DNA from: an uncultured Clostridium sp.
Lineage (GTDB): Bacteria; Bacillota_I; Bacilli_A; RF39; UBA660
Length of the DNA: 64,000 bases
Assembly: GCA_946414595.1 (NCBI GenBank)
Contig: CAMKPE010000008.1
Span: 1,152 to 65,151 of the forward strand
Direction of reading: 5' to 3'
A model generated the notes under the pieces. That model saw only the letters and a list, made by a program, of their open reading frames with translations, had not been told where the DNA came from and made no database searches. Every line of letters begins with the position of its first letter. Within the stretch, counting starts at the first letter, position 1. The position numbers were made by a program, and so were the translations under genes. Positions 1 to 64,000 of the stretch are shown here, one piece after another.

Positions 1-1
1 T

Positions 2-112
2 CCTGATATCATTGGACCACTATTATGGTTAAGGCAAAGAGAAGTTGTGCACTTTTCAAGATTTAAAGAACTTGTAGAAATATATGAAAAAGAAAAAAGT
101 GGATTAAATTAA
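2..112 (+). CDS. 3' end of an unidentified CDS (partial, continues upstream of the window)
   Basis: Frame 2 is open from nt 2 and ends ...FKELVEIYEKEKSGLN at TAA 110-112. A hairpin terminator follows. Only 36 aa are visible and carry no recognisable motif. Confidence 0.35.
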   Translation, partial: PDIIGPLLWLRQREVVHFSRFKELVEIYEKEKSGLN

Positions 113-125
113 TCCACTTTATTTT
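96..125. terminator. Bidirectional intrinsic terminator between convergent genes
   Basis: 10-bp stem aaagtggatt (96-105) / aatccacttt (111-120) with a 5-nt loop. An A-run lies upstream and a T-rich run downstream. Confidence 0.6.
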
Positions 126-837
126 AATAGAAATATAATATTTCGTTATTGATGACATCTTCCATTTCAAGTTTTCTAACTTTTTTATAAATACCATTAT
201 AAACGTCATCTGGTTGAACTTCGCTTTCGTTCATTGTAACAAACTCTATTTCATCATCTTTAACAATTATTCCATAACTCATTTCTTTAAAAGATTTAAC
301 TAAATAATTGTCTGCTGATTCAATAAATGAATTTTTTAAGTCTCCGTTCTTAGTAGTTATTATTACCATAACTTGTTTATCAGCTATAGGATACATCATA
401 ATTGTTCCATTATCATTTTGATATAACCCATTGTATTTGGAATCAAATATTTTACTATCACCATACCATGAATCAAATATATAATTTATCGTTACTTTTT
501 CTTCACTGCCTTCTTCTTTTATATATACTCCTGAAGGTATATTTTCATTATTTGATTCTAACTTAATATTATCGTCTTCTTTAGTAAATTTATAAGTATA
601 TTGAGCAACTTCTCCTGTTGCAACACCATCTTCAATATACGCAAGTCCATATAATTTATTGCTTCCAGTAAAATATATTTTCTCATCAGTATATTGATAA
701 ACGTTTATTACAACATCATCTTTTTTATAAATTCCTATATACTCAATTTTTTCTTTTTTGTTATTAAATAATAGTAATACTATTCCTGTTATTAATAAGA
801 CTGCACTTATTAGGATTACGATAATTGATTTTTTCAT
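124..837 (-). CDS. Hypothetical N-terminally membrane-anchored protein (237 aa)
   Basis: From the ORF track. MKKSIIVILISAVLLITGIVLLLF is a single N-terminal TM/signal anchor and the rest is hydrophilic. It lies 18 nt downstream of the pilin-like gene 856-3735. Confidence 0.6.
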   Translation of the reverse strand: MKKSIIVILISAVLLITGIVLLLFNNKKEKIEYIGIYKKDDVVINVYQYTDEKIYFTGSNKLYGLAYIEDGVATGEVAQYTYKFTKEDDNIKLESNNENIPSGVYIKEEGSEEKVTINYIFDSWYGDSKIFDSKYNGLYQNDNGTIMMYPIADKQVMVIITTKNGDLKNSFIESADNYLVKSFKEMSYGIIVKDDEIEFVTMNESEVQPDDVYNGIYKKVRKLEMEDVINNEILYFY

Positions 838-855
838 ATCTTAATCAGCCCCATT

Positions 856-3735
856 CTATTTACATACTTGATGACATCTACATCCATACATTACGTGAGG
901 AGTTTGACATCTTTTTTCGTTATTACAACAGAAGTTTTTACATGAACCATCTGATCTACACCATGCTCCTTGATTTACATTACATGATGTAAGTGGTCTT
1001 GTTGACCAAGTATTTTCAACTTCCCATACCCAAGTACAACTTGCTGTACATTCTGATGATCCTGCTTCACTTTCTTCTCCTTCTGGACAGGCTACACAAC
1101 TAGCCCATCCTGACCCAGAGTATGTATTTGCTGGACAAGTACTACAACTATCTGATGAATTGTAATATGATTTATGTTTTGCTTTATAACTACCAGCGGA
1201 ACACCATGATGTGTCACTTCCTGTTGGGCTGTTTTTATATTTTCCATCTGGTACATTTATGTAACAACTTGTTGCAGCTCCTGCTTTGGCATCACTTGTA
1301 TATCCTGTTGGACATGCTGTTTGACTACATGCACCTTCTCCAGCATAATTTCCTGCTGTTGCATCAGAACATGAACTTGTTCCTCCATATGTTACATCAT
1401 GTTTTCCTTTATATGTTCCTGCTGCACACTTTGTTTCTGCACCTTTTGCATTTGCTACTTTATATCCACATGCTACTGATTTTACACAACCTGATTCAGC
1501 AGTTGTTCCTGCTCCTGCTTGGTATCCTGCTGGACATGCTGTACATGAACTTGTATTTCCATATGTTACTGTGTGAGCTCCTTTGTAAGTTCCTGTTCCG
1601 CATCCTTTCGCAGTTGTATCATTTGCTTTTTCAATGTAATTTCCTGCTGCAACGTTCTTTAGACATGCGCTTTGTGATGTCTTATTTGCCAATGCAGTTC
1701 CTTCTTGATATCCTGTTGGACATAAGCTACATGAACTTGTTTGACCATATGATACTACATGTGCAGTACTATAATATCCATCAGCACATACTTTCTTATC
1801 TTTTTTAGCTTCTTCTACAAAATATCCTGCAGCAACGTTCTTTTTACATTCTGCTTCAGTTCCAACTGGTGCACCATCTGTGTATCCTGTTGGACATGCT
1901 AAACAACTTGTACCTACAGAGTCTGTATATTCACCAGTTTTACATTGTTCATAAATTGCATACAATGTTACATCTGCACTTACAGTATGTGAAGTAATCT
2001 TTACTTTAGCATCTTTATCTGTATTCCATCCGATCATCTTCCATCCTGCTTTTCTTGCAGTTGGGTTTAAATCAGCTGATTCAGTTTCACGTTTAATTTC
2101 ACTTGTCTTTGTTGGACCTGTATCTCCACCATTTTTATCATAAGTTACTAAATAGTAATTTGAACTTGTTTGGAATGTATGTCCTGAGTGATCTGTTGCT
2201 TTCAAGTACCATGTTCCTGTTGAATCAACAGTACCAGTTCCAGTCCATTCACTTAAATAATTTAGGTTATCTCCACCTGAACTATTATTAGTTTTTCCAA
2301 AGTATACCTTAACTAACTTAGATGTAGCATCAGTACATTTTAATGATGCATGTCCAGTTATTGAACATGATGGTACTACTGTATCTTTTCTTACTTTAGT
2401 ACTACATGTTGCATAGTTTTGAGCTTTGTCTTCTACAAATCCATAGTACCAAATGAATTGACTTTCTTCAGTATGATTTAGTTCTAAGTTATTTGTTCTA
2501 CCTTGAGGTTTATATTCTTCATTACCTTTTCTTATTGCATTATATTCAATTCCACTCTTTGCTACTGCAATTGTGCTTTGTTGATCTTTTAATGTTCCAA
2601 AACTTATTTTAATATTTGAATGATACCATTCATTAGATCCAAGAGTACCTTCTTTTGTTAATGCACAAGTTGGTGCTGTTCTATCTATTCTAATTGTTAC
2701 TGCTGTTGTTACTTTACTAATGTTACCTTCATTGTCAACAACCCTGAATGCTATTTCTTCATTCATTTCTGTTCTATACTCTAAAGTACAATTTCCATTA
2801 CTATCTATATCATCACAAATTTTTTCCCATTTTCCACCTTTATTCCATTGGTATTGAGAAACTTTTTGTCCTGATTCTGAATAGAAATCAGATCCTGGAT
2901 GAAATACCATTGTTACTTCTTGAGCCCATTGTCCTGATGAATATGAAGTTGTAGCTGTTGTTTCAGTTACATCATCTTCTACTATTTTTGAAACATAAGT
3001 ATTTGTCTTTGTAAGAACTACTTCTGGTTCATTATTTTCATATACATGAACTCTTCTATCTACACTCTTATTATTATATTTATAAGTAACTGTATAAACA
3101 CCAACTTTTGATGTATCTACAACGTCAATGTTTTCTGGAAGTATTTGTGGAACTCCATCAACTCCATCTCCATCTATTATGTCTAGAACATTACCATTTC
3201 TATCTAATTTTGCTATTGATACAGATACTAATAATTTATCTCTTAATTTTTCTTGTGAAGTATTTTTGTAAACATAAGCATCATCAAAATGATCTATATC
3301 TGGTTGTATAGTTGATTGATCATCCCATGAGCTATCACAGTATTTATCTTCTAAATTTGAAAATGTATCTTCTGAACAAACTAAACAGGCATGATATATA
3401 TAATCATTTTTAGCAGCTTTTATTGCTATAACATAACTACTTCTATCACATTTATTTCCTGAATAATCTAAAATCTCATCGACATATGACCTTGATTCAA
3501 GAATTGATATAGGAACTTTTTGTGCTGCAAAAACAGAAGTTGGTCTATAGTTTCTATTATCTTCAAAGAATTCTTTTCCAGATTCAGTTAAAGTCCTTTC
3601 TAGAGAACTATAATAACTTTCTCTAAATTCTTGCATACTATTTGTATAAGTAATAATTGCTACTATAGAAATAATACCTAGTATAATTACTGCTGCTATT
3701 ATTTCTATTAAAGTAAATCCTTTTTTATTATTCAT
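856..3735 (-). CDS. Large modular protein with a prepilin-type (class III) N-terminus and cysteine-rich repeats, paralogue A (959 aa)
   Basis: N-terminus MNNKKG/FTLIEIIAAVIILGIISIVAI has G at -1, F at +1 and E at +5, followed by a hydrophobic helix. Next come Ig-like segments (GVYTVTYKY; VVDNEGNISKV..IDRTAPTC). One Listeria-Bacteroides-type repeat follows (YLVTYDKNGGD..GWKMIGWNT..VTLYAIYE). About 300 aa of ~50-aa Cys-rich repeats then follow (C..G.YKGAH.VTYG..SSC..CP.GY). The tail is Cys-dense (..CKNFCCNNEKRCQTPHVMYGCRCHQVCK). AGAGGTG lies just upstream of the ATG. Confidence 0.85.
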   Translation of the reverse strand: MNNKKGFTLIEIIAAVIILGIISIVAIITYTNSMQEFRESYYSSLERTLTESGKEFFEDNRNYRPTSVFAAQKVPISILESRSYVDEILDYSGNKCDRSSYVIAIKAAKNDYIYHACLVCSEDTFSNLEDKYCDSSWDDQSTIQPDIDHFDDAYVYKNTSQEKLRDKLLVSVSIAKLDRNGNVLDIIDGDGVDGVPQILPENIDVVDTSKVGVYTVTYKYNNKSVDRRVHVYENNEPEVVLTKTNTYVSKIVEDDVTETTATTSYSSGQWAQEVTMVFHPGSDFYSESGQKVSQYQWNKGGKWEKICDDIDSNGNCTLEYRTEMNEEIAFRVVDNEGNISKVTTAVTIRIDRTAPTCALTKEGTLGSNEWYHSNIKISFGTLKDQQSTIAVAKSGIEYNAIRKGNEEYKPQGRTNNLELNHTEESQFIWYYGFVEDKAQNYATCSTKVRKDTVVPSCSITGHASLKCTDATSKLVKVYFGKTNNSSGGDNLNYLSEWTGTGTVDSTGTWYLKATDHSGHTFQTSSNYYLVTYDKNGGDTGPTKTSEIKRETESADLNPTARKAGWKMIGWNTDKDAKVKITSHTVSADVTLYAIYEQCKTGEYTDSVGTSCLACPTGYTDGAPVGTEAECKKNVAAGYFVEEAKKDKKVCADGYYSTAHVVSYGQTSSCSLCPTGYQEGTALANKTSQSACLKNVAAGNYIEKANDTTAKGCGTGTYKGAHTVTYGNTSSCTACPAGYQAGAGTTAESGCVKSVACGYKVANAKGAETKCAAGTYKGKHDVTYGGTSSCSDATAGNYAGEGACSQTACPTGYTSDAKAGAATSCYINVPDGKYKNSPTGSDTSWCSAGSYKAKHKSYYNSSDSCSTCPANTYSGSGWASCVACPEGEESEAGSSECTASCTWVWEVENTWSTRPLTSCNVNQGAWCRSDGSCKNFCCNNEKRCQTPHVMYGCRCHQVCK

Positions 3736-3792
3736 AATACACCTCTATATTATTATACATATTAATTCTAACATACTTTAAAGTCAAATAAA

Positions 3793-3820
3793 ACAAAAAA
3801 ATAATGATATATAATCATTA
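3793..3820 (-). terminator. Intrinsic terminator after the 282-aa gene
   Basis: Stem taatgat/atcatta (3802-3808 / 3814-3820) overlaps the stop codon. A-run 3794-3801 gives a U-run on the minus strand. An extended -10-like TGTATAAT follows on the minus strand before the next gene. Confidence 0.5.
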
Positions 3821-4666
3821 CTTTTCATCTCTTATGATATATTGTTCTGTACTATACCAATAGTAGCTTCCATCGTCATTCTTTTTGTAAACATTTACAT
3901 ATGGTGTAGCAAATTCTCCATACTTTTCGAACAATTCATCTTCTGTGTATCCATGTATGTATCCTAAAGATTTTCCATTTTTTCTATTAAGAACATTTAT
4001 GTTAATACTACCTGATTCATCTTCTTCTTCATATACAAGATGTAGATGTTTAACATAAATATATAATATGTCATTTTTTTGTTCATATTTGTCTAATTTA
4101 ATAATATTTTTTTCATAACCAATTTCTGTTGTTGAATCTCCACAATAGCAATAATAGAATTCATTTTCTAAATAACAACTGCAATTGTCTTCATTAGAAA
4201 GAGTCTCTTTATCTTCTATTATGATGTCTTTTCCATACATGTTCTTTACTCTTTCAATAAACTTATCTTCTTTAAAATAGAAATTATTTGTAGTTACAAC
4301 TCCTTCTACATAGCAGTGGTCTTTAGAAAGAGTTCCTTCTTTCTTATCACATTCTTCTTTTGGAGTAGTATCCTTTTCACAACTTCCTTTTACATCATAT
4401 ATTCCCATAGTTGAATAGGCTGTATTTAATAATAACTGTGTTGGTACTTTATCTACTGTTACCATTTTTGTTTGAAAAACATTATATAAATCATCATTTA
4501 TAACTGGTATATAACTCAAATACTTTTCTACTTCTTCTTTTGTTACTTCTCTTTCTTTTTCCTTTTCATCCTCTTTATCACTAAATTTGATATTAGTGAA
4601 ACCATAGAATAATAATACAAGTGAAATTGCTATTAGTGATAATCCAATAATCTTATTTTTCTTCAT
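3818..4666 (-). CDS. Hypothetical N-terminally membrane-anchored, Cys-containing protein (282 aa)
   Basis: From the ORF track. It has the TM anchor IIGLSLIAISLVLLFYGF, a KE-rich linker and a Cys cluster (CSCYLENEFYYCYCG). RBS TAGGAGATT lies upstream. It is located between the two pilin-like paralogues. Confidence 0.65.
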   Translation of the reverse strand: MKKNKIIGLSLIAISLVLLFYGFTNIKFSDKEDEKEKEREVTKEEVEKYLSYIPVINDDLYNVFQTKMVTVDKVPTQLLLNTAYSTMGIYDVKGSCEKDTTPKEECDKKEGTLSKDHCYVEGVVTTNNFYFKEDKFIERVKNMYGKDIIIEDKETLSNEDNCSCYLENEFYYCYCGDSTTEIGYEKNIIKLDKYEQKNDILYIYVKHLHLVYEEEDESGSININVLNRKNGKSLGYIHGYTEDELFEKYGEFATPYVNVYKKNDDGSYYWYSTEQYIIRDEK

Positions 4667-4719
4667 ATTATAATCTCCTATTCTAATAAAAGTTTATCAT
4701 AATTATAAAATAATATCTA

Positions 4720-4752
4720 TAAAAAAAGATTTATATTTTTCAATATAAACCT
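4720..4752 (-). terminator. Intrinsic terminator after pilin-like paralogue B
   Basis: On the minus strand the stem is aggtttatatt / aatataaatct (one G-U pair), followed by a 7-nt U-run (plus-strand A-run 4721-4727). Confidence 0.6.
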
Positions 4753-4762
4753 TTTATTTTTA

Positions 4763-7700
4763 TTAACAGTTTGATGTAGTTGAACAACATCCTGAACTAT
4801 TTACACCATATGAAACAGATTTACTTCCTGTTGAACCATTAGTGTATTCAACACTTATTGTTGCAGAAATACCATTTGTTCCATTTTCGTTTCTAAATCT
4901 TAATATTATTCTACTTCCATCAGTGAAGAAGTTACCATTTGTACCAATACCAGTTTCTCCATAAGTTCCAGTATTATTAGATGCTGTCTTAGAGAAATAT
5001 GTTTTCTTTTGCCATCCACATGTTCCATCTGATGATTGCCATATATTTGTTGTTTGAGTATGAGCACTTGGATTTGGGCTAAATGTAACTGTTACTTTTC
5101 TAAATGTATATCCACTAGGTGGGTCAATATAGAATGCTTGAATTACACATGGGCAAGTAGAACCTGTACAAGTCGTACAAACAGTACTCATTGCTTCATC
5201 AGTTTCAGCTGCTAGACATGATCCACTTGGATGTCCACGTAACCTACGTAATGAAACTAATGGTTCTTTATTACTTAATTCCCAATGCGCATATACTGTT
5301 AAGTTTCCAGAAACTGTTGTACTTGCTGTTACTTGAGTTCCACCTGATGCTGCAGTCCACCATCCCTTGAAATCATATCCACTTCTTGATGGTGTACATA
5401 ATTCTCCCCAAGTACTTGCATATGTTCCACTCTTAGAAGTACATCCACTTCCATTATTATTATTGTAAGTTAATGTATATGTATTTGGTGTACATGAACT
5501 TGTATTTCCATATGCTACATTATGAGCTGATGAATGATATCCTGCTGGACATGCTACTGGTCCCCCCTTAGGGGTTGGAACATGATTATTTTCTGGTACG
5601 CTCTTTATACATCCACCTTCTGAAGAAGTTCCTGCTCCACTTCTATATCCATCTGGACATTGAGTTTGACTACAAGCACCTTGTGCTGCATAATATCCAG
5701 TACTTGCTGCTGTACATGAACTCTTTGCTCCATATGTTACAGTATGAGTTGCGCTATAACTTCCTCCAGCACATACAGTTTCAGCACCTTTTGCTGTATC
5801 TACTTTATATCCACATGCTACTGATTTAACGCATTTTGCTTCTTCAGTTGTTCCTGCTCCTGCTTGATATCCTGCTGGACATGATGTACATGAACTTTTA
5901 TTTCCATAAGTTACATTATGTGCTCCTTTATAAGTTCCTGTTCCACAACCTGTTGCATTTGCGTCATTTGCATTCTTTACAAAATTTCCCGCTGGAACGT
6001 TCTTTAGACATGTACTTTGTGCTTTTTTATTATCTACCGCTGTTCCATTTTGGTATCCTGTTGGACATAAGTTACATGAACTTTTTGCACCATATGTAAC
6101 TGAATGAGCTTCTTTGTAATATCCATTTGCACATTCTTTTGCATTTGCATCTTTTTCCTTTTCTACAAAATATCCTGCAGAAACACTCTTTCTACATTCT
6201 GCTTCTGTTCCTACTGGTGCTCCATCTTTATATCCTGTTGGACAAGCTAAACAGCTTGTTCCTACAGAGTCTGTATATTCACCAGTTTTACATTGTTCAT
6301 AAATTGCGTACAATGTAACATCTGCACTTACAGTATGTGATGTAATTGCTTTAGTAGCAGTTTTATTTGTATTCCATCCGATCATCTTCCATCCTGCTTT
6401 TCTTGCAGTTGGATTTAAATCAGCTGTTTCAGTTTCACGTTTAATTTCACTTGTTTTTGTTGGACCTGTATCTCCACCATTTTTATCGTAAGATACTAGG
6501 TAATAATTTGAACTTGTTTGGAATGTATATCCTGAATGATCTGTTGCTTTTAAGTACCATGTTCCTGTTGAATCAACAGTACCAGTTTCAGACCATGTTG
6601 CTTGATAATCTAATGCAGTACCTTCTGCACTATCATTTTCTTTACCAAAGTATACTTTTACTAGTTTTGAAGTAGCATCTGAACAGTTAAGTGATGCATG
6701 TCCAGTAATTGAACATGATGGCACTACTGTATCTTTTCTTACTTTAGCACTACATGTTGCATAGTTTTGTGCTTTATCTTCAACAAATCCATAATACCAA
6801 ACATATTGACTATCATCTTTATGAGTTTGTTCTAAACTATTTGTTCTATTTGATTGAACATATTTTTCTGTTTCAACTCTTACTGAATTAAACTCAATTC
6901 CACTCTTTGCTACTGCAATTAAGCTTTGTTGATCTTTTAATGTATCAAATTTAATCTTTATATTTGAATGATACCAGTCATTAGATCCTGTTGTACCTTC
7001 TTTTGTTAATGTACATATTGGTGCTGTTCTATCTATTCTTACTATAACACTTGTTGTTACTTTACTGATATTACCTTCAGTATCAACAACTCTGAATGCT
7101 ATTTCTTCATTCATTTCTGTTCTATAGTCAATAGTACAACTTCCATCTGCTGCTATATCATCACAAATTTTTTCCCATTTACCGCCTTTGTTCCATTGGT
7201 ATTGAGAAACTTTTTGTCCTGACTCTGAGTAGAAATTAGATCCTGCTGTAAATGACAATCTAACTTCTTGAGCCCATTGTCCTGATGAATATGAAGTAGT
7301 CTTTGTTGTTTCTGAAACTGTATCTCTATCAATAGTTGCTGCATATTTATTAGTCTTTGTAATAACTACTTCTGGTTCACTATTTTCATATACATGAACT
7401 CTTCTATCTACACTCTTATTATTGTATTTATAAGTTACTGTGTATACTCCTACTTTTGATGTATCAACTACATCAATGTTTTCTGGAAGGATTTGTGGAA
7501 CTCCATCAATTCCATCTCCACTAATTCTATCAATTACGTTACCAGCTCTATCAAATTTAGTTATAGAAACTGTTGCAAGTAATTTTTCTCTTAATTTTTC
7601 TTGTGAAGTATTTTTATAAACATAAGCATCTTCAAATTGGTCAATGTCCGGTCTTACTGTAGATGCATCATCCCATGAACTATCACAATATTTATCTTCT

Positions 7701-8083
7701 AAATTTGAGAATGTGTCTTCTGAACATACTAGACAGGTATAGTAAATGTAATCATTTTTAGCAGCCTTAATTGCTATAACATAACTACTTCTATCACATC
7801 TATTTCCTGAATAGTCTACAACCTCATCAATATATGATTTTGATTCTAGAATAGAAACAGGCACCTTTTGTGCAGTAAACACTGATGTAGGTCTATAGTT
7901 TCTATTATCCTCAAAGAACTCTTTTCCTGATTCAGTTAATGTTCTTTCTAAAGAAGTATAATAACTATCTCTAAATTCTTGCATACTATTTGTATAAGTT
8001 ATTACTGCAATAATTGAAATGATACCTAATATAATTACTGCTGCAATAATTTCAATTAAAGTAAAACCTTTTTTATTATTCAT
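4763..8083 (-). CDS. Large modular protein with a prepilin-type N-terminus and cysteine-rich repeats, paralogue B (1106 aa)
   Basis: It has the same MNNKKG/FTLIEIIAAVIILGIISIIAV N-terminus as paralogue A. It is collinear with paralogue A, and roughly four-fifths identical by eye, over the first ~640 aa. It has more Cys-rich repeats and a second Listeria-Bacteroides-type repeat (TYTLTYNNNNG..GYDFKGWW..LTVYAHWE). The C-terminal domain is distinct and ends ..SGCCSTTSNC. RBS GGAGGT lies upstream, and the start is 12 nt after the AAA+ gene stop. Confidence 0.85.
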   Translation of the reverse strand: MNNKKGFTLIEIIAAVIILGIISIIAVITYTNSMQEFRDSYYTSLERTLTESGKEFFEDNRNYRPTSVFTAQKVPVSILESKSYIDEVVDYSGNRCDRSSYVIAIKAAKNDYIYYTCLVCSEDTFSNLEDKYCDSSWDDASTVRPDIDQFEDAYVYKNTSQEKLREKLLATVSITKFDRAGNVIDRISGDGIDGVPQILPENIDVVDTSKVGVYTVTYKYNNKSVDRRVHVYENSEPEVVITKTNKYAATIDRDTVSETTKTTSYSSGQWAQEVRLSFTAGSNFYSESGQKVSQYQWNKGGKWEKICDDIAADGSCTIDYRTEMNEEIAFRVVDTEGNISKVTTSVIVRIDRTAPICTLTKEGTTGSNDWYHSNIKIKFDTLKDQQSLIAVAKSGIEFNSVRVETEKYVQSNRTNSLEQTHKDDSQYVWYYGFVEDKAQNYATCSAKVRKDTVVPSCSITGHASLNCSDATSKLVKVYFGKENDSAEGTALDYQATWSETGTVDSTGTWYLKATDHSGYTFQTSSNYYLVSYDKNGGDTGPTKTSEIKRETETADLNPTARKAGWKMIGWNTNKTATKAITSHTVSADVTLYAIYEQCKTGEYTDSVGTSCLACPTGYKDGAPVGTEAECRKSVSAGYFVEKEKDANAKECANGYYKEAHSVTYGAKSSCNLCPTGYQNGTAVDNKKAQSTCLKNVPAGNFVKNANDANATGCGTGTYKGAHNVTYGNKSSCTSCPAGYQAGAGTTEEAKCVKSVACGYKVDTAKGAETVCAGGSYSATHTVTYGAKSSCTAASTGYYAAQGACSQTQCPDGYRSGAGTSSEGGCIKSVPENNHVPTPKGGPVACPAGYHSSAHNVAYGNTSSCTPNTYTLTYNNNNGSGCTSKSGTYASTWGELCTPSRSGYDFKGWWTAASGGTQVTASTTVSGNLTVYAHWELSNKEPLVSLRRLRGHPSGSCLAAETDEAMSTVCTTCTGSTCPCVIQAFYIDPPSGYTFRKVTVTFSPNPSAHTQTTNIWQSSDGTCGWQKKTYFSKTASNNTGTYGETGIGTNGNFFTDGSRIILRFRNENGTNGISATISVEYTNGSTGSKSVSYGVNSSGCCSTTSNC

Positions 8084-8095
8084 AATATACCTCCG

Positions 8096-10921
8096 TTATT
8101 CATAGAAATCATCAAAGCCACCGTCTTCGTCTTCTTTTCCGTCTTCTAGATTAAGATCGAACTGTGGTTTATTCTCTGAAACTGGTATTCCCATATATTT
8201 ATTTGAGTCTTCCTCTTTTATTTTACCGCTATTCAAATCGTTTAGATTAACAAAATCTCCACTTTTCATATCTTCATAGTAATCTTTGTTACTTGTTGGT
8301 ACTGCACTATTAGCTGCAGGAGCAATTGTATTCTCTTCTTTTTTAGCTGCTTGCTCAAGAATATCATTTTGGAAGTTTCCATCATCCTGTTGTGTTTGAT
8401 CACTATCATCTATGAATGTCCAATTTTTACCACTTGATGTTCCACCTTGATCAGGCATTCCTGATGTAGCAGGCATTCCTGATGTAGCAGGCATTCCATC
8501 AATAATTCCTGCTATTGGACTCATTCCATCATCGTAATTATTCATTGGGCTTGTTTGTAAGAAGTTTCCTTCTTCTTCAGGGATTTCTCTTACATCACTA
8601 ATAACTGTTTTAATATTTGATAGATTATTTAATTTATCAAATGTTGGGAATTCATCAACAATTTTTCCATTTTTAATTCTCATATTATCAGTAATTAGCT
8701 GTCCAAATATATCTACTCCATTATTACTTGGTTCATCCATCATTCCACCGCTGTTGTACATTGGCGCTCCAAATAAACTTTCACTTGGATATCCTGATTC
8801 ATTTGGATTGATATCTAAGAATGTCTTATTTGGCATACTATTACTTGGAATACCCATTGGATTATATAAATCTGGAACATTTTGATATGGGTCTTCTTTT
8901 GGACCATTATCATCATACATTGGTGCTCCAAAAATTGTTTCTACTGGCTCTTCTTGTTGTCTTGGTTCTTCAACATTTAAGAATCGATTATTTTGTGGAC
9001 CATTAGGCATATATCCATTATTCTGTGGTGGCATGTTTTGGTAACCTTGTTGTGGCATTCCACCATTTTGATATCGTCCATTTCCTCTGTTTGGATATTG
9101 TTGTGGTGGTCTTGGACCATTAGGCATATATCCATTATTCTGTGGTGGCATGTTTTGGTAACCTTGTTGTGGCATTCCACCATTTTGATATTGTCCATTT
9201 CCTCTATTTGGATATTGTCCTTGTGGTCTTGGACCATTTTGGTAATATCCATTTCCCTGTGGTGGCATGTTTTGATAATTTCCTTGAGGTCCTCCGTTAT
9301 ATCCATTCATGTTTTGATTGTTTGGATAATAACCATTATTTTGTGGAGGCATATTTGGATAATTTCCACCTTGGTTATTGTATTGTCTATTTTGCGGTAG
9401 GAAATCATTTGCAGGATTATTACTTTGATCATCTTCATCTTTTGAAAAGAAATTGCTGTATTTATCAAAATTTTGAGTGCTTATATCTTGTCTTACAGGT
9501 CTTCTTCTATCTTCTTGCATTATATTTCCTCCCTTCTTATGATTCTTTCTTGAAGAATTATAAGTATTATCTTGTGTATACTCACTTAATTCTTCTTCTA
9601 ATGTACTTTGAATTGGTTTACCAAGAAGTATATTATCGCTTACTCCCGGTTTTATTTCTTCTGTTACAACATATTTTGTTGGCATCTTTACTTTTTGTGG
9701 TTCATCAGGTTTAATAACCTCTAAGTCACCAGATAGTAACATGTCATCTAATTTGCTAGCATCTTGTGATCTGTTTATTTTTTCTTTTAATCCTTGAGAT
9801 ACTGCTGTTGAACCAACTATATCAGTATTTGAAATAATTGATTTAACAGGTCTATTTATTTTTTCTATATTTCTATCAATTATGCTTGGTTTTTTATCTA
9901 ACTTATCAACTTCACCTGTTTGTTCTGGTTCTGCTTGATTAGGAAGCCCTTCTTGTTCAGCCCTTGTTGGAGTATTATCTTGTCTCCATGCTTCAATTGG
10001 CTTCTCACCTTTTTCCTCTAACATAATGTCATTAAATGTTTGATCAAAATTTGGTAATTCTTTTTTAATAACATCTGGATAAATGTTTTTAGAATTCTCT
10101 ATTGCCTTTCTAACATCAAATATATCCATATATGGACGGTTATCATAAACCGTATATGAGAATGCTTGTTTAAGTAAAGTTAAACATACATCTGGATATC
10201 TTGATCCTAGTGCATATACTCTTTTGTATTCACTAGTTATATCTACTAGGAAACTCATTATTCTTTCTTGAATAAATGGAGTATATTTCATTTTTCTTCC
10301 AGTTTGTTTTTCAAACTTAGGAAGTGTTCCCATCATAATCTTTATTGTTTCATCTCTACTTGGTTCAGGAACTTCAACTTTTTGAAAACGTCTTGTAAAC
10401 GCTTTATCACGAAGAATATATCTTTCATACTCTTCTGTAGTTGTGGCACCAATTACTTTAATACTTCCACGTCCTAATCCCTCTTTGAAGATATTAGCGA
10501 AGTCAAGTGAAGAAGTATCAGTTGCTCCAATTAACATGTGAATTTCATCTATAAATAAAATTAATTTTTCTTTTGTTTTAAGTTCATCAATCATTTTTTG
10601 AACTTTACTTTCTCCACTAGGCATTGTACCTAATAGTGAAGCAGTTTTTATATTTACTATTGAGTATCCTTTTAAGGCGTCTGGCACGTCATCTTTTTGT
10701 AAGCGGTATGCAAGACCTTCAACAATAGCAGTTTTACCTATACCTGGCTTACCAATCAAAATGGCTGATTTTTCAGGAGTAAGAAGTATAAGAATAAGTT
10801 GTCTTATTTGCTCGTCACGACCAATAGCTGGATTTGTGATGTATTCGTCTTTAGTGATATCAGTACCATAACGCTCTAAGACACTAAAATTGGCTTCGAA
10901 TTCTAACGTTTTCTCATCCAT
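8096..10921 (-). CDS. ClpA/ClpB-family D1-type AAA+ ATPase (single AAA+ module) with a long Q/N/G/P/Y-rich low-complexity region and an acidic C-terminus (941 aa)
   Basis: Motifs match Clp D1 domains: IGRDEQIRQLILIL, Walker A GKPGIGKTAIVEGLAYRL, Walker B LILFIDEIHMLIGA, IGATTTEEYERYILRDKAFTRRFQKVEVPEPS. No second AAA+ module is present. Residues ~500-640 are almost exclusively N, Q, G, P, Y, M and R. Confidence 0.8.
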   Translation of the reverse strand: MDEKTLEFEANFSVLERYGTDITKDEYITNPAIGRDEQIRQLILILLTPEKSAILIGKPGIGKTAIVEGLAYRLQKDDVPDALKGYSIVNIKTASLLGTMPSGESKVQKMIDELKTKEKLILFIDEIHMLIGATDTSSLDFANIFKEGLGRGSIKVIGATTTEEYERYILRDKAFTRRFQKVEVPEPSRDETIKIMMGTLPKFEKQTGRKMKYTPFIQERIMSFLVDITSEYKRVYALGSRYPDVCLTLLKQAFSYTVYDNRPYMDIFDVRKAIENSKNIYPDVIKKELPNFDQTFNDIMLEEKGEKPIEAWRQDNTPTRAEQEGLPNQAEPEQTGEVDKLDKKPSIIDRNIEKINRPVKSIISNTDIVGSTAVSQGLKEKINRSQDASKLDDMLLSGDLEVIKPDEPQKVKMPTKYVVTEEIKPGVSDNILLGKPIQSTLEEELSEYTQDNTYNSSRKNHKKGGNIMQEDRRRPVRQDISTQNFDKYSNFFSKDEDDQSNNPANDFLPQNRQYNNQGGNYPNMPPQNNGYYPNNQNMNGYNGGPQGNYQNMPPQGNGYYQNGPRPQGQYPNRGNGQYQNGGMPQQGYQNMPPQNNGYMPNGPRPPQQYPNRGNGRYQNGGMPQQGYQNMPPQNNGYMPNGPQNNRFLNVEEPRQQEEPVETIFGAPMYDDNGPKEDPYQNVPDLYNPMGIPSNSMPNKTFLDINPNESGYPSESLFGAPMYNSGGMMDEPSNNGVDIFGQLITDNMRIKNGKIVDEFPTFDKLNNLSNIKTVISDVREIPEEEGNFLQTSPMNNYDDGMSPIAGIIDGMPATSGMPATSGMPDQGGTSSGKNWTFIDDSDQTQQDDGNFQNDILEQAAKKEENTIAPAANSAVPTSNKDYYEDMKSGDFVNLNDLNSGKIKEEDSNKYMGIPVSENKPQFDLNLEDGKEDEDGGFDDFYE
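8985..9440 (-). repeat. Coding low-complexity / tandem repeat region (Q/N-rich) inside the AAA+ gene
   Basis: Two 117-bp (39-aa) tandem units lie at 8997-9113 and 9114-9230. Their first ~78 nt are identical (ggaccattaggcatatatccattattctgtggtggcatgttttggtaaccttgttgtggcattccaccattttgata). More degenerate copies lie upstream. A separate 18-bp repeat (GMPATS x2.5) lies at ~8452-8500. Confidence 0.85.
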
Positions 10922-11002
10922 TTGCCAAGCCTCCTATCATAAATCATTATACCATTTTAAAATAATTAAATAAAGAGAAAAAGAACTATTTTTAGTTCTT
11001 TT

Positions 11003-11704
11003 TTAATTACAAGATATTCCAAGTCCAAGATAATATTCTTTCAACTTGCTAAGTAATATTTTGTTGCCTTCCATGAAAGAAGCCATTTCTGGTGAGTCAC
11101 TTAGCATTTTTGATATATCAACTTTAGTGTAATCAATTTCAACATATGAAATTATAGACAAATCGTGTCTTTCAATTTTAACTGTATAACCACCATATTT
11201 CTCTTTTGCACCTTCATACGTTTCTTTTAATAATTCTTCATATGCATTTGCATATTCAGTTGATTCTGTATCGTATTTCTCATCAAGTATTAGTGTAGTT
11301 ACGTATTTACCATCATGTTTTGCTGTATATTTAAGTGTTACTTTTGTTCCAGTTGCTTGACTTGAAGAAGTGCAAACCATTGTCTTTGATCCACCATTAT
11401 CAACAATTGTATTTGTGTTATTGTCTGAATTACCGTTTTTGTTTCCAGAATCATCACCTTTTCCGTTAAATACAAAGAACCATAGTAGTAATCCTACTCC
11501 AACTAAAACTATTACAGAAATAATAGAAATAATTGCAATAGTTGCTCCTTTACCTTTCTTTGGCATTTGTGGTTGATATACTGGCGCAGGTTGAACTTGT
11601 GGTTGTACTTCTGGTTGAGGTTGTACGTTTGCCATGCTCTCTCCACATGCATCACAAAATTTTGCAGTATCAACTAATTCGTTTCCACATTTTGGACACT
11701 TCAT
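11003..11704 (-). CDS. Zinc-ribbon / TM / extracellular-domain protein (possibly YehR/DUF1307-like ectodomain)
   Basis: MKCPKCGNELVDTAKFCDACG is a zinc ribbon. It is followed by a Q/P-rich linker, the TM segment ATIAIISIISVIVLVGVGLLLWFFVF and a ~130-aa C-terminal domain. I moved the start to ATG 11704, which has AGGAG 8 nt upstream. The ORF track starts at 11728. Confidence 0.65.
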   Translation of the reverse strand: MKCPKCGNELVDTAKFCDACGESMANVQPQPEVQPQVQPAPVYQPQMPKKGKGATIAIISIISVIVLVGVGLLLWFFVFNGKGDDSGNKNGNSDNNTNTIVDNGGSKTMVCTSSSQATGTKVTLKYTAKHDGKYVTTLILDEKYDTESTEYANAYEELLKETYEGAKEKYGGYTVKIERHDLSIISYVEIDYTKVDISKMLSDSPEMASFMEGNKILLSKLKEYYLGLGISCN

Positions 11705-11766
11705 TTTATCATCTCCTATTATCATCATTATATCAAAACAAAAAGAAATAGAAAAGTTATTATTTT

Positions 11767-13722
11767 CTATTTCTTAAATTGTGAATTATATAAATCTGCA
11801 TAGAAGCCATTTTTCTTCATCAATTGTTCATGTGTTCCTTGCTCTACAATGTCTCCTTCATTCATTACAAGAATTAAGTTAGCATTTTTAATTGTAGATA
11901 ATCTATGTGCAATTATGAATGATGTTCTTCCAACAGTTAATTTATCCATTGCTTTTTGAACAAGTTCCTCTGTTCTTGTATCAACGCTTGATGTTGCTTC
12001 ATCAAGTATTAAGAATGGTGCATCTTTAATCATCCCACGTGCTATTGTTAATAATTGTTTTTGCCCTTGGCTTATTGCTTCACTATTATCTATTTTTGCA
12101 TCCAATTGTCCTGGTAATGTTTTAATAAAGTGATCTACTCCAACAGTTGCACATGCATCCCAAATAGTTGTATCAGTAACATTACTGTTATATTGTAAGT
12201 TTTCTCTTACAGTACCTTCAAATAACCATGTATCTTGTAATACCATGATAAATAAATCATGAATATTTTCTCTTGTTAAATTCTTTGTAGATACTCCATC
12301 AATAATTATTTCTCCATCGTTGATATCATAGAATTTCATTAATAAGTTAACTAAAGTAGTCTTACCTGCTCCAGTTGGTCCAACTATAGCAATCTTTTCT
12401 CCTGGAGTTGCTTCCAAGTTAAAGTTTTTGATAATTGTTCTATTTTCATCATAACCAAATTTAACATTCTTGAATTCAATTTTACCTTTAGCATCTGCTC
12501 TTTTTAACTCTTTGAACCCTTCTTTTTCTTCTGGTAATTCTTGTTCATCTAAGAATTCAAATACACGCTCTGATGCTGCAGCTGTTGATTGAAGTGCAGT
12601 TAATGCTTGAGCAATTTGTGAAAGTGGATTTGTAAACATTCTTACATAAATCATGAATGCTACTATTACACCAAATGTAATTACGTTGTTAGCAGTTAAT
12701 ATAGCACCAACAATACATACTGCAACATATCCTAAGTTACCAACAAATCCCATTATTGGTCCCATTAGTCCTGATAAGAATTGACTCTTCTTGTTGCATA
12801 CATAAAGTGATTCATTTAATTCATCAAATTCTTCTGTTACATGTTTTGTAGCATTATAGCTTCTAATAACATTATGTCCTGAATATACTTCTTCAATGTG
12901 TCCATTCATTTTACCTAATTCTTTTTGTCTTGCAGTAAAATATTTTTGACTATTCTTTAAGATAACTGCAATTAAAGAGAATCCAATAATACTTGCACTT
13001 ATTGCAGTTATAGCCATAATCCAGTTAGTTATAAACATCATTAATGTTGATCCAAGAAGTAAAGTTATACTCGTAATCATTGTTGATAATGACTCATCTA
13101 AATTTTGTGACATCGAATCAACGTCATTAGTAACACGAGATAATACGTCTCCTTTTTCATGACTGTCAAAATATCTAAGTGGTAATTTATTAATTTTTAC
13201 TATTATCTTAGATCTTAAATCTTGTGCAAATTCATTAGACACAGTTGTTAATGAATAAGATTGTATAAATTGTAGTAATGAACTAGATACATGTAGTATT
13301 AATAATAAAAGTGCTAATGTCTTAATTGCATCTAAATCCATGCGTGGCTCTATTTTTGCTTTAACTTTATCAGATAAAGCATCTAGTTTTGCTAATACTT
13401 CGGTACTTTTTCCATCATTCTCATTTTGTTTTGATTCTTGAAGTATTAGCATAAATTCATTTTTATCTTCTTGTGATATTTCATCGCTAACCATTATCTC
13501 ATTAATAGTTTCTTCAGTTATTTGAGGTCTCAACCCCTCAGTTATTTTATCTGTTAATGAAGATAATTTGTTTGGAGTAATAAGTCCTAGAATAGCTGCT
13601 ACAAAAGCAAGTAGCAAAGAACCTATTATTAAAACTCTCCATCTTTTTAAACTTTTAAATAAATTTATCATTGCTCCTTTAAAGTCTTTTGACTTCTCAG
13701 GAACTCCAGTAGGTCTAGGCAT
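11767..13722 (-). CDS. ABC exporter, fused permease/ATP-binding subunit (heterodimer partner 2)
   Basis: N-terminal 6-TM exporter domain, Walker A GPTGAGKTT, signature ISQGQKQLL, Walker B FLILDEATS. It overlaps the upstream partner by 8 nt. Confidence 0.9.
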   Translation of the reverse strand: MPRPTGVPEKSKDFKGAMINLFKSLKRWRVLIIGSLLLAFVAAILGLITPNKLSSLTDKITEGLRPQITEETINEIMVSDEISQEDKNEFMLILQESKQNENDGKSTEVLAKLDALSDKVKAKIEPRMDLDAIKTLALLLLILHVSSSLLQFIQSYSLTTVSNEFAQDLRSKIIVKINKLPLRYFDSHEKGDVLSRVTNDVDSMSQNLDESLSTMITSITLLLGSTLMMFITNWIMAITAISASIIGFSLIAVILKNSQKYFTARQKELGKMNGHIEEVYSGHNVIRSYNATKHVTEEFDELNESLYVCNKKSQFLSGLMGPIMGFVGNLGYVAVCIVGAILTANNVITFGVIVAFMIYVRMFTNPLSQIAQALTALQSTAAASERVFEFLDEQELPEEKEGFKELKRADAKGKIEFKNVKFGYDENRTIIKNFNLEATPGEKIAIVGPTGAGKTTLVNLLMKFYDINDGEIIIDGVSTKNLTRENIHDLFIMVLQDTWLFEGTVRENLQYNSNVTDTTIWDACATVGVDHFIKTLPGQLDAKIDNSEAISQGQKQLLTIARGMIKDAPFLILDEATSSVDTRTEELVQKAMDKLTVGRTSFIIAHRLSTIKNANLILVMNEGDIVEQGTHEQLMKKNGFYADLYNSQFKK

Positions 13723-15472
13723 TTTCCAATTCCTCCTTTGATAGTTGTGATAAAGCTATTTCTTTATATACTTCACATGTATCAAGAAGTTCTTTGTGTG
13801 TACCAATTCCCACACATTTACCTTTATCTAGAACAACAATTTTATCTGCATTAACAATTGTTCCTATTCTTTGAGCAACTATTAAGTTAGTAGCATTTTT
13901 AGTATATTTCTTTAATTCTCTTCTTAAGTTTAAATCTGTTTTATAGTCAAGCGCAGAAAATGAATCATCAAAAATATAAATTTCTGGTTTTCTTGCAACT
14001 GCTCTTGATATAGCAAGTCTTTGTTTTTGCCCACCTGAAACGTTACTTCCACCTTGAGCAATTTCAGCTGCTATTCCACCTTCCATATCATTAACAAAAT
14101 CAAATGCTTGAGCAACTTTAATTGCTTCTAATACATCTTTTTCATTTCTTTCTTTTCCGTTATCACCATATAAAACATTTTCTTGTATAGTTCCTTTAAA
14201 TAAAACTGCTTTTTGAGGAATATATCCAAGTTTATTATTTAATGCTTCAAACTTATAATCTTTTACATTTACTCCATCAATAAATATTTCACCTTCAGTA
14301 ACATCATAGAATCTTGGTACTAAATTAATAAGTGTGCTCTTACCACTACCAGTTGATCCAATAAAGGCCACTGTTTCTCCTTGATTTGCTCTAAAACTAA
14401 TATTTTCAATTATATTTTCTTCAGCATCAGGATACTTAAATGAAACATTTTTAAATTCAACAGTACCTTTTTCAGATGTTTCTCCATCGAAGTTACCTTC
14501 TTTAAGTGATACTTCTTCCTCTAATACTTCATTAATACGTTTTGCAGATATTTGTGCTCTTGGAATAATCATAAAGATCATTGCAAGCATTAGGAATGAG
14601 AATATTACTTGCATTCCATAGCTTGAGAATACTACCATATCACTAAATAATGTAATCTTATCAAGCATTCCTGCTTCACTAATTAGCAAAGCTCCTATGA
14701 AATATATTCCAAGACTTAATGAATGGTTAACAAACATCATAACTGGCTGCATAAGCGCAAACATTCTTTGATTAAATAATCTTGTTTTAGTTAAATCATC
14801 ATTAACTTCTTCAAATCTACCTTCTTGGAATTTTTCAGCATTAAATGCATGGATAACTCTAATACCATTTAAGTTTTCTCCAGTTACCCCATTTACTTTA
14901 TCAGTAAGCTTTTGAACTTTCTCAAATCTTGGTATTACTATTATTAATATCGTTGATATAGTTGCTAAAAGTATGAATACTCCTACTCCTGTTAAAGCAC
15001 TCCATTCAAAACTTTTATTTAATATTTTTGATACTGCCCATACTGCCATTATTGGAGCTTTAATTAACATTTGAAGTCCCATAGCAATAGTCATTTCAAT
15101 TTGAGTAACATCATTAGTAGTTCTTGTTATTAAACTACTTGTTGAAAACTTTCTCATTTCTTCCATTCCAAAGCTTTCAACTTTATTAAATATCTTACTT
15201 CTTAATTTTAATGATAGAGATGCTGATAATGTTGCTGCAAAATATCCAATTATTATAGCTGTTATTAAACTACCTATAGAACAAAGTAGCATGAAGCCAC
15301 CTTGTACAATTATTTCTCCTATATTATCTGATCCGGTTTGAACAAGTGTTGTAACTTTATTCATAAATTCAGGTATCTTTAATTCTAACCATACTTGTGA
15401 AACCATTAAAAGTACGCAAGTTAGTATAATTAAATAATCCTTACGTTTAAAGTTTTTAAGTACTTTTATCAT
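13715..15472 (-). CDS. ABC exporter, fused permease/ATP-binding subunit (heterodimer partner 1)
   Basis: 6-TM domain, Walker A GSTGSGKST, signature VSGGQKQRL, Walker B IYIFDDSFS. The paired arrangement is typical of heterodimeric multidrug-type exporters. Confidence 0.9.
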   Translation of the reverse strand: MIKVLKNFKRKDYLIILTCVLLMVSQVWLELKIPEFMNKVTTLVQTGSDNIGEIIVQGGFMLLCSIGSLITAIIIGYFAATLSASLSLKLRSKIFNKVESFGMEEMRKFSTSSLITRTTNDVTQIEMTIAMGLQMLIKAPIMAVWAVSKILNKSFEWSALTGVGVFILLATISTILIIVIPRFEKVQKLTDKVNGVTGENLNGIRVIHAFNAEKFQEGRFEEVNDDLTKTRLFNQRMFALMQPVMMFVNHSLSLGIYFIGALLISEAGMLDKITLFSDMVVFSSYGMQVIFSFLMLAMIFMIIPRAQISAKRINEVLEEEVSLKEGNFDGETSEKGTVEFKNVSFKYPDAEENIIENISFRANQGETVAFIGSTGSGKSTLINLVPRFYDVTEGEIFIDGVNVKDYKFEALNNKLGYIPQKAVLFKGTIQENVLYGDNGKERNEKDVLEAIKVAQAFDFVNDMEGGIAAEIAQGGSNVSGGQKQRLAISRAVARKPEIYIFDDSFSALDYKTDLNLRRELKKYTKNATNLIVAQRIGTIVNADKIVVLDKGKCVGIGTHKELLDTCEVYKEIALSQLSKEELENA

Positions 15473-15502
15473 TTATTCACCTTCTTAAAACAGACTACTA
15501 AC

Positions 15503-15531
15503 ATATTACTATTTTGATTTTTTAATGTCAA
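15503..15531 (-). promoter_or_regulatory. Sigma-A-type promoter for the ABC exporter operon
   Basis: On the minus strand, TTGACA (15531-15526), a 17-nt spacer and TAATAT (15508-15503). RBS AAGGTG lies before ATG 15472. Confidence 0.5.
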
Positions 15532-15540
15532 TAAGACAAA

Positions 15541-15563
15541 TAAAAAAATCTCTTTCGAGATTG
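15541..15563 (-). terminator. Intrinsic terminator after the small gene 15566-15760
   Basis: On the minus strand the stem is aatctcg/cgagatt with loop aaa, followed by a 7-nt U-run. Confidence 0.55.
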
Positions 15564-15565
15564 TT

Positions 15566-15760
15566 TTATGCCGCTTTCAAATCACTAAGTTTTTCTACTC
15601 CAGAAATCCTATCGTCATCATCAAAATACACTATGAAAGTTTGAATTCCTCCGTTTACTTCATTCCATACAAGTTCTATTCCTTGCACGTAATCACCAAT
15701 TGTTCTTCCTTTTCTTAGTGCATCTCTTACTATTCTTAAAGTATCCTCATCATAATTCAT
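15566..15760 (-). CDS. Small hypothetical protein (64 aa)
   Basis: The ORF track frame is kept, but the start is moved to MNYDEDTL.. (ATG 15760), which is preceded by AAAAGGGGA. No recognisable motif. Confidence 0.5.
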   Translation of the reverse strand: MNYDEDTLRIVRDALRKGRTIGDYVQGIELVWNEVNGGIQTFIVYFDDDDRISGVEKLSDLKAA

Positions 15761-15876
15761 AGCAATTCCCCTTTTCCTAAGTATATTTTTCTTCAACTAT
15801 AATATATCATGCAAACAGTTTATTTACACTATAAAGTGTTAATCTTTTTGTAAACTTTACTATTTTGTTTACACAG

Positions 15877-15907
15877 CAAAAAAAATAGAAAGATTAAATC
15901 TTTCTAT
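15877..15907 (-). terminator. Intrinsic terminator after the hybrid kinase gene
   Basis: Stem atagaaagatt / aatctttctat (15885-15907) overlaps the stop codon. A-run 15877-15885 gives a U-run on the minus strand. Confidence 0.6.
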
Positions 15908-17817
15908 TTAAATAACACATCTAGTTTTTCTTTTATTTGTTCTCTATTAAATGGTTTAGCAAGATAATCATTGAATCCTACTTCTTTATAGTGCTCTAAA
16001 GCCCCAGCTACTGCATCTGCTGTTAGTGCTATTGTAGGTATATTGAAGTTTGGATCTTCTTTCAATTTTTTAAATGCTTCTTCTCCATTCATATTAGGCA
16101 TCATTATATCCATAAGAATTAAATCATATGTCTTGCCTTCTTTGAATTTTTGAAGTACTTGTTCACCATCATATGCTTCATCTATTTCAAAATTGAAATC
16201 ATTTAAAGCACGTCTTGCAACTTTAATATTAAGTTTATTATCGTCTGCAATTAAGATTTTCTTAGCACCATATGCTCCAACTGTTGGGACTCCTTCAACC
16301 TTAGGTGGTTCAGAAATAACAGGTTGTGTATATTGCTTTGAATTTATTTTTGGAATAACCATTGTCCTTTCAAATCCACCAACTTCATCTTTTGCTTGTG
16401 GCTCTGTCATTTTACTAATCTTTTGTGGAATAGTTACCATGAACAACGATCCTTTTCCATATTGAGATTGAACGTTAATTTTACCCCCCATCATCTCAAC
16501 CAGTTTTTTAGTAATTGCAAGTCCAAGTCCTGTTCCTTCTACTGTTGTATTTTTTTCAACATCTAATCTTTCAAACTTATTAAATAATTTATTAATCATA
16601 TCCGCTTTAATACCGATACCAGTATCTTGAACTGTAATAACTAATTCACACATTCCTTCTTGATTTATACAATTAACGTTAAAATTAACCGTTCCTTCAT
16701 TTGTATATTTAATAGCATTAGATAATAAATTGTTCAATATTTGTTTAATATGAGTTTTATCTCCAAGAAGTTCATAAGGTATATCTTCAGCTATATGATA
16801 TTTAAAATTAATTGGTTTTTCTCCAATTCTTACTGCATTTATCTTAGCTAAAGTCTCTGCATCTTTCTTGAAATCATACGGAACTTCAGTAATAACCATC
16901 TTATCAGATTCAATTTTACTAATATCAAGAATGTTACCAACTATCTCAAGAAGTGTTTGTGAAGCATTAATAATATCTTCTGAATCTTCTTTAACTTGTG
17001 GTGGTACTTGATCTTTAAATGTACCAATATCTTCTGATAATCCTACTATAGCATTAAGTGGTGTTCTAATCTCATGTGACATAGATGATAAGAAATCACT
17101 CTTTGCCCTATTTGCTTTATCAGCTTGATCTTTTGCAACCTCCAATTGTTGAATCATTTTTACATCTGGGTTCTCTACAGTAAAGTACATTAAGAAAACT
17201 ATTAATGCTTCAGTAGAAGATATTAATGTCAACTCTGGATGTGAGCCTCTAAGCAATAATATTATACTCGCCATTACAGCAAAAACATACAATGGATATA
17301 ATTTCTTTTTTACTGCTTTTTTGATATTTAGCATCAAGCAAACAAACCAAGAAGTTATTAGTATTCCTGCCCCTAAGAAGCAGCAATTAGTCGATGCACC
17401 ATAAGAGTAAACCAAACTTCCATCATAATAAAAATTTAAAGGTAATAGTATAATTCCTATACAAAATATACCATAAACAATAAAATACGTTTTTTTCACT
17501 TTGTTTTTAATCATTAGTTTTTCAGTTGCTTTGTCATAAAAAATAGTCCATGCATATAACGACAAAGAAAGAACGTACGTCATAATCGAAATAATAAATA
17601 TCTTATTTACTATTAATGCAGTTATCGGAAAATCTTTGTATCTAGAAACAAAAATAACGCTCAAAATTTCCGTAACGACTGATATAAATGTAGTAATCAT
17701 AATTCTTCCATATAATTTTACTTCGTCTGATTCTACTTTTTTCTTAACAAAATAGTTAATCATTAAAATAGTTAAATACATTAATGAAACTAGCATGATT
17801 GTAAACAAAACGCTCAT
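15904..17817 (-). CDS. Hybrid sensor histidine kinase / response regulator
   Basis: ~6 N-terminal TM helices, H-box [12 protein letters not shown]-box [10 protein letters not shown]-boxes DTGIGI and GTGLGLAI, and a C-terminal receiver domain ([32 protein letters not shown]). I prefer the start at ATG 17817 after AGGTGGGTG. The track starts at GTG 17829. Confidence 0.9.
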
Positions 17818-17856
17818 AGGAACACCCACCTATCTTATAAAAATTATATCATAAAA

Positions 17857-17886
17857 CAAAAAAATAGAATAATTTTATTCTATTTT
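17857..17886 (-). terminator. Intrinsic terminator after the AMP-ligase gene
   Basis: Stem aatagaataa / ttattctatt is flanked by A- and T-runs. On the minus strand an extended -10-like TGATATAAT follows before the kinase gene. Confidence 0.55.
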
Positions 17887-17894
17887 TTTTATTA

Positions 17895-19733
17895 TTAAAA
17901 TATATTTCTTCTTTTCACTAAGGATTTTCCTTTTTCTTCATTATATCTTTTTCTCATTGCATCCTTATCATCCTTCATCATTGGAGTGTATAAAATTTTT
18001 CCACAGTAGTATGCCTTTGGTCTATAATAAGATGATAAGTTTTTCTCACAGATTGTTTTAATTTCTTGAATAATTCTTCTCTTTTCTTGATAAGAAGCTT
18101 TATCATTTTTCAACTCTACACATGCAACTGGATAATCCCCAAATTCAAAGTTTGTATCTCTTACTCCAAATACGATACAGTTACTAACTGCTTCATGCAT
18201 ACATATTTTAGATTCAATTTCATTTGGAGCTATCTTAAATCCATCTGGTGCTATGATAAGATTTTTTTGTCTACCTGACAAGAATAGGAAGCCATCTTCA
18301 TCGAAGTATCCAATGTCTCCAGTAACACACCATTCTTTTCCGTCTATTGTTTTGATTACTTTACTTGTTTCATCTGGATCATTTAAGTATCCATTCATAA
18401 GAGCTCCTCTTAAACATACAATACCTTCTTGATTGTATTTTAATGGTTCTCCTGTTTTTTCATCTATAATCATTCCTTCAAGGTCTGGAAGCAATATACC
18501 TACGCTACCAAGTTTGTTATATCTTTCTTGGTTAACGGTTCCTATACTATTATTTTCACTACATGAATATCCTGGGTTAAATGTACCAGTTGATCCATGA
18601 GAATGAAGGAAATCTTCTGTTTCTTCTTGTTTTTCAGAGTTTATTGCAGCTCCTCCGCATGAATAAGTCTTAGCAAAAGATAAATCAGTATCTTTTGTTA
18701 TTAACGGACTATTATTGAACATTATATAATGATTTGGTACACCGGCTGAATGGTTTGCTTTTGTATCCAATAATAATTTATCAAACTTTTCTTTAGATGG
18801 GTCAAGCACTGGAAATACATTCATTTTTGTCGCAAAAGAAGTATGGAAAGCTAGAATTCCATAGACGATCCATGGTGGCATTATTGCTAAGAATCTATCA
18901 TGAGGCTCAAATGGCATTAATGATCTTTCATATTGATCTGCTACAAAATTTTGTTTTTCATCAGATATCATGACTGTTTTTGGAAAACTTACAGTACCTG
19001 ATGTATGAACATATGTTGATGGTTCAGTAGGAGATAATGAATTTTCGATTTTTACATCAGAATCAACATAACTATGGAAGCCTTTAAATTCTTCCAATTG
19101 CAATATCTCATTTCCTAATCTTCTATATCCAAATTCTTGAAATTTCATTGCACCCTTTGCTATTGTTTGTACCATTTTGTTTCCTAAAAACTTATATGAT
19201 GGAATTTTAGCGACTATTACTTTTTTAGTAGCTGTTTTATCTAATAATTTTTTTACACCGTTTATTGGAAAATTTTCTAAACATACAAAATATTGTGATT
19301 CAGACTCGTTTATATACTTACTTATCCCTTCTATAGAAGTTCTTAAGTCGACCATATTTCTTTTTGCTCCAAGAATATCTAATGCATAATACATAATATA
19401 TGTATCAGGGCACGATGGCATCAAGAAAGTAACAGTATCTCCTTGTCTAACTCCTAGATGATAGAAAGATTTAGCATACTTCATTATTTTAACTATCATC
19501 TCATCATAACTTATATTGTCTTTATCAGTAGTAATAGCAGTTCCATTAAATCCTTTTGTTTTATCAAGAATATATCTAAACATAGATTGATTAGTATTAT
19601 TCTTTATATTCGTTTCTGGATAATAATACCTATGGATATTATCTATATGTGGATATCCTGTTAATCTTGAACGGTCAACATCTTTTAAAGCCTCTCTAAT
19701 TGCGGCTTCATTTCCTTCTCTATATTCTCGCAT
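17895..19733 (-). CDS. AMP-dependent synthetase/ligase (acyl-CoA synthetase family)
   Basis: AMP-binding motif HTSGTVSFPKTV, plus later GYLNDPDETSKV..WCVTGDIGYFDEDGFLFLSGRQKNLI, typical of ANL enzymes. The start is moved to MREYREGNE (ATG 19733) after AAGGGGGA, because the first 19 track codons overlap the promoter. Confidence 0.85.
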   Translation of the reverse strand: MREYREGNEAAIREALKDVDRSRLTGYPHIDNIHRYYYPETNIKNNTNQSMFRYILDKTKGFNGTAITTDKDNISYDEMIVKIMKYAKSFYHLGVRQGDTVTFLMPSCPDTYIMYYALDILGAKRNMVDLRTSIEGISKYINESESQYFVCLENFPINGVKKLLDKTATKKVIVAKIPSYKFLGNKMVQTIAKGAMKFQEFGYRRLGNEILQLEEFKGFHSYVDSDVKIENSLSPTEPSTYVHTSGTVSFPKTVMISDEKQNFVADQYERSLMPFEPHDRFLAIMPPWIVYGILAFHTSFATKMNVFPVLDPSKEKFDKLLLDTKANHSAGVPNHYIMFNNSPLITKDTDLSFAKTYSCGGAAINSEKQEETEDFLHSHGSTGTFNPGYSCSENNSIGTVNQERYNKLGSVGILLPDLEGMIIDEKTGEPLKYNQEGIVCLRGALMNGYLNDPDETSKVIKTIDGKEWCVTGDIGYFDEDGFLFLSGRQKNLIIAPDGFKIAPNEIESKICMHEAVSNCIVFGVRDTNFEFGDYPVACVELKNDKASYQEKRRIIQEIKTICEKNLSSYYRPKAYYCGKILYTPMMKDDKDAMRKRYNEEKGKSLVKRRNIF

Positions 19734-19762
19734 AATACCTATCCCCCTTAAATTGCTATACA

Positions 19763-19790
19763 TTATACCATAATTTGGGATTTTTGTCAA
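19763..19790 (-). promoter_or_regulatory. Near-consensus sigma-A promoter for the AMP-ligase gene
   Basis: On the minus strand, TTGACA (19790-19785), a 16-nt spacer with TG at -15/-14, and TATAAT (19768-19763). Confidence 0.65.
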
Positions 19791-19850
19791 TTTTTGTATA
19801 TGTACACAAAAAAAATACTAGTTAATAGCATTTTTATTATTTTATTATTG

Positions 19851-20525
19851 TTACTTATTCATTTTAGAGTTTACAGTTCTTAAAGTAAATATTATCAAAT
19901 AAGTTGTTACAATCATAATGACAGATACTAATAAAGCAGACATGAATGAAGCTCCACTTTTAAAAAAACCATACCAATCATATCCTTCTGTAACCTTACC
20001 ATCAACCACATGACTATAAGCACCAATCATATAATATATTGAATAAATAAATATTGGAACAAATCCCCACAAAATAGTTTTGTTATTTATTTCATATTTG
20101 TTTTCAAAGCAGACAAAAGTAATAATACTTAAAATAGGGACAAACAAATGAAAGAACAAGTTACTATTTGTATAAAAATCAAAGAATCCATAATTAGAAA
20201 AAGGCGCTAAATAGAATAATACAATAGTAAATGTCAAACTGATAGATACTGTTGCTACAAATTTTAATATATATACTATTTTTGGTATTTCTTTTATTCT
20301 ATTTTTTTCAATTAGTACTTGGCAAGTAATATATATAAGTGCTGCTATTCCCATAAGAGCATTAGAATCTACAGTGAAGAATTTGAATGCTTCAATATTT
20401 TTAGCCACTAGCAATTTGTCTTCACCCATGAATCTAAATCCTGTAATCATAAAAATAATTCCTATAAGAACAAGCACAAAAATAATAATATTAAAAAATA
20501 AAGATAATTTATACTTCTTTGTCAT
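19851..20525 (-). CDS. Integral membrane protein, ~6 TM, function unknown
   Basis: Hydrophobic throughout. The start is moved to MTKKYKL (ATG 20525), which has AGAGGT 6 nt upstream and TGGTAAAAT further upstream. Confidence 0.6.
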   Translation of the reverse strand: MTKKYKLSLFFNIIIFVLVLIGIIFMITGFRFMGEDKLLVAKNIEAFKFFTVDSNALMGIAALIYITCQVLIEKNRIKEIPKIVYILKFVATVSISLTFTIVLFYLAPFSNYGFFDFYTNSNLFFHLFVPILSIITFVCFENKYEINNKTILWGFVPIFIYSIYYMIGAYSHVVDGKVTEGYDWYGFFKSGASFMSALLVSVIMIVTTYLIIFTLRTVNSKMNK

Positions 20526-20583
20526 ACTACTACCTCTTAAAATCATTTTACCATAAAAATCTTCAAATGATATATAAAATATG

Positions 20584-21291
20584 TTATCTTGTCACAATAT
20601 TACAGAAATCTTCTACCCTTTTCCTATCAGGATAATCCAGTTTCTGTACTGAACTTTCAAATTTTTTTCTATCGAATAGAACTTCTTTCTTATCTATTCT
20701 TACATTTTTACCATCTATTGTTACTTTAGTGTAGAATGTTACATTATCTTTTCTACAGCCACTACTACCTACACAAGTAAATAATGCTTTATTACTTAAA
20801 TTAAATGCTTCATGAGAATGTCCCATAAACATATAATCTGTTTCATAATTATTCATAATATCAAATACTGTTGTATCTTTTAATATTGGTAATGGTTCAT
20901 AATATGTTTTATCTTGATTTAAAAAGAAATGAGAAAAAGTAAATAATTGCCCTCCAATTAATTCTTCATATTCAATTGGAAGATTATTAATAAAGTTAAT
21001 TTCTTCATCATTTAGTGTAGATCTAACCCATTCTTTATGATTATATTCATCTTCATTTAATAATTCTTTTGCAAGATCTTCATTTATCTGATATATCTCA
21101 TGATTTCCTTTAACCATCTTGATATTAGAGTCCATTATGATATCTAAACATTCTTTTGAATTAGGTCCAATACCAATTATGTCTCCAAGACATATTACTT
21201 CATCATAATCTTCTTTATCAATTTCTTCAACGATACTGTTTAATGCTTGTAAATTACCATGAATATCACTAAATATTGCTATCTTTTTCAT
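20584..21291 (-). CDS. Metallophosphoesterase (YfcE/MJ0936-like)
   Basis: Motifs are in canonical order: IAIFSDIHGN, LGDIIGIGP, KGNHE, MGHSH. Confidence 0.85.
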   Translation of the reverse strand: MKKIAIFSDIHGNLQALNSIVEEIDKEDYDEVICLGDIIGIGPNSKECLDIIMDSNIKMVKGNHEIYQINEDLAKELLNEDEYNHKEWVRSTLNDEEINFINNLPIEYEELIGGQLFTFSHFFLNQDKTYYEPLPILKDTTVFDIMNNYETDYMFMGHSHEAFNLSNKALFTCVGSSGCRKDNVTFYTKVTIDGKNVRIDKKEVLFDRKKFESSVQKLDYPDRKRVEDFCNIVTR

Positions 21292-21314
21292 ATTATCACC
21301 ATAATAATTATAAC

Positions 21315-21342
21315 ATAAAAAGAATACCTGTAGGTATTCTTT
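21315..21342 (-). terminator. Intrinsic terminator after the 510-aa gene
   Basis: Stem aagaatacc/ggtattctt (21320-21341) overlaps the stop codon, and a U-run follows on the minus strand. TGTTATAAT and GGTGA follow before the phosphoesterase ATG. Confidence 0.6.
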
Positions 21343-22873
21343 ATACTTCTATATTTTCTTTATCTAAAATCTTCTTCATTTCACACATACTGTTGAAATC
21401 AGAATATTTTAAATTGCTTTGATTAATACAATTACTCATTAATAATTTCTTAACTGTACTTACAATTATTTCAAGATTAGACTCTTCTAATTGTTCACTT
21501 GTTATAGTAACATTCATTAATTTATATTTATCAAGAATCATTTCTACAACATTGCGTTCTTCAACAATAGTTATATTATTTATAATTGTATTATTTGGAT
21601 AATAGATAAAGTCTTCTAGTAATTCTATTTCTTTATCTAATTCTTCATTACTAATCTCTTCATTATCTATTTTTAATAGTCTTCTAAGATTAATCTTATA
21701 ACCATCAATCAAATATAATAAATCTAATATTGTTGAACCATCATTAAGATTATTAACAATCTTTTCTTTATATTTAGATTCTTCTAATTCTTCATATAAA
21801 GGTCTTAATTCTTTCATATTATTATTAATCTTTTCATACAGTTTTTCTTTATTCTTACTACCAAAGAATTTACGATTAATTTTCTTATTAAGTTTCTTTA
21901 TACTTCCTTCAAGTTTAGAAATCTTTTTAAGAATAGATTTAGTTAAGTTCTTATTATTCTTATCTTGATAGATTTTTTTAATTTCTTCAATTAAATTCTT
22001 ATATCTTAAATAATATTTATATTCATATAATGTATAAGATAATTTTAAGATATTTTCATTTTGCTCTTTCTCTTCTTTACCATTAATAGAGAAAGATTCT
22101 TTAATTTTATCTATCTTAGAATCTTCAAATTCTTTAACATCTATTTCTCCACTTAAGAATTTATCTTGTAAAACTTTAATATTAGAATCTTTAATAAGCA
22201 TATATTTAGATAATTCACTCTTATAATTATTTAAATACTCTTCTTTATTTGTAATCTTTAATTCTTTTAATCTATTAGTGTAATAACTTTCAAACTTCTT
22301 TATATTACTAAAATATAAGTGTTTAAAATTAAGACAAATATAATTAATTAAATCAGGACATTTCCAATATAATTTATCAAATTCTTCTTTTAATAAACTA
22401 GATTCTGGATTACTATCTTTAAAGAATACTTCCATATAAGATTTAGTTTCAAGTCCATAATCAAAGTCATTTGCAGTAAGTACTATACCTACTTCCTTGA
22501 ATATGTCTAAACTTTTCTTTATATCATTATTAACTTTTATTAAATCATTATCATAATAATTTTTTAAATCATATAATACTTCATTTAATTTACTTTTTTC
22601 ATAAGAATCATTGTTATCATTTAGAAGATATAAATTGCTTTTTATATCTTCTAAATGTTTTTCTAACATAAATACTTCTTCATTATCTTTTGTTATAACT
22701 ATATTTTTATATCTTTTTTTGATATCGTTTAATAATTCTCTTTTAAATTCGACAGCGGTTTGTTTCATTAATAGAGCTTTTTTCATGTAGACTCTTGAGT
22801 TTTTAACATTGTTTCTTGGTAATACTTGTAATAATTCTTTGTAATGTTCTAAAGTTTTATTCACTTGAATCAC
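21341..22873 (-). CDS. Hypothetical K/E/N/L-rich, probably coiled-coil cytoplasmic protein (510 aa)
   Basis: From the ORF track. No TM segment and no recognisable motif. The start is uncertain: GTG 22873 (track), or GTG 22864, which is preceded by AGGTGA at 5-nt spacing. Confidence 0.6.
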   Translation of the reverse strand: MIQVNKTLEHYKELLQVLPRNNVKNSRVYMKKALLMKQTAVEFKRELLNDIKKRYKNIVITKDNEEVFMLEKHLEDIKSNLYLLNDNNDSYEKSKLNEVLYDLKNYYDNDLIKVNNDIKKSLDIFKEVGIVLTANDFDYGLETKSYMEVFFKDSNPESSLLKEEFDKLYWKCPDLINYICLNFKHLYFSNIKKFESYYTNRLKELKITNKEEYLNNYKSELSKYMLIKDSNIKVLQDKFLSGEIDVKEFEDSKIDKIKESFSINGKEEKEQNENILKLSYTLYEYKYYLRYKNLIEEIKKIYQDKNNKNLTKSILKKISKLEGSIKKLNKKINRKFFGSKNKEKLYEKINNNMKELRPLYEELEESKYKEKIVNNLNDGSTILDLLYLIDGYKINLRRLLKIDNEEISNEELDKEIELLEDFIYYPNNTIINNITIVEERNVVEMILDKYKLMNVTITSEQLEESNLEIIVSTVKKLLMSNCINQSNLKYSDFNSMCEMKKILDKENIEV

Positions 22874-23021
22874 CTGTATCTGTTTTCTTTATCTCTTCTT
22901 CTACAATCTTTAAAAAAGCTTCTGTTTCTTGATACTGTTCAATGATTTCTTGATCATCTAGAGCATCAAGTGAGATATATTCATCATCAATTTTTTCTTC
23001 TTCAAAATCCATATTTATCAT
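22857..23021 (-). CDS. Possible small, very acidic protein (54 aa; below the ORF-track cutoff)
   Basis: My hand translation gives MINMDFEEEKIDDEYISLDALDDQEIIEQYQETEAFLKIVEEEIKKTDTGDSSE*. It overlaps the start of the 510-aa gene by ~17 nt and is preceded by TGTTATAAT. The RBS is weak. Confidence 0.4.
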   Translation of the reverse strand: MINMDFEEEKIDDEYISLDALDDQEIIEQYQETEAFLKIVEEEIKKTDTGDSSE

Positions 23022-23054
23022 CTCGCTATCATAATAATTATAACATAGTTTTAT

Positions 23055-26000
23055 TTATTTAATAATAATATATTTATAAACCTCTCCAATATATGTATTG
23101 TTGTCATATAGGGAGAATACAATCTTGTAAGTACCTGATCTTAAGTTGTCTTTTAAATATAATACCTGTGACATAGTAGCTTGTGGATCATCGAATACTA
23201 AGTATAATTTTTCTACATTTGTATCACTAAAATTATTAGTAAAGAAATCTTTAAAGTCTACTAAGTGATATATACTTGAATATACTTCATCGTAGTCTCT
23301 TCTATATAGAGATACTCTGATATTTGGATTTAATAATCCACTTGAGAATTGGAAGTTAAATGCCATTGCATTAGTACCATTTTGTGTTTCTCCAGTTGTT
23401 TTATCCACAATTAAGTCTTCCGAATCAACGACTGCTTTTAATCCATAAATAGTGTTTTTAACTGTAAATGGAATTGTAACGCTATCAGATGATGTTAACC
23501 CATAATAGATTCCATCTGGAGATCCAAATGACTCGATTAACATCTTATAATTTCCTGATGCTAAGTTACTTCCTTCAGTGTTAATTGTGATGTTTGATGA
23601 TACGTTTGCAATACGTTCTGCAACGTTAATTCTTACCGTTCCATCAAATCTAGGATAATATGTTGTATTACCAAGAGTATAGGAAATTCCCATTATACTT
23701 GGACCATTTACAACGTTATCATTAGAGTCTAGGATTGATATTTTAATACCTGATCTATAATCATAGAAGTTTGTATCTATAACTGGGTTATTATTAACTT
23801 TTTGTTGAACGAAGTTTGTCGTAACATTTAACATTACTTCTTCTCCTATGTATACTTCATCAGTCGACATCGTTCCATCAACATCAATAATTGAATCTTT
23901 ATTAGCGTATAAGTTATAGAACAATTGCTGTTGCTGGACACCAATTACCGATAGAATTATTTCATCATCAGAACTTCGAAGCTCTAACAACAAGTATTTT
24001 TCTATGGCATCTTCTTCTATACCTGCTTCTTTAAAGTCTACAATGAAGATAAACTCTTCTTCTGCAATACCGAGGTCATCATCGTAATATAACAGGTTCT
24101 TCGTTGCATCATTATAATGGTTATTTGGATTATCACTACCCATTTTAATGAATTTAGAAAGTGGATATGCGACATCTCCATTAGCTTGTAATTCTGCTTG
24201 TTTATTTACAAAGTCATCATGAGTTACAACATAGTAATAATATTCAGGAGTTGTTCCACTTAATAAGTCAATCATTGTAATCTTTGTATTTTCTGGGAAG
24301 TTATAAGTAGATGCTAGAACTCTATGATATCCTTCTCTATAAATTGTTTCATCTTTTTCTACGAATAATGAATAGTATGTTGTAAAGGCACTCTTTGAAG
24401 TTATATTAACTACACCTGGTGCAAACATTTCATATACTTTTCCGGTTGTAATTGTTCCTTCATAGTCATCTGTCGTATATAACGCTCTTGATATATTAAC
24501 ATTAATATTAATTCTTTTTACTTCGTTATTTAAATCATCAATTGGAATAATTGCTACCATTGAAATGGTTGCAGTTCCCATGCTTCCAGCTGTCTCCAAA
24601 TTCTTAGAGTGGTATAGATAGAATAACAGTGTTGGAACTGTATTTGAGTTTTCACTCTTATAATTAATTGTTCCATCAAAGTAAGATTCATTAGTTAAGA
24701 ATGTTGTCTTACCTATTGTTAACCATCCATTATCACTACTCTTCATTACAAGAGCCATTCTATTATCAGCAAGTTCATGAGTCTCAGCAATTCTTGGTAT
24801 TTCATCTTTTCCAACAAGTTCAACTTCACTATTTAAGTCATTATAGTTGAATCCTAAAACAGAGAACGTTGTATTAGCTTGTGAGAAGTTAATTAATGGT
24901 AACTCATAAGTTCCAAGTGTAGAATATTTAGATGCTGTTAAATCTATTTCTATAGAAGTAACTTGATCTCCAACAACCCACATATAATAGTTAGAATCTT
25001 CTGGTGTTGGAATTATGTATCCAACAAATATTTTATCTGTCTCAGTTTTATTTGGATAATTTGTATAGAATCCATCTTCTTCATAATTATGGTTTGTTTT
25101 ATGAAGTCCTAGTACATAACTACCTTTAGTAAAGTGTACTATTTCTGAAGATGGTACTGTAGTAGTATTTGTATAGTCTGTATTATACATAGCTGGATAT
25201 ACTTTACCATTTCTATCATAAGTAAACATTCCAAAGAATGTCATTCCACTAACTTCTCCGTATGCTGTTATGTTTTCGTTTGTTGCTATGTTAATATTCT
25301 TTCCTTCATAAACATATAATTTGTTATTAACGTTTCTTGATTGTATTCCATCTTCATCTATTTCTACTGCTTCTTTAACAACAGTATTTCCAGTTTTTAA
25401 TCCACTAGAGAATTTCTTAACTAAGTTAGTACCGTTCTTTAAGTATATAACTGAGTTATTAACTAATGCGATTTCATCCAATCTACTTAATGAGAACAAT
25501 ACATCAGAGTATTCGTTTGTTCTGTCTGTTGCTCCAATAAGTTCGATTACTGAATTCTCAAGAGTTACTGTAGATGCTCTTTGAATTGATACATTTGTTT
25601 TGTAATTTGCTTCAGTTCCATAGTTTTTAATTAAGATGTTACTATAACCACTTGTACTTGAAGCATTACCACTTCCAAATATAGATCCGTGTATATCAAA
25701 TACATTATGGCTATTAGCATCTATATTAATTGTTATTCCTGTCGTAACACTTATGAATGAGAAGTCATAAATTTCTGATCCTGAAGCATTGGCTTCTCCT
25801 CCACCAAATACTGTTCCAGTAATATCAATATCACCTTTTGTTAATGTATTTTCTGTTACTACATCCTTACCAATATTTACATTTACTGTTCCGTAAAGTA
25901 CTGAAGTATTAGCTCCTCCATATACATTACCTCCACAAGTAAGTCCTGCAATATTTACTAAACTTGTTGAGTTATTAGCCTCAGGTGTTCCTGTTGCAGC

Positions 26001-29000
26001 GGCATTTCCTCCACCAAATACGTGGTTTGCAACTGACGTTGTTCCACCAACATTTAATACTGTATTTCCATGTACTATGGCAGTAGTTCCGTTTCCTCCT
26101 GCAAATAAGTTTGCTCCTAAAGTACTATTTTGAACAAATACATCTGTATCATGTCCAACTATTCCTAGGTTTCCTCCACCGAAGACATTTCCACTTATTG
26201 TCGCATTAACAATTCTTAATACTGAATTATTATCAACTGCAGCTTGGTTTCCTCCTCCATAGACTTGACCATTAATAATTGCATTTTCAATATTTGTATT
26301 TGTTCCTGTTGTATCAGCGTAGTTTCCTCCACCATAGACATAAGTTACTTGCCCTGCTTTTAGATCTACGTTAGCGCTTATTGTTCTTCCTCCACGGTTA
26401 TTACCACCGAATATTTTATTAACAATTACACTGCTGTTATTTGCTGGTATACTTACATGGCTTTCTTGAACTGCTCCAGCCATATTAGATCCACCATAAA
26501 CATTTGTAATTCTTGATACACCTTTTAAAATTACATTTGCAGTATCTACAGAAGCTTGGTTTCCTCCACCATAGATATTAGAAATTGTAGATGCTGTTTT
26601 ATTAATTGTTACATTACTTGTTGTAGAGTCAGCATAATTTCCTCCTCCATAAATATCTGTAACATTTCCATCATTTACAGTGACATGAGTTGTTGTTGTA
26701 GTTCCACCTTGATTATTACCACCATAAATATTTGTAGTTGTTCCTCCTGCTACTATGATATTAGAAACAGGAACTGTACCACTTTGATTTGATCCTCCAT
26801 AAATTGAACCAACTGTGGCATTATTTTGATTAACACTCGTACTTACTGTTATTCCGGCTTCATTTCCTCCACCATAAACATCAGTTATATTTCCACTATT
26901 TAAGTTAATTATTGTTGTGTCTGTTTCTGCAACATTTCCTCCACCAAAGATAGTAGCAATTGTTCCTCCACCTGTTGTTATCTTTGTTGTATTAGTTTTT
27001 CCACCTAAGTTGTTACCACCATAGATTGTTGTGGCATTACCACTTGATGTTGTTATATTAGATTCTACAACTGTACCACTTTGATTTGATCCACCAAATA
27101 TCGTTGTTACAGTTGATCCCTGTAATGTTACATTTGTTTTATTTGTAATACCTGCTTGGTTTCCTCCACCATATACATTTGCAATAGTTGCACCATTTAA
27201 AGTAAGGTTTGTTGTATCTGTTTCTGCAACATTTCCTCCACCATAAATAGTATCTATATTTCCACCATTTATAGTTAAGTTTGAAGTTAGAGTTTTACCT
27301 CCTAAATTATTTCCTCCATAGATATTTGTTGCAGTTCCGCTTGATGTTGTTATGTATGATGCTGTAACATTTCCTGAGTTATTACTTCCTCCAAAAAGGT
27401 TTGTTACTGTTGCACCATTTAATATTGTATTAGTACTTGATGTAACACCTGCTTGGTTTCCTCCTGCATAAGCATTTGGAATTGTTCCTCCATTTAGGTA
27501 TAAATGTGTAGTTCCAGTTGTTGCAACATTTCCTCCACCATAAACAGCGCTCAATGTTCCACCTGTTATTGTTACATTAGAAGTTGTTGTTGTTCCTCCT
27601 AAGTTATTACCACCATATATAGTTGTAGCAGAGCCACTGCTTGAAGTTACATTTGCTGTTGTAACTGTACCACTTTCATTAGAACCACCATATATTGTAG
27701 TAGCATTAGCTCCTTGTAAATGAACATTAGTAGTTGTAGCATTAGCAAGGTTTCCTCCACCATAAACATTAGTTATAGTACCGCCATTTAAATATACATG
27801 GCTTGTATTTATTGGTGCATAATTTCCTCCACCAAATACATTGGTAGTATTTCCACCATTTATATAAACATTTATATTTCCATTTGGAGTTCCCTTAACA
27901 TCATTTCCTCCAAATACATCATTAATAGTTCCATTATTAACTGTTACAGTTACGTTTCCTCTAACATATGGAGTTGTTGAATTATCACCTTGTCCTCCAC
28001 CAAAAACAGAACCAGATATACTACCATTATTAATTGTTATAGAAGTATTACCACTAGCACTACCATTTGATGAATTGCTGTTAACAATTCCTAAAGCACT
28101 TCCTCCATAAATATTTCCTTGAATAATTGGAGTATTAGTAATACCATTTCTACCTATAGTTATATCAATATTATTAGATACAAATGTTGGAGCACCTTTA
28201 CCTCCACCATAAACGTTTCCAGTAATTGTACCACCAATAATATCCATATCAACTGATCCATACACTTCACCTGTAGTATTAGATCCTCCGTAGACATTTC
28301 CAATTGTTCCACCACTTATATCAATATCAATTACACTGCTTGATTTATATTCATTTTTACTAAATCCTGCTGATTTAGATCCACCATATACATTGCCTAT
28401 TGTTCCACTTAATATTTCTATTTTAGCAGTTGATGATTGTGTAGTTTGTGTTCCTGTACTACCAAAGTTTCCTCCACCATATACACCATCAGTTATAGTT
28501 GCTCCATTGATAATTACATGTGAATTTTTAACAGATCCTCTTGTTGGATATCCATCAGCACCTCCACCAGCTCCAAATACAGAACCAGCTTCAACATCAT
28601 TTATAGAACCTGTTTGATCACCAACTACTGCAGTACCTCCAACATATACAATGGTATCTCCATCTATAATACCTATATTATTTCCTGTTCCTCCATTACT
28701 ATTTGATCCACCTAAAACACTATAGTGGATAACTCCTCCAGAAATATTAATAATTCTATTTCCGTATGTTGTATTTTGAGTAGCTCCTCCATAAATCTGC
28801 CTTACGTCTCCCCCACTCATACCAATATAAACCGCATTTGCTCCATTGTTATTATTATATCTATAACCAGATCCCCCAAGAATTATGTTAATTGAACCAC
28901 CTTCAATTTTAATTCCATTAGTTGCATGTGTAGTAACTGAAGTACCTCTTCCGCTTATGTAAGCTCCAGCACCATCAGGATCATTACTTGGTGTACCATC

Positions 29001-30989
29001 AGGGTTATATCCGTACATTCCACTTTTAAATGTTACAAATATTCCATAAATATCTGCAGTACCTGCATTTATAGCACCATTTCTTCCCGTTAAGTATCCT
29101 AGGAAGAATTTCAATTTAGAATTATCATTCATTGCTCTATCATAGTCACTACCCAAGATTATTGTTTCATTAACAGTTGCAGTACCACTATTATAAGTAC
29201 CATAGTAACCATTATAGAAACCACTTTCGACAATTACTCTAAAGTGTCCATTTAATCCACCATAAATAGTATGCGCTACCATGTTAGCACTATTAGATCC
29301 ATTCGATACATTTCTTCCGATTTTTAAATTGTGTGTATTTGCATTTATATAAGGGCTTTGCCCAATTTGACCAAAGTCATTATTACTAGTTCCTGCATTA
29401 GCTCCAGTAAAATGAATATTTTCTATTACTAAATCATTTTGAAGTGTTAAGTTACCAGTTATACTAATTGATCCAGTAATATTTGTTCCTGTTTCTGAAA
29501 CACCTGTTACTGTATATGGTTTATTTTGTGCTAAGTTAGATGCAGTTAAATTAGTTGTACTTGTATATCTAAATATATTCAAATCTCTTGTTACTAGATA
29601 ATAATATCTATCCTGGTCTACAATATTATTATTAGCTTCTTCAAGAGTATATATAGAATGACCATTAGAGTTATTAACACTATCTTGATATTCAATTAAT
29701 TTATATGCTGTTCTACAGTTATTAGCGTTAGTACATACTGAACCATCACTATTGTAGTATTCACCTGTATTAACCATTGTAGTTGTTGGGTTACTTACTT
29801 GATAGAAGAATCCTCCTGTAACATCCCCTACTTCTAAGTCAAATACATAATGTGTTATTGGTACAGACATTTGATATGATCCATTTGGATCTTCAACAAG
29901 GTCCATATATGTAGCATTATAAGCATTAATTGTTGTTGATGTATTATTTCCTCTAGAGCTAAAATTAGGTACAAATTCAAATGATCCACCAGTATATTCA
30001 CTTCCGCCAACTATACCAGAAGTATTTGCAGTATATGCATAACAAGTCCTGTTATTTCCACATCTTGTATAGTTATTATAACGAACATAAGTATAGGAAT
30101 TACTATTTATGTTAGTTTTGTACCAAATACCCGCAGGCATATATCCATCACTACGCACATAAGTACGAGTATATACCATTGTTGTATAATTTTGTTTCCA
30201 TACTGCTTTTGCAGGATGGTTTTCATATGTAATTATAGTACGCTGTACTGGTTGCATACCCATACTATTGAATGTACTAATATTAGAGTATGATGTAACA
30301 ACATCTGCTCTATACCAACTAGCATTTAAATGAATTGTAAATTCATCTTGTCCATCGCATTCTATATCCATATATCTTGTGTAATTATCTTTTGTAAAAT
30401 ACATTTTAGTATTATTACATACACCACTTGTAGTATCTTCATTTGAATTACATACCCATCCGTTAAAACCATATTCTACTCCATCTACATATGGTCTTTT
30501 ACTAAACAAGTTATCAGGTAATTCTATTCTTATATAATGATGTCCATTACTATTAGTTGCAAGTGTTCCATTAGCATTTCTTTCTAATGCATAATATTTA
30601 TAATAAATATATTTATTAACATTCTCACTACTTAATGGAGAAACATATCCAACTAGTGATGAATCATTAATATCTTTACCATCATAAATTACTCTTACTT
30701 TTACTAAATATTCATCGTTATAATATCCAGTATTAGTAGAACTTGGAATTATATTTTGATTAAATATTTTCGTATAATTTAGTCCTTTAAAATAGTTATA
30801 ATCACTAGCTAAATCATTTATATGCATTGTAGTATCAACTTTTCCAGATACTGGAGCATCAAACGTTGATACAAATTCTCCATAAGTGAAGAACGTAGTT
30901 AATCCAAAACAAAAAAGAAGAAAAGAAAGAGCTGCAAAAATTATTCTTTTTGTTTTAATTTTTATGATCTTCTTTTTCTTCTTTTTCAT
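23055..30989 (-). CDS. Giant secreted or surface protein (2644 aa) with a long parallel-beta-helix-like (V/I)(Y/F)GG(G/S)N repeat array
   Basis: The N-terminus is K-rich, then hydrophobic, ending ..GLTTFFTYGEFVSTF (TasA/SipW-type signal-like). Dozens of ~24-25-aa units containing YGGGN / YGGSN / YGGNN lie between ~25650 and ~29550. The ~850-aa C-terminal region is non-repetitive. There is no LPXTG motif and no C-terminal TM segment. Confidence 0.85.
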   Translation of the reverse strand: MKKKKKKIIKIKTKRIIFAALSFLLFCFGLTTFFTYGEFVSTFDAPVSGKVDTTMHINDLASDYNYFKGLNYTKIFNQNIIPSSTNTGYYNDEYLVKVRVIYDGKDINDSSLVGYVSPLSSENVNKYIYYKYYALERNANGTLATNSNGHHYIRIELPDNLFSKRPYVDGVEYGFNGWVCNSNEDTTSGVCNNTKMYFTKDNYTRYMDIECDGQDEFTIHLNASWYRADVVTSYSNISTFNSMGMQPVQRTIITYENHPAKAVWKQNYTTMVYTRTYVRSDGYMPAGIWYKTNINSNSYTYVRYNNYTRCGNNRTCYAYTANTSGIVGGSEYTGGSFEFVPNFSSRGNNTSTTINAYNATYMDLVEDPNGSYQMSVPITHYVFDLEVGDVTGGFFYQVSNPTTTMVNTGEYYNSDGSVCTNANNCRTAYKLIEYQDSVNNSNGHSIYTLEEANNNIVDQDRYYYLVTRDLNIFRYTSTTNLTASNLAQNKPYTVTGVSETGTNITGSISITGNLTLQNDLVIENIHFTGANAGTSNNDFGQIGQSPYINANTHNLKIGRNVSNGSNSANMVAHTIYGGLNGHFRVIVESGFYNGYYGTYNSGTATVNETIILGSDYDRAMNDNSKLKFFLGYLTGRNGAINAGTADIYGIFVTFKSGMYGYNPDGTPSNDPDGAGAYISGRGTSVTTHATNGIKIEGGSINIILGGSGYRYNNNNGANAVYIGMSGGDVRQIYGGATQNTTYGNRIINISGGVIHYSVLGGSNSNGGTGNNIGIIDGDTIVYVGGTAVVGDQTGSINDVEAGSVFGAGGGADGYPTRGSVKNSHVIINGATITDGVYGGGNFGSTGTQTTQSSTAKIEILSGTIGNVYGGSKSAGFSKNEYKSSSVIDIDISGGTIGNVYGGSNTTGEVYGSVDMDIIGGTITGNVYGGGKGAPTFVSNNIDITIGRNGITNTPIIQGNIYGGSALGIVNSNSSNGSASGNTSITINNGSISGSVFGGGQGDNSTTPYVRGNVTVTVNNGTINDVFGGNDVKGTPNGNINVYINGGNTTNVFGGGNYAPINTSHVYLNGGTITNVYGGGNLANATTTNVHLQGANATTIYGGSNESGTVTTANVTSSSGSATTIYGGNNLGGTTTTSNVTITGGTLSAVYGGGNVATTGTTHLYLNGGTIPNAYAGGNQAGVTSSTNTILNGATVTNLFGGSNNSGNVTASYITTSSGTATNIYGGNNLGGKTLTSNLTINGGNIDTIYGGGNVAETDTTNLTLNGATIANVYGGGNQAGITNKTNVTLQGSTVTTIFGGSNQSGTVVESNITTSSGNATTIYGGNNLGGKTNTTKITTGGGTIATIFGGGNVAETDTTIINLNSGNITDVYGGGNEAGITVSTSVNQNNATVGSIYGGSNQSGTVPVSNIIVAGGTTTNIYGGNNQGGTTTTTHVTVNDGNVTDIYGGGNYADSTTSNVTINKTASTISNIYGGGNQASVDTANVILKGVSRITNVYGGSNMAGAVQESHVSIPANNSSVIVNKIFGGNNRGGRTISANVDLKAGQVTYVYGGGNYADTTGTNTNIENAIINGQVYGGGNQAAVDNNSVLRIVNATISGNVFGGGNLGIVGHDTDVFVQNSTLGANLFAGGNGTTAIVHGNTVLNVGGTTSVANHVFGGGNAAATGTPEANNSTSLVNIAGLTCGGNVYGGANTSVLYGTVNVNIGKDVVTENTLTKGDIDITGTVFGGGEANASGSEIYDFSFISVTTGITINIDANSHNVFDIHGSIFGSGNASSTSGYSNILIKNYGTEANYKTNVSIQRASTVTLENSVIELIGATDRTNEYSDVLFSLSRLDEIALVNNSVIYLKNGTNLVKKFSSGLKTGNTVVKEAVEIDEDGIQSRNVNNKLYVYEGKNINIATNENITAYGEVSGMTFFGMFTYDRNGKVYPAMYNTDYTNTTTVPSSEIVHFTKGSYVLGLHKTNHNYEEDGFYTNYPNKTETDKIFVGYIIPTPEDSNYYMWVVGDQVTSIEIDLTASKYSTLGTYELPLINFSQANTTFSVLGFNYNDLNSEVELVGKDEIPRIAETHELADNRMALVMKSSDNGWLTIGKTTFLTNESYFDGTINYKSENSNTVPTLLFYLYHSKNLETAGSMGTATISMVAIIPIDDLNNEVKRININVNISRALYTTDDYEGTITTGKVYEMFAPGVVNITSKSAFTTYYSLFVEKDETIYREGYHRVLASTYNFPENTKITMIDLLSGTTPEYYYYVVTHDDFVNKQAELQANGDVAYPLSKFIKMGSDNPNNHYNDATKNLLYYDDDLGIAEEEFIFIVDFKEAGIEEDAIEKYLLLELRSSDDEIILSVIGVQQQQLFYNLYANKDSIIDVDGTMSTDEVYIGEEVMLNVTTNFVQQKVNNNPVIDTNFYDYRSGIKISILDSNDNVVNGPSIMGISYTLGNTTYYPRFDGTVRINVAERIANVSSNITINTEGSNLASGNYKMLIESFGSPDGIYYGLTSSDSVTIPFTVKNTIYGLKAVVDSEDLIVDKTTGETQNGTNAMAFNFQFSSGLLNPNIRVSLYRRDYDEVYSSIYHLVDFKDFFTNNFSDTNVEKLYLVFDDPQATMSQVLYLKDNLRSGTYKIVFSLYDNNTYIGEVYKYIIIK
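26480..27665 (-). repeat. Four tandem ~297-bp (99-aa) higher-order repeats within the giant gene
   Basis: Each unit is four coils, e.g. V..S.ITTSSG.AT.IYGGNNLGG / ....S..TI.GG.....YGGGNVA. / TDTT.L.LNG..I..VYGGGNQAG / IT..TNV.LQG.TVT..FGGSNQSG. The units are recognisably repeated at the DNA level. Confidence 0.8.
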
Positions 30990-31003
30990 AATTTTTATCC
31001 TTT

Positions 31004-32011
31004 CTATGATGGATTAACTGTTAGTTGTAAATCAAATTGAATATCATCATATGAGGCATCATTTTCACAATCTACATCTTGTCCTTCAATCCACATGTAT
31101 ATTCTCATTTTTGTGATTCCACTTTCTAATGTAAATACAGGTACATATGCTGTGAAATCATTTCTTGTGTAATAATCAATATTTACTGTTTTAAATTTTG
31201 TTGGAAAATATGCTCCTTTAGCATTTCTTAGTAATACGTTATCTGCTTTTGCTATTTCCTCTATTATTCCATCATATATTATTCTATTTGCATTTTCTGT
31301 TTGTGTTATTATTCCATACAAGTTGTTAGCGTGGTTAACTGCTGCTGTTGTATGAATATCATAGTTTGGTTCCCAAGAGTAAACTGTGTTATTTGTTGCT
31401 CCTTTCAAACTTTGTATTTCACTTAAATCAGTTCCTGCTGGAACAGTTCCCTCATTTACAAATACTATTCTTGTAGCATTTGCAATTCCTTTTCCTGTTT
31501 CGTTATTCATATAAGTTACTTTTGAATTACTTGTTAAGTATAATTGTGTATCACTACTTACTTTAAAGAACAAATCAAATACGATAAATTTTCCATCATT
31601 TGATGATCCATTACCTTCTGTTTCAATACTTCTTGTACTTGTTAGTATGTAATCACCAGTTGCATTGTTATCTGTTGTTCCGTAATACATTTTTAGGTAT
31701 CCAGTTGTTGTATCAACTTCAAGTCCACTTGATACTGGCTCTAATGTATAAGGTATTTGGTTAACACTAGTTGGGTAAGTAGTCGCATGTACGTTTGTTA
31801 TATCTTCTGGTGTAATAATTGATTTCCAATTTGTACCATCAGCAGATATTTCTATACCTCCACTTGCTGCTACGTGAACGTTGATTGTATTTACTGTTAC
31901 TATTCTGTTTGATGTGAACCATGCATAAGTTGTTGTTGAAAGCATTGTTAGTGTAAACAAAAATAGTACCAATAAGTAAATGCGTCTTAGTTTTCTATTC
32001 ATTACTATCAT
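31004..32011 (-). CDS. SipW-type-signal exported protein, ~335-360 aa, paralogue of 39545-40576
   Basis: The signal ends ..LSTTTYAWFTSN. Shared blocks with the paralogue are GIEISADGTNWKSI, NQIPYTLEPVS, GKFIVFDLFFKV, WEPNYDIHTTAAVNHA and GITKMRIYMWIEGQDVDCEN. The ORF is open to 32092. I favour ATG 32011, which has GGTGG 9 nt upstream; 32002 and 32020 are also possible. Confidence 0.8.
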   Translation of the reverse strand: MIVMNRKLRRIYLLVLFLFTLTMLSTTTYAWFTSNRIVTVNTINVHVAASGGIEISADGTNWKSIITPEDITNVHATTYPTSVNQIPYTLEPVSSGLEVDTTTGYLKMYYGTTDNNATGDYILTSTRSIETEGNGSSNDGKFIVFDLFFKVSSDTQLYLTSNSKVTYMNNETGKGIANATRIVFVNEGTVPAGTDLSEIQSLKGATNNTVYSWEPNYDIHTTAAVNHANNLYGIITQTENANRIIYDGIIEEIAKADNVLLRNAKGAYFPTKFKTVNIDYYTRNDFTAYVPVFTLESGITKMRIYMWIEGQDVDCENDASYDDIQFDLQLTVNPS

Positions 32012-32786
32012 TTTGTTCATCCACCTTTTCTTCTTCGCTTTCCTTACTTTCTTCAATCTTTTGTAATTCGTTTGGATTAATTCTTTCTTCACGGATATTC
32101 ATATGCATTTTTATATCTCCACCAATAAGTGAATTAACAGTATCAGGATCATCTCCTTCAATCCATACGACTATTGTTATTCTATCTGGTGAGTTTGGAG
32201 CAAGTGTTTTTCTTTCTTCCAAAACAGCAATATATTCTTCGCTTCTTCTATTTCCTTCGTAGAAAGGTTTAGTATCAGGTTCAGCTTCACCTGTATCAGC
32301 ATTCTTTTTAGCATATACAGTAGGTTCACCATTTAAGTAGATCATTATTCTTATTCCTTCATCTACTCTTTTAATAACGTCATCAATTACTACTTCATAC
32401 CAATAGTCTACTGCAACATTACTAATGTTTTCTACATAGAATGTATAAGCTATATAGTTTTGTCCATTATGTGAACCTTCTTTTTCTGTATCTATATCAG
32501 CTGGAATCCATTTAATAGAAATGTTATCCATATAAGGCATTTCATCAGCATATAATTTTCTTTTAATGTCTCTATCTTCTTTAAAGTCGTAGATAACTAA
32601 ACTACTATCACGAGTTGCATCTTTATCAAGTTGAATTACAAATCTACCACCTTTAAAAATAACAGTTAGGATAACGAAAATTGTTGTTAACACACCCAAA
32701 AGAACTAAACTAGCTATTTTAGCCACTTTAGCTGTCTTTTTTCTCTTATTTAATTTCTCAGCAGTAAGCAATACATCTTTAGCCAT
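31995..32786 (-). CDS. Membrane-anchored exported protein related to the locus subunits (263 aa)
   Basis: TM anchor IASLVLLGVLTTIFVILTVIF. The C-terminal block IVVWIEGDDPDTVNSLIGGDIKMHM resembles YMWIEGQDVDCEN of the ~360-aa paralogues. The tail is acidic. The start is moved to MAKDVLL (ATG 32786), which is preceded by AGGAG. Confidence 0.7.
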   Translation of the reverse strand: MAKDVLLTAEKLNKRKKTAKVAKIASLVLLGVLTTIFVILTVIFKGGRFVIQLDKDATRDSSLVIYDFKEDRDIKRKLYADEMPYMDNISIKWIPADIDTEKEGSHNGQNYIAYTFYVENISNVAVDYWYEVVIDDVIKRVDEGIRIMIYLNGEPTVYAKKNADTGEAEPDTKPFYEGNRRSEEYIAVLEERKTLAPNSPDRITIVVWIEGDDPDTVNSLIGGDIKMHMNIREERINPNELQKIEESKESEEEKVDEQNDSNE

Positions 32787-32909
32787 ATTAGTCTCCTGTT
32801 TTCTTATCCTATATACGTAAAATTTTATCATATTTTGCCTATTTTTACAACAATTTGGCTTTAAAAATAATCTTTATGATATACTTAATTTAAAGTAGGA
32901 GGTGTTTGT

Positions 32910-33488
32910 TTGTTAGAGAAGAAATTTTTAATGATTGCACTATCATTAAGCTCTTTATTTTTAACAATGTGCATGATTAACGAAACGTATGCTAAATACG
33001 CTACAGTTGCAACCTCTACTACATCATCTTCAATTGCAAGATGGAAAATTTTAGTTAATAATGATGACATTACTTTAGGTGCTACATCTTCTTCATTAAT
33101 AACACCAGTATTTCCTGGTTCTAGCGATATTAGTGAAGATGTTATAGCCCCAAATGCTGAAGGATATTTTGATTTAGTACTAGACGCAAGTAGTGTTGAT
33201 GTTTCATTTGAATATAGTATTACTATTGGAACCAATCCAAATAGTCCTGTAACCGAACTTGTTGCTACTAAATACGTTATTAATGGTGGCGATGAAATAG
33301 AATTTGGCTCAGAGAAAAAAGTTGAAGGAATTGTAAGACTTGCTGATAGAGATGACCCAATTAATATAAGAGTTTATGTTAAATGGGATGATTCATTAGA
33401 GTTAATGACTAACGCTGAAGATACTGATACTACTGTTGGGAATCAGCAAGGAATGCTTGATGTAACAATTAGAGTTGTACAAATATAA
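32910..33488 (+). CDS. Small TasA-like exported protein (192 aa), paralogue of 41842-42453; the only plus-strand gene in the locus
   Basis: TTG start 5 nt after AGGAGGTG. The signal ends ..CMINETYAKYATV. Shared blocks with the 203-aa paralogue are IARWKILVNNDDI / IAKWQVKVNNDSI, APNAEGYFDL / APGMTGYFDI and IRVYVKWDD / IRVYLSWVN. A strong terminator follows. Confidence 0.75.
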   Translation: MLEKKFLMIALSLSSLFLTMCMINETYAKYATVATSTTSSSIARWKILVNNDDITLGATSSSLITPVFPGSSDISEDVIAPNAEGYFDLVLDASSVDVSFEYSITIGTNPNSPVTELVATKYVINGGDEIEFGSEKKVEGIVRLADRDDPINIRVYVKWDDSLELMTNAEDTDTTVGNQQGMLDVTIRVVQI

Positions 33489-33516
33489 AAGATACACAAA
33501 TGTGTATCTTTTTTTA
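33488..33516. terminator. Bidirectional intrinsic terminator between convergent genes
   Basis: Stem aaagatacaca / tgtgtatcttt with a 2-nt loop, a T-run downstream and an A-rich run upstream. Confidence 0.7.
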
Positions 33517-34137
33517 ATCGTTTGTTTGTACTGCTGATATTTTAATTGTTATTTCTATACTTGGTTCTTGCGGATAATCAGAATGATATTGGTATGATCT
33601 ATTTCCCCAGTATGTATCCAAAGAATCATTACCAGATTCAAATGGCCATTCTACGTTTATCGAGAATGTTGCATAACCAGTACCTGCATCTAATTCACCT
33701 GTAGTTAAATCAAATGTGATACTAAATGGATAATCATCTGCGAGCATATTTTTAAGCATATCGCTAGTTAATACAGTACCATCTACTGTATATAAAGTAC
33801 CTAATATCTTAGCACTTATTATTTCATAAGCAATTTCAGCATCACGCTCACCACGATTGTATGCGGTAATGCTATCTGTATAATCATCCATACCTGGTCT
33901 AATACTAGGAATATTAAAACTAATATATTCTTCTACCTGTGTATTATTTTGAGTAAACATAATCTCCCACGAATCAATGTGAGCTGTTATACTACCAGAT
34001 ACTTTTGTTGCATATATAAACCAAGCAAATGTAGTTGACGAAAATGTAATCACAAGCAAAATAAGAGTACTAAGACGTACTCTTTTGAAAATAATCTTTA
34101 ATATTTCAATTAATGTTACTTTCTTTTTAGAGCTCAT
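33514..34137 (-). CDS. SipW-type-signal exported TasA-like protein (207 aa)
   Basis: The signal ends ..FSSTTFAWFIYATKV. It has the TasA-like strand FNIPSIRPGMDDYTDSITAYNRGE. RBS AAGGAG lies upstream, and the start is 2 nt after the sipW stop. Confidence 0.75.
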   Translation of the reverse strand: MSSKKKVTLIEILKIIFKRVRLSTLILLVITFSSTTFAWFIYATKVSGSITAHIDSWEIMFTQNNTQVEEYISFNIPSIRPGMDDYTDSITAYNRGERDAEIAYEIISAKILGTLYTVDGTVLTSDMLKNMLADDYPFSITFDLTTGELDAGTGYATFSINVEWPFESGNDSLDTYWGNRSYQYHSDYPQEPSIEITIKISAVQTND

Positions 34138-34139
34138 AA

Positions 34140-34766
34140 TTACTCCTTATTTTCTTCTTTAACCTCTTCTATTTCTTCTTTTACTTCTTCTTGAACTTCA
34201 GGTATTTTAACCTCTTCTTGTAGTTTTTCAGGTTCTTTTACCTTTTCTTTTTTTGGTTCATTTTTCTCAAGAACAATATCTCTAATATCTAAGAATATTA
34301 ATATTGAGAATGGTACGAATACCATAATATAGAACATTACGCTGTTGTTCATTAATTTACTAAAAGCACTTAAAACACCTAATTTAGTTATTACCTTTCC
34401 TTGTACTTGATTATAAGTAATTGCAGGATCTTCAAAATCATTAGCGTCTCCTTTTGTATGAATTTCATTATCAATTCTTATAACTCTATGGGTTACTATC
34501 TTTCCTGCAAAGTCATCTACTTCTCCTTGATAAACAATATTATCGCCTACTTTAATATCGTCTTTAGATACTTCCTTAGCAAGAAGCATATCCCCTATTT
34601 CATACTCTGGTTCCATTGATCCAGTTAATACTGTATAAACACCATAACCGAACATTCTAGCTTTGTTTCCAGAGAATTTTTGTACTAATACTACTATTAA
34701 AATTAATACTACTAGAATAGTTAATAAAACTTTTAATGATTTTAAAAATATTTTTAATGCTTTCAT
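34140..34766 (-). CDS. sipW: Signal peptidase I, SipW (archaeal/ER S26B) type, with a K/E-rich C-terminal tail
   Basis: N-terminal TM, catalytic-Ser motif LTGSMEPEYEIGD, His motif IVTHRVIRI, Asp motif TKGDANDFED, a C-terminal TM segment, and then EKNEPKKEKVKEPEKLQEE... Confidence 0.85.
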   Translation of the reverse strand: MKALKIFLKSLKVLLTILVVLILIVVLVQKFSGNKARMFGYGVYTVLTGSMEPEYEIGDMLLAKEVSKDDIKVGDNIVYQGEVDDFAGKIVTHRVIRIDNEIHTKGDANDFEDPAITYNQVQGKVITKLGVLSAFSKLMNNSVMFYIMVFVPFSILIFLDIRDIVLEKNEPKKEKVKEPEKLQEEVKIPEVQEEVKEEIEEVKEENKE

Positions 34767-34773
34767 ATTACCT

Positions 34774-35961
34774 CTATTCTAAGTTTAATGAATCAAATCT
34801 TTCAACATATTGTTTTATTGCCATCTTAAACTTATCATGTATTTCCTTGTCGTTAACAACATTTTTATATTTTACAACTGTATAATACTTATCAATTAAA
34901 TCAAGTATTTCTTTCTTATCAATAGCATTCATTTCAATTAATTTTTGAAGCATACTATTAACAATCTTTTTAGATACTTCTTTCTTTCTACTATCTGTTT
35001 TTCTTGATGATCCATTAGCATATAAATTAAGTACTAAATAGTTAAGTAAGAAAATTTCATCTTGATAATCTTTAGGTTTACCTTCTACTTTTTCATTTTT
35101 TGTTTCTTTAACATTTTTAGTTTCTGTATTCATATGCTCTTGCATATAATTCCATAATTTTAATGCATATTGGAAGTTTGTATTTTTAAGTATTACATTT
35201 GTCTTTTTAATTGGTGAAGTAACTAGTGTTATATGTAATTTTTGTATTGTTTTATATGTTTCTGATCCAGTTAAATCAGTAACTTTATTTTCTAATTTTT
35301 CTATACGTTCTAGTACTTTACCAATACTATTTTCATCTTGAGAATCCTCTTCTAGATTACTATCTAATACGATATTCATACTGTATTTTGTGTTACCTAG
35401 TTTTGTTGATGCATTATATTTTAATTTCTTATTATCTTTTGCACAAGTAACACCTTCAAGAGCTTTTTTCTTGAAGTTTATGTATGCTCTCATATTCTGA
35501 ATTAAGCTGTAGATAAACCTATTTTCATAAGTATCATAGCTCTCTTCTTTGTTGATATTTAAAATCTTAGAGGGTTTAACTTCTCCTGTTTTTTTATCAA
35601 ATTTTTGTATTAAGTTAGTATTTCTTGAAAGGTGCTTAATACTTTCTACAGTAACACGTCTTGCAAGTTCTACTTTAACTATATCTTCTTCATTTATTAT
35701 GAATCTATTAGGGTTTCTTAAGATATTATCGATGTACCTAACTGTGTCTTCCATTATGGTTAACCATTCTGTTGAAAACTCTGTTTTATCGTAGTCTATA
35801 TCTATGTCTAAACTAGATATAATACCATTATTGAATTCTTCAATTGTTTCATTTGAATGTTCATTATACAAATCTGTTATTTGAAGTTCTCCGACATTAG
35901 TATCATCAGTTTCAACTAGTTCTGATACTTCAGTATCTTCAGTTTCAACAACTTCATCCAT
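34774..35961 (-). CDS. McrC N-terminal / DUF2357-like protein without a recognisable nuclease domain (395 aa)
   Basis: Acidic N-terminus, then ILRNPNRFIINEEDIVKVELARRVTVESIKHL...SYDTYENRFIYSLIQNM, which resembles the McrC/DUF2357 core (E. coli McrC NEDTLANRIIKSTL, from memory). It lies directly downstream of the McrB-like gene. I saw no canonical PD-(D/E)xK motif. Confidence 0.6.
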   Translation of the reverse strand: MDEVVETEDTEVSELVETDDTNVGELQITDLYNEHSNETIEEFNNGIISSLDIDIDYDKTEFSTEWLTIMEDTVRYIDNILRNPNRFIINEEDIVKVELARRVTVESIKHLSRNTNLIQKFDKKTGEVKPSKILNINKEESYDTYENRFIYSLIQNMRAYINFKKKALEGVTCAKDNKKLKYNASTKLGNTKYSMNIVLDSNLEEDSQDENSIGKVLERIEKLENKVTDLTGSETYKTIQKLHITLVTSPIKKTNVILKNTNFQYALKLWNYMQEHMNTETKNVKETKNEKVEGKPKDYQDEIFLLNYLVLNLYANGSSRKTDSRKKEVSKKIVNSMLQKLIEMNAIDKKEILDLIDKYYTVVKYKNVVNDKEIHDKFKMAIKQYVERFDSLNLE

Positions 35962-36000
35962 AATATCACCCCAATTCTTTTTATTCTTTTTAATTCTTTA

Positions 36001-37524
36001 TTAAGTAAGTTTCTTAAGTCTTAATACATATTCAATACATTCTTTCATTTTATCTTTACCAAATGTATTGTCCAAAAACTCTACGAATCCATCAATTTCA
36101 TCTCTTATGTAAGAGATATTTAATTGTTCAAATTTTCTTAAGATCTTCTTAGCAATGAAATAATCTACTCCTTCAATTTCATCTCCGCCACAGGCAACAT
36201 ATACTGGTACGAATTTCTTTAAGTGAGAAACGATACGGTTACCAAATGCGATACGGAAATGTTGTATTACATAGTTATCCATTTCTTCGATTTTATTAAG
36301 TGTATCTTCTGATACAGGATTCTTTTCCATTGCATCTTTAAATAGACTGTTGATATAACTAAAGTTAATATCTTGTGCAGGTATTTCTTCAGGTGTAAAT
36401 ACCTCACCTTTTTCATTGATATCTATTGGCATAGCACGGTCGTAAACTTTATCTGTAACCATAAATGTTGAGTCGTCGTTATTGATTGTACCTATGTACC
36501 ATACATTCTCTGGTATTTTAAGTTTTCCACCTATAACATGTTTTGGATCGTTCTTCCAAGAGGATGCAACTAATTCTACTATCCACTCATCGTGGTTAGG
36601 CATTTCTAGGATTGATAACATTTCTGCAAAGTAATACTCAACACGGGAGATATTCATCTCGTCCAAGATTACTGTATAAACGTCATCTGTATATCCAGCT
36701 ATATATAATTCTTTTAATACTTCTGTTTCATTAAACTTTTTAGTAAACTCGTTGAAGTAACCAAAAAGCTCTGTTCTATCACGCCATGATGGTTGTACTG
36801 ATGCGATACATGAGTCATGCTTTAAGAATTTTCCCCAAGCATAAGCAAGTGATGTTTTACCTGTTCCTGAAATACCTTGTAATATAACAAGTTTTGTTGA
36901 TGCAAGAGCAGATATAAATAATCTAATCATCTGTGGTCTATAGTAAAGTCTTAACTGCGATGCAGCGAAGTTTCTAAAGTTACTGCATAATTCTTCAAGA
37001 GTAAATGAATTACCATAGTTTTGTATTTTGTAGTTAGCATATTCTTGGTCAATATCAAATAACTTAGAGAATCTTGGTGCTTCAGTTGGTCCATTATCTT
37101 CTTGATTTTCACTTACATCTTCAGTATCTGGTTCATTAGGTTTGATACCTAAATGTGATACTTTCATTGCAAGTATTTCTTCACGTTCTTTTACAAGTGT
37201 TGCAACTTTGTTATTAAGTTCTCCAACTTCTTCAAGAAGTGATTCTTGATCTACTAAAGTCTTTCTAAATCTTAATAATCTTCTTGCTGCTAAGTATACT
37301 AGTAAACATAGTACAAAGATTAATGCTAAGACTACAATTATAGCAAGTACAACAAGTATCCATTCACCTACTGTAAAATCATCTTTATAGTCATTAATAA
37401 CTGCAATATATTCTTTAATATTGAATATCTTTGCTACTCCATTTACTATTCCCATTACTATTTCTAAAAGTCCTGAAAATAATTGTGAAAGAAATTCATA
37501 CAAAAATTTTAAAAACGTATCCAT
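36001..37524 (-). CDS. Membrane-tethered McrB-family AAA+ (GTPase-type) protein (507 aa)
   Basis: Two N-terminal hydrophobic segments followed by RRLLRFRK (positive-inside) and a coiled coil. Walker A is LQGISGTGKT. VILDEMNISRVEYYFAEMLSILE and IPENVWYIGTINNDDSTFMVTDKVYDRAM parallel McrB DEINRANLSKVFGE and [16 protein letters not shown]..RRRF (from memory). Confidence 0.8.
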   Translation of the reverse strand: MDTFLKFLYEFLSQLFSGLLEIVMGIVNGVAKIFNIKEYIAVINDYKDDFTVGEWILVVLAIIVVLALIFVLCLLVYLAARRLLRFRKTLVDQESLLEEVGELNNKVATLVKEREEILAMKVSHLGIKPNEPDTEDVSENQEDNGPTEAPRFSKLFDIDQEYANYKIQNYGNSFTLEELCSNFRNFAASQLRLYYRPQMIRLFISALASTKLVILQGISGTGKTSLAYAWGKFLKHDSCIASVQPSWRDRTELFGYFNEFTKKFNETEVLKELYIAGYTDDVYTVILDEMNISRVEYYFAEMLSILEMPNHDEWIVELVASSWKNDPKHVIGGKLKIPENVWYIGTINNDDSTFMVTDKVYDRAMPIDINEKGEVFTPEEIPAQDINFSYINSLFKDAMEKNPVSEDTLNKIEEMDNYVIQHFRIAFGNRIVSHLKKFVPVYVACGGDEIEGVDYFIAKKILRKFEQLNISYIRDEIDGFVEFLDNTFGKDKMKECIEYVLRLKKLT

Positions 37525-37534
37525 ACTTCACCAC

Positions 37535-38509
37535 CTATTCATTAATAACAATAATCTTCTTATTCTTTTCTTTTAAGAACTTAGAGTTATTATCTACAAT
37601 TATGTAGCTAAACATCTCAAATAAGATGAAATCATTCTTATCTATATCATCATTTACTTTGACTGCAAACATATATCCATCTCTAATCATGTTTTTAATA
37701 TCATTACCATATTTAGTATAATCTTCATATTTTATCTTAAATATAGTTTGGCCTTTAAAACAGTCATCACTAGAAATCTCTAATAGTTTTGCTAGTCTTT
37801 CTTTATCTTCAAATAAAGAAGTTGCAAAGTCAATTAAGTAGAATCTATCAAATACACACCCACGTATATCGTTAATTATCATACTAGTTAGTAAGTAGTA
37901 TTCTACTAATAATTTATCTTCATTAATAACTCCTTCATGGAATACTCTATCTATTGCAAATTCACTATATAATCTAGGAAATTTAATGTTATATTTTAGT
38001 TCAACATCTACTAAGTTATCTTTAGATGTTGTATATTTCTTTATCTCAAAATCACTTGTCTTGAAGTAATCAAAGAACTTCTTTCTTTTATCTTCAATAT
38101 TTTTTAATAGTTTAGTTATTTCTTCTCTAAACAATGTTACATCATCAAGATTATAAAGGTTTCTATGATATTCTGATACTAATCTTACTAGTGTTTTATA
38201 TGTTATTGTTTTAACTCCATCAAGGCATAATACATAGTTGAATACAGTAAACATTTCTATTAATCTGTCTTTAACTGATTCATCTTCACCTTCACTTAGT
38301 TTCATTACAGCTTTTCTTAAGTGATTGAATATCCTTTCTTCGAAAGGTGTAGCTTCATCACTATAAAAGTTGTAATATCTATTTTCCATATAAATATCTA
38401 ATAGTTTACTAAAGGCTTCTTCTTCATAATAATCAGTAGATAGAACTTGTTTAGCGAATAATGTAATATTATTCTTTTCGAAGTCTATATACTCCTTTAG
38501 CATATTCAT
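37535..38509 (-). CDS. Hypothetical cytoplasmic protein (324 aa); C-terminal half possibly a degenerate EAL-like fold
   Basis: From the ORF track. No TM segment. It is tightly packed with its neighbours (10-11 nt gaps). The EAL resemblance is weak: FYLIDFATSLF, IFKIKYED, DGYMFAVKVNDDI, FSYIIVD. Confidence 0.55.
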   Translation of the reverse strand: MNMLKEYIDFEKNNITLFAKQVLSTDYYEEEAFSKLLDIYMENRYYNFYSDEATPFEERIFNHLRKAVMKLSEGEDESVKDRLIEMFTVFNYVLCLDGVKTITYKTLVRLVSEYHRNLYNLDDVTLFREEITKLLKNIEDKRKKFFDYFKTSDFEIKKYTTSKDNLVDVELKYNIKFPRLYSEFAIDRVFHEGVINEDKLLVEYYLLTSMIINDIRGCVFDRFYLIDFATSLFEDKERLAKLLEISSDDCFKGQTIFKIKYEDYTKYGNDIKNMIRDGYMFAVKVNDDIDKNDFILFEMFSYIIVDNNSKFLKEKNKKIIVINE

Positions 38510-38520
38510 AAAACCACTTC

Positions 38521-39447
38521 CTATTCACTTGAGAATGTAATAATTGGTGTATTTGTTTCAAACGGATAAGTATAATCGTTATTCGTATGTAACTTATAAA
38601 ATCTTACAGATGTACTTGATAAAGCATCTGTACCAAATGTTACACTGTTGATGTAATCAAATCCATCGCTCATTGTTGTTGTCGTTGTTCTTTTAGCTTG
38701 TAGATATGCCTCACTAGTATTATCTAATCTAAATAAGTTTGGATCGAATGTTAATGTAATTAATGCTGATGTACAATGAGTTTTGTTTTCAGGGGATAAC
38801 GCTAAATACTCTCTTATTTCCATCCTATCACCTACACTATAATCACCAAAGGCTTCAATTACTTCGTAGTAATCTAGTGTATTAGTAATATTAAAGTCCA
38901 AATAAGGGCTTCCCATTGAATCAACTATTTCATATGATAGCCCAATCTCACCAACGTTGATTGTAAACTTACCACTTAGTGTTTTTGTATAAGGGCTTGT
39001 TGCACTTGTTTCTACTTCAAGCCATATAGAGTCTCCATCTCCTAACTGTACTGTTGGAGTCATAGTAATAGTAAAATAATCAGTATTAGAACCATTCATG
39101 ATTAAACCAGTGTCTTTAGATGCTGTACAAGAAACATTAGTTGAACATTCATAGCTAATCGTGTAACTAATATTGTCACTTGATGCTACAATATTATTTT
39201 TTTTGCTATTCATATTAATCGTAATTGTTACTGGTTCAACTCCTGACCAGTTATCAAGTTGGTAATATGATTCATCTTCTGATAACTTATCACTATTAAA
39301 GTAAAAGTTTTTAGTACTTAAATAATAATTTCTAAGTCCACGATATATATATCTACCATATGTACCAATTAGAAAGACACCTGTTAAAAGAGCAACAATT
39401 ATAATTATATTTTTGTTGTTTAGCTTCTTCTTTCTACTCTTTTTCAT
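38521..39447 (-). CDS. Exported protein with a SipW-type-like signal (308 aa)
   Basis: The K-rich N-terminus and hydrophobic segment end ..GVFLIGTYGRYIY. The mature part is beta-rich and S/T-rich. RBS GTGGAGAG lies upstream. Confidence 0.7.
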   Translation of the reverse strand: MKKSRKKKLNNKNIIIIVALLTGVFLIGTYGRYIYRGLRNYYLSTKNFYFNSDKLSEDESYYQLDNWSGVEPVTITINMNSKKNNIVASSDNISYTISYECSTNVSCTASKDTGLIMNGSNTDYFTITMTPTVQLGDGDSIWLEVETSATSPYTKTLSGKFTINVGEIGLSYEIVDSMGSPYLDFNITNTLDYYEVIEAFGDYSVGDRMEIREYLALSPENKTHCTSALITLTFDPNLFRLDNTSEAYLQAKRTTTTTMSDGFDYINSVTFGTDALSSTSVRFYKLHTNNDYTYPFETNTPIITFSSE

Positions 39448-39504
39448 ATACTCTCCACTATACTATATAGAATATCATATTTTGAGAGTATTTACAATTA
39501 AAGC

Positions 39505-39537
39505 ATAAAAAAAATACATCCTTTTAGGATGTATTTA
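39505..39537 (-). terminator. Strong intrinsic terminator after the ~343-aa putative major subunit gene
   Basis: On the minus strand the stem is aaatacatcc / ggatgtattt with a 4-nt loop and an 8-nt U-run. A TTGTAA-17-TATTCT promoter-like element (with TGn) follows. Confidence 0.7.
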
Positions 39538-39544
39538 ATTTGTA

Positions 39545-40576
39545 TTATTCACTTAATGTTGTAATTACTAAATCGTAAGTAATTGTTCCTCCTGATGCAT
39601 TGTTTTCACAGTCAACATCTTGACCTTCAACCCACATGTATACTCTTACTTTAGTTATACCAGCTTGTAGAGTAAATAATTGTAAGTTAGAAGCAAATCC
39701 TGCACCTGCTTTAGTTGAATGAGTTACAGTAACAGATCCAAATAATGATCCAAAGTCAGTTACATAATCAAGTGGATCTTCAACTTGAACTAATACGTTA
39801 TTTGTTGTAGTTATATCAGCTTTAACTCCTGCATAAGCAATTTGTGAACCACCAGTTTGTGAAGTTGTTACACCATATGTATCACGTGCGTGTGATACAG
39901 CTGCTGCTGTATGAACATCATAGTTTGGTTCCCAAATATATTTAGTAATTGCTGCAGCTTCATCGTTATCCAAATCTAATCCCATGTTTTGAATGTTTTG
40001 AACTGTATCTCCGGCATCAGCATTTCCAAGCATTACAAATCCAATTCTTGAAGCATTCTTGATACCTGTATCAGTATCATCTGTAGTTTTAACGCCAGAG
40101 TTAGTTGATAGATATACTGTTGTAGGAGCTGTTACTTTAAAGAATAAATCGAAAGCTATAAACTTACCAGAAGTTCCGCTAACTTCAGTGTCTCTCTCAG
40201 CAGTTAAAATATAATTTCCGCCAGCATTACTTGTTATTTGTCCATAGTACATTTTCATCTTACCAGTGTTATCAATTTCACCAATAGTAGATACTGGTTC
40301 CATAGTGTCTGGTAATTGGTTAACGCTATTTCCATAAGTAGTAGATGCTCCAGTTATATCTGCTTCTTGAACTATAGACTTCCAGTTAGTTCCATCAACA
40401 GAAATTTGTATACCGTTTTTAGCTTCTACATTAACAGTTAATGTATTAACTTTAACAGTTTGGTTTGCTGTAAACCATGCATAAGTTGTTGTTGTAAACA
40501 TTACAGTTGTGAAAAACAACGCTATTAAAAGTATTAATAATCTTCTCTTACGATTCCTTTTTCTTCTTTTCTCCAT
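39545..40576 (-). CDS. SipW-type-signal exported protein, putative major subunit (343 aa), paralogue of 31004-32011
   Basis: The start is moved to MEKRRKRNRKRR (ATG 40576), which has GGAGGG 7 nt upstream. The signal ends ..FTTTTYAWFTAN. It shares blocks with the paralogue (see 31004). It has its own promoter and terminator. Confidence 0.85.
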   Translation of the reverse strand: MEKRRKRNRKRRLLILLIALFFTTVMFTTTTYAWFTANQTVKVNTLTVNVEAKNGIQISVDGTNWKSIVQEADITGASTTYGNSVNQLPDTMEPVSTIGEIDNTGKMKMYYGQITSNAGGNYILTAERDTEVSGTSGKFIAFDLFFKVTAPTTVYLSTNSGVKTTDDTDTGIKNASRIGFVMLGNADAGDTVQNIQNMGLDLDNDEAAAITKYIWEPNYDVHTAAAVSHARDTYGVTTSQTGGSQIAYAGVKADITTTNNVLVQVEDPLDYVTDFGSLFGSVTVTHSTKAGAGFASNLQLFTLQAGITKVRVYMWVEGQDVDCENNASGGTITYDLVITTLSE

Positions 40577-40632
40577 TTTTATTCCCTCCAATATAAATAT
40601 CCTCACGCGATATTTTTGTCTAAGATAATTGT

Positions 40633-40661
40633 AGTATACCAATTGACATTATCTTTATCAA
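40633..40661 (-). promoter_or_regulatory. Sigma-A-type promoter for the putative major subunit gene
   Basis: On the minus strand, TTGATA (40661-40656), a 17-nt spacer ending TGG, and TATACT (40638-40633). Repeated TGTAAAC/GTTTACA motifs lie just upstream (40665-40707). Confidence 0.6.
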
Positions 40662-40714
40662 TAGTTTTTGTAAACTTTTACACAAAATTGTCACAATATG
40701 TGTAAACTTGTCGA

Positions 40715-41845
40715 TTATTCGTCTGTATCTAGCTTTTGCTTTGCATTTACTGATATTTCTATATTTTCGGCAACATCTTGGTAATTATGTGAAGTATATC
40801 CACTTCCAAAGGTAATTGTCAATTTGTAATAATCTGTATAATCATTATTGTAATTTAATGGCCTACTTGACGTTTTAATTATTTTGAAATATGTACCATC
40901 ATCATCACTAATAATTTCTTCTTCTCCTATTATAGGTAGATCTACTCCACCATTAGTAAGATAGAATTCATAACCAAGTGGCAAGTTAGTAGTGGCTTTT
41001 ATCTCTACATAATAGTCCATATTAACTTCTGATCTATGTTCTCCATCTGTATTAGAAACACTGAATGTATATGAATATGTATCTCCAGGTTTCATATTAG
41101 TAAGATTTATCTCATCGTGTGTATACGTATCTTTTGCTAAAAAGAATGCTATATCAACAGGAGCTGCAGCTCTTGTTTCTGTTCTCAATCTAGAAAAAGT
41201 ATATGGTATTAAGAATGTTAATAATGCTAATAAGATAACAAATATACATATTTCAATTTTAAGTCTATTATTGTGTTTTAACTTCTCTATCATTTCTCTT
41301 CTTCTTTCAACATTATCTTCTTTTATTTCTCTTACTTGTTTTTCTTCTTTTATCTTTAGCATCCTTATTGTATATAACATAAGTATCATTGTTATAAAGC
41401 ATGCTATCATAATCTTTGGTGTAGTAAGTACTTTTATCCATACTCCTACTTTAGAAAAAGTTCTAACAACTTTACCTATAACCATATCTTTATTTATAGG
41501 TTTATCTATTGTGTTATTAGCATCTCCTCTTGTTATATAAGTATCACCTTTTATTTCAGTGATTCTGTGGGTTATTATCGCACCATTACTTTTGAATGAT
41601 ATAACATCCCCTACTTTGTAGTCATCATCAATTTTAACTAAGATTACATCGTATTTGTCAATTGTTGGTGACATACTACCACTTATTACTTCAAATACTG
41701 TATAACCAAATACATTAGAATAATCTTGTTTTAATACTTTAACTGAAAAAAAGTTATATACAGCAAGTAACATAGGTAATAGCATCATTATACTAAGTAT
41801 TGTTGTAATAACTCTTCTTGTTATTTTTAATATTCTATTTTTCAT
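40715..41845 (-). CDS. SipW-type signal peptidase fused to a C-terminal TasA-like exported domain (376 aa)
   Basis: Residues 1-~165 form a peptidase: TM, ISGSMSPTIDKYD, IITHRITEI, TRGDANNTID, second TM. A KE-rich linker follows, then a third hydrophobic segment ending ..LIPYTFSRLRTETRAAAP. The C-terminal domain carries INLTNMKPGDTYSYTFSVSNTDG (cf. TasA VNLSNLKPGDKLTKDFQFENNG, from memory). There is an ATGA overlap with the upstream gene. Confidence 0.8.
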   Translation of the reverse strand: MKNRILKITRRVITTILSIMMLLPMLLAVYNFFSVKVLKQDYSNVFGYTVFEVISGSMSPTIDKYDVILVKIDDDYKVGDVISFKSNGAIITHRITEIKGDTYITRGDANNTIDKPINKDMVIGKVVRTFSKVGVWIKVLTTPKIMIACFITMILMLYTIRMLKIKEEKQVREIKEDNVERRREMIEKLKHNNRLKIEICIFVILLALLTFLIPYTFSRLRTETRAAAPVDIAFFLAKDTYTHDEINLTNMKPGDTYSYTFSVSNTDGEHRSEVNMDYYVEIKATTNLPLGYEFYLTNGGVDLPIIGEEEIISDDDGTYFKIIKTSSRPLNYNNDYTDYYKLTITFGSGYTSHNYQDVAENIEISVNAKQKLDTDE

Positions 41846-42453
41846 GGTGTAATCTCCTCTATACTAGTCAAAGTATCACCATCCATATATTGTAGAATTT
41901 CAACTGTTATTGGTATATCTATACTATTATTGTATACTTTACCTAAATCAGAGTCTTTTTCATTATTATTCTCATCATTAACCCAACTTAAGTATACTCT
42001 TATCGTGTTAGTTTCATTATCTTCGATATCTTCTAATGTAATTATATTACTATATGTAAATGTACCCGTATGTACTATTGGTTTATCATCTATTTCTTTT
42101 ATTTCTTCAATTACAAATTGGTCTTCATCTAAATTAGAGAAATCAAATGTTACATTATAGATAATTGATACATCTGTATCATTTGGATCAATTTCTATAT
42201 CAAAGTACCCAGTCATTCCTGGCGCTACTTTTCCTTCTTTAACATTTGCTGATGAATTCCAATTAATACTATCAACTGTAAAAGTTGATTCGCTTCCATT
42301 TATACTATCATTATTAACTTTTACTTGCCATTTAGCTATATCAATCTGACTTGTATTAGTTCTTTCACTTTCAAACAATCCATACGATCCTATTAAAAGA
42401 TATATTCCTATTAAGAAAAAGAATGGTGCTAAGACCATTATATGTTTTTTCAT
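41842..42453 (-). CDS. Small TasA-like exported protein (203 aa), paralogue of 32910-33488
   Basis: The signal ends ..LLIGSYGLFESE. The blocks shared with the plus-strand paralogue are listed there. It has 4-nt overlaps with both neighbours. Confidence 0.75.
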   Translation of the reverse strand: MKKHIMVLAPFFFLIGIYLLIGSYGLFESERTNTSQIDIAKWQVKVNNDSINGSESTFTVDSINWNSSANVKEGKVAPGMTGYFDIEIDPNDTDVSIIYNVTFDFSNLDEDQFVIEEIKEIDDKPIVHTGTFTYSNIITLEDIEDNETNTIRVYLSWVNDENNNEKDSDLGKVYNNSIDIPITVEILQYMDGDTLTSIEEITP

Positions 42454-42980
42454 TCTTTATTTTTAATTTCTTTATAGATTGCGTATATTTCGTATATGAA
42501 AGCCAAGAATAATGGAAATACAACTATAAATAAGAATCCCCATTTAGATTGTAATACATAAAGTAATTGTCCTAAGAAATGGAATGCTGTTGTAGATTCA
42601 TGTGTACCTAAAACATATTCGCTTGATACTGATGTATTATCTTTTAAATGGAATGTTGTTTCTTTATCACTTATTTTTTCTTTTCTTACAACTTCTACGT
42701 ATCTAATACGATTTCCTGCAGGAATATCATAGAAGAATACTTTTTGTCCGGTTTCAACATCATCGTTTGATACTGGCTTAATAAATAAAAGCGTATTATT
42801 TTCATAATCTTCTATTTGTTTTTCCCCATCTTCTCCTTCTTCAACAAGAACTAAATATCTTCCTGCAAATGAAGAAACTCCATAGTCATTTCTATTTAAT
42901 AAAAATGCTGTTGTAAATACTATTAGTATTAAATATATTGATACTACTATACTTAAAATAATTTTCAAAGTCTTATTCAT
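42450..42980 (-). CDS. SipW-like membrane protein lacking catalytic residues (pseudo-peptidase, 176 aa)
   Basis: It has the same N-TM / beta-core / C-TM layout and spacing as the two SipW proteins (e.g. DVETGQKVFFYD vs DIKVGDNIVYQG). The Ser, His and Asp motifs are replaced: LVEEGEDG for GSM(E/S)P, IRYVEVV for THR(V/I), LKDNTS for GDAN. It is the first gene of the locus. Confidence 0.6.
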   Translation of the reverse strand: MNKTLKIILSIVVSIYLILIVFTTAFLLNRNDYGVSSFAGRYLVLVEEGEDGEKQIEDYENNTLLFIKPVSNDDVETGQKVFFYDIPAGNRIRYVEVVRKEKISDKETTFHLKDNTSVSSEYVLGTHESTTAFHFLGQLLYVLQSKWGFLFIVVFPLFLAFIYEIYAIYKEIKNKE

Positions 42981-43042
42981 AATATACCCTCTTCTATTAT
43001 TACTATATATATAAGTGTATCATATTTTAGTGGTTTATGTAA

Positions 43043-43069
43043 ATAAAAAACTTCACGATGTGAAGTTTG
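43043..43069 (-). terminator. Intrinsic terminator after ffh
   Basis: On the minus strand the stem is aaacttcac / gtgaagttt with a 4-nt loop and a U-run. Confidence 0.7.
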
Positions 43070-43079
43070 ATATTTGATA

Positions 43080-44387
43080 TTAAAATGGCATTTTCATGTT
43101 CCCGTTTGACATTTGTTTCATCATTTTTTTCATTTGTTCAAATTGTTGTAACAACTGATTAACTTCTTGTACTGATCTTCCTGATCCTTTAGCAATTCTT
43201 GTCTTTCTGCTTGCTTTTATTATATCAGGATTTTTTCTTTCTTTTGGTGTCATTGAAAGTACAATTGCTTCAATATGTGCAAGTTGTTTTGGATCAATAT
43301 TTACCTTATTTAATCCCATCTTAGAAGCACCTGGTACTAGTTTAAGAAGATTTTCAAGCGGTCCAAGTTTTTTAACTTGTTTCATACTTGATAAGAAGTC
43401 TTCTAAGTCAAATTTACCATTTTGCATTTTCTTAGCAGTTTTCTCTGCTTCTTTTTCATCTATTTCTGATTGAACTTTTTCAACAAGAGATATAATATCT
43501 CCCATTCCTAAGATTCTTCCAGCCATACGTTCTGGATCAAAGGCATCAAGTCCATCCATTTTTTCACTAATACCAATAAACTTAATTGGAACATTAGTTA
43601 AATGTCTTACTGATAGTGCGACACCTCCTCGAGTATCTCCATCAAGTTTTGTTAAGATAACTCCAGTAAGTGGCAATTTACTGTTAAATCCTTCAATTAC
43701 ATTTATAGCATCTTGTCCCATCATTGAGTCAATTACTAATAATATTTCTTGTGGATTAACTTTTGTTCTTATGTTTTCTAGCTCTTCCATTAAGTCTTCA
43801 TCAATGTGAAGTCTTCCTGCTGTATCTATTAAAACATAATCAAATTTATTTTCTTTAGCATACTTTATAGCATTTTCTGCAATTTCTACAGGATCTTTCT
43901 TCCCTTCTTCGTATACTTCAATATTTAGTTGTTTTCCTATTTGTTTTAATTGGTCTATAGCTGCAGGACGATATACATCACATGCTACTAAAAGTGGTTT
44001 CTTGGCATGTTTCTTTCTTAACATTAAAGAAAGTTTTCCTATATGAGTAGTTTTACCACTACCTTGTAAACCTACTAACATAAGTATTGCTGGATTTCCA
44101 TTAAGGTTTAATGGTTTTTGTTCTCCTCCTAAAAGTTCTGTTAATTCATCTTTTACGATTTTAACAAATACTTCTCCAGGTTTTAAGCTTCTTTGAACTT
44201 CTTCTCCTAAAGCTTTTTCTTTAACTTTATTAGTAAATTCTTTAACAACTGTATAGTTAACATCAGCCTCTAATAATGCAAGACGAATATCACGCATCAT
44301 ATCACTGATATTATTTTCAGTAATTTTTCCTGTTCCTTTTATTTTTGAAAGAGCACTTTGTAATCTTTCCCCCAAGCTCTCAAACAT
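43080..44387 (-). CDS. ffh: Signal recognition particle protein Ffh
   Basis: MFESLGERLQ.., the NG domain with GLQGSGKTT, DTAGR and TKLDGD, and a Met-rich M domain at the C-terminus. Confidence 0.95.
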   Translation of the reverse strand: MFESLGERLQSALSKIKGTGKITENNISDMMRDIRLALLEADVNYTVVKEFTNKVKEKALGEEVQRSLKPGEVFVKIVKDELTELLGGEQKPLNLNGNPAILMLVGLQGSGKTTHIGKLSLMLRKKHAKKPLLVACDVYRPAAIDQLKQIGKQLNIEVYEEGKKDPVEIAENAIKYAKENKFDYVLIDTAGRLHIDEDLMEELENIRTKVNPQEILLVIDSMMGQDAINVIEGFNSKLPLTGVILTKLDGDTRGGVALSVRHLTNVPIKFIGISEKMDGLDAFDPERMAGRILGMGDIISLVEKVQSEIDEKEAEKTAKKMQNGKFDLEDFLSSMKQVKKLGPLENLLKLVPGASKMGLNKVNIDPKQLAHIEAIVLSMTPKERKNPDIIKASRKTRIAKGSGRSVQEVNQLLQQFEQMKKMMKQMSNGNMKMPF

Positions 44388-44397
44388 GTTATCACCT

Positions 44398-46152
44398 CTA
44401 TATATTTTTCCAATTTAATACGATATCACTATTTGATGATAGTGGTGTTGGATCTGGTAAATCAAGATGTACAATTACTGGGATTTTGAATGCTGTTCCA
44501 AATCCTAAACATGTACCTGATTGTAATCCTTTTTGTTTATCTACTATATCTGAATTAATATTAGGTATCATCTTTCTTATATATTCTTCATCACTAGGAT
44601 GGTTTGTTTTAAATATTAAGAAGTTTGAACACTGTGAAATAACTGTATCAGATAGTTCAACAGGTCTTTGTGATATAACACCTAAAATAACTCCATATTT
44701 TCTTCCTTCTTTTGCTACACGTTCAAATATATTATAACCAATTAAGTAATGGTCATTGTCATTTTTAATATATCTGTGTGCTTCTTCTACTATGATATGG
44801 AATGGTATAGATCCTTTATTAGGAACAATCTTAGCAAAGTCAAAGATTATTCTTGTATAAATCTTTGTAATAACTGCTGCTAAAGAGTCATCCATATCTT
44901 CCAGATTGATAATTACAACTTGACGTTTCTTATTATCTTTAAATAATGTTGCACTTAAGAACTTTTGAACATCAACATGATCTGGATAATCGAAGATCTT
45001 TGAATGTTCACTAGTTATTAGTGAATGTAGCCTTACTCTAACACTTGCAGAATCTGCATATGTGTTTGGATTATTATACCAACCTTCTGATATTAAAGTA
45101 AAGTCTAAAGCTTTCTCTAAATCTTGTAAGTTATAGTATGTAAGACCCGTTGGTTCATAATTATCTAATTCTTCTTTTATAAATGAAGTAACATATTCAG
45201 TAAATAAAATACTTTCAGTAAATGTTCCTGTCTTATCTATGTTAAAACATTCTCTTAATTTTCTTGTATAACCAACTCCTGTTATAGTTGCATCTAAGTT
45301 GAAAAATGGTGTTGGACATGTTTCAACGATAGCAAATATGTCATTTTTCTTTTTAACTGGAGTTGAATCACTAAATAGAACTGAAACAATTGCTTTAGCT
45401 ATTAAGTGATTTTTATACATTTCACTCATTTCACTAGATTCAGCAAATATTCTTGCTAGTTTTAACATTCTTTCTACAATTGGTAATTGTGAATGTTGTG
45501 TAGACATTAATAATAGTGCTAAATCATTGGCATTTAACAACCATAGTGGAATTCTCAATTGTTCATATTCTTTATTTGTTTCACTAGTTGTTAATACTCT
45601 ATAATCAAATCTTGGATCTATCTCTGATATTTTAGAAAAAGCATTTGGATACTCTCCTGCTACATCAAAGATAAATATGTTTGCATTAAAAGGTGGAGTG
45701 TCTTTATTTTGAAATATGTTTTGGAATAATCTTGCAGTACCATAAGATTTACCACTTCCAGAGTTACCAAATATAGCGAAATGATTTCCAAAGAAATTAT
45801 TAACGCTTAAACATACTGGTGCTCCATTATAGAATGGACTCTTACCTAAATACATTGCTCCTTCATTAGTTTGTCCTAATATGATAGCAATCTCTTGTTC
45901 ATTAACAGGTCTAATTTTAGCATCCATTAATGGCTTTCTAATAATACCACCATAAAGTTTTCCATTAGAAAACTCACCTAATAACTTAATATTAACTTTT
46001 ACTTTATCTACTTCTGATATTTCTCCTAATAATTGTTTTTCAGCATCTTCAATAACTACATGAGAACTTAATATATTATTAGTTATTTCTACACCAGGAA
46101 TTAGATCAACAAAAACGCTAGTCTCATTAATCAATGATATTTTATCAAACAT
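44398..46152 (-). CDS. HerA/FtsK-superfamily ATPase (DUF87-like) with an N-terminal HAS-barrel-like domain (584 aa)
   Basis: Walker A FGNSGSGKSYGTARL and Walker B FHIIVEEAHRYI. The N-terminal ~100 aa are beta-rich, as in HerA. RBS AGAGGTGG lies upstream. There are 9-10 nt gaps to ylxM and ffh. Confidence 0.7.
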   Translation of the reverse strand: MFDKISLINETSVFVDLIPGVEITNNILSSHVVIEDAEKQLLGEISEVDKVKVNIKLLGEFSNGKLYGGIIRKPLMDAKIRPVNEQEIAIILGQTNEGAMYLGKSPFYNGAPVCLSVNNFFGNHFAIFGNSGSGKSYGTARLFQNIFQNKDTPPFNANIFIFDVAGEYPNAFSKISEIDPRFDYRVLTTSETNKEYEQLRIPLWLLNANDLALLLMSTQHSQLPIVERMLKLARIFAESSEMSEMYKNHLIAKAIVSVLFSDSTPVKKKNDIFAIVETCPTPFFNLDATITGVGYTRKLRECFNIDKTGTFTESILFTEYVTSFIKEELDNYEPTGLTYYNLQDLEKALDFTLISEGWYNNPNTYADSASVRVRLHSLITSEHSKIFDYPDHVDVQKFLSATLFKDNKKRQVVIINLEDMDDSLAAVITKIYTRIIFDFAKIVPNKGSIPFHIIVEEAHRYIKNDNDHYLIGYNIFERVAKEGRKYGVILGVISQRPVELSDTVISQCSNFLIFKTNHPSDEEYIRKMIPNINSDIVDKQKGLQSGTCLGFGTAFKIPVIVHLDLPDPTPLSSNSDIVLNWKNI

Positions 46153-46161
46153 ATTCCACCT

Positions 46162-46455
46162 CTAAATTATTCCTTTTATCTCTTCTAACAAACTTTCTGA
46201 AACATTATTTTCTAGTTTCTTTATTATTTTTTCTTTCTTCTCATTAAGCTTTAATTTATCTTCTAGTTCAATCAATCTTTCTTCCATAATCTTTATTTGA
46301 TTATGAACAGCATTTCTTGATACATCGTTATTTTCGGCAATCTCACTTAATGATAAGTTTTCAAAATAGTATGACTCAAAATACATCTGTTGTTTTTCTG
46401 TAAACAACTCTTTGTATAAGTCATATAGTAAATTTAAATATACAACTCTATCCAT
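46162..46455 (-). CDS. ylxM: YlxM/p13-like putative DNA-binding protein (UPF0122)
   Basis: It is 97 aa with the HTH LSLSEIAENNDVSRNAVHNQIK, and holds the canonical position between ftsY and ffh. Confidence 0.85.
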   Translation of the reverse strand: MDRVVYLNLLYDLYKELFTEKQQMYFESYYFENLSLSEIAENNDVSRNAVHNQIKIMEERLIELEDKLKLNEKKEKIIKKLENNVSESLLEEIKGII

Positions 46456-46462
46456 AAGTCAC

Positions 46463-47656
46463 CTACATCATATCTTTAAATAATCCATAAATATATTTTT
46501 CTATATCGAATACTTGTAAGTCTTCTTTTCTTTCTCCTAGTCCAATATATTTAACTGGAATACCTACACTTTCTTTAATTGCTAGAACTATACCACCTTT
46601 AGCAGTACCATCTAGTTTTGTAAGTACAATACCTGTTATATTTGTTATTTCTTTGAAGGCCTTAGCTTGGCTAATTCCATTTTGACCAGTTGTTGCATCA
46701 ATTACTAGTAATGTCTCATGTGGTCCACCTTCAACAACTTTTCCAATTACTTTATTAATTTTCTCTAACTCTTTCATTAAGTTAACTTTGTTTTGAAGTC
46801 TTCCTGCAGTATCTATTAATACTACATCGATGTTGTCTTTAACTGCTTGTTCAAGTCCATCAAATATTACGCTTGATGGATCAGCGCCTTCTTCTTTTCC
46901 AACAAATACAGAATCAGTTCTTTGCGCCCATTCTTTAAGTTGTTCTGTTGCTCCTGCTCTAAATGTATCTCCTGCAACCATCATTACTTTCTTACCTTCA
47001 TCATGAAGTTTTGCTGCTATCTTAGCAATTGTTGTAGTCTTTCCTACTCCGTTTACTCCAACAAATAAAATTACTGTTGGTCCAGTTTCTGCAAAGTTAA
47101 TTTTATTAACAATTACTTCATCACTAACATAGATAATGAATAACTCATCGACTATAACTTCTTTTAAGTATTCTAAGTCTTCGATATTTTCTGATCTAAC
47201 TCTTTTTCTTAGTCTATCCATAAAGCTCATAACAGTATCAATACCAATATCTGCCATGATAAGAATTTCTTCTAGTTCATCAAAATATTCTTCATCTACT
47301 TTATTATGCCTATTAGTTAAGTTAATTAATTTAGAAACAAAGTTTTCACGAGTCTTAGTTAAACCTTTTTCATATACTTTAACTGACTCTTTAACTTCCT
47401 CTTTCTTCTCTTCTTTCTTAACTTCTTTTTTAGGCTCAGTCTTTTCTTCAGCTTTAACCTCTTTTTTTGGTTCAGTTTTTTCTTCAACATGTTTAGGTTC
47501 TTCTTTCTTAACCTCTACATGTTCTTCTTCTATTTCAGGTGTTTCTTCTACTTCTACTTCTGATTCAGTAACTTTCTCTTCTTCTATTTGTTCATTAATA
47601 ACTTCTTCTTTATTATCTTTTTTGAACATGTTTTTAATTTTGCTAAATAAACCCAT
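46463..47656 (-). CDS. ftsY: SRP receptor FtsY
   Basis: K/E-rich N-terminus with the repeated EKTEPKKEVK, and the NG domain with GVNGVGKTT, DTAGR and TKLDGT. Confidence 0.95.
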   Translation of the reverse strand: MGLFSKIKNMFKKDNKEEVINEQIEEEKVTESEVEVEETPEIEEEHVEVKKEEPKHVEEKTEPKKEVKAEEKTEPKKEVKKEEKKEEVKESVKVYEKGLTKTRENFVSKLINLTNRHNKVDEEYFDELEEILIMADIGIDTVMSFMDRLRKRVRSENIEDLEYLKEVIVDELFIIYVSDEVIVNKINFAETGPTVILFVGVNGVGKTTTIAKIAAKLHDEGKKVMMVAGDTFRAGATEQLKEWAQRTDSVFVGKEEGADPSSVIFDGLEQAVKDNIDVVLIDTAGRLQNKVNLMKELEKINKVIGKVVEGGPHETLLVIDATTGQNGISQAKAFKEITNITGIVLTKLDGTAKGGIVLAIKESVGIPVKYIGLGERKEDLQVFDIEKYIYGLFKDMM

Positions 47657-47706
47657 TATTAATCACCATATTAAGTATATCAAAAAAAAGATGATAAATC
47701 ATCTTT

Positions 47707-48339
47707 TTATTTTATTTCTTTTACTAATGTTTTTGTTCTATAAACTTGCTTATGAACAAGTTCCATATCTTGTTCTTGGTTAACAGAGAATGGTGAAGAT
47801 AATTTCTTACCTTCGTTTACATAGAATGAATGTAAGAACTCATTCTTTTGTTGGTAATCTTCTAGCATTAAAGTACCATTCTTTTTGTAATTATATAAAG
47901 CGTCTTGGTCATTTGTTTCTTTTGTTTGTGTATCGCTCCAATCACTCAATTCATATACGTTATATGATTGTCCTTGAGTACCTTCAATTAGATAGTTTCC
48001 ACATATTAGTGTTACTTTCTTATTATTAGGTGCTGGTACTTCTACATAAGAATTATATTTATCACAATATTCTCCTGTACTTAATGGATTAGGAAGTTCT
48101 TCAATAAACTCTTTTTCAATTAATTCATATAAGTAATAAATATTTGAATCTTTAGTATATTTATCTTTATATTTACTTACTTGATTTGCAAAATTGTTGG
48201 CAGTTGTTTTAAAACTGTTATAATTCTTACTTGTACTATCTAGTACTATCTTTGATCCTACTGCTAAAAGTATTGCGATTAGGGCTAACATAGCCATTAT
48301 TTCTACTTTACCAAATCCTCTGTTATTTGTTTTTTTCAT
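47707..48339 (-). CDS. Protein with a prepilin-type N-terminal domain (pilin or pseudopilin-like, 210 aa)
   Basis: MKKTNNRG/FGKVEIMAMLALIAILLAV has G at -1, F at +1 and E at +5, followed by a hydrophobic helix. It overlaps the ezrA 3' end by 17 nt. A terminator follows at ~47670-47700. Confidence 0.65.
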   Translation of the reverse strand: MKKTNNRGFGKVEIMAMLALIAILLAVGSKIVLDSTSKNYNSFKTTANNFANQVSKYKDKYTKDSNIYYLYELIEKEFIEELPNPLSTGEYCDKYNSYVEVPAPNNKKVTLICGNYLIEGTQGQSYNVYELSDWSDTQTKETNDQDALYNYKKNGTLMLEDYQQKNEFLHSFYVNEGKKLSSPFSVNQEQDMELVHKQVYRTKTLVKEIK

Positions 48340-50041
48340 AAATTTCTGTCACCTTTCTTCTTATGTCTTTGTCAATTCTTTCGATTGTAGAAAGACTTAC
48401 TTCTAATGATTTTTTATAGTTTCCTTTATAGAATAACATCTGTGCTTGATTAAGACCACTATCAACATTTACGTTTTCGCTTCTATATCTATTTCCATAG
48501 ACAATTGAATACTCCGCTATCTTAGCTGTCTTAACCATTTCATTTGTAGTATTAAATAGTTTTAATACTAAATCTCTAGATGTATCTACCCTTGTATTAA
48601 GTGTTCTAATTACAATTGGTTTTCTTTCTAATTCTTTAATTATTTCAAGAATAGATTCATTAGCTTCTTGTAATTGAACAAAATAAGTATCTGATACAAT
48701 TGGAAGTTTATAGCTTCTAATTCTGGCTTTAGATTGTTTCAATAATTCTTGAATTTCATCCAATTGTTCTCTTGCTCTTACTTCATCATCATATAAGTGT
48801 CCTAAATTCTTTAAGGAAACATCTAATTCATCTTCAATAACTTTTAACTTATCCAAATAATCTTTAATATTTACAGCAAGTTCTGAATAAGGTATTTTCT
48901 TTCTAGGTGCACCTTTTATTAATGTTTTATATTCTTCGTTTAATTCTTTTGTTTTTTCATTAACTGTATCTATTGCTTTTATATCTTCATCTTTTAAATC
49001 ATACATGCTCTTAATGTCATCCATTTGAGCATATATATCATTAACTTCACCAGTTGTCTTTTCAAGTCTTTTGTCAAATACTTCTTTTGACTCTTCATAT
49101 TCTTTCTTAGCTTGTTTTTCAATTTCAAATTCATCAAATAAAGAATCTAGATATTCAAGCATTGTCTTTAACTCAAACATACAGTTTTCTAAGTTAAGTA
49201 CTTTAATTCTATCCAATATCTTATTAACATTTTTTAAAGATTCTTCTACGTTATATTCAATCTTTAAATGTTTTAATGGATATTTCTTATTCTTTAATTC
49301 AGAATAAGTCTTAGTAATTTGTTCAATTCGTTTTGGAATAATTCTATTAGCAAGAAGTACTAAATCAGGAACTTCTTCAATTACTATTCCCATGTGATCA
49401 ATCATTATATCTATACCTTTAACAATATGGTATACTTCTTGATAATCATTTTGATCCATATAGTATTCAAAATCTTGGAATCTTTTTTCAATATTCTCAA
49501 ATTGAAGTTCTATTGGATTAGCAATTTCTTCATATTCGTTTCTTTTGTTTTCAAATATGTCATTTAACTCTCTATATTTAGTTTTAAGTTTAGTTATTAT
49601 TCTTCTATACTTTTCTTCACTAAGATTTACTTCTTTTATTTCATCAAGTAAGTAATCAGTAGCATTTCTTGCTTTATAAATTGCAAGTTCTGTTTTAGCA
49701 ATATTAATATGATATTCTTTGTATTGTTTTTTATCTAGATATGAATCAAGATCAATAATCATATCATTAATCTTAGGTATATCTGTATTCTTAATACTTT
49801 CAAATGTATTAAACCATTCTTTATATTTCTCTTCAATCTTATCATTCTTAACAAGAGTTTCTAGTTTAGCAAGTTCTGATACGATTGGAGCACTTTCTAT
49901 TTCATTTTTCTTTTTATCTAGAAGTTCTAACTCTCTTCTATACTCTTTTAATTTCTTTCTTTTAACAAGTGATACCACAATAAAAACAAGTAGTACAAAA
50001 ACAGCTATATAACCAAACGCTATTAGTAATACAGTTTTCAT
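48323..50041 (-). CDS. ezrA: Septation ring formation regulator EzrA
   Basis: A single N-terminal TM segment (LLIAFGYIAVFVLLVFIVVSLV) is followed by ~540 aa of coiled-coil repeats. The size and architecture are typical of EzrA. Confidence 0.75.
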   Translation of the reverse strand: MKTVLLIAFGYIAVFVLLVFIVVSLVKRKKLKEYRRELELLDKKKNEIESAPIVSELAKLETLVKNDKIEEKYKEWFNTFESIKNTDIPKINDMIIDLDSYLDKKQYKEYHINIAKTELAIYKARNATDYLLDEIKEVNLSEEKYRRIITKLKTKYRELNDIFENKRNEYEEIANPIELQFENIEKRFQDFEYYMDQNDYQEVYHIVKGIDIMIDHMGIVIEEVPDLVLLANRIIPKRIEQITKTYSELKNKKYPLKHLKIEYNVEESLKNVNKILDRIKVLNLENCMFELKTMLEYLDSLFDEFEIEKQAKKEYEESKEVFDKRLEKTTGEVNDIYAQMDDIKSMYDLKDEDIKAIDTVNEKTKELNEEYKTLIKGAPRKKIPYSELAVNIKDYLDKLKVIEDELDVSLKNLGHLYDDEVRAREQLDEIQELLKQSKARIRSYKLPIVSDTYFVQLQEANESILEIIKELERKPIVIRTLNTRVDTSRDLVLKLFNTTNEMVKTAKIAEYSIVYGNRYRSENVNVDSGLNQAQMLFYKGNYKKSLEVSLSTIERIDKDIRRKVTEIYEKNK

Positions 50042-50113
50042 TCTATCACCTCTATTCTATATACTTTTATTTTAACACATATCTACTTTATTTTCATTAT
50101 TTTTTTGTTTTTA

Positions 50114-50140
50114 TAAAAAAAGACTAGATATTTCTAGTCT
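50114..50140 (-). terminator. Intrinsic terminator after the 361-aa gene
   Basis: Stem agactaga / tctagtct (50121-50128 / 50133-50140) overlaps the stop codon, and a U-run follows on the minus strand. Confidence 0.6.
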
Positions 50141-51224
50141 ATTTAATATCTAATTGTAATGTTTCATCGCCATTTTGAGCATAAGGATGATAAATTGATT
50201 TGTTTTGTCTATTAAGAGTATATTTACCATCTATTTCCATTATATATGGATAATATACATAATCCTTGTTTGTGTTTTCTTCAATTGTTTTAGCATTACC
50301 TTTAATATCATATAATACTAATTTGTTGTCCTCTTGTACAACAACATAATCTTCTCTTACTGCTACAACATTATTGTATGTTTTTGCAACATTACCAGTA
50401 GCATCATATATTATTGCTTTTGATTCAGAATAATTACCTTCTTCATAATCAGTTATTAATGGCATGTTTACTAATGTGTATGATTCATCGGAATTGTTCA
50501 TCATGAAAGATGATTTTAATGTTATTATGTTTCCATTTTTAACAAATAATAATACTTCTCTTAGTACACCATCAGATGAAGCAAAATCAAAATACCATCC
50601 TGAAGATATATCGTCGTGTCCTATTGATAATCTAAGTCCAAATACTCCATCTTTAAATGTGTAAGCAGTTGTAGATCTTAGTTCTTTCAATTCTCCTGTT
50701 TCTGGTACATATATCATTCCATATGAGATTCCATCAGCATGTCCTGATGCAACTACATAAATATATAAGTAATCTTTTTCACCTGAATGGAACACATATA
50801 CTCTTGCAGCTTGTTCTACGATATCAAAATTATCATTACCTTCCCTTTGACTGGCATATGGCCCATCACGGAAATCGTAATCAGTTAATATCTTTTGCTT
50901 ATCAGCATCATAAACAGCATATGTAGGTTTATCCCCACCTGTTTTCTTAGCTAATCTAATGTTATAACTTTTTAATGTCTTACTTAAATATTTAGTTTTG
51001 ATACCAATGTATCCATCTTTATCAGCACTAGTATCATCACTATCTTCAAACTGTTTTGTATTATCTTCTACAGTTGTGTTTTGAGTATTATTCTGGTTAT
51101 CATCACTTTTATCAGATTTATTAAAAACTCCGCTTAATAAAAGACCAACAACTACTCCTGTTAATAGTAATACAACACCTACAATAATTATAATTATGTT
51201 ATTTTTTTTCTTAGTCTCTTCCAT
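50139..51224 (-). CDS. Hypothetical N-terminally membrane-anchored protein (361 aa)
   Basis: The start is moved to MEETKKKNN (ATG 51224), which has AAAGAGGT 8 nt upstream. It has the TM anchor IIIIIVGVVLLLTGVVVGLLL and a D/N-rich linker. Confidence 0.65.
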   Translation of the reverse strand: MEETKKKNNIIIIIVGVVLLLTGVVVGLLLSGVFNKSDKSDDNQNNTQNTTVEDNTKQFEDSDDTSADKDGYIGIKTKYLSKTLKSYNIRLAKKTGGDKPTYAVYDADKQKILTDYDFRDGPYASQREGNDNFDIVEQAARVYVFHSGEKDYLYIYVVASGHADGISYGMIYVPETGELKELRSTTAYTFKDGVFGLRLSIGHDDISSGWYFDFASSDGVLREVLLFVKNGNIITLKSSFMMNNSDESYTLVNMPLITDYEEGNYSESKAIIYDATGNVAKTYNNVVAVREDYVVVQEDNKLVLYDIKGNAKTIEENTNKDYVYYPYIMEIDGKYTLNRQNKSIYHPYAQNGDETLQLDIK

Positions 51225-51293
51225 ATTATCTAACCTCTTTCTACTATATAAGTATATCATTACTTTTTACTTTTTTAAATATCAATAATATTC

Positions 51294-51322
51294 TTGACTT
51301 ATATAGTGTTTTAATATATAAT
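51294..51322 (+). promoter_or_regulatory. Near-consensus sigma-A promoter for rpsD
   Basis: TTGACT (51294-51299), a 17-nt spacer and TATAAT (51317-51322). This leaves a ~165-nt leader before ATG 51494. Confidence 0.65.
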
Positions 51323-51493
51323 CTTTATTGCATATTCAAACAGCGATTATTTACTTATTTTTAATGTGTCTATTAAGTTTATTAGTAACTTTTTCGTGAA
51401 ATGCTGTTTAAGTGAAAATATTAAAATAGACTCCCTATAAATAAGAAGTATGTAGTCTTTTGTTTATGTTAATAAATAAAGGAGGAAAGAATT

Positions 51494-52096
51494 ATGGCAA
51501 GATATACTGGATCTAGTTACAAACAAGCTCGTAGAGTTGGTATGAGTTTATTAGAAAACGGTAAAGAAATTGCAAAGCGTCCTTATGGTCCTGGTCAACA
51601 TGGAGCAGACAGACGTGGAAAATTATCTGACTATGGTGTTCAATTAAAAGAAAAACAAAAAGTTAGATTTATGTACGGATTAACTGAAAAGCAATTCCGT
51701 AAGACATTTGATGAAGCTGGAAAAATGAAAGGTATCCATGGTGAAAACTTCTTAAAAATGCTTGAATCTCGTTTAGATAATTTAGTATACCGTATCGGAT
51801 TTGCTAGTACTAGACGTGGAGCTAGACAACTTGTTAACCATGGTCATATCTTAGTTAATGGACAAAAAGTTGATATCCCTTCATTCAGAGTTAAAGTTGG
51901 TTCTGTAATCACTTTAAAAGATAAGGATAAAGACTTAAAAGTAGTTAACGAAAGTTTAGAAAAAGTTGTTTCTCGTGTTGAATACATCACTTATGATGAA
52001 AACAAAAAAGAAGCTACTTATGTAAGATTACCAGAAAGACAAGAATTAAATGCTGATATCGACGAATCATTAATCGTTGAATTCTATAACAGATAA
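51494..52096 (+). CDS. rpsD: 30S ribosomal protein S4
   Basis: [19 protein letters not shown].., 200 aa with an S4 RNA-binding domain ([31 protein letters not shown]). RBS AAAGGAGGA lies upstream. Confidence 0.95.
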
Positions 52097-52100
52097 AATT

Positions 52101-52128
52101 AGATTGACATTATTGTCAATCTTTTTTG
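52101..52128 (+). terminator. rpsD intrinsic terminator (first copy of a duplicated ~85-bp intergenic module)
   Basis: Stem agattgaca / tgtcaatct with a 4-nt loop and a T-run. Confidence 0.75.
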
Positions 52129-52188
52129 TGCTCTTTTATTTACTAATTTCTACCCTTTTGTTAAGATTTCATTAGAGGTGTGTCTTAT

Positions 52189-53151
52189 ATGTTAGAAAGA
52201 AATAAAGAAAGCAACAAGTTCGGATTTATACTAACTTTTATTGGATTGTTGTTTTTTGTTATATTATTGGTTGTTTTAATAAACATGACTAGTAAGAAAA
52301 ATAAAATGGATCAAAAAACAACAGCAACAAGTATTGATGAAAACTTTCATTACGATGATGATGGAAGCGGAATATATTCCCCTGTTTTTTATTATATAGT
52401 AAATGGTAATACATACTCATGTAAGGCTTCAGTATCATCTTCAAATAGACCAAGCAGCAATACTACTATTTATTACGATTCAAAAAATCCTAGTTCATGT
52501 ATAACAGAATATGATTTATCAACAGCTGGATTCCTTTATATTTTCATTGGAATTTCTGGGTTTATATTAGCAATCGGATTATACTTCCTTGTTAAGAATT
52601 TTAGAATAAAGAATAGATTCAAATCTCTTAGTACTAAAGGAAAACTAATTAAAGGTCTTCCATATACTGTAAAAACTACTAATTCTTATTTAAACGGACA
52701 TCAAGGAGAAAAAATTATAGTTACTTATACTACTCCAAGTGGAGAAACTAAAGAATTCGTTGGGAAAACTAGATATGATTTAGATAATATTGAAAATACA
52801 GATGTAGTAGATTTATTAGTTGACCCAGATAATTATAATAATTATTATATCGATTTTGATATTCAATATACTGAAGATGCTCCTGTTGAGTTCTATCAGA
52901 AAAAAACAGATAGTAATAGCCAAACTAATGATTCAAAAACTGTATTACAGGAAAATCAAAATGTAGAACAACAAATACAAGAACCTGTTCAAAATGTTCA
53001 GCAAAATGTTGAACCAGTTGTTCAAAATGTCGTACCTCAAGTTCAAAGTGTACAACAACCTATTCAAGAGCAAAACACTAATTCATTAGATGATTTTGGT
53101 TTTTATACTACTCCAGTAGAAAACACAAATAATAAAACTGATAATCAATAA
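52189..53151 (+). CDS. DUF3592-like membrane protein, paralogue 1 (320 aa) with a Q/N/V-rich tail
   Basis: The layout is TM, beta-domain, TM: YSPVFYYIVNGNTYSCKASVSSSNRPSSNTTIYYDSKNPSSCITEYD. The start is moved to ATG 52189, 8 nt after AGAGGTG. Confidence 0.65.
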   Translation: MLERNKESNKFGFILTFIGLLFFVILLVVLINMTSKKNKMDQKTTATSIDENFHYDDDGSGIYSPVFYYIVNGNTYSCKASVSSSNRPSSNTTIYYDSKNPSSCITEYDLSTAGFLYIFIGISGFILAIGLYFLVKNFRIKNRFKSLSTKGKLIKGLPYTVKTTNSYLNGHQGEKIIVTYTTPSGETKEFVGKTRYDLDNIENTDVVDLLVDPDNYNNYYIDFDIQYTEDAPVEFYQKKTDSNSQTNDSKTVLQENQNVEQQIQEPVQNVQQNVEPVVQNVVPQVQSVQQPIQEQNTNSLDDFGFYTTPVENTNNKTDNQ

Positions 53152-53156
53152 TATAA

Positions 53157-53185
53157 GGATTGACACTGTTGTCAATCTTTTTTTG
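53157..53185 (+). terminator. Intrinsic terminator (second copy of the duplicated intergenic module)
   Basis: Stem gattgaca / tgtcaatc with loop ctgt and a 7-nt T-run. The following ~60 nt match the region downstream of the rpsD terminator. Confidence 0.7.
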
Positions 53186-53243
53186 TGCTCAAATATTTAC
53201 TATTTCCTACCCTTTTGTTAATATTTCATTAGAGGTGTTCTTG

Positions 53244-53936
53244 ATGTATAAGATAAAAGAAAGGTTTGGTTTTACTACTTTTATGTTATGGTTTGCAACT
53301 ATTTTAGCAGCAGTAATAATTGCAGTATGTACAGGTGTAGTCATTAGAAATGTCGTTGCTAAAATATCTGTGGATGAAACTACTGATGCAATAAGTATTG
53401 AATATAAAGAAAGTTTAGACGATGACAACAATGTTGTTTATAAACCAATTTATCAATACGAAGTAAACGGAAAAGAATATTCCTGTGAATCAATGTTTAC
53501 AGTTAAATCAAAAATAGAAGGAAAAGCAATAGTGCATTATGACAAAAGTAAACCTCAGATGTGTATAACTGATTATAGTTATTCACGTTATGCTGCTAAT
53601 TATCTTATGATATTTATAATTCCTTTCATGGCTTTAATTCTTGTAATATCTTTTGGAACTTTAAAAAAGCATAAAAAAAGAATAGAAATGATCAAGTATT
53701 TATTAAATAATGGTGTTTTAATAAAAAACATTCCTCATGAATTAGAAATAAATACTTCTGATGACCCTCGTGATACAAAATATGTTAGCACATACAAGTT
53801 CCCTGATGGTGTAACAAGAAAAATAGAAAGCAAAGAAATGTATTATTTAACTGCTAAAAAAGGAAGCGCTGATTTATTATACGATCCTAAAAATTGTGAT
53901 AATTATTATTTCGGTGCTAATATAGAAAAAATATAA
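53244..53936 (+). CDS. DUF3592-like membrane protein, paralogue 2 (230 aa)
   Basis: YKPIYQYEVNGKEYSCESMFTVKSKIEGKAIVHYDKSKPQMCITDY is flanked by TM segments. The start is moved to MYKIKERFG (ATG 53244) after AGAGGTG, because the track start at 53160 lies inside the terminator. Confidence 0.65.
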   Translation: MYKIKERFGFTTFMLWFATILAAVIIAVCTGVVIRNVVAKISVDETTDAISIEYKESLDDDNNVVYKPIYQYEVNGKEYSCESMFTVKSKIEGKAIVHYDKSKPQMCITDYSYSRYAANYLMIFIIPFMALILVISFGTLKKHKKRIEMIKYLLNNGVLIKNIPHELEINTSDDPRDTKYVSTYKFPDGVTRKIESKEMYYLTAKKGSADLLYDPKNCDNYYFGANIEKI

Positions 53937-53947
53937 AAGGAGATATT

Positions 53948-54403
53948 ATGGAAAAAGAAGATTATAAAACTTTAAAGAAAAGAAGAAAACAAGGATTAAT
54001 TGCCGCCGGTATCTTAGTAATTTTATTCGTATTTGTTCCTATAGGAGCAATATGCTATTATAAAGGTGAAAAAAGTGGTATGGACGGGGAAACAAAAGTT
54101 GTAGATATAATTGAAAATGAACATCGTTCAACTAATGAACCATATGACCTAATTTATTCTCCTGAATTTAAATATGTTGTTGATGGAAAAGAATATTCTT
54201 GTAAAACAAAACTTCATACAAGTAGAAAGCCAGATAAAGATACAATTGTTTATTATAAAACTGATGATCCTAGCAAATGTATAACAAGTTATGAACTTAC
54301 TAATTACGATGTTTTTTATGTAATTATAGGATTTGGAGTATTAATAGCTATCATCTCATCATTTTCAATGTGGCGAATTACTAAAAAAATGAATGAACTA
54401 TAA
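53948..54403 (+). CDS. DUF3592-like membrane protein, paralogue 3 (151 aa)
   Basis: YSPEFKYVVDGKEYSCKTKLHTSRKPDKDTIVYYKTDDPSKCITSYE lies between two TM segments. RBS AAGGAG lies upstream. Confidence 0.65.
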   Translation: MEKEDYKTLKKRRKQGLIAAGILVILFVFVPIGAICYYKGEKSGMDGETKVVDIIENEHRSTNEPYDLIYSPEFKYVVDGKEYSCKTKLHTSRKPDKDTIVYYKTDDPSKCITSYELTNYDVFYVIIGFGVLIAIISSFSMWRITKKMNEL

Positions 54404-54430
54404 AAAAAAGAGTTATTAAACTCTTTTTTA
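54403..54430. terminator. Bidirectional intrinsic terminator (convergent with tyrS)
   Basis: Stem aaaagagtt / aactctttt with a 4-nt loop, flanked by A- and T-runs. Confidence 0.7.
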
Positions 54431-55654
54431 TTTGCATTTAATTAAGAAGTATTTCTTCTTTCCTCTTCTTAAAATAATATATTTACCTTCAATAGCATCT
54501 TTTTTAGAAACAACTTTCTCTAAGTCAGTTACTTTATCACCATTAATTGATATAGTTCCACCAGTTACAAATTCTCTTGCTTCTCTTTTACTTGAACATA
54601 TTTGTTTATCAACAAGTAAATCAACAAGATTTAATTCACCAGTTAATTCTTTCTTTTCAGCATCTTTAAATAATAAATCTATATCTTTAACTGTTAGGTC
54701 TTTAACGTTACCACTAAATAATGCTTCACTCATCTTTAATGCTTTTTGATATTCTTCTTCACCATGAAGATCTGTAATTATTTCTTTTGCTAATGCTTGA
54801 TGTGCAATTCTCTTTTCTGGTGCAGCATTATGTTCTTTTTCGATACTTTCTATTTCTTCTTTAGATAAGAATGTTAATTTCTTTAAGTATTCAATTATCA
54901 TTGTATCTTCAAGATTGATTAGATATTGATACATTTCATAACTTGAAGTCTTATTCTTATCAAGCCATAAAGCATTACCTTCAGTCTTACCAAACTTCTT
55001 TCCAGTTGAGTCAGTTACTAAAGGCATTACCATACCATAAGCTTCTTTATCAAGTTTCTTTCTAATTAACTCAATACCTGAAGTTATATTTCCCCATTGA
55101 TCACTACCTGCTACTTGAAGAGTTACTCCTCTATTTTCATATAAATATAAGAAATCTAATGCTTGTAAAATCATATATGAGAATTCAGCATAAGTAATTC
55201 CAGATTCCATTCTTGATTTTACTTTATCTTTTGCAAGCATATAATTTACATTAAAATACTTACCATAATCTCTTAAGAAATCAATTACATTTATATCTTT
55301 TGTCCAATCCCAGTTGTTAACAACTTCAAATCCAAATAATTCTTCTGCTTGTTTCTTCAAACCATTAAAGTTATGTTCAACTTCTTCTTTAGTAATCATT
55401 GGACGTTCTGCATCTGGTTTAGGATCTCCAATAAGTCCAGTTGCTCCACCTACTAAAAGAATTGGATGATGTCCAGCCTTTGCAAGACGTTTTGATATTA
55501 GAAAAGATGAATAATGTCCAATATGCATAGAATCTGCTGTTGGATCAGTTCCAATATAGAAAGTAAGTCCTCCATTATTAAGTTTTTCAATTAAGTCAGG
55601 GCTTGAAATATCTTGTATCAATCCACGCCATACTAGTTCGTCATATAATTTCAT
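54428..55654 (-). CDS. tyrS: Tyrosine--tRNA ligase
   Basis: HIGH motif (MHIGHYSS), KMSKS-type motif (KFGKT), and a C-terminal S4-like domain. 408 aa. RBS AGGAGGAA lies upstream. Confidence 0.95.
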   Translation of the reverse strand: MKLYDELVWRGLIQDISSPDLIEKLNNGGLTFYIGTDPTADSMHIGHYSSFLISKRLAKAGHHPILLVGGATGLIGDPKPDAERPMITKEEVEHNFNGLKKQAEELFGFEVVNNWDWTKDINVIDFLRDYGKYFNVNYMLAKDKVKSRMESGITYAEFSYMILQALDFLYLYENRGVTLQVAGSDQWGNITSGIELIRKKLDKEAYGMVMPLVTDSTGKKFGKTEGNALWLDKNKTSSYEMYQYLINLEDTMIIEYLKKLTFLSKEEIESIEKEHNAAPEKRIAHQALAKEIITDLHGEEEYQKALKMSEALFSGNVKDLTVKDIDLLFKDAEKKELTGELNLVDLLVDKQICSSKREAREFVTGGTISINGDKVTDLEKVVSKKDAIEGKYIILRRGKKKYFLIKCK

Positions 55655-55868
55655 AATTTCCTCCTAAAAAAAGATGCTATAAATGTAAGAACGAATTATC
55701 GCGGTACCATCTTACTTTATAACATCTGTTATACACTCTACTCTTTAACGCAAGTATGCGATTTAACTCAGAATATGTATCTTCATTATTAATCTCTTAA
55801 GTATTTCCATCCTCTACTCTTTCTAGAAAGATAATTAATAACTACTATTATTCCTCATCGTTAAATAT
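55655..55868 (-). promoter_or_regulatory. T-box riboswitch leader of tyrS (candidate UAC Tyr specifier)
   Basis: On the minus strand the T-box core is AGATGGTACCGCG (plus-strand cgcggtaccat at 55700-55710), followed by ..CATCTTTTTTT directly before the RBS. The stem I-like 5' part has GATGAGGA (K-turn-like), AGAGTAGAGGATGGAAA and TTAAGAGA. GAAGA-TAC-A (TAC = plus-strand gta at 55777-55779) is the likely specifier, with the conserved purine after it. Confidence 0.8.
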
Positions 55869-55913
55869 ACATATAGTTTATCATATTTTATAAATAAATC
55901 AATAACTAGTTAT

Positions 55914-55942
55914 TTGATATTTTAAAGAATTTGTGGTATACT
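55914..55942 (+). promoter_or_regulatory. Sigma-A-type promoter for the serine hydrolase gene
   Basis: TTGATA (55914-55919), a 17-nt spacer ending TGG, and TATACT (55937-55942). RBS GAGGTG lies before ATG 55971. Confidence 0.6.
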
Positions 55943-55970
55943 AACCTCCGTTGTTTATTGAGGTGAACTT

Positions 55971-57392
55971 ATGTTTAAAAATAAAGTTGTCGAAAAATAT
56001 GTTCAAAATTTACAAGACACTGACAACATTGGAACTACTTTGTTATATTCAAAAAGAGATTATTTAGAGTTATATAAAGTAGTTATGGATGTATTAAGAA
56101 AGAATAAAGATGCTAGTATCGAAGAAATTAGAGAACAGTTATATCAAAGATCGGGATTAGAAGATGTTTTAAGAAAAGTATATTTAGAACAATTAAAAGC
56201 TCCTGGTGCGGTTATCAGTTTTGGTACTTTTAGACATCAGGATAAATTTGTAATTGGAAATAAACAAGAAATTGTTATTAATGACGGTAAAATAAATATT
56301 GATATGCAAGAAATGAAAGAAGATACAATATTTGATATTGCATCTTGTACTAAGTTATTCACTGCTGTAGTAATGCTTAGATTATCTTTACATCCAACTA
56401 TTTCATTAAATGATAAAGTTACTAAATATGCTCCACAGTTTAAAAATCTTGAAAATGTTACAATATATGATTTATTAACATACATTCCTCTTGTTACTGA
56501 AAGAAGAATTGATAATGCTAAAAATATTGAAGAAGCTGAAAACATTCTATTTAGTGCTAGAGTAAAAACACCAAGTGAAACAGAATATCAAGATAGATAT
56601 AATGATATAGCTCCAATGGTTTTAAAGTATGTTATTGAAAAAATAATTGATATGCCAATTGATCAATACATTCGTGAAAATATATTAGAAAAGTTAGCTA
56701 TGAGTGATACGCATGTTAAAGTACCTAGTTATAAATTAAATAGAGTTGCAAATAGTAACTATGCGATTAGTTTAATTTCAAATGGTGGAATACATATTAA
56801 TAATAATTCTCCTCTTGGTGTAGCAACTGATAGAAAGGCTGTCGTATTAGGACAACCAGAAGGTATTTTATCTGGGCATGCTGGATTATTCTCTAGTATT
56901 GATGATATGGTTATGTTTGCAAAAAGTTTGTCATGCGGTATAACTATTCATCCTGCTCTATATCGTGAGATGGCTAGAAATAGAACACCAGATGATATAG
57001 TAAAATATGATGGATTTAAATATACTCCATCATACGGATATTTATGTAATGTAAAAAATAATGATCCAAGATTTGCATTAATTTATCCAGGACTAAGTGG
57101 TCAAAGTATTGGACAAACTGGATGGAGTGGTTCATTTATTGCAATAGATCCGTTAAATGATATTAACGTTAATTTATTAAGTAACAGAACTCACAATAGA
57201 ATTGTATCAATTGATCCAAATGCAAGACATAGATTACCTGTCGGGTTAATTGATTCAAGTAATTATTGGTTTGATAGAAAAACAGTAACTGATGCTTGTT
57301 CAAAACTTGCCTTACAAGAAAAGATGCTTGAAGACATAGTTGGTGAAGCAAATGTACCACTTAAAACATATAAAGTTAGAACATTAAAATAA
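55971..57392 (+). CDS. Serine hydrolase of the beta-lactamase / penicillin-binding (class C-like) family
   Basis: SxxK motif IASCTKLFTAVV, a Y-x-N-like RYNDIAP, and a late QTGWSG in the KTG position. 473 aa. Confidence 0.75.
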   Translation: MFKNKVVEKYVQNLQDTDNIGTTLLYSKRDYLELYKVVMDVLRKNKDASIEEIREQLYQRSGLEDVLRKVYLEQLKAPGAVISFGTFRHQDKFVIGNKQEIVINDGKINIDMQEMKEDTIFDIASCTKLFTAVVMLRLSLHPTISLNDKVTKYAPQFKNLENVTIYDLLTYIPLVTERRIDNAKNIEEAENILFSARVKTPSETEYQDRYNDIAPMVLKYVIEKIIDMPIDQYIRENILEKLAMSDTHVKVPSYKLNRVANSNYAISLISNGGIHINNNSPLGVATDRKAVVLGQPEGILSGHAGLFSSIDDMVMFAKSLSCGITIHPALYREMARNRTPDDIVKYDGFKYTPSYGYLCNVKNNDPRFALIYPGLSGQSIGQTGWSGSFIAIDPLNDINVNLLSNRTHNRIVSIDPNARHRLPVGLIDSSNYWFDRKTVTDACSKLALQEKMLEDIVGEANVPLKTYKVRTLK

Positions 57393-57402
57393 AAAAAGAA
57401 GC

Positions 57403-57822
57403 TTATGCTTCTTTTTCTTTTTTAGCTTGTTTTCTTTCCTCAAGTTTTTCAACAACTTCTTTTGTTACTTCTTGAGCTTTTGCTTTTAATTCTTTAGCAG
57501 TCTTTTCTACTGCAGGAATTCCTTTTTCTTTAGCAAATTCAATTAAGTCTTCGCATCTTTCTTTTAAAAGAGTTCCTTTTTCTTTTGCTATTTCTAATAT
57601 CTTTTCTTTATCTAATTCAGAAAGACTCTTTTTAATTTCAGCAATTTTATTAGCAACTGCTTCCTTAACTTCATCTAAGTCAATATCTCTTATTTTGTTC
57701 ATTAATTCTTCAAATAATTCTTTTAAGTCTTCTCTTGTTTCACTACCCTTTTTAGGTGCATATAAAACTCCAAGAGCTGCTCCTACAGCAAGACCTGCTA
57801 TAAATGTTTTTGTTTTACTCAT
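57403..57822 (-). CDS. YtxH-like protein
   Basis: MSKTKTFIAGLAVGAALGVLYAPKKGSETREDL is the YtxH signature. The remainder is K/E-rich and helical. It overlaps the upstream DUF948-like gene by 8 nt. Confidence 0.8.
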   Translation of the reverse strand: MSKTKTFIAGLAVGAALGVLYAPKKGSETREDLKELFEELMNKIRDIDLDEVKEAVANKIAEIKKSLSELDKEKILEIAKEKGTLLKERCEDLIEFAKEKGIPAVEKTAKELKAKAQEVTKEVVEKLEERKQAKKEKEA

Positions 57823-58123
57823 CGTCCTCTACCTCCTCTTTCTTAACTTTTTTATTTTTCTTTTTTTGTTTAAATACAGTGCTAACTATTTTAGCTACAA
57901 CACCGCTTACTTTACTATTTGCACTCTTGATAGTATCTCCTACTTTTTCAATAGCATCAAATAATCCGTTTAATTTTTGTGATTTCCCTTCAACATCATC
58001 AAGTAAGATGTTAACTTTTTCAACAGTACTAATTAATCTTGTAATTAAGATTATAATTACAAATAATAGAACTGCTACTAGGAAATAAATAATAATTGGA
58101 AAAATGTCATTTAATAATTCCAT
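57815..58123 (-). CDS. DUF948-like membrane protein
   Basis: N-terminal TM IFPIIIYFLVAVLLFVIIILI followed by a helical LISTVEKVNILLDDVEGKSQKLNGLFDAIEKVGDTI. Pairing with YtxH is typical. Confidence 0.7.
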   Translation of the reverse strand: MELLNDIFPIIIYFLVAVLLFVIIILITRLISTVEKVNILLDDVEGKSQKLNGLFDAIEKVGDTIKSANSKVSGVVAKIVSTVFKQKKKNKKVKKEEVEDDE

Positions 58124-58126
58124 AGC

Positions 58127-59116
58127 CTACTCCTTATCCTCATACATTGAATCTATTAAATCAAAAATATTTTTATCATCTTCTGATTCATCTAAATCGA
58201 TTTTGTTATCTTCTTTCTTTTCTTCAATATCGATAACATCTTCGTTGTCGCCTTCATCTAAGATTTCTTCTTCTACTTTTTCTTCTTTAGGTTCATCTTT
58301 TTCTACTTTATAATCTACATTATATTCTAACCCTAAATCATGATAATATTCTTCAGCATCTCCAACTGTTACAACTTTTACTGTAGGAGATTCATCATTT
58401 AAGTCATAAAGTAAATCTTCTTTTGTTTCTGCAACATCTTCTTTATCCTGAGATTTTTCTCCTTCTTCAATGGATGCTGAAATATCACCAGCTAAGTCAC
58501 CATAAGCTTTTTCTCTAATGATATCTAAATCAGCTTTCTTTGCAGAAGTTTGGGATAATCTAATTTCTTTTTTTGATACTATTTCTTCTTTCTTATAGTT
58601 CTTATTTAAGATTCCATAGATTGGAGAAATAATTGGTGAAGGAGTAAATGTTGATTTTTGTTCACGATCTTTTGATCCTTCATATAATCCTTGATATGGC
58701 ATAGATCTTTCTTCTCTTTTAGGAAGATGTTCTTCTTCATATCTTACTTCTTCATAGTGATATTCTTCAACAGGTTCTTCTTCGATTTCTACAGGTTTTT
58801 CTTCTTCCTCTTCTTCTATTATTTCTCTAATAGGAGCTTCAAGTTCCATAGTCTTTTCAACTTCAAAGTCTTTATCATCAAAACTTGGAAAGAAATCTTT
58901 TTCTCTTTTAAACTCTTCAGTATTATCACTTTCAAGATCTATTTCTTCTTTTTCTTCTTGCTTAATAATAGGTTCTTCTTTTTTCTTAACTTCAGGAGTT
59001 TCTATTTTCTTAGCTACTGCTACTTTGTCCTTAAGTTCTTTTTCTTTTTCGTCTTCTTCTACTTCTACTACTTCTTCTTCAAAGAAAACACCTTTTAACT
59101 TATTTAAAAATCCCAT
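58127..59116 (-). CDS. Highly acidic E/K/D-rich hypothetical protein (329 aa) with an N-terminal amphipathic segment
   Basis: From the ORF track. It starts MGFLNKLKGVFFEEE. It contains the central motif TFTPSPIISPIYGILN. No TM segment. Confidence 0.6.
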   Translation of the reverse strand: MGFLNKLKGVFFEEEVVEVEEDEKEKELKDKVAVAKKIETPEVKKKEEPIIKQEEKEEIDLESDNTEEFKREKDFFPSFDDKDFEVEKTMELEAPIREIIEEEEEEKPVEIEEEPVEEYHYEEVRYEEEHLPKREERSMPYQGLYEGSKDREQKSTFTPSPIISPIYGILNKNYKKEEIVSKKEIRLSQTSAKKADLDIIREKAYGDLAGDISASIEEGEKSQDKEDVAETKEDLLYDLNDESPTVKVVTVGDAEEYYHDLGLEYNVDYKVEKDEPKEEKVEEEILDEGDNEDVIDIEEKKEDNKIDLDESEDDKNIFDLIDSMYEDKE

Positions 59117-59128
59117 AATAGCACCTTC

Positions 59129-59794
59129 CTATACGCCATCTGCGTCCAAAATATCTTCGTCTTTATTATTTTCTTCTTCATCATCGTATTCATAATACTC
59201 TTCAATGTAATCTAAGAAAGTTCCATCTTCTCTTTTTGATTCAAATTCACTATAAACTTCTTCTTTATTGTCTAATGTCTTATCTCCAATTAAAGTTTCA
59301 AGAATTACATCGTTATATTGAATGGAAGCTAAAATTCTTATTGAGTTTTTAATTGCACTCTCTAAGTTTTCTTTTTTAACATATGCTTCTATTTTTGAAT
59401 AATTATATGATAATTCTATATAATAAATATCATTTTCTGGATTACCTATTTTAATATACCCATCAATATTATTATAAGATATTTTCTTAAAAAAGTATAG
59501 TTCATTATCATTAGTTGCGTTTTTCTGTACCTTGTTAAAATATGATACTATATCAACGTATAAATAAAAGTAATCATCATTCGATAATAGTACATGATTA
59601 TTACCCTTTCTGTTTACAATGCTGAACCCTTGTGGCAAATAGTATTTATATCCTTCAAAATACTTATTTGCTTTTTGACTTTTTAAAGAAGTTGTCTCTT
59701 CTATTACTCTATCTATATCACTATTTGTGATCTCTTTTACTTCGCATCCTGTAAACACTATAAGCAAGGCTAATAATACAATTAATTTTTTCAT
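59129..59794 (-). CDS. Putative lipoprotein (221 aa)
   Basis: The signal peptide has a lipobox: MKKLIVLLALLIVFTG/C. Confidence 0.7.
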   Translation of the reverse strand: MKKLIVLLALLIVFTGCEVKEITNSDIDRVIEETTSLKSQKANKYFEGYKYYLPQGFSIVNRKGNNHVLLSNDDYFYLYVDIVSYFNKVQKNATNDNELYFFKKISYNNIDGYIKIGNPENDIYYIELSYNYSKIEAYVKKENLESAIKNSIRILASIQYNDVILETLIGDKTLDNKEEVYSEFESKREDGTFLDYIEEYYEYDDEEENNKDEDILDADGV

Positions 59795-59860
59795 ATTACA
59801 CCTACTTTATATAGATTATATCAAACAAATTAAATCTATAATAATATTTTAACACTTTTT

Positions 59861-60511
59861 TTATTTATTAGACACCTTTTTTATGGCTACTAAATAATTA
59901 ATTTTTATATTCTTTTCAACAAATTTTTTCTCATATTCTGTCATAATATTTGATTCTATATCACTGTTATGTAAATCAAGTGAAACTTTATCAAAATAAT
60001 ATCCATTTGTACTCAATGTAACAAGTGAATATTCAAATAGATTTACATTATCTGTCTTCATTATTATTTCGTAATCGTTTTTAAATATTTTTGCATATTT
60101 ATCTAAAAATGTTTTAGATGTTAATCTTCTTTCACTATGTCTATTCTTAGGCCATGGATCAGAGAAGTTTAGATAAATTCTATCTACTTCTTTTTCAAAT
60201 ACTTCATCAATTACTTTAGCATCCATTCTAAGTAGTTTTAAGTTAGATGGAATATCTTCTCTACCCTCTATCTTTTGAATGGCTCTTGCTACAATACTAT
60301 CGTATTTTTCAATACCAATAAAATTGATATTTGGATATGTTAAAGCATTTTCTAAAATGAAATCTCCCTTACCCATTCCTATTTCTATATAGATTGGATT
60401 ATCGTTATTAAATAGTTTCTTCCAATTACCTTTTAAACCTTCTAAATTAGTAATTAGTAAAGTTGAATTTGATAAGATATCTTGTTTGTTTTTTACGTTT
60501 CTTAACCTCAC
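59861..60511 (-). CDS. trmB: tRNA (guanine-N7)-methyltransferase TrmB
   Basis: SAM motif IYIEIGMGKGDFI and NFSDPWPKNRHSERRL. The start is moved to GTG 60511 (M)RLRNVKNK, preceded by GGTGA and by TGTGATATAAT. The upstream part of the track ORF overlaps that promoter. Confidence 0.85.
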   Translation of the reverse strand: MRLRNVKNKQDILSNSTLLITNLEGLKGNWKKLFNNDNPIYIEIGMGKGDFILENALTYPNINFIGIEKYDSIVARAIQKIEGREDIPSNLKLLRMDAKVIDEVFEKEVDRIYLNFSDPWPKNRHSERRLTSKTFLDKYAKIFKNDYEIIMKTDNVNLFEYSLVTLSTNGYYFDKVSLDLHNSDIESNIMTEYEKKFVEKNIKINYLVAIKKVSNK

Positions 60512-60580
60512 TTGAATCACCAAAAATATTATATCACAATTAGCATTTATTGCATATAATAAAACGAATAAGGAGGATTT

Positions 60581-60775
60581 ATGAATAATCAAATGCCATA
60601 TGGTTTTATGCCAAATTTTGGCCCTATGATGAACGATAATCGTGAGATAAAAATGCTTAATGATCGAATAGATAAAATGGAAGGTCAAATCAAAAGGCTT
60701 GAGAAGAAAGTGGCTATGTTAGAACAACCTTTACCAATGCCTTATAATGGACTACAAAATAATTATTCAATATAA
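60581..60775 (+). CDS. Small hypothetical protein (64 aa), M/P/N-rich N-terminus plus a short coiled coil
   Basis: RBS AAGGAGGA lies 5 nt upstream. The sequence is MNNQMPYGFMPNFGPMMNDN + IKMLNDRIDKMEGQIKRLEKKVAMLEQ. A terminator follows. Confidence 0.55.
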   Translation: MNNQMPYGFMPNFGPMMNDNREIKMLNDRIDKMEGQIKRLEKKVAMLEQPLPMPYNGLQNNYSI

Positions 60776-60800
60776 AAAAAGTTGTGTAAAACAACTTTTT
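60775..60800. terminator. Bidirectional intrinsic terminator
   Basis: Stem aaaaagttgt / acaacttttt with loop gtaaa, between convergent genes. Confidence 0.7.
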
Positions 60801-63385
60801 TATATTCTATGAACAAAAGATATAAAGAATGCTAATATACATATAATGTATGCAAATATAATTAAGTAATATATTCCAAGATATGTATAGTATGCAATGT
60901 TATTTAAAACATCAGATTTATAAATCTTTTGTAGTTTTTTAGTTCTATCTACAAGTAATAATAGTACTACTCCTACTATTGTAAGAAGAAGTCCTGGTAC
61001 AATTCCTTTTGGTGTATAAGTAAGTTCTATAATGTTTAAACCATAGTTAAGTGGTATTGCTACAAAGTTACCAAAGATAGTTTGAACATCAAGTCCTTGA
61101 GAATTATATCCAATATTTGGAAGTGGTACAAATAAAGTACTTGTTGTAAATGCTGTAGTTTCTATCGTTACTGTTCCTTTATTAATATCAAATTTTACTT
61201 CATCATGTTTAGCGTTAATAAACTCTTCATACTTGTCTAAGTCTAATAGACCTACTGATATATTTCTAACGTTTACTTTCTTTAATACTTCTATTTTAAT
61301 ATTAAGTTTTGTATTTTCATAAATACCTAAATCAAGTGTTCCATTTCTATCTTCATTCGGATAATTTTCATAGAATAATTCTCCATTTACATAGATATTA
61401 AATGATTTATAAGTATTTGTTTTCTTACTACTTTCGTATTCAGTGAATAACTCTAAATAAACTTCTTTTTTATTCTTTACTTCTATTTCTTTTTCAATAA
61501 CAGTATCTTTTGCTAATTCATTGGTTTCATTTAAATCTTCTATTGTAAAGATTTCTAAATTATTTGTTAAATAGCTATAGATAAGATTACTTGCTTCAAA
61601 ACTGTTTTTAACATCATCTAGTGTTGTTACTGAATCTTCATGATTATATACTACATAAGCATAAGGCATTTCATATTTGAACTTATATATTTTAATATTT
61701 TCTAATTCTTTATATAGTTCATAATATGGACTAGTATATTCATCTTTAGTAACTATGTATTTATATCCTAGAACTGTATCAATAAATAAGTTACCACCAA
61801 TTGACTCTGTATCCATCCAGTAAGAATCATATCCTAAAGTTTGTAATGTTCTAAAGTTATTCTTTTCTGTTAACGAAGTAAAGTTAGAGAATGTTCTAAA
61901 TCCAGTAACCATACCATAGTTACTAATTAAGTCTCTTTTAACTTCTTTAACGTTATAATACTCTGTTTCGTCTTTTAATTCATATAACTCATTCATAGTA
62001 TTATATTGTTCTTTTAATTTAGGATCATAGTTATAGAATCCAAAATACATATATGCATTTAGTAATACTACTAATAAAGAGATTGAACATATTATTGTTC
62101 TATTTCTTTTGCTCTTTTTAATTTCTAATAGTAATACTGCAATAATGGTAATAATTAATAATGCTGCCATTATTATGAATGCTGATTTATTCTTTGTATA
62201 AGTTAGTTTATATATTGCGCTTCTAATTGTTTGTCTTTTTAATAATGCTGCTACTATTGCAAGAACTACACCGCATGCTGCAACAAGACCAAATAGATTA
62301 GATTTTTTTATTTCAAACTTGTTATCTACTCTTTCTAAATAGTAAGCTGCTGCTACTACAAGTAAGAAGATAAAGATAAATCCATATCTATAAGTAAAGT
62401 ATACATAACTTCCTAAATGCCATATCTTGTTTATTGGTTCTACAAGTATTGGTAGACCCATTAATAGTAATAATGGGAAAATAAATAATGCAAACTTTTT
62501 ATGCTTTTTATAGTTAAGCCCTAAAAGAATAGTTAAAGCAATTAATGGTCCACTTGTAAATAATAATGCAATCTTATCAAGAAGTGGTCCTTTATTAGAA
62601 TTTAAAATTACTTTTAAATCTAATCCAGCTCTTTCAGAACTAGTTGTTTGTAATATTGCAGGAAGTACTATAACTGCTGATAAAAGCAATGATATTAATG
62701 TACAAATACCAAGAGTTAAGAGAGCTTTCTTCATATTCTTTTTATTAAAAATATATAAATAAATTCCTGATCCAATTAAGACAAATATTAATACAATAAT
62801 TGTTAAATAATAGTTAAGAATTAATGATAAAGCAAGAATAATTATATATAATTTCTTATCTTTTAATTCAAGTAATTCTTTTAATCCAACCATTAATAAT
62901 GGGAATAAATATACTATATCAATCCATCCAGTTATTATATGCATTACTAAGTTATAACTTGAGAATGCATATAGTAAAGATAAGAATACTTTTTCATATG
63001 TTTTTAATTTATTAAAGTATCTATCAACAAAGAATAAACATGTTACTGCTGATAATACTATTTTAAGAGCCACTATTATTGATACAGCTTCAGGTATCAT
63101 ATCACGTGGGAATAATAGAATAATTGCTGTAAATGGACTTAATATGTAATATGCAAGTATTCCTAAAAAGTTAATAGCACCCCCTGAATTAAAATTAACA
63201 AGAAGTGAGCCATCATATATAGCGTCCCTCAAGTGATAATAAAGTGCTGTTACTTGTTCATGCATATCGCTCCATATTACAGAATCACTTCCAAATGGGA
63301 ATATTCCTTTAAAAGCGAATATCAAGGATATTATTAGTAAAGAAATAATACTTGTTAAAAAATATTTGTTTTTTAGTAGTTTCAT
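60800..63385 (-). CDS. YfhO-family polytopic membrane protein (putative glycosyltransferase/flippase-like)
   Basis: 861 aa, with ~12 N-terminal TM helices, a large extracytoplasmic domain and one C-terminal TM segment. The size and layout are typical of YfhO. Confidence 0.6.
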   Translation of the reverse strand: MKLLKNKYFLTSIISLLIISLIFAFKGIFPFGSDSVIWSDMHEQVTALYYHLRDAIYDGSLLVNFNSGGAINFLGILAYYILSPFTAIILLFPRDMIPEAVSIIVALKIVLSAVTCLFFVDRYFNKLKTYEKVFLSLLYAFSSYNLVMHIITGWIDIVYLFPLLMVGLKELLELKDKKLYIIILALSLILNYYLTIIVLIFVLIGSGIYLYIFNKKNMKKALLTLGICTLISLLLSAVIVLPAILQTTSSERAGLDLKVILNSNKGPLLDKIALLFTSGPLIALTILLGLNYKKHKKFALFIFPLLLLMGLPILVEPINKIWHLGSYVYFTYRYGFIFIFLLVVAAAYYLERVDNKFEIKKSNLFGLVAACGVVLAIVAALLKRQTIRSAIYKLTYTKNKSAFIIMAALLIITIIAVLLLEIKKSKRNRTIICSISLLVVLLNAYMYFGFYNYDPKLKEQYNTMNELYELKDETEYYNVKEVKRDLISNYGMVTGFRTFSNFTSLTEKNNFRTLQTLGYDSYWMDTESIGGNLFIDTVLGYKYIVTKDEYTSPYYELYKELENIKIYKFKYEMPYAYVVYNHEDSVTTLDDVKNSFEASNLIYSYLTNNLEIFTIEDLNETNELAKDTVIEKEIEVKNKKEVYLELFTEYESSKKTNTYKSFNIYVNGELFYENYPNEDRNGTLDLGIYENTKLNIKIEVLKKVNVRNISVGLLDLDKYEEFINAKHDEVKFDINKGTVTIETTAFTTSTLFVPLPNIGYNSQGLDVQTIFGNFVAIPLNYGLNIIELTYTPKGIVPGLLLTIVGVVLLLLVDRTKKLQKIYKSDVLNNIAYYTYLGIYYLIIFAYIICILAFFISFVHRI

Positions 63386-63416
63386 AAAATACTCCTTTCA
63401 TGTAGAAAAGAACTGA

Positions 63417-64000
63417 TTATTCAGTTCTTAATGCCTCTACTGGATCTTTCTTACTAGCCATCTTGGCTGGTATTAATCCACCAATAATAGTTAAAGTTAA
63501 GCTTATTACTATTAATATTATTGCATGTAATGGATTTAATCTAGCCACATTTGATAGCTCAGTTAAATCATATAATACCATATTTATAGGTATCGTTAAT
63601 AATAATGCAATCAATATTCCTAATAATCCTGATGTGACTCCTATTATAAATGTCTCGGCATTAAATACTCTAGTAATGTCTTTCTTTCTAGCACCTAACG
63701 CCCTTAATATTCCTATTTCTTTTGTTCTTTCAAGAACACTTATATATGTTATTATACCAATCATTATTGAAGATACAATTAATGAAATTGAAGAGAATCC
63801 AATTAATACATAAGTAACAGCATCCATAATTGATCCTGATAAAGCAACAATTGTTTCAGCTAAATCTGTATATGTTACTCCACCATTAGAACTCTTTATT
63901 TCATTATTTTCAACAACGAACTCCACACCTTCAAAGTTTATTTGTCCACTTATCTTACCATCTATGTAAGTTAAATTTACAAGTATTGGAGATACATCTT
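63417..64000 (-). CDS. ABC transporter permease, FtsX/MacB type (C-terminal part; gene continues beyond the window)
   Basis: FtsX-domain TM helices with ISVLERTKEIGILRALGARKKDI and a C-terminus ..KKDPVEALRTE. I checked codon by codon that the frame stays open upstream of the track start to nt 63998. Confidence 0.8.
   Translation of the reverse strand, partial: DVSPILVNLTYIDGKISGQINFEGVEFVVENNEIKSSNGGVTYTDLAETIVALSGSIMDAVTYVLIGFSSISLIVSSIMIGIITYISVLERTKEIGILRALGARKKDITRVFNAETFIIGVTSGLLGILIALLLTIPINMVLYDLTELSNVARLNPLHAIILIVISLTLTIIGGLIPAKMASKKDPVEALRTE

Follow-up and report, generated by a model that had tools for sequence, protein, structure and literature searches.

Type IV pilins carry a leader that ends in Gly, followed by about 20 hydrophobic residues with Phe (or Met) at position +1 and Glu at position +5, and they adopt a lollipop fold in which an extended α1 helix lies against an antiparallel β-sheet head. 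Modular pilins are an established and widespread class, defined by an N-terminal pilin signature combined with at least one domain that is not specific to type IV pilus biology (PMC8179133). The most extreme modular pilin in the survey of Raynaud et al. (2021) is 860 aa long (PMC8179133). Within filaments, Glu5 bridges to the N-terminus of the neighbouring subunit, and the capping subunit alone lacks this residue (PMC10191384). The 64-kb stretch of DNA analysed here (the window) contains two genes whose products combine a pilin signature (N_methyl) with Big_3 and Flg_new domains, as modular pilins do by definition. These genes probably encode giant modular type IV pilins, that is, adhesins processed by a prepilin peptidase and displayed by machinery encoded elsewhere.

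All features given with window coordinates below lie on the minus strand. The upstream gene (P0001, 4763..8083) encodes 1106 aa and the downstream gene (P0002, 856..3735) encodes 959 aa, and both ORFs begin MNNKKGFTLIEIIAAVIILGIIS. The class III signal of both proteins, MNNKKG/FTLIEIIAAVIILGIIS, consists of a short hydrophilic basic leader, G-1, F+1, and E+5. In the upstream copy, cleavage is predicted between G6 and F7, with E at +5, and processing would leave mature proteins of 953 (P0002) and 1100 (P0001) residues. The signal peptide and the hydrophobic α1N occupy aa 1-27 in each protein (8003..8083 in the upstream copy, 3655..3735 in the downstream copy). Pfam N_methyl (PF07963) scores 28.1 and 28.3 bits for the two window proteins against a cut-off of 21.2, and TIGR02532 scores 24.4 and 25.3 bits against a cut-off of 16.3, which bears out the class III starts proposed for both ORFs in the initial annotation. 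The ComGE profile (NF041013) was rejected as an assignment, as its scores of 19.2 and 17.9 bits fall well short of the cut-off (49) and its match spans only aa 2-36. The stop codon of an AAA+ ATPase gene precedes the ATG at 8083 by the 12 nt given in that annotation, and a GGAGG ribosome-binding site lies 7 nt before this ATG. The AAA+ gene is not a conserved neighbour across the loci of the family.

The pilin module of the upstream copy comprises aa 1-135 (7679..8083). AlphaFold (aa 1-160, pLDDT 88) predicts a helix over residues 9-59 followed by strands at 71-75, 101-108, and 111-117, and four cysteines of the module (C96, C117, C120, and C133) are invariant or nearly so among 56 aligned homologues. 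When the family profile was compared with the PDB, only type IV pilins were matched at E < 0.01, through the N-terminal helix; these include geopilin (2.6e-9), MshA, PilA, PilE1 of Streptococcus sanguinis, and PpdD. Since no PDB entry was matched significantly when the pilin module by itself was searched with Foldseek (best E 1.0), the case for a pilin fold depends on the topology of the AlphaFold model together with homology of the helix.

Behind the pilin module lies the family-defining stalk core (aa 136-460, 6704..7678), made of Big_3 and further Ig-like β-sandwich domains, followed by a β domain with the first Listeria-Bacteroides (Flg_new) repeat (aa 461-596, 6296..6703). The full-length AlphaFold model has pLDDT > 90 over aa 140-600 and contains a predicted rigid stalk of about 9-12 β domains, with Foldseek matches to the giant-adhesin stalks of GhpA and SiiE at 1e-8 to 1e-6. 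Next comes a Cys-rich repeat array of the Ephrin_rec_like/GCC2_GCC3 type (aa 597-868, 5480..6295) with CPxGY motifs, an assignment made through the homologue P0013, in which six Ephrin_rec_like repeats are found (1.5e-23). The upstream gene closes with a copy-specific C-terminus (4766..5479) containing a second Flg_new repeat (aa 869-933) and a C-terminal domain predicted with low confidence. The downstream protein shares this architecture to about aa 820 and then has its own C-terminus, in which aa 871-959 are 15% Cys. The Ig-like modules, Listeria-Bacteroides repeats, and Cys-rich arrays of the initial annotation are thus all present, as Big_3 and Flg_new exceed their Pfam cut-offs in both proteins and the arrays hold 41 and 44 Cys. 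The two proteins end in ...CCSTTSNC and ...CHQVCK, and the LPxT[GASN] motif expected for sortase/LPXTG anchoring occurs in the last 60 residues of none of the 73 hits. In addition, the Pfam profile search detected no toxin or HINT domain in either window protein.

Each copy has the other as its closest relative, and the two lie in direct orientation 1 kb apart. They had been described as collinear and about four-fifths identical for some 640 aa; the collinearity holds, but the similarity extends further, with 76% identity over 874 aa by BLASTP and a DNA-level homology of 2.46 kb that runs from the ATG to an identity breakpoint at about codon 800-820 (~5620 in the upstream copy, ~1275 in the downstream copy). 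Beyond about codon 820, the C-termini are unrelated, in agreement with the divergence into different C-terminal modules noted before, and dN/dS climbs to at least 1. Over codons 1-150, dN/dS is only 0.05-0.07. Synonymous divergence is patchy, with dS of 0.19-0.24 at codons 501-600 compared with 0.67-1.3 at codons 1-150. The earlier suggestion that ~1.9 kb of near-identical 5' sequence serves as a recombination substrate fails, as codons 1-820 are 83% identical at the DNA level and exact runs reach 47 nt at most. With these values and an overall dS of 0.49, the tandem copies stem, judging by their divergence, from a duplication long past and are poorly suited to frequent homologous recombination.

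Each copy is followed by a gene for a small N-terminally anchored protein, as first annotated. The upstream copy precedes a partner gene (3818..4666) whose 282-aa product is anchored in the membrane by its N-terminus and matches no Pfam family. A weak homologue of this partner (24% identity, E 4e-7) follows the orthologue P0006 in locus L001, and the position of the partner gene is conserved in the family. The second partner gene (124..837), which starts 18 nt after the downstream pilin gene, encodes an N-terminally anchored protein of 237 aa that shows no sequence relationship to the 282-aa partner. Although each copy was thought to have its own terminator, this is the case only for the upstream copy, after which an AT-rich hairpin with U7 (4719..4753; -11.6 kcal/mol, z -5.2) forms a likely intrinsic terminator. 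In the downstream unit, the strong intrinsic terminator (96..120; 11-bp stem and T-run, -11.3 kcal/mol, z -4.7) sits after the 237-aa gene and closes the two-gene unit. Since the gap between the downstream pilin gene and the 237-aa gene is only 18 nt and unstructured, the two are probably co-transcribed. Between the units, a weak hairpin with U7 follows the 282-aa gene (3794..3821; -5.9 kcal/mol, z -2.5), and a candidate sigma-70-like promoter (3759..3787; TTGACT, 17 nt spacer, TAATAT), a match to the consensus only, lies upstream of the downstream copy.

The family of the window proteins has at least 63 members, 609-1915 aa long, that share an N-terminal core of ~460 aa and occur only in uncultured low-GC gut and rumen Bacilli; at its upper end, the family reaches 1915-2296 aa. 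Homology common to all members stops at about aa 455-470, with an end-point that differs between members. The motif GFT[LI][IVT]E is found in 63 of the 63 core homologues, with G-1, F+1, T+2, and E+5 invariant, and G6, F7, T8, and E11 are likewise invariant in the 56 aligned homologues; none of the 63 thus lacks the G/F..E motif. Because of this invariance and the low dN/dS over codons 1-150, the match to the class III motif is not a matter of chance, and strong purifying selection acts on the signal throughout the family. The C-terminal modules are variable and shuffled, and homologues carry Ephrin_rec_like, MBG_2, DUF285, and PT-HINT. PT-HINT is present in P0013 only, as a C-terminal pretoxin HINT domain (6.1e-14), with no toxin domain behind it and a flippase gene, not a small partner, as the next gene. 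Family genes are multi-copy and scattered among housekeeping genes, commonly form tandem arrays of 2-3 copies, and usually come with a gene for a small anchored protein. The same Ig-like repeat also occurs in non-pilin proteins of 2000-7200 aa. This is an undescribed multi-copy family whose proteins exceed all previously described modular pilins in size, yet are of a known kind.

In agreement with the initial annotation, which saw no PilB/ComGA, PilC/ComGB, or prepilin peptidase in the window, no match to T2SSE, T2SSF, or Peptidase_A24 was obtained among window ORFs of at least 110 aa. Pilus genes are also absent within 10 kb of about 30 family loci. A pair of pilC (T2SSF) and pilD genes is nevertheless found in four family-bearing genomes (CASFCU01, CALVZC01, CAZTRB01, and CANREL01), whose prepilin peptidases contain A24_N_bact and Peptidase_A24. 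In one of these four genomes, at locus L013, T2SSF (1.2e-48) and A24_N_bact and Peptidase_A24 (7.9e-34 and 1e-14) lie 5.5 kb upstream of a family member. Two further relatives have a class III protein gene next to pilD: a family-like pilin gene follows pilD by 65 nt in L103, and in L128 the gene directly after pilD encodes a 553-aa class III protein that has one Ig-like domain in common with the family core. The clade that holds the family has pilC-pilD without an adjacent ATPase. The T2SSE ATPase was seen in sister clades only, either adjoining pilCD or, in two MAGs, on another contig, and among the matches listed none is tied to a genome with a core family member. Since the ATPase is unlinked from pilCD in these two related MAGs, the lack of adjacency does not amount to absence. 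Of the earlier proposal of giant modular pilins on a pilus encoded elsewhere, the pilin-based modular build thus stands, with the motif in 63 of 63 homologues and pilins as the only PDB matches, while display on such a pilus is plausible, given pilC-pilD in four family-bearing genomes.

As giant modular pilins, the proteins would be processed and displayed as follows. The precursor would be inserted into the membrane and cut after G6 by a PilD/ComC-type peptidase encoded elsewhere, with F7 probably N-methylated. A compact type IV filament machine (a PilB-like ATPase and PilC) would then pull the protein from the membrane via α1N and dock it into a short pilus or pseudopilus built from the small pilins of the lineage (~165 aa). 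Docking would drive the stalk through the cell wall and present the variable tip for binding. Since E+5 is invariant, the giant pilin probably sits beneath another subunit and does not act as the capping subunit. The tandem duplication with its diverged tips may provide two binding specificities, and the small membrane-anchored proteins encoded behind the two copies probably serve as accessory factors, each specific to its copy. We know of no type IV filament in which so bulky a subunit (~1000 aa) has been demonstrated.

An alternative, already raised in the initial annotation, is that the proteins are adhesins whose class III signal does no more than direct membrane insertion, allow cleavage by PilD, and provide an α1N anchor, with no filament assembled and the stalk itself spanning the wall. 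Non-pilin cargo with class III signals has a precedent in the sugar-binding proteins of the Sulfolobus bindosome (PMC3047682). The location of the genes among housekeeping genes and never beside machinery in about 30 loci would suit such anchoring, as would the pilC-pilD pair of the family clade, which has no adjacent ATPase and none tied to it among the matches listed; a predicted stalk of ~9-12 domains could also plausibly cross a Gram-positive wall by itself. However, a conserved and, by prediction, globular pilin head with conserved cysteines stands behind the helix, pilCD and the ATPase gene lie apart in two related MAGs, and family-bearing genomes keep an intact PilC platform beside pilD, a component for which we know of no role outside filament assembly. 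Moreover, E+5, which is needed for filament docking and not for cleavage (PMC10191384), is kept in 63 of 63 homologues, and simple anchoring is on balance somewhat unlikely.

Two further explanations centre on the variable C-termini. If the direct repeats recombined or underwent gene conversion, C-terminal modules could be swapped to give phase or antigenic variation, as the direct orientation at 1 kb, the 2.46 kb of homology, the patchy dS, the mutual closeness of the copies, the common tandem arrays, and the shifting end-point of homology might suggest. The 83% nucleotide identity, the 47-nt longest run, and the dS of 0.49 make a recombination cassette very unlikely; of the cassette-like variation first envisaged, shuffling is seen at the family level, but there is no evidence for active switching. 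Chimeric or deleted variants were not encountered either, the window's own genes being on record nowhere else. The proteins could also be carriers of polymorphic effectors or toxins, with the conserved N-terminal core as a trafficking module and the small downstream gene encoding an immunity or partner protein. Unrelated C-termini with dN/dS of at least 1, unrelated downstream genes, the pretoxin HINT of P0013, and shuffled modules across the family are what such carriers might display, but toxin and HINT domains are missing from both window proteins, and P0013 has neither a toxin domain after its HINT nor a small partner gene. In addition, the downstream proteins are extracytoplasmic and membrane-anchored, and the partners of P0001 and P0006 are homologous even though the last ~170 residues of these two proteins have no detectable similarity. 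As the identifiable C-terminal modules (Flg_new, Ephrin_rec_like, MBG_2, and DUF285) are of binding or repeat type, a toxin-delivery role is extremely improbable.

A broader and rather doubtful extension of the modular-pilin reading is that, in a clade of gut Bacilli with small genomes, the type IV pilin pathway has come to serve as a general means of displaying giant adhesins from a multigene family, and perhaps HINT-processed effectors as well. Dozens of scattered orphan two-gene units, each a giant pilin with a fast-evolving anchored partner, would then rely on a stand-alone pilC-pilD, maybe without a conventional extension ATPase or a long filament. If true, this would amount to a pilin-based counterpart of surface display by sortase/LPXTG or autotransporters.

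Several described systems share parts of this design. The minor pilins of the Com pseudopilus of Bacilli (ComGD-GG) resemble the window proteins in host class, short leader, F+1, and E+5, with weak matches to the ComGE NCBIfam profile, but have about 100-150 aa and are located in the comG operon. CofB/TcpB of type IVb pili and GspK of type II secretion likewise join a pilin module to extra structural domains and are proposed to initiate or cap the filament; they differ in their size of about 300-520 aa and their single-copy genes within the machinery operon. In contrast to the capping subunit, which lacks Glu5 (PMC10191384), the window family always keeps E+5. The sugar-binding proteins of the Sulfolobus bindosome are also large functional proteins with a pilin-type signal that need an enzyme of the prepilin-peptidase type and a small assembly system, with genes at other loci (PMC3047682), but they belong to another domain of life, have no homologous globular part, and are solute-binding cargo instead of Ig-like stalks. 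Giant adhesins such as Salmonella SiiE, Aureispira GhpA, and the RTX-type large adhesion proteins provide the top Foldseek matches and similarly place a distal binding region on an Ig-like β-sandwich stalk; they use type I secretion or other means of export and anchoring, and lack both the class III signal and the pilin module. The modular pilins of S. sanguinis, PilB with its vWA module and PilC with its lectin module (Raynaud et al. 2021, PMC8179133), are alike in the class III signal, the small pilin module with grafted binding modules, the monoderm (Bacillota) host, and, presumably, the adhesive role and the exposed place in the filament. PilB and PilC have been shown in filaments, whereas the window proteins are predicted from their genes and have no sequence homology to them beyond α1N. 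The processed window proteins, at 953 and 1100 residues, also contrast with a PilB of about 50 kDa. Finally, the genes for PilB and PilC form part of the pil locus, whereas the window family adds a conserved Ig-like stalk core of ~325 aa after the pilin module and is encoded by multi-copy genes outside pilus operons, usually with a small anchored partner.

Two putative giant pilin genes stand in tandem on the minus strand, an upstream copy of 1106 aa (4763..8083) and a downstream copy of 959 aa (856..3735). The prepilin-type start that the initial annotation read in both was confirmed: each protein begins MNNKKGFTLIEIIAAVIILGIIS and scores above the curated cut-offs for Pfam N_methyl, Big_3 and Flg_new as well as for TIGR02532. 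The predicted N-terminal peptide after leader removal would begin FTLIEIIAAVIILG. Assignments to ComGE and PpdD were rejected as helix-only matches far below cut-off. The copies are 76% identical over 874 aa (BLASTP). The DNA-level alignment proposed for mapping the identity breakpoint was run together with a codon alignment, and homology extends from the ATG to about codon 800-820 (position ~5620 for the upstream gene and ~1275 for the downstream one), past which the C-termini are unrelated. Thus, the C-terminal modules differ between the copies as described, but not from ~640 aa onward. The ~1.9 kb of near-identical 5' sequence was not borne out either, since nucleotide identity across codons 1-820 is 83% and the longest identical run is 47 nt. 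Over the same codons dS is 0.49 and dN is 0.13, with dN/dS at 0.05-0.07 in codons 1-150 and at least 1 in the diverged tails. Over aa 1-600 the copies are nearest to each other (83% vs. at most 76% to any database protein), which, with these divergence figures, suggests that the tandem duplication is specific to this lineage and already of some age. Paralogue dS is only 0.19-0.24 at codons 501-600 (about 6284..6583 and 1936..2235), compared with 0.67-1.3 in codons 1-150; this patch may have undergone gene conversion more recently, or its DNA may be locally constrained.

The upstream copy starts 12 nt past the stop of an AAA+ gene, as annotated, with GGAGG as its ribosome-binding site. In the 941-aa product of this gene (8096..10921, minus strand), a ClpB/ClpA NBD1-like AAA+ domain is confined to aa 7-211 and is followed by ~700 internally repeated, low-complexity residues rich in Q, N, P, G and Y and of prion-like composition. 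The gene was discarded as a functional partner, being absent from every other family locus. After the upstream copy comes an AT-rich hairpin with U7 on the minus strand (-11.6 kcal/mol, z -5.2), then the gene for a 282-aa N-anchored protein (3818..4666); between this gene and the downstream copy lie a weak hairpin and a promoter-like match. An unstructured gap of 18 nt separates the downstream copy from the gene for a 237-aa N-anchored protein (124..837), at whose end lies a strong terminator (120..96, minus strand). Each copy is indeed followed by a gene for a small N-terminally anchored protein, while the claim that each has its own terminator holds for the upstream copy only, because transcription of the downstream one probably continues through the 18-nt gap to the terminator past the 237-aa gene. 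An Rfam scan of the window returned no RNA families. A word-indexed search detected no relatives of the 282-aa protein. Of 17 complete, non-redundant family genes encoding 500 aa or more, 11 have as next gene, at -15 to +97 nt, one for an N-terminally membrane-anchored protein of 160-390 aa. Treating these small downstream proteins as one family was rejected, as pairwise homology is weak and confined to some of them.

Searching 5.8 billion clusters gave 73 matches, 63 of which have the N-terminal ~460 residues in common. These core members measure 609-1915 aa (median 904), and the source of every one is a metagenome or MAG with a label such as Bacilli or Erysipelotrichaceae. Orthologues lacking the G/F..E motif had been named as evidence that would count against a pilin; all 63 core homologues keep it, as GFT[LI][IVT]E after a leader that usually places 4-5 residues before the Gly. 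G6, F7, T8, E11, Y42, L79, D90, Y114 and C120 are invariant in the alignments, and C96, C117 and C133 nearly so. Rare variants (proteins P0205 and P0223) carry Ala for Gly at -1 (MKKNNKAFTLIE) or Gln for Glu at +5 (GITLVQ), providing natural test cases for cleavage and docking requirements. Homology to the window protein stops at ~460, 613, 733, 792, 865 or 940, depending on the member, and among the C-terminal modules are Flg_new, Ephrin_rec_like (six repeats in protein P0013), MBG_2, DUF285 and a terminal pretoxin HINT. Judged by its sequences, the family is one of a constant N-terminal core and shuffled C-terminal modules. P0013 (L329:703-4395; 1230 aa) has its HINT domain at aa 1085-1223 and lacks a toxin domain beyond it, and the next gene encodes a Wzx-like flippase; this end suggests that the family includes self-cleaving or effector-type variants. 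When 1.84 billion representatives were searched exhaustively with a profile, ~90 of the best 150 matches listed carried the class III motif (184-2296 aa). The remaining ~60, up to 7221 aa long, are non-pilin proteins with only the Ig-like repeats in common. No LPXTG signal was found in any family member. The records of the 5.8 billion-cluster search hold no name for the family, and one member is annotated in its NCBI record as an InlB B-repeat-containing protein.

The AlphaFold model of aa 1-160, built with the family alignment, has a pLDDT of 88 and places a helix at 9-59 and strands at 71-75, 101-108 and 111-117, an order corresponding to a predicted pilin topology. Searching the PDB by Foldseek with the pilin module alone yielded no significant matches; models of pilins with a long helix match poorly, and in many PDB pilins the N-terminal hydrophobic helix (alpha1N) is missing. 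The pilin fold is therefore counted as predicted rather than confirmed. Against PDB sequences, the family profile matches only type IV pilins at E < 0.01 (including geopilin, MshA, PilA, S. sanguinis PilE1, Neisseria PilE and PpdD), and all of these matches run through the N-terminal helix. In the full-length model of the 1106-aa protein, pLDDT exceeds 90 along a chain of beta-sandwiches (aa 140-600), the Cys-rich repeats are of moderate confidence and the last ~170 residues of low confidence. Its best Foldseek matches are the giant-adhesin stalks of GhpA and SiiE (1e-8 to 1e-6).

Elsewhere in the window, an apparent SipW/TasA-type surface-fibre cluster lies on the minus strand (31004..42980, with 23055..30989). 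It contains two S26 signal-peptidase-like genes (34140..34766 and 40715..41845, minus strand) and three genes for proteins with the SipW-type motif TTTYAWFT(S/A)N or a close variant (31004..32092, 33514..34137 and 39545..40642, minus strand), and is adjoined by the gene for an N-anchored protein of 2644 aa for which Pfam returned no match. A HerA/DUF87-type ATPase gene (44398..46152, minus strand) sits between ffh (43080..44387) and ftsY (46463..47656).

The reported absence of PilB, PilC and prepilin peptidase from the window was upheld by a Pfam scan of all ORFs of 110 aa or longer, which found no T2SSE, T2SSF or Peptidase_A24. Around ~30 family loci, at which tandem copies are frequent (2-3 per locus), the neighbours are housekeeping genes (der, mraZ-pbp, def, recD2, spoIVA, glycosyltransferases) and no pilus genes occur within 10 kb; in the same scan, ordinary Deltaproteobacteria pilin loci, the positive control, nearly always showed a T2SSE gene no more than 5 kb away. 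A metagenome scan added further family loci, none with machinery. At locus L013 (MAG CASFCU01), platform and prepilin peptidase genes lie 5.5 kb upstream of a giant pilin (T2SSF 1.2e-48, A24_N_bact 7.9e-34, Peptidase_A24 1e-14). With this peptidase as a lineage-specific probe, 42 loci were recovered, among which pilC almost always directly precedes pilD in the Bacilli lineage. A core family member and a pilC-pilD pair occur together in four genomes (CASFCU01, CALVZC01, CAZTRB01 and CANREL01). On the complete 1.31-Mb chromosome OZ006981.1, pilCD lies at about 159 kb. At locus L103 a family-like pilin gene begins 65 nt past pilD, and at L128 pilD is followed by the gene for a 553-aa class III protein with one Ig-like domain in common with the core.

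A PilB-type ATPase (436-457 aa; T2SSE 1.8e-128) adjoins pilCD in six sister-clade loci, which also hold small class III proteins of ~120-190 aa. Sister-clade Bacilli MAGs have a very compact type IV filament cluster at two loci (L110:8162-13192 and L119:80-4177), made up of pilC, pilD, a divergently transcribed gene for a short PilB-type ATPase (Walker A GATGSGKST; 436-457 aa) and genes for class III proteins that range from 116 to 519 aa, the longest of them having a Gly-rich C-terminal half. Most ATPases of this lineage have QDPN in place of the canonical QDPD. A T2SSE profile scan of genomes yielded, in its best 80 loci, only sister-clade genes at least 69% identical, none in a core-member genome, and among the matches listed (at least 80% identity) from a T2SSE search of 5.8 billion proteins none was tied to a family-bearing genome. 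The degenerate DNA pattern for QDPN[IV]IM[IV]GEIRD gave at least 120 matches, is not lineage-specific, and showed no link to a core-member genome among the matches listed; it places the ATPase of CALVPR01 on a contig other than that of pilCD, and the two are likewise on different contigs in CALVSZ01. The paper on a TANB77 "pilin" (PMC11680825) was set aside, as it concerns an unrelated Tad-type cluster in Clostridia.

The modular-pilin mechanism (as in PMC8179133) is probably, if not securely, the one that applies to both window proteins. The precursor would be processed by a peptidase encoded elsewhere, the processed protein would enter a short type IV filament or pseudopilus, and the long Ig-like stalk would bear a variable binding tip. 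The main rival, a PilD-processed, membrane-anchored adhesin that never polymerises, is appreciably less probable. E+5 is needed for filament docking rather than for cleavage and is missing only in the capping subunit (PMC10191384); thus, that G-1, F+1 and above all E+5 are strictly conserved speaks against reuse of the helix purely as an anchor. The conserved Cys-bearing head and the retention of pilC-pilD likewise favor assembly into a filament. An active recombination cassette, in which exchange between the copies would vary the C-terminal modules, is unlikely, finding little support in shared DNA so diverged and with such short exact runs. A toxin/immunity function also finds little support and is the most improbable of these explanations.

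Modular pilins are the means by which simple type IV filaments gain new functions, and they are the closest known kind to this family, which is not a new kind of system. To our knowledge, the modular pilins studied are all encoded inside pilus operons. A 2021 survey described more than 1200 such proteins in 264 architectures, the most extreme case having 860 residues (PMC8179133). In contrast, members of the present family are larger (1000-2000 residues), possess a conserved multi-domain Ig-like stalk core with interchangeable tips, occur in several copies per genome, are encoded outside pilus operons and have a recurrent partner gene; on these grounds the family is set apart as a variant of modular pilins. 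Its hosts are abundant, uncultured gut and rumen Bacilli with otherwise very small genomes. The family's proteins are candidate host- or glycan-binding adhesins from a little-known section of the microbiota. If displayed on filaments, they would raise the upper limit on the size of subunit that a type IV machine can handle; if they do not enter filaments, their use of a class III signal would parallel, in bacteria, that of archaeal non-pilin surface proteins. The principle is anticipated by modular pilins, and it is the size and the orphan, multi-copy organization that are notable.

Follow-up and report, generated by a model that had tools for sequence, protein, structure and literature searches.

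The ATPase gene described here lies on a 64,000-nt stretch of DNA from an uncultured Clostridium sp. (the window). Its product belongs to an uncharacterised family of AAA+ ATPases with a single module, which is derived from Clp/Hsp100 proteins and restricted to uncultured, small-genome Bacilli of the gut and rumen. On balance, we consider it probable that the protein is a Clp-derived ATPase hub, built of a conserved module, a variable disordered tether and an acidic-aromatic tip at its far end, with the conspicuous Q/N-rich block of the tail representing a repeat expansion. The features on which this reading is based are collected in Table 1.

Table 1. Features of the ATPase gene, its product and the adjoining regions (window coordinates; aa positions refer to the ATPase).
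Feature	Position	Strand	Basis or remark
Terminator-like hairpin with U-run, 3' of the upstream zinc-ribbon gene	10978..11003	(-)	11-bp stem, -9.5 kcal/mol
Extended -10 promoter element TGGTATAAT (predicted), 24 nt upstream of ATG	10946..10954	(-)	read from sequence
Ribosome-binding site AGGAGG, 8 nt before ATG	10930..10935	(-)	(A)GGAGG kept in orthologues
ATPase gene, complete CDS, ATG start, 941 aa plus stop	8096..10921	(-)	full-length homologues at 50-80% identity
Clp/Hsp100 D1-type AAA+ module with lid (aa 1-310)	9992..10921	(-)	NCBIfam, Pfam, PDB, AF2, Foldseek
Walker A GKPGIGKT (aa 57-64)	10730..10753	(-)	most columns invariant in family
Pore-1-loop equivalent GTMPSGE (aa 98-104), without KYR tyrosine	10610..10630	(-)	aligned to ClpB GAKYRGE
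Walker B ILFIDE (aa 121-126)	10544..10561	(-)	D125, E126 invariant in family
Arginine-finger pair R177/R178 in AFTRRFQ	10388..10393	(-)	aligned to ClpB AFERRFQ; family-invariant
Proximal disordered linker (aa 311-505) with conserved islands	9407..9991	(-)	AF2 pLDDT <50 except islands
N/Q/G/P/Y low-complexity block (aa 506-646, 141 aa), net charge +6	8984..9406	(-)	composition
117-bp (39-aa) tandem repeat, x2.4, 92% matches	8996..9278	(-)	TRF
Acidic disordered distal tail (aa 647-941), net charge -38	8099..8983	(-)	composition, AF2, conserved columns
18-nt repeat encoding (GMPATS)x2.6	8452..8497	(-)	TRF
Terminal motif DLNLE-(acidic)-GFDDFYE (aa 922-941), tether tip	8099..8158	(-)	conserved in family
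12-nt gap CGGAGGTATATT with GGAGG, ribosome-binding site of the pilin-like gene	8084..8095	(-)	junction TAA-CGGAGGTATATT-ATG
Giant prepilin-like gene, 1106 aa, downstream	4763..8083	(-)	N_methyl, Big_3, Flg_new domains

A single D1-type module with an altered pore loop

The original prediction of a lone Clp-D1-type AAA+ module devoid of the N-domain, the second ring (D2) and the ClpP-docking loop was borne out, and all the ATPase motifs that it quoted are present in the ORF translation. In the Pfam scan of the 941-aa protein, AAA (aa 54-179) was the sole match, and the NCBIfam ClpB, ClpA and ClpV models covered aa 7-214 only, i.e., the D1 of each model, scoring 175, 174 and 161 bits vs curated whole-protein cut-offs of 1232, 993 and 885, respectively. 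Sequence matches in the PDB were without exception to D1 of ClpB, Hsp104, ClpC or ClpA, and Foldseek matched the AF2 model of the module (pLDDT 80-90 in two runs) to D1 of the same proteins. The first residue of the protein corresponds to ClpB residue 148; Clp_N, AAA_2 and D2-small were not found in the protein by Pfam and NCBIfam profiles. There is no second AAA+ module, the residues past ~310 being disordered in the AF2 model, and no [ILVM]G[FL] tripeptide, as in the ClpP-docking IGF/IGL loop, occurs in the whole protein. Likewise, no M-domain coiled coil is seen in the AF2 model, in which the lid helices run continuously, without an insertion. The module is N-terminal as first described, yet its end falls near aa 310 in the AF2 model and not at aa 330 as first given. 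In Walker A, family columns G57, G62, K63 and T64 are invariant and K58 and I61 nearly so, and T160/T161 of the sensor-1 GATT are invariant as well; the module is predicted to be competent in ATP hydrolysis.

In class I Clp/Hsp100 proteins, the D1 pore-1 loop carries a KYR motif whose tyrosine is conserved (PMC8666677). Here, KYR is replaced by MPS, the tyrosine becoming a proline, and the pattern GT[ML]P[ST]GE holds family-wide, with columns G98, P101, G103 and E104 invariant. The loop is also 3 residues shorter than in Clp D1 (1- and 2-residue gaps in the alignment). The canonical ClpB of the same lineage, in turn, retains GAKYRGEFEERLK (KYR) at this site. Because the tyrosine-to-proline change is found throughout the family, a classical threading disaggregase is doubtful, which speaks against the disaggregase-like motor initially envisaged. 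A Met-Pro pore loop might grip substrate, and the protein might hence act as an unfoldase.

Relatives are encoded in at least 427 species-level uncultured genomes; among the 80 genomes listed, all are MAGs or uncultured-isolate assemblies. Identity of the AAA module across relatives ranges from 66 to 96%, and in one comparison it reached 88-90% vs 85% for ribosomal protein S4 and 62% for TyrRS. Judging by conservation alone, we infer that the gene may be essential. The existing label of the protein says nothing beyond "AAA family ATPase" and our literature search found nothing on the single-module D1 family. An anti-phage defence ATPase was considered and rejected, as PADLOC gave weak generic AAA matches only (IetA, TRIP13; E 1e-5 to 1e-7; 70-90 residues).

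A tail of variable length and position with a conserved tip

The tail was predicted to be disordered in two AF2 runs. In the family, it measures from 30 to 770 aa and is located at either the N- or the C-terminus, while the syntenic position of the gene stays the same. The islands of the proximal linker comprise conserved columns W312, the D392/L395/L396 helix, E422/L432 and Y454. The distal tail carries conserved short motifs, namely LFGAPMY twice, DIFGQLI..NMRIKNGKIVDEFP and F.N..DLNSGK. As for FGAPMYD, reported at first as occurring twice, both copies exist, but they read FGAPMYD (aa 664) and FGAPMYN (aa 717). The copy number of the (GMPATS) repeat varies, one unit being absent in metagenome runs X3 and X4. 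In a search of 1.84 billion representatives, the distal tail matched family members or short unidentified sequences only, presumably gene fragments, and no tail modules common to other proteins were found outside the family.

The far end of the tail is conserved. Residues L923, D937, D938 and F939 are nearly invariant, and across the family the acidic-aromatic motif takes the form FDDF[FY][DE] or RFIFSDDYYD. It is present in all 28 long or medium C-tailed orthologues and, as an equivalent N-terminal motif, in 30 of the 33 N-tailed ones (58/61 long or medium tails overall). The C-terminal FYE could suggest an HbYX proteasome-docking motif. This was ruled out, since the motif is not tied to the C-terminus: the C-terminal tip varies (FFED, FYDQ, FFEEE) and in about half of the family the motif is N-terminal. 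On the same grounds we discarded a carboxylate-dependent tip similar to SSB-Ct; with an N-terminal location in about half of the orthologues, the tip is therefore not read through a free carboxylate. Docking of the motif in cis on the AAA module is unsupported, as it was disordered in two AF2 runs.

Transcription signals and gene context

The ATPase gene is predicted to start its own sigma-A-type transcription unit. The hairpin upstream of it (z -3.5; 0/200 shuffles fold as well) sets the zinc-ribbon gene apart from the ATPase gene, and in both architectures most orthologous loci have TGnTATAAT at about -33 (counted from the ATG to the first base of the element); the conserved -10 element presumably functions as a promoter. 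In two rumen metatranscriptomes, small fragments matched the AAA-coding part, which is thin evidence as DNA carry-over is possible.

Across 79 loci, we found no conserved operon partner that would name a pathway. The only recurrent neighbours are cotJC (Mn_catalase) and cotJB, located immediately downstream in 48 and 44 of the 79 loci, respectively, and often convergent to the ATPase gene. Adjacency to cotJ was noted in 34/40 N-tailed and 9/12 long C-tailed loci, in both convergent and co-directional arrangements. Such a context, common to both tail architectures, would suit a sporulation or spore-coat morphogenetic ATPase, whose module would drive assembly and whose Tyr/Gln/Gly-rich tail would be built into coat layers or organise them together with CotJ. 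The tail is low-complexity and fast-evolving, as is typical of surface and coat proteins. Yet, the promoter resembles a vegetative sigma-A extended -10 rather than one of the sigma-E or sigma-K type, genes in convergent orientation do not share a transcript, and the short- and mid-tailed lineages are mostly without cotJ (4/24), glmS or clpB adjoining the gene instead. The adjacency could also reflect shared ancestry of gene order. We therefore regard a coat function as unlikely, although it survives best among the alternatives. Sporulation capacity in the related uncultured orders is mixed (PMC10868615).

In 7 loci of the short-tailed lineage, a two-ring, N-domain-less ClpB (709 aa, 1128 bits to TIGR03346) is encoded 2-4 kb away. 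Therefore both proteins coexist, at least there, which in these loci speaks against the ATPase as the only Hsp100, or a substitute for it, in a reduced genome. Identity between the D1-only protein and D1 of the ClpB of its lineage is 44%, and the N-tailed forms place the tail where the N-domain is missing. This could point to a regulatory pseudo-subunit that co-assembles with the N-domain-less ClpB or docks on it, bringing along a disordered adaptor tail. However, clpB lies nearby in one sub-lineage only, the 44% identity and the changed pore loop argue against mixed rings, and no further support was found, which makes such a subunit distinctly improbable.

As for the giant prepilin-like gene downstream, its co-transcription with the ATPase gene is likely in this species, in line with the original prediction: the 12-nt gap holds a ribosome-binding site, no terminator-like site was found between the two genes on the (-) strand, and the junction is spanned by metagenome contigs of four runs. 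The two rumen metatranscriptomes contained no fragment across this junction. The functional link to pilins that had been drawn from the spacing did not hold. When 13 close and 79 wider loci were compared, a pilin-like gene followed the ATPase gene in 1/13 related loci, that of the closest relative (the sister species), and no recurrent neighbour cluster of the 79 included one; moreover, a conserved promoter of its own is predicted for the ATPase gene. The adjacency is a lineage-specific insertion and a local accident, not a family partnership. The pilin-like cassette would have been inserted downstream in this lineage, probably riding on the ATPase transcript.

Synteny thereby largely refutes the model of a disaggregase or extraction motor with a self-associating prion-like tail that assists the neighbouring giant Cys-rich pilin-like proteins as a chaperone. 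Besides the short gap, the model can draw on the adjacency kept in four metagenome strains and the sister species, on the intact D1 catalytic motifs and on a tail with at least 30 Q/N per 80 aa. Yet Q/N-rich tails without a pilin neighbour exist (e.g., in locus L003), and the protein has lost the pore-loop tyrosine and has no D2. In the Pfam scan, a T2SSE-type (PilB/PilT/GspE) ATPase domain was absent from it, the match being to generic AAA only, and no type IV pilus machinery was found among the scanned window ORFs. Furthermore, pilins are exported membrane proteins, while the ATPase is without any membrane or secretion feature. We consider this model very unlikely.

The N/Q/G/P/Y block

That the tail is Q/N-rich in composition and built from repeats was confirmed. 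The block consists of N (23%), Q (18%), G (18%), P (17%), Y (11%), M (6%) and R (5%), and Q/N peaks at 35 per 80 aa near aa 501-511, above the 30 per 80 aa taken as the criterion for prion-like density. With a Q/N background of 9.5% in the other window ORFs, the binomial P for this peak is about 1e-15. The 117-bp repeats are present as well, but the full units are 88% identical and the identical run amounts to 79 nt in a shifted register, not to the first ~78 nt of the unit. Their copy number is polymorphic: one contig of run X4 skips exactly 117 nt, and the 28- and 42-aa indels of the sister species are located within the block.

The block is poorly conserved. Among 75 species-level orthologues, 5 reach 30 Q/N per 80 aa and 3 carry a QNGPY block; orthologues without the Q/N region keep the synteny, an observation that had been named beforehand as counting against a prion-like domain. 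The longest proline-free stretch in the block does not exceed 12 aa. A rough PAPA-like score peaks at -0.025 vs the usual threshold of 0.05 (coefficients being approximate, the score is indicative only), a low value explained by the 17% of proline. Given the 5/75 orthologues, the proline content and the variation in copy number, the block is a lineage-specific linker expansion and not a conserved prion domain; more precisely, the tether has recently been lengthened here by in-frame expansion of tandem repeats. The block bears Tyr and Arg, is proline-rich with a positive net charge and adjoins a strongly acidic segment, a layout more in keeping with a flexible spacer, or with weak multivalent self-association of the condensate type, than with an amyloid prion.

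Thus a genuine prion domain of the Cb-Rho or Ch-SSB kind, forming a heritable amyloid switch that would inactivate or retarget the ATPase, is the least probable of all the readings and highly improbable in itself, despite a Q/N density extreme for this genome, the polymorphic repeats and the precedents in bacterial Rho and an SSB linker (PMC11175392, PMC10523482), as the proline content, the rough score and the lack of conservation oppose it, together with the net charge of -38 carried by the flanking ~300 aa. The block may serve as a cautionary case for bacterial prion-like domains, since its high Q/N density arose from a recent, unconserved repeat expansion of a linker.

Proposed mechanism and its meaning

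Coming back to the ATPase hub, three elements appear functional. The first is the D1 module, predicted to hydrolyse ATP and extremely conserved, with its aromatic pore loop lost; the second is the disordered tether, free in length, composition and even terminus; the third is the short acidic-aromatic motif in which the tether ends, along with a few internal short motifs. The module would oligomerise as other Clp D1 rings do, the ring would act as an ATP-driven remodelling or switch hub, and the tethered motif would recruit the hub to a conserved partner, or that partner to the hub. We propose this as the most likely mechanism; it is reminiscent of SSB, whose core makes comparable use of a disordered linker and an acidic tip.

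A bolder version, which we deem quite unlikely, holds that the protein represents an unrecognised class of Clp-derived, single-module AAA+ proteins lacking the pore tyrosine, in which the tethered motif sets activity or location, and that in this lineage the expanded N/Q/G/P/Y linker adds ATP-controlled self-assembly tuned by repeat copy number. If true, the linker would pass into a condensate or prion-like state with a propensity adjusted by the strain-variable number of repeats, so that a machine with an otherwise housekeeping role would differ between strains or between cells.

The hub merits attention for several reasons. In more than 400 uncultured species of the gut and rumen, its AAA module shows a degree of conservation close to that of a ribosomal protein, and the protein breaks several rules of its parent family, as it has a single ring module and lacks an aromatic pore loop. 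The family also offers a natural experiment on disordered tethers, which may be 30-770 aa long, of any composition and at either terminus, provided that the acidic-aromatic tip stays. Identifying the partner of the tip would reveal what a core gene does in a large group of uncultured bacteria.

Comparison with known systems

The D1 of class I Clp/Hsp100 proteins (ClpB, Hsp104, ClpC, ClpA) shares 40-44% identity with the module and the same fold including the lid, and the Walker A, Walker B, sensor-1 and RR arginine fingers are common to both. In contrast to these proteins, the present family has one module without the N-domain, M-domain, D2 and ClpP loop, has MPS in place of KYR, scores far under every curated family cut-off and carries a disordered tail of 30-770 aa in place of the missing domains.

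ClpI of Actinomycetota, defined bioinformatically and described as a distinct class of Clp unfoldase, is similarly a lineage-restricted Clp-type relative recognised from sequence only (PMC10149685). The single module and the lack of an aromatic pore loop would set the present family apart.

Rho, a hexameric housekeeping ATPase, has in certain lineages of gut bacteria acquired a Q/N-rich region of low complexity (PMC11175392). The combination of a housekeeping ATPase with such a region is shared by Rho of C. botulinum (prion domain) and of Bacteroides (phase separation). Yet, Rho is of the RecA type, while the present protein is an AAA+ ATPase known from sequence alone, and its region is proline-rich, repeat-polymorphic and part of a much longer tether with conserved short motifs.

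Bacterial SSB proteins, as mechanistic analogues and not homologues, differ in their OB-fold core, where an AAA+ ATPase is found here, and the tip of the present family is N-terminal in about half of the orthologues. SSB is known for a variable linker, a conserved acidic tip and the formation of condensates (PMC7584906, PMC7145534), and the linker of the C. hominis SSB behaves as a prion domain (PMC11175392). Both systems combine a conserved core, oligomeric in SSB and predicted to be so here, with a hypervariable linker of low complexity, in which G, Q, P and N abound, and a conserved terminal acidic-hydrophobic peptide.

A single Clp D1-type module and its family

We found that the translation of the ATPase ORF contains all peptides quoted in the original prediction, and that its domain call was right: Pfam, NCBIfam and PDB searches agree on one Clp D1 module without Clp_N, D2 or a ClpP loop. 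A generic AAA domain (aa 54-179) is the sole Pfam domain, and aa 7-214 alone are matched by the NCBIfam ClpB, ClpA and ClpV models, at model positions ~148-373 corresponding to D1 (161-175 bits, where the curated cut-offs lie at 885-1232). In the PDB, the 44 strong sequence matches are all to D1 of ClpB, Hsp104, ClpC, ClpA or ClpE. Neither Clp_N nor a second AAA module nor D2-small was detected with Pfam and NCBIfam, and the [ILVM]G[FL] tripeptide, a possible ClpP loop, is absent from the whole protein. AlphaFold2 (65-sequence alignment) models aa 1 to ~310 as an AAA+ large domain with a helical lid (pLDDT 80-90), placing the end of the module near aa 310 instead of 330 as first proposed; beyond it pLDDT is <50, except for helix 388-396, hairpin 747-756 and helices 881-906. 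Foldseek superposes the folded part on D1 of Hsp104, ClpC, ClpB and ClpA. No specific match to defence-system ATPases was obtained, and a pilus ATPase identity was rejected, as Pfam finds generic AAA only.

Thousands of relatives were found among the 5.8 billion proteins searched, "AAA family ATPase [Bacilli bacterium]" being the sole name given to them by any source, and our literature search retrieved no description of a D1-only family. Collections with one genome per species contain 427 genomes with a relative. The 80 listed all come from gut or rumen and are either metagenome assemblies or genomes of uncultured isolates; they carry the labels Bacilli, Tenericutes, Erysipelotrichaceae or Candidatus Scybalousia, Pelethosoma, Faecenecus etc., and one, OZ006981.1, is a closed chromosome of 1.31 Mb. 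The exact window sequence occurs in bovine, sheep and goat gut metagenome runs. Identity of the AAA module across the family is 66-96%; between one genome and the window it reaches 88-90%, versus 85% for ribosomal protein S4 and 62% for TyrRS. Walker A, Walker B, the sensor-1 threonines and the RR arginine fingers are invariant. Taken together, these comparisons show a Clp-D1-type module, its ATP site predicted to be competent, under very strong constraint.

The pore-1 loop sets the family apart. In ClpB, including that of the same bacterial lineage, the D1 loop reads GAKYRGEFEERLK, whereas in the family it is G-T-[ML]-P-[ST]-G-E-S-K-V-Q-K, three residues shorter (alignment gaps of one and two) and with an invariant proline at the tyrosine position. 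In ClpA, the D1 KYR tyrosine is required to engage substrate, and with the Y259A substitution degradation is abolished or hindered (PMC8666677). Therefore, the sequence does not predict a classical threading motor, and the family-wide proline speaks against the disaggregase-like motor initially envisaged.

Features of the window, with one gene from a relative's locus
Feature	Position	Strand	Details
ATPase ORF	8096..10921	-	ATG start, 941 aa
117-bp tandem repeat	8996-9278		x2.4, Tandem Repeats Finder
18-bp tandem repeat	8452-8497		x2.6, Tandem Repeats Finder
Upstream gene	11003-11728	-	zinc ribbon, P/Q-rich linker, TM helix, DUF1307-like domain
Giant prepilin-like gene (distal)	856-3735	-	959 aa
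Giant prepilin-like gene (adjacent to ATPase)	4763-8083	-	1106 aa
Small membrane-anchored ORF	124-837	-	follows distal prepilin-like gene
Small membrane-anchored ORF	3818-4666	-	follows adjacent prepilin-like gene
Prepilin leader	8007-8113		depth 60-80x vs ~7-9x in two metagenomes
Loose ends in leader	8043-8085		many
Large ORF	23055-30989	-	2644 aa, zero Pfam matches
Run of ~ten ORFs	31004-42980	-	no Pfam match, save DUF2357 protein
DUF2357 protein	34774-35961		within the run
HerA/DUF87-type ATPase gene	44398-46152	-	between ftsY and ffh
Membrane protein	52180-53151	+	323 aa; C-terminal 80 aa Q/N/V/E-rich, 30 Q/N per 80 aa
ClpB example (relative's locus L038)	9326-11455	-	~709 aa; 1128 bits to TIGR03346, just below cut-off

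A variable tail with a conserved tip

Comparison of the orthologues shows that the trait of the family is the tail and not the Q/N block, and that the plasticity of this tail is extraordinary. Tail length extends from ~30 to ~770 aa, and composition spans K/E-rich (protein P0066), S/T/N-rich and the N/Q/G/P/Y type of the window. In around half of the species the tail is N-terminal (42 of the best 120 database matches; 40 of 76 classified loci), and N-tailed and C-tailed genes share one syntenic position, adjoining cotJC and cotJB. The relatives with tail and acidic-aromatic motif at the N-terminus (proteins P0079-P0120; loci L048, L054, L059 and others) represent a domain-order permutation of the orthologue.

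This short motif is retained at the tail end most distant from the ATPase, in 28/28 C-tails and 30/33 N-tails of long or medium length. It reads DLNLE-(acidic)-[YF]FDDF[FY][DE] in C-tailed proteins, D[DE]IE[IL]L in short-tailed forms, and NRFIFSDDYYD or KFFMPDNFYDE in N-tailed ones. Since it occurs at either terminus, recognition of the motif does not depend on a free C-terminal carboxylate, which also excludes docking of the HbYX or SSB-Ct type, strictly speaking. AlphaFold2 leaves the motif undocked from the protein's own AAA module. The C-tailed group also retains internal islands, namely W312, the D392/L395/L396 helix, LFGAPMY, DIFGQLI..NMRIKNGKIVDEFP and F.N..DLNSGK; of two FGAPMYD copies described previously, the first is present, while the second reads FGAPMYN. 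The distal 294 aa have no match outside the family among 1.84 billion representative proteins, all 15 matches being family members or short unidentified sequences, presumably gene fragments. These data show a disordered tether that is free to vary in length, composition and terminus, with its terminal acidic-aromatic motif conserved.

Usual gene neighbors

We found that the ATPase gene has cotJC (Mn_catalase) as a neighbor in 48 of the 79 loci and cotJB in 44, in convergent (26) or co-directional (12-16) orientation. The association is strong for N-tailed (34/40) and long C-tailed (9/12) forms and weak for the short/medium C-tailed ones (4/24). A sporulation or coat role, which the cotJ linkage suggests, seems unlikely; cotJC, cotJB, glmS, ClpB and an upstream ABC exporter pair, recurring in 23 loci, do not define an operon partner.

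In turn, short/medium C-tailed forms often have glmS and a two-ring ClpB devoid of the N-domain as neighbors. The distance between such a ClpB and the D1-only gene is 2-4 kb in loci L034, L036, L038, L039, L041, L042 and L043, in the short-tailed sub-lineage often with glmS in between. That the protein acts as a ClpB-associated pseudo-subunit, a reading to which this proximity is pertinent, we regard as improbable.

Of the other window ORFs, the 2644-aa one has a homolog near the ATPase locus of L012 (59% identity over 1338 aa). The adjoining run of ORFs, possibly an accessory or defence island, is surrounded by housekeeping DNA (ffh, ftsY, ezrA, rpsD, tyrS), and the position of the HerA/DUF87-type gene is kept in the related metagenome-assembled genomes L003 and L004.

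Transcription unit and the pilin-like gene

The upstream zinc-ribbon gene, a gene type that precedes the ATPase gene in some relatives only (L001, L008, L013), closes with a hairpin of 11 bp and its U-run (-9.5 kcal/mol, z -3.5). Next come an extended -10 element, TGGTATAAT, and the AGGAGG RBS of the ATPase gene; TGnTATAAT recurs at ~-33 in most orthologous loci of both tail architectures. With this predicted promoter of its own, the ATPase gene therefore heads a separate transcription unit, apparently a vegetative one. Small fragments in two rumen metatranscriptomes match the AAA-coding part, which is weak evidence for expression, and none is informative on the junction with the pilin-like gene.

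The 12-nt junction between the two genes (TAA-CGGAGGTATATT-ATG) was confirmed and is spanned by contigs of four metagenomes. No terminator-like site was found on the coding strand downstream of the ATPase gene, and in the window species transcription probably runs on into the pilin-like gene. The functional partnership drawn from this spacing did not hold up: among 13 close loci, a pilin-like gene follows the ATPase in the sister species only, whose module is 95% identical, and no recurrent pilin cluster adjoins the ATPase among 79 wider loci. The sister species carries one pilin-like cassette, the window two. The depth spike over the prepilin leader and its loose ends mean that the same leader is joined to many different flanks; it belongs to many paralogues or a mobile cassette. 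Apparently, the pilin-like cassette was inserted between the ATPase gene and the neighbors it usually has. The two prepilin-like genes are paralogous, each encoding an N_methyl leader, Big_3, a Listeria-Bacteroides repeat and Cys-rich CPxGY modules; the small ORFs that follow them are mutually unrelated, and the scanned window ORFs yielded no pilus machinery. With the junction in its favor, and the neighbor distribution and the pore loop against it, the pilin-chaperone or disaggregase model is now very improbable.

The N/Q/G/P/Y block

As predicted, aa 506-646 are Q/N-rich by simple composition (N 23%, Q 18%, G 18%, P 17%, Y 11%, M 6%, R 5%), peaking at 35 Q/N per 80 aa over a background of 9.5% in the remaining window ORFs (P ~1e-15); that of the membrane protein at 52180-53151 is the sole other ORF of the window near this density. 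The 117-bp repeats were also recovered, the full units being 88% identical; the identity claimed for their first ~78 nt corresponds to a 79-nt identical run in a shifted register. Exactly one 117-nt unit is missing in one metagenome strain and one 18-nt unit in two, all in frame, and the sister species has ATPase variants of 993, 979 and 951 aa, with 42- and 28-aa indels within the same block. The block is young and unstable.

By the standard of the original prediction, syntenic orthologues devoid of the Q/N region would count against it. At least 30 Q/N per 80 aa occur in 5/75 species-level orthologues, most falling below, and the N/Q/G/P/Y block itself in 3/75; together with the 17% proline and the unstable copy number, this argues against a prion domain of a conserved or amyloid type. 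The longest proline-free stretch is <=12 residues, and a rough PAPA-style score, indicative only, peaks at -0.025, below the usual threshold of 0.05. Net charge is +6 in the block and -38 in the next 295 residues, and this charge/Tyr/Arg layout would be more typical of flexible, weakly multivalent linkers than of amyloid cores. In SSB, linkers of comparable composition drive condensation (PMC7584906), and in E. coli one of them acts as a prion domain (PMC11175392, PMC10523482); by this analogy, self-association of the tail is possible. A true prion switch, for all the Q/N density of the block, is the least credible reading, and we prefer to regard the block as an expansion of the tether specific to its lineage.

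Proposed role and relation to known systems

The picture towards which we lean, with some reserve, is that of an oligomeric ATP-driven hub with a tethered motif, to which the lineage of the window has added a tether expansion. The D1-type module would oligomerise and work as a remodelling or switching hub, the tethered motif would couple it to a conserved partner, and the tether would set its reach and valency. We rate the D1-only proteins as a Clp-derived single-module family of unusual architectural plasticity. Although the specific hypotheses of the original prediction weaken, the family deserves further work: its gene belongs to the core of a large uncultured clade, the pore tyrosine has been lost, and the disordered tether, which carries a conserved tip, swaps termini.

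Among known systems, the module is homologous to D1 of class I Clp/Hsp100 proteins; yet the ATPase departs from ClpA, ClpB and ClpC in module number, N-domain, KYR pore loop and M-domain or ClpP loop, and scores below their curated cut-offs. SSB, in turn, with its core, linker and acidic tip, follows a logic parallel to that proposed for the ATPase hub (PMC7145534, PMC7584906).

Follow-up and report, generated by a model that had tools for sequence, protein, structure and literature searches.

The 21.6-kb region between positions 21341 and 42980, comprising 15 genes, was found to be one conserved system within the window (the whole 64,000-nucleotide stretch of DNA that was analysed). Since it combines SipW-type signal peptidases and about nine exported proteins bearing a common cleavage motif with a membrane-anchored McrB-type GTPase, the locus probably encodes a surface filament. 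Our preferred reading, to which we give somewhat better than even chances, is that the locus builds a multi-subunit surface filament exported by Sec and processed by SipW, and that its assembly is coupled to a GTPase derived from McrBC. The genes are as follows, a slash marking the predicted cleavage site.

21341..22873, minus strand: charged coiled-coil-like protein, 510 aa, without a signal or transmembrane (TM) segment
23055..30989, minus strand: giant exported protein, 2644 aa, with the signal TYGEF, an N-terminal domain, repeats and a large C-terminal region
31004..32017, minus strand: putative major subunit, paralogue B, ~337 aa, signal ending TTTYA/WFTSN
31995..32831, minus strand: 278-aa protein that spans the membrane once (TM segment 41-59) and lacks the T-aromatic-small motif, present in 57 of 78 loci
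32910..33488, plus strand: small exported subunit, predicted jelly-roll, 192 aa, signal ending ETYA/KY, paralogue of 41842
33514..34137, minus strand: small exported subunit, predicted jelly-roll, 207 aa, signal ending TTFA/WF
34140..34766, minus strand: second active SipW-type peptidase, above the TIGR02228 cutoff, motifs intact
34774..35961, minus strand: McrC-like partner, DUF2357 (PF09823, E 6e-13) with a helical C-terminal half
36001..37524, minus strand: membrane-anchored McrB-family GTPase with TM 56-74, a predicted coiled coil (~85-125) and an AAA+ domain
37535..38509, minus strand: cytoplasmic protein, 324 aa, without TM segments, present in 76 of 78 loci
38521..39447, minus strand: exported protein, 308 aa, signal ending TYGRY
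39545..40576, minus strand: putative major subunit, paralogue A, 343 aa, signal ending TTTYA/WFTAN
40715..41845, minus strand: SipW::subunit fusion, with the peptidase in residues 1 to ~180 and a predicted jelly-roll subunit in ~185-376, bearing a TFSRL site and a signal-anchor of its own
41842..42453, minus strand: small exported subunit, predicted jelly-roll, 203 aa, signal ending SYGLF, 49 orthologues
42450..42980, minus strand: pseudo-SipW with N- and C-terminal TM segments, a weak NF046067 match and its catalytic motifs gone

The open reading frames named in an earlier sequence-only reading were all confirmed at the coordinates given there. That reading placed the locus at 23055-42980; this interior was borne out, but the true extent reaches 21341, as the gene at 21341-22873 is co-conserved. 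It also proposed that conservation in relatives be surveyed, and here the result was strong, with the genes conserved together in no fewer than 230 species-level genomes of uncultured small-genome Bacilli from gut and rumen, the carrier genomes being ~1.3-1.9 Mb. Gene order is fixed around the GTPase gene. In the 78 McrB-anchored loci, the McrC-like gene adjoins the GTPase gene in every case, the SipW gene at 34140-34766 lies directly downstream of the McrC-like gene in 76, and the genes at 33514, 38521 and 42450 (pseudo-SipW) are present in 75, 73 and 66, respectively, while the cytoplasmic protein at 37535-38509 is always encoded directly upstream of the GTPase. The major subunit gene co-occurs with the SipW, giant and 21341 genes in related loci, and in the commonest gene order orthologues of paralogue B precede the giant gene. 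Public copies of the system's proteins are all annotated 'hypothetical protein'. No sortase was matched by profile among the locus proteins, and reading of their translations revealed no C-terminal LPXTG-type sorting signal. The carriers are abundant, as yet uncultured Bacilli of gut and rumen which, small as their genomes are, maintain 21 kb of DNA for putative surface assembly.

The peptidases were assigned by profile. Against TIGR02228 (archaeal/ER-type signal peptidase I; cutoff 51.85), the proteins at 34140-34766 and 40715-41845 scored 82.5 and 73.1 bits, whereas the Bacillus SipW equivalog NF046067 gave 70 and 54 bits, below its cutoff of 190; both are thus of the SipW type but not orthologues of Bacillus SipW. 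The motifs SGSM(E/S)P, THR and GDAN are retained in both and in their orthologues. The protein at 40715-41845 is encoded by two separate genes in most genomes and is fused in the seven closest; its TM segments (12-30, 139-157 and 195-213) give a topology that puts the subunit anchor N-in/C-out. Of the three SipW genes previously described, two intact and one degenerate, the intact pair stands, but the third is a conserved pseudo-peptidase and not a decaying gene. It is weakly SipW-like (NF046067, E 8e-4; phmmer to 34140-34766, E 1e-5) and lacks the catalytic Ser, His and GDAN. Decay does not account for it: two sets of related loci yielded orthologues in 54 of 79 and 66 of 78, respectively, and other residues stand at the catalytic positions of all 25 that were aligned. 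A non-catalytic chaperone or scaffold function may be envisaged, comparable to that of SipA/LepA in streptococcal pili. SipA is an S26A-type homologue, unlike the protein at 42450-42980, which derives from the SipW/S26B type. In Streptococcus pyogenes, pilus polymerisation requires SipA/LepA, a signal-peptidase-like protein and inactive homologue that is likewise conserved inside a surface-fibre locus (PMC4049620), although those pili are sortase-dependent and neither a sortase nor an LPXTG signal was found in the present locus.

The exported proteins share a motif at the end of their N-terminal hydrophobic segment, as the sequence-only reading had noticed. The pattern T[YFW][AGS].[FYW] has 11 matches in the 21,856 aa of open reading frames in the window, and within the first 70 residues it was found in six locus proteins and one spurious frame, so that its frequency at the signal segments of the locus is far above chance. 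It is also the best-conserved N-terminal feature in each orthologue family, the 308-aa protein at 38521-39447 included, which has no profile link to the other subunit families and forms a family of its own. Variants are SYGLF at 41842, for which the orthologue consensus is TYGLF, and the internal TFSRL site of 40715. By eye and in hhalign registers, the motif resembles the GTWAAF of TasA. However, the profile of the SipW-cognate signal, TIGR04088, matched major subunit A only, at 14.7 bits (E 0.025) against a cutoff of 19, and the other seven N-termini gave no match.

Four ~190-aa subunit families, as judged from profile comparison, form one jelly-roll superfamily. The proteins at 32910-33488 and 41842-42453 are paralogous (phmmer 1e-16), and the 41842 family is linked by hhalign to the family of the C-terminal domain of 40715-41845 (fusC; 95.8%) and to the 33514 family (92.9%); the protein at 33514-34137 has a weak PF21535 match. 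The plus-strand frame at 32910, taken as a gene from the start, is indeed one; in 78 of 80 loci it is inverted with respect to the other genes, and a bidirectional terminator (33487-33512) separates it from 33514-34137. An AF2 model of the fusC domain gave a jelly-roll (pLDDT 79), with phiX174 G, the ColG collagen-binding domain, Cry toxin chains, CBM6 and Ena as the best Foldseek matches, Ena1C and Ena2A at E ~1e-2. The jelly-roll is also the fold class of the TasA, Ena, CanA and AbpA fibre subunits.

Two paralogues of about 340-360 aa had been recognised in the locus, and their relationship was upheld (47% identity over 339 aa). Paralogue A has 3151 homologues, all unnamed. Its AF2 model (pLDDT 88, pTM 0.84) had no structural neighbour in the PDB and BFVD, no match falling below E 0.07 and AbpA appearing at E 0.65 with Foldseek. 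In both monomer models, that of major subunit A and that of fusC, an N-terminal TM helix is followed by a disordered, low-confidence linker of ~10 residues after the predicted cleavage site (residues 29-38 and 36-47, respectively) and then by the first strand. Major and small subunits align in the signal region only. The gene at 39545-40576 was said to have a near-consensus promoter and a strong terminator of its own, as would suit an abundant major subunit; a promoter-like TTGATA-17-TG-TATACT (40661-40633) and a terminator with an 11-bp stem (39536-39512) do flank it, promoter-like matches as a class being no more frequent than chance in this AT-rich DNA. This protein may supply the bulk of the fibre, a role assigned to it from its genomic context, as its model has no structural neighbour. 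The 278-aa protein at 31995-32831 is linked to the major family by hhalign (84.7%, E 7e-6, over 37 residues) through a common C-terminal W-x-EG-x-D-x-D module, and from these features it is a candidate membrane-retained base subunit.

The context invites comparison with known SipW-dependent fibres. TasA and BsaA polymerise after SipW processing, BsaA being modelled as membrane-held until cleavage (PMC9674648, PMC11580942). Like tapA-sipW-tasA of Bacillus subtilis and sipW-bsaA-bsaB-bsaC of Clostridium perfringens, the locus has a dedicated S26B SipW-type peptidase gene beside its substrates, signals ending in T-aromatic-small-x-aromatic, several paralogous beta-sandwich or jelly-roll subunits, and a flexible N-terminus predicted after cleavage. 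Unlike those operons of three to four genes, it comprises 15, with two active peptidases and a pseudo-peptidase, a major subunit of unmatched fold with a predicted mature length of 310 aa, the GTPase/McrC-like pair, two cytoplasmic proteins and the 2644-aa solenoid-like protein.

The locus could then be a genuine, larger version of tapA-sipW-tasA whose exported proteins are divergent homologues of TasA, as the sequence-only reading had it; we consider this unlikely. The presence of SipW-type peptidases and the parallel of the motif with GTWAAF argue for it, as does a 2,172-member BsaA/TasA superfamily, gathered by iterative HMMs, that includes multi-paralogue operons (PMC11580942). Sub-threshold matches point the same way: TIGR04088 and the TapA profile TIGR04087 on the major subunit signal, and Peptidase_M73 (PF12389) on the right segment, NLTNMKPGDTYSYTFSVSN, of the C-terminal domain of 40715-41845. 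The latter was, however, a single match (E 0.038; 14.3 bits, the cutoff being 22.5), seen in one of the 52 members of that domain family, and the other subunit families had no Peptidase_M73 match. Comparison of six locus family alignments with a 50-sequence TasA alignment by hhalign brought the signal motif, PG strand and terminal Q into register with TasA, but at probabilities of 2.0, 1.6, 23.6, 3.5, 6.9 and 0.7%. Profile searches of PDB sequences did not find TasA, nor was it among the Foldseek top 50 for the small subunit model, where generic jelly-rolls rank first; the E of 0.65 for AbpA and the restriction of the alignment between major and small subunits to the signal region also weigh against common descent from TasA. 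Similarity to TasA/camelysin in profile or structure, on which the earlier proposal was to be judged, is thus essentially lacking by Pfam, TIGR04088 and hhalign (at most 24%), and Foldseek of two confident models retrieved neither TasA nor AbpA at significance, the small subunit model being of the same fold class as TasA. The peptidases and the many exported paralogues with cognate-looking signals of that proposal were found; the subunits are best described as jelly-roll proteins in a TasA-like context, and membership of the TasA family is unsupported.

The 2644-aa protein at 23055-30989, already described as beta-helix-like and exported, carries the same signal motif and ~31 repeats of ~25 residues, [YF]GG[GS]N, in residues 837-1690, a pattern that looks like a beta-solenoid. 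It had no match in Pfam, and its gene was found in 49-55 related loci, a count limited by flank length. The protein at 21341-22873, whose gene always adjoins that of the giant and was found in 51 of 79 loci, would be its cytoplasmic, coiled-coil-like partner. The other cytoplasmic protein, at 37535-38509, had no Pfam match.

The cytoplasmic and membrane components that tapA-sipW-tasA lacks, as had been pointed out, are present and include an McrB-family GTPase and a DUF2357 protein. In the GTPase the Walker A (GISGTGKTS), Walker B (ILDEMN) and signature (INNDDS) motifs are invariant, the last across 22 sequences. Of the PDB entries, E. coli McrB (6hz4, E 2e-4) matches it best, in an alignment that runs through each of the three motifs; NCBIfam PRK11331 and PADLOC PDC-M26A (2e-34) match as well. 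INNDDS reads as N-x-D plus a second D, the pattern of the NxD clade, a gapless alignment to NTAD being equally possible. Residues 85-125, after the TM segment at 56-74, form a conserved stretch with a heptad-like pattern, and no Pfam match to DivIC/FtsB was obtained in this N-terminal segment even at E values up to 1. As in E. coli McrBC (6hz4, 6ut6), an AAA+ GTPase core with Walker A, Walker B and an Asn/Asp signature is paired with a partner that carries the GTPase-activating N-terminal domain of McrC (DUF2357). In contrast to E. coli McrB, however, the DNA-binding N-terminal domain is replaced by the TM segment and coiled coil, and, unlike E. coli McrC, the partner has no detected PD-(D/E)xK nuclease: PF09823 was the sole Pfam match of 34774-35961, and its conservation profile contains no D...(D/E)xK pattern. 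The pair is also embedded in an export and assembly operon, whereas E. coli McrBC is a type IV restriction system.

Because it has an McrB-family GTPase and a DUF2357 protein, the locus is placed in the CoCoPALM class, which it matches. This class was named by Bell et al. (2024, eLife 13:RP94800) in one paragraph, with its analysis deferred to a later paper, for McrB GTPases that carry an FtsB-like TM segment and coiled coil as a fusion and are associated with 'pilus assembly factors' of the signal peptidase family (PMC11090510). Shared features are the N-terminal TM segment and predicted coiled coil of the GTPase (in which Pfam did not reproduce the FtsB homology) with a signature that reads as NxD-type, the adjacent DUF2357 protein and the signal-peptidase-family genes in the same operon; the exported substrates, cleavage motif, split between active and pseudo-peptidases, giant and cytoplasmic partners are not in that paper (PMC11090510). 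For CoCoPALM, so far only a name, the locus supplies a list of parts: the substrates with their cleavage motif, the peptidases, both active and pseudo, candidates for the base and for a giant tip, and the partners in the cytoplasm.

An McrBC ancestry raises the question of defence against phages or plasmids, with the exported proteins as effectors, sensors or a protective coat under GTPase control. The GTPase does match a candidate defence model (PDC-M26A), its clade neighbours, the CoCoNuTs, are predicted defence systems (PMC11090510), and the window has a candidate defence gene of the HerA type 1.4 kb upstream. However, GTPase identity stays at 70% or more over 80 species genomes and gene order is fixed, which points to a vertically inherited core function and not to a patchy island. 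GC content is even across the locus and no flanking mobility genes were seen, the McrC-like partner has no detectable nuclease, and the locus takes up ~1.5% of a ~1.3-Mb genome (e.g. OZ006994.1, 1.26 Mb). We thus regard a defence role as very improbable.

In the preferred reading, a filament with GTPase-coupled assembly, some nine proteins would be exported by Sec and kept in the membrane by an N-terminal signal-anchor. The two S26B peptidases would cleave after the small residue (T-aromatic-small/x-aromatic, compare GTWA/AFND in TasA), releasing a flexible N-terminus of ~10 residues ahead of the first beta-strand. The freed N-terminus would enter a neighbouring subunit and lead to donor-strand-type polymerisation of the jelly-roll subunits, so that the fibre would grow by strand exchange. 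The 340-aa protein would form the bulk, the four ~190-aa jelly-roll paralogues may be minor or adaptor subunits, the giant beta-solenoid protein may be a distal adhesin or spacer, and the 278-aa protein, with its uncleavable-looking anchor and the C-terminal module of the major subunit, a membrane base. A hexameric GTPase, tethered by its TM segment and coiled coil and activated by the nuclease-less McrC-like protein, would act with the two cytoplasmic proteins to gate, position or energise assembly from the cytoplasmic side. Some points count against this reading: a cytoplasmic GTPase cannot directly act on Sec-exported proteins, the SipW fibres described so far, to our knowledge, need no NTPase, the two cytoplasmic proteins gave no lead to a role, and systems related to this GTPase clade are predicted to serve defence.

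The same proteins might instead form a two-dimensional, S-layer-like coat or sheath, in which the 340-aa protein tiles the surface and the others anchor and decorate it. The transcription signals of the major subunit fit high expression, a candidate membrane-retained paralogous base protein exists, and wall synthesis is reported to be eroding in some small-genome Bacilli lineages (PMC7301438); however, mraY and murG are kept in most RF39 genomes and characterised SipW-dependent assemblies are fibres. The sequence has nothing that separates a lattice from a fibre, and we judge a coat improbable.

A stronger form of the filament reading, which we put forward tentatively and think rather doubtful, is that the McrBC module has been repurposed as the cytoplasmic motor or gate of an NTP-coupled, Sec- and signal-peptidase-dependent pilus pathway, with the GTPase ring in control of the steps, delivery or cleavage, at which SipW and pseudo-SipW handle the signal-anchored subunits. 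A new fold family would then be represented by the major pilin, and the filament would join the type IV, sortase, chaperone-usher, type V, curli and TasA fibres as a further class, one confined to uncultured gut Bacilli with small genomes. Participation of the GTPase in assembly, if real, would make this the first fibre that depends on a signal peptidase and is coupled to an NTPase, and would clearly illustrate how the motor of a restriction system can be turned to envelope biogenesis. The major and small subunit families, both unannotated and absent from Pfam, are large, with more than 3000 sequences for the major subunit and 1500 clusters at 50% identity for the small subunits.

All genes of the locus (21341-42980) were found, on inspection of the open reading frames in the window, to lie on the minus strand save one inverted gene, and its GC content is uniform at ~29%. 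The flanking genes are housekeeping or unrelated ones, comprising ffh, a HerA-like gene, EzrA, ABC transporters and a histidine kinase.

Genes of the locus, in transcription order
42450-42980, minus strand, degenerate SipW-like protein
41842-42453, minus strand, 203-aa exported protein
40715-41845, minus strand, SipW fused to a ~190-aa exported domain
39545-40576, minus strand, "major A", 343 aa
38521-39447, minus strand, 308-aa exported protein
37535-38509, minus strand, cytoplasmic protein, 324 aa
36001-37524, minus strand, McrB-like protein, 507 aa
34774-35961, minus strand, DUF2357 protein, 395 aa
34140-34766, minus strand, SipW
33514-34137, minus strand, 207-aa exported protein
32910-33488, plus strand (the inverted gene), 192-aa exported protein
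31995-32831, minus strand, 278-aa protein with a single TM segment
31004-32017, minus strand, "major B"
23055-30989, minus strand, giant protein, 2644 aa
21341-22873, minus strand, cytoplasmic coiled-coil-like protein, 510 aa

The ~20-kb locus described in the sequence-only reading is real, but its extent was set too small, as 21341-22873 belongs to the gene set; the observation was larger than stated, while the interpretation placed on it holds in part only. The best-supported account is a Sec/SipW-processed multi-subunit surface filament, the assembly of which is coupled to an McrBC-derived GTPase; its polymerisation chemistry, the roles of its subunits and the function of the GTPase we infer.

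Both SipW-type peptidases that had been called intact scored above the curated cutoff (51.85) of the model for archaeal/ER-type signal peptidase I, TIGR02228, with 82.5 bits for 34140-34766 and 73.1 bits for 40715-41845, and both retained SGSM(E/S)P, THR and GDAN. They also matched the Bacillus SipW equivalog with scores under its cutoff. The third gene, 42450-42980, has the architecture of an intact SipW (N-terminal TM segment, beta domain, C-terminal TM segment) with all three catalytic motifs replaced, as they are in 25/25 aligned orthologues. It had been described as degenerate, which is correct for the motifs but not in the sense of decay: because it is kept in many loci (54/79 and 66/78 in two sets of related loci) with the motifs uniformly replaced, a decaying pseudogene was ruled out, and it is, as judged from its orthologues, a conserved pseudo-enzyme. 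Its closest parallel is SipA/LepA, a signal-peptidase-like protein essential for pilus polymerisation in S. pyogenes (PMC4049620). In 40715-41845 (minus strand) a signal peptidase is fused in frame with one of its presumed substrates, and the topology of the fusion, with three TM segments, would permit cis or trans cleavage at the predicted site TFS|RL. This fusion was seen only in the 7 closest genomes, with two separate genes elsewhere.

The motif reported to end the signals of the exported proteins proved to be enriched in N-termini of the locus. Across the window, T[YFW][AGS].[FYW] occurred in the N-terminal 70 residues of six proteins of the locus and of one other, spurious ORF, the overall density being 11 matches in 21,856 residues of window ORFs; near-variants were present in two further locus proteins, as SYGLF (orthologue consensus TYGLF) and as the internal TFSRL. 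It was the most conserved N-terminal feature in the orthologue alignment of every family, positioned at the outer end of a typical signal having basic and hydrophobic segments. The T at -3 and A/G/S at -1 would fit a type I cleavage site, and the cut would presumably fall at the motif. The TasA family consensus from the alignment built here reads GGGTWAAFND.

The exported proteins had been considered TasA-style, and a true but very divergent expansion of TasA is a main rival to the filament account. Pfam scans matched Peptidase_M73 once, sub-threshold and precisely on NLTNMKPGDTYSYTFSVSN, and TIGR04088 and the TapA model gave sub-threshold matches on the major A signal. When the subunit families were compared by hhalign with 50 TasA sequences from a fresh search, the signal motif, PG strand and terminal Q aligned in register, with probabilities of 0.7-24%. 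Membership of TasA is not demonstrated by these sequence comparisons and should not be asserted. A functional analogy seems reasonable, given the dedicated SipW, the cognate motif, the beta-sandwich subunits and the free N-terminal extension. Since the BsaA/TasA superfamily extends far beyond Peptidase_M73 and takes in multi-paralogue operons (PMC11580942), a remote link is possible.

The four families of ~190-aa exported proteins make up one superfamily: 41842 matched 32910 by phmmer at 1e-16, and the 41842 family aligned by hhalign with the C-terminal domain of 40715 over the full length (probability 95.8%, E 8e-9) and with the 33514 family (probability 92.9%). When the small-subunit profile was run as an HMM search against the full library, the best 150 matches were all close family members, and therefore no bridge to annotated families emerged. 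Pfam scans of each member of three small-subunit families gave scattered noise (HVO_2248, PF21535, 2/19; Peptidase_M73, 1/52), and PDB sequence searches with single subunits and with four family profiles (A1, A2, A3 and A5) returned nothing relevant. The C-terminal domain of 40715 was modelled by AF2 (pLDDT 79) as a TM helix and a disordered linker leading into an all-beta domain, which Foldseek placed as a generic jelly-roll, with phiX174 G at 1e-4 and further matches to the ColG collagen-binding domain, Cry toxin chains and CBM6. The spore-appendage subunits Ena1C and Ena2A were matched at ~1e-2. Assembly of the exported proteins into a 2-D coat is a further main rival to the filament account.

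The inverted gene 32910-33488 was considered as a spurious antisense ORF, which was ruled out by its paralogy to 41842 and by the inversion, kept in 78/80 related loci. It is convergent with 33514-34137, with a bidirectional terminator (33487-33512) between them.

The major subunit was modelled with confidence (pLDDT 88, pTM 0.84), and Foldseek found no neighbour below E 0.07 in the PDB or 0.006 in BFVD, and none at E 0.001 or better. It has the signal region alone in common with the small subunits. An invariant Asn (W-F-T-A-N) lies in a disordered stretch after the predicted cleavage site (residues 29-38, window ~40463-40492), and an invariant Glu and near-invariant Lys occur elsewhere in the sequence; these recall BsaA, for which an intermolecular N-E-K isopeptide 'exchange and lock' has been proposed (PMC11580942). 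The C-terminal 37 residues of the major subunit, a W-x-EG-x-D-x-D-C module, recur in the 31995 family (hhalign probability 84.7%). The absence of the cleavage motif from this family points to a membrane-retained paralogue. The giant protein contains ~31 repeats of ~25 residues ([YF]GG[GS]N) at residues 837-1690. No credible Pfam match was obtained at E up to 1 for the giant protein (searched in four segments), the N-terminus of the GTPase, both cytoplasmic proteins, 38521-39447 or 31995-32831.

The cytoplasmic and membrane components noticed earlier were identified as a TM-anchored McrB-like AAA+ protein and a DUF2357 protein. In 36001-37524, a TM segment (56-74) comes first, then a heptad-like conserved stretch and last an AAA+ domain. 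Among solved structures E. coli McrB is nearest to this domain, with an alignment that spans Walker A, Walker B and the Asn/Asp signature; the GTPase motifs were all invariant in 22 sequences. DUF2357, the N-terminal domain of McrC, is present in the neighbouring 34774-35961 (E 6e-13). A defence system is another main rival to be weighed against the surface filament; no nuclease domain was detected in 34774-35961 by Pfam or in its conservation profile. Bell et al. (2024) described a McrB GTPase of the NxD clade that carries a fused FtsB-like TM and coiled coil and is associated with "pilus assembly factors" of the signal peptidase family; they named this combination CoCoPALM, deferring its analysis (PMC11090510). 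The locus resembles this in its McrB GTPase with TM segment and heptad-like stretch and its signal-peptidase-family genes, and the signature N-N-D-D agrees with that paper's "NxD followed by a second D". FtsB homology of the N-terminal segment was not reproduced by Pfam (E up to 1), no CoCoPALM entries appear in the text supplementary files of PMC11090510, and no follow-up paper was found. The locus corresponds to a system class named, yet without characterisation.

Scans of genome collections matched the major subunit in 228 species genomes and the GTPase in 230. All carriers are uncultured MAGs from gut, rumen or faeces, labelled Bacilli, Tenericutes, Mycoplasma sp. CAG:877, Clostridium sp. 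CAG:609/CAG:914/CAG:628 or Firmicutes CAG:884, labels that correspond to the RF39-like orders; one carrier chromosome is complete (1.26 Mb). Conservation is highest for the GTPase (≥70% identity in 80 species), and homologues bear only the public name "hypothetical protein". Neighbours counted in 78 loci centred on the GTPase gene show the gene set to be co-conserved, with contig ends limiting the counts: McrC-like gene beside it, 78/78; SipW, 76/78; 37535 family, 76/78; 33514 family, 75/78; 38521 family, 73/78; pseudo-SipW, 66/78; inverted small subunit, 65/78; 31995 family, 57/78; giant, 55/78. The commonest order was pseudo-SipW, 38521, 37535, GTPase, McrC-like, SipW, 33514, 32910 (inverted), 31995, major, giant. 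A second sub-operon (giant, 21341, pseudo-SipW, 41842, SipW, small subunit, major) forms the other side of the same locus in at least 3 other genomes with both halves recovered, and therefore the window holds the same gene set in permuted order. A reading of some related loci as a "minimal" module devoid of the GTPase was rejected for at least 3 of them (CAKOIM010000001.1, CAKOHR010000001.1 and FR902145.1), in which both halves of the one large locus were recovered and the limit of the 10-kb flank had separated them; the L055-type architecture, from a related locus, had no GTPase inside its flanks.

Several locus contigs (L006, L013, L020, L025, L036, L039, L047 and others) come from MAGs labelled Muribaculaceae, Bacteroidaceae, Paludibacteraceae, Lachnospiraceae, Oribacterium or Acidaminococcus fermentans. 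Since proteins of these contigs are 50-75% identical to the Bacilli versions, the labels probably reflect mis-binning or mislabelling, not horizontal transfer.

Elsewhere in the window, 19851-20546 (minus strand) encodes a four-TM membrane protein weakly matching the Mycoplasma MAGa3780 family (E 2e-4, below cutoff), co-conserved with the locus in 0/79 loci. The 941-aa product of 8096-10921 (minus strand) matches a ClpA/ClpB/ClpV AAA+ module over residues ~7-214 only, and no NCBIfam model matched the remaining ~700 residues. Directly upstream of ffh, 44398-47656 (minus strand) encodes a HerA-like ATPase (PADLOC HerA, 3e-103) and then a 397-aa protein with weak matches to ATPase/defence models; this pair, syntenic in the closest genomes only, may be a defence system. 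Finally, a motif for prepilin-type N-terminal cleavage/methylation (TIGR02532, above cutoff) is present in the 1106-aa product of 4763-8083 (minus strand), together with a Listeria-Bacteroides repeat (TIGR02543). This product resembles a giant pseudopilin-like surface protein, an indication that the same organism has a second surface system related to type IV pili.
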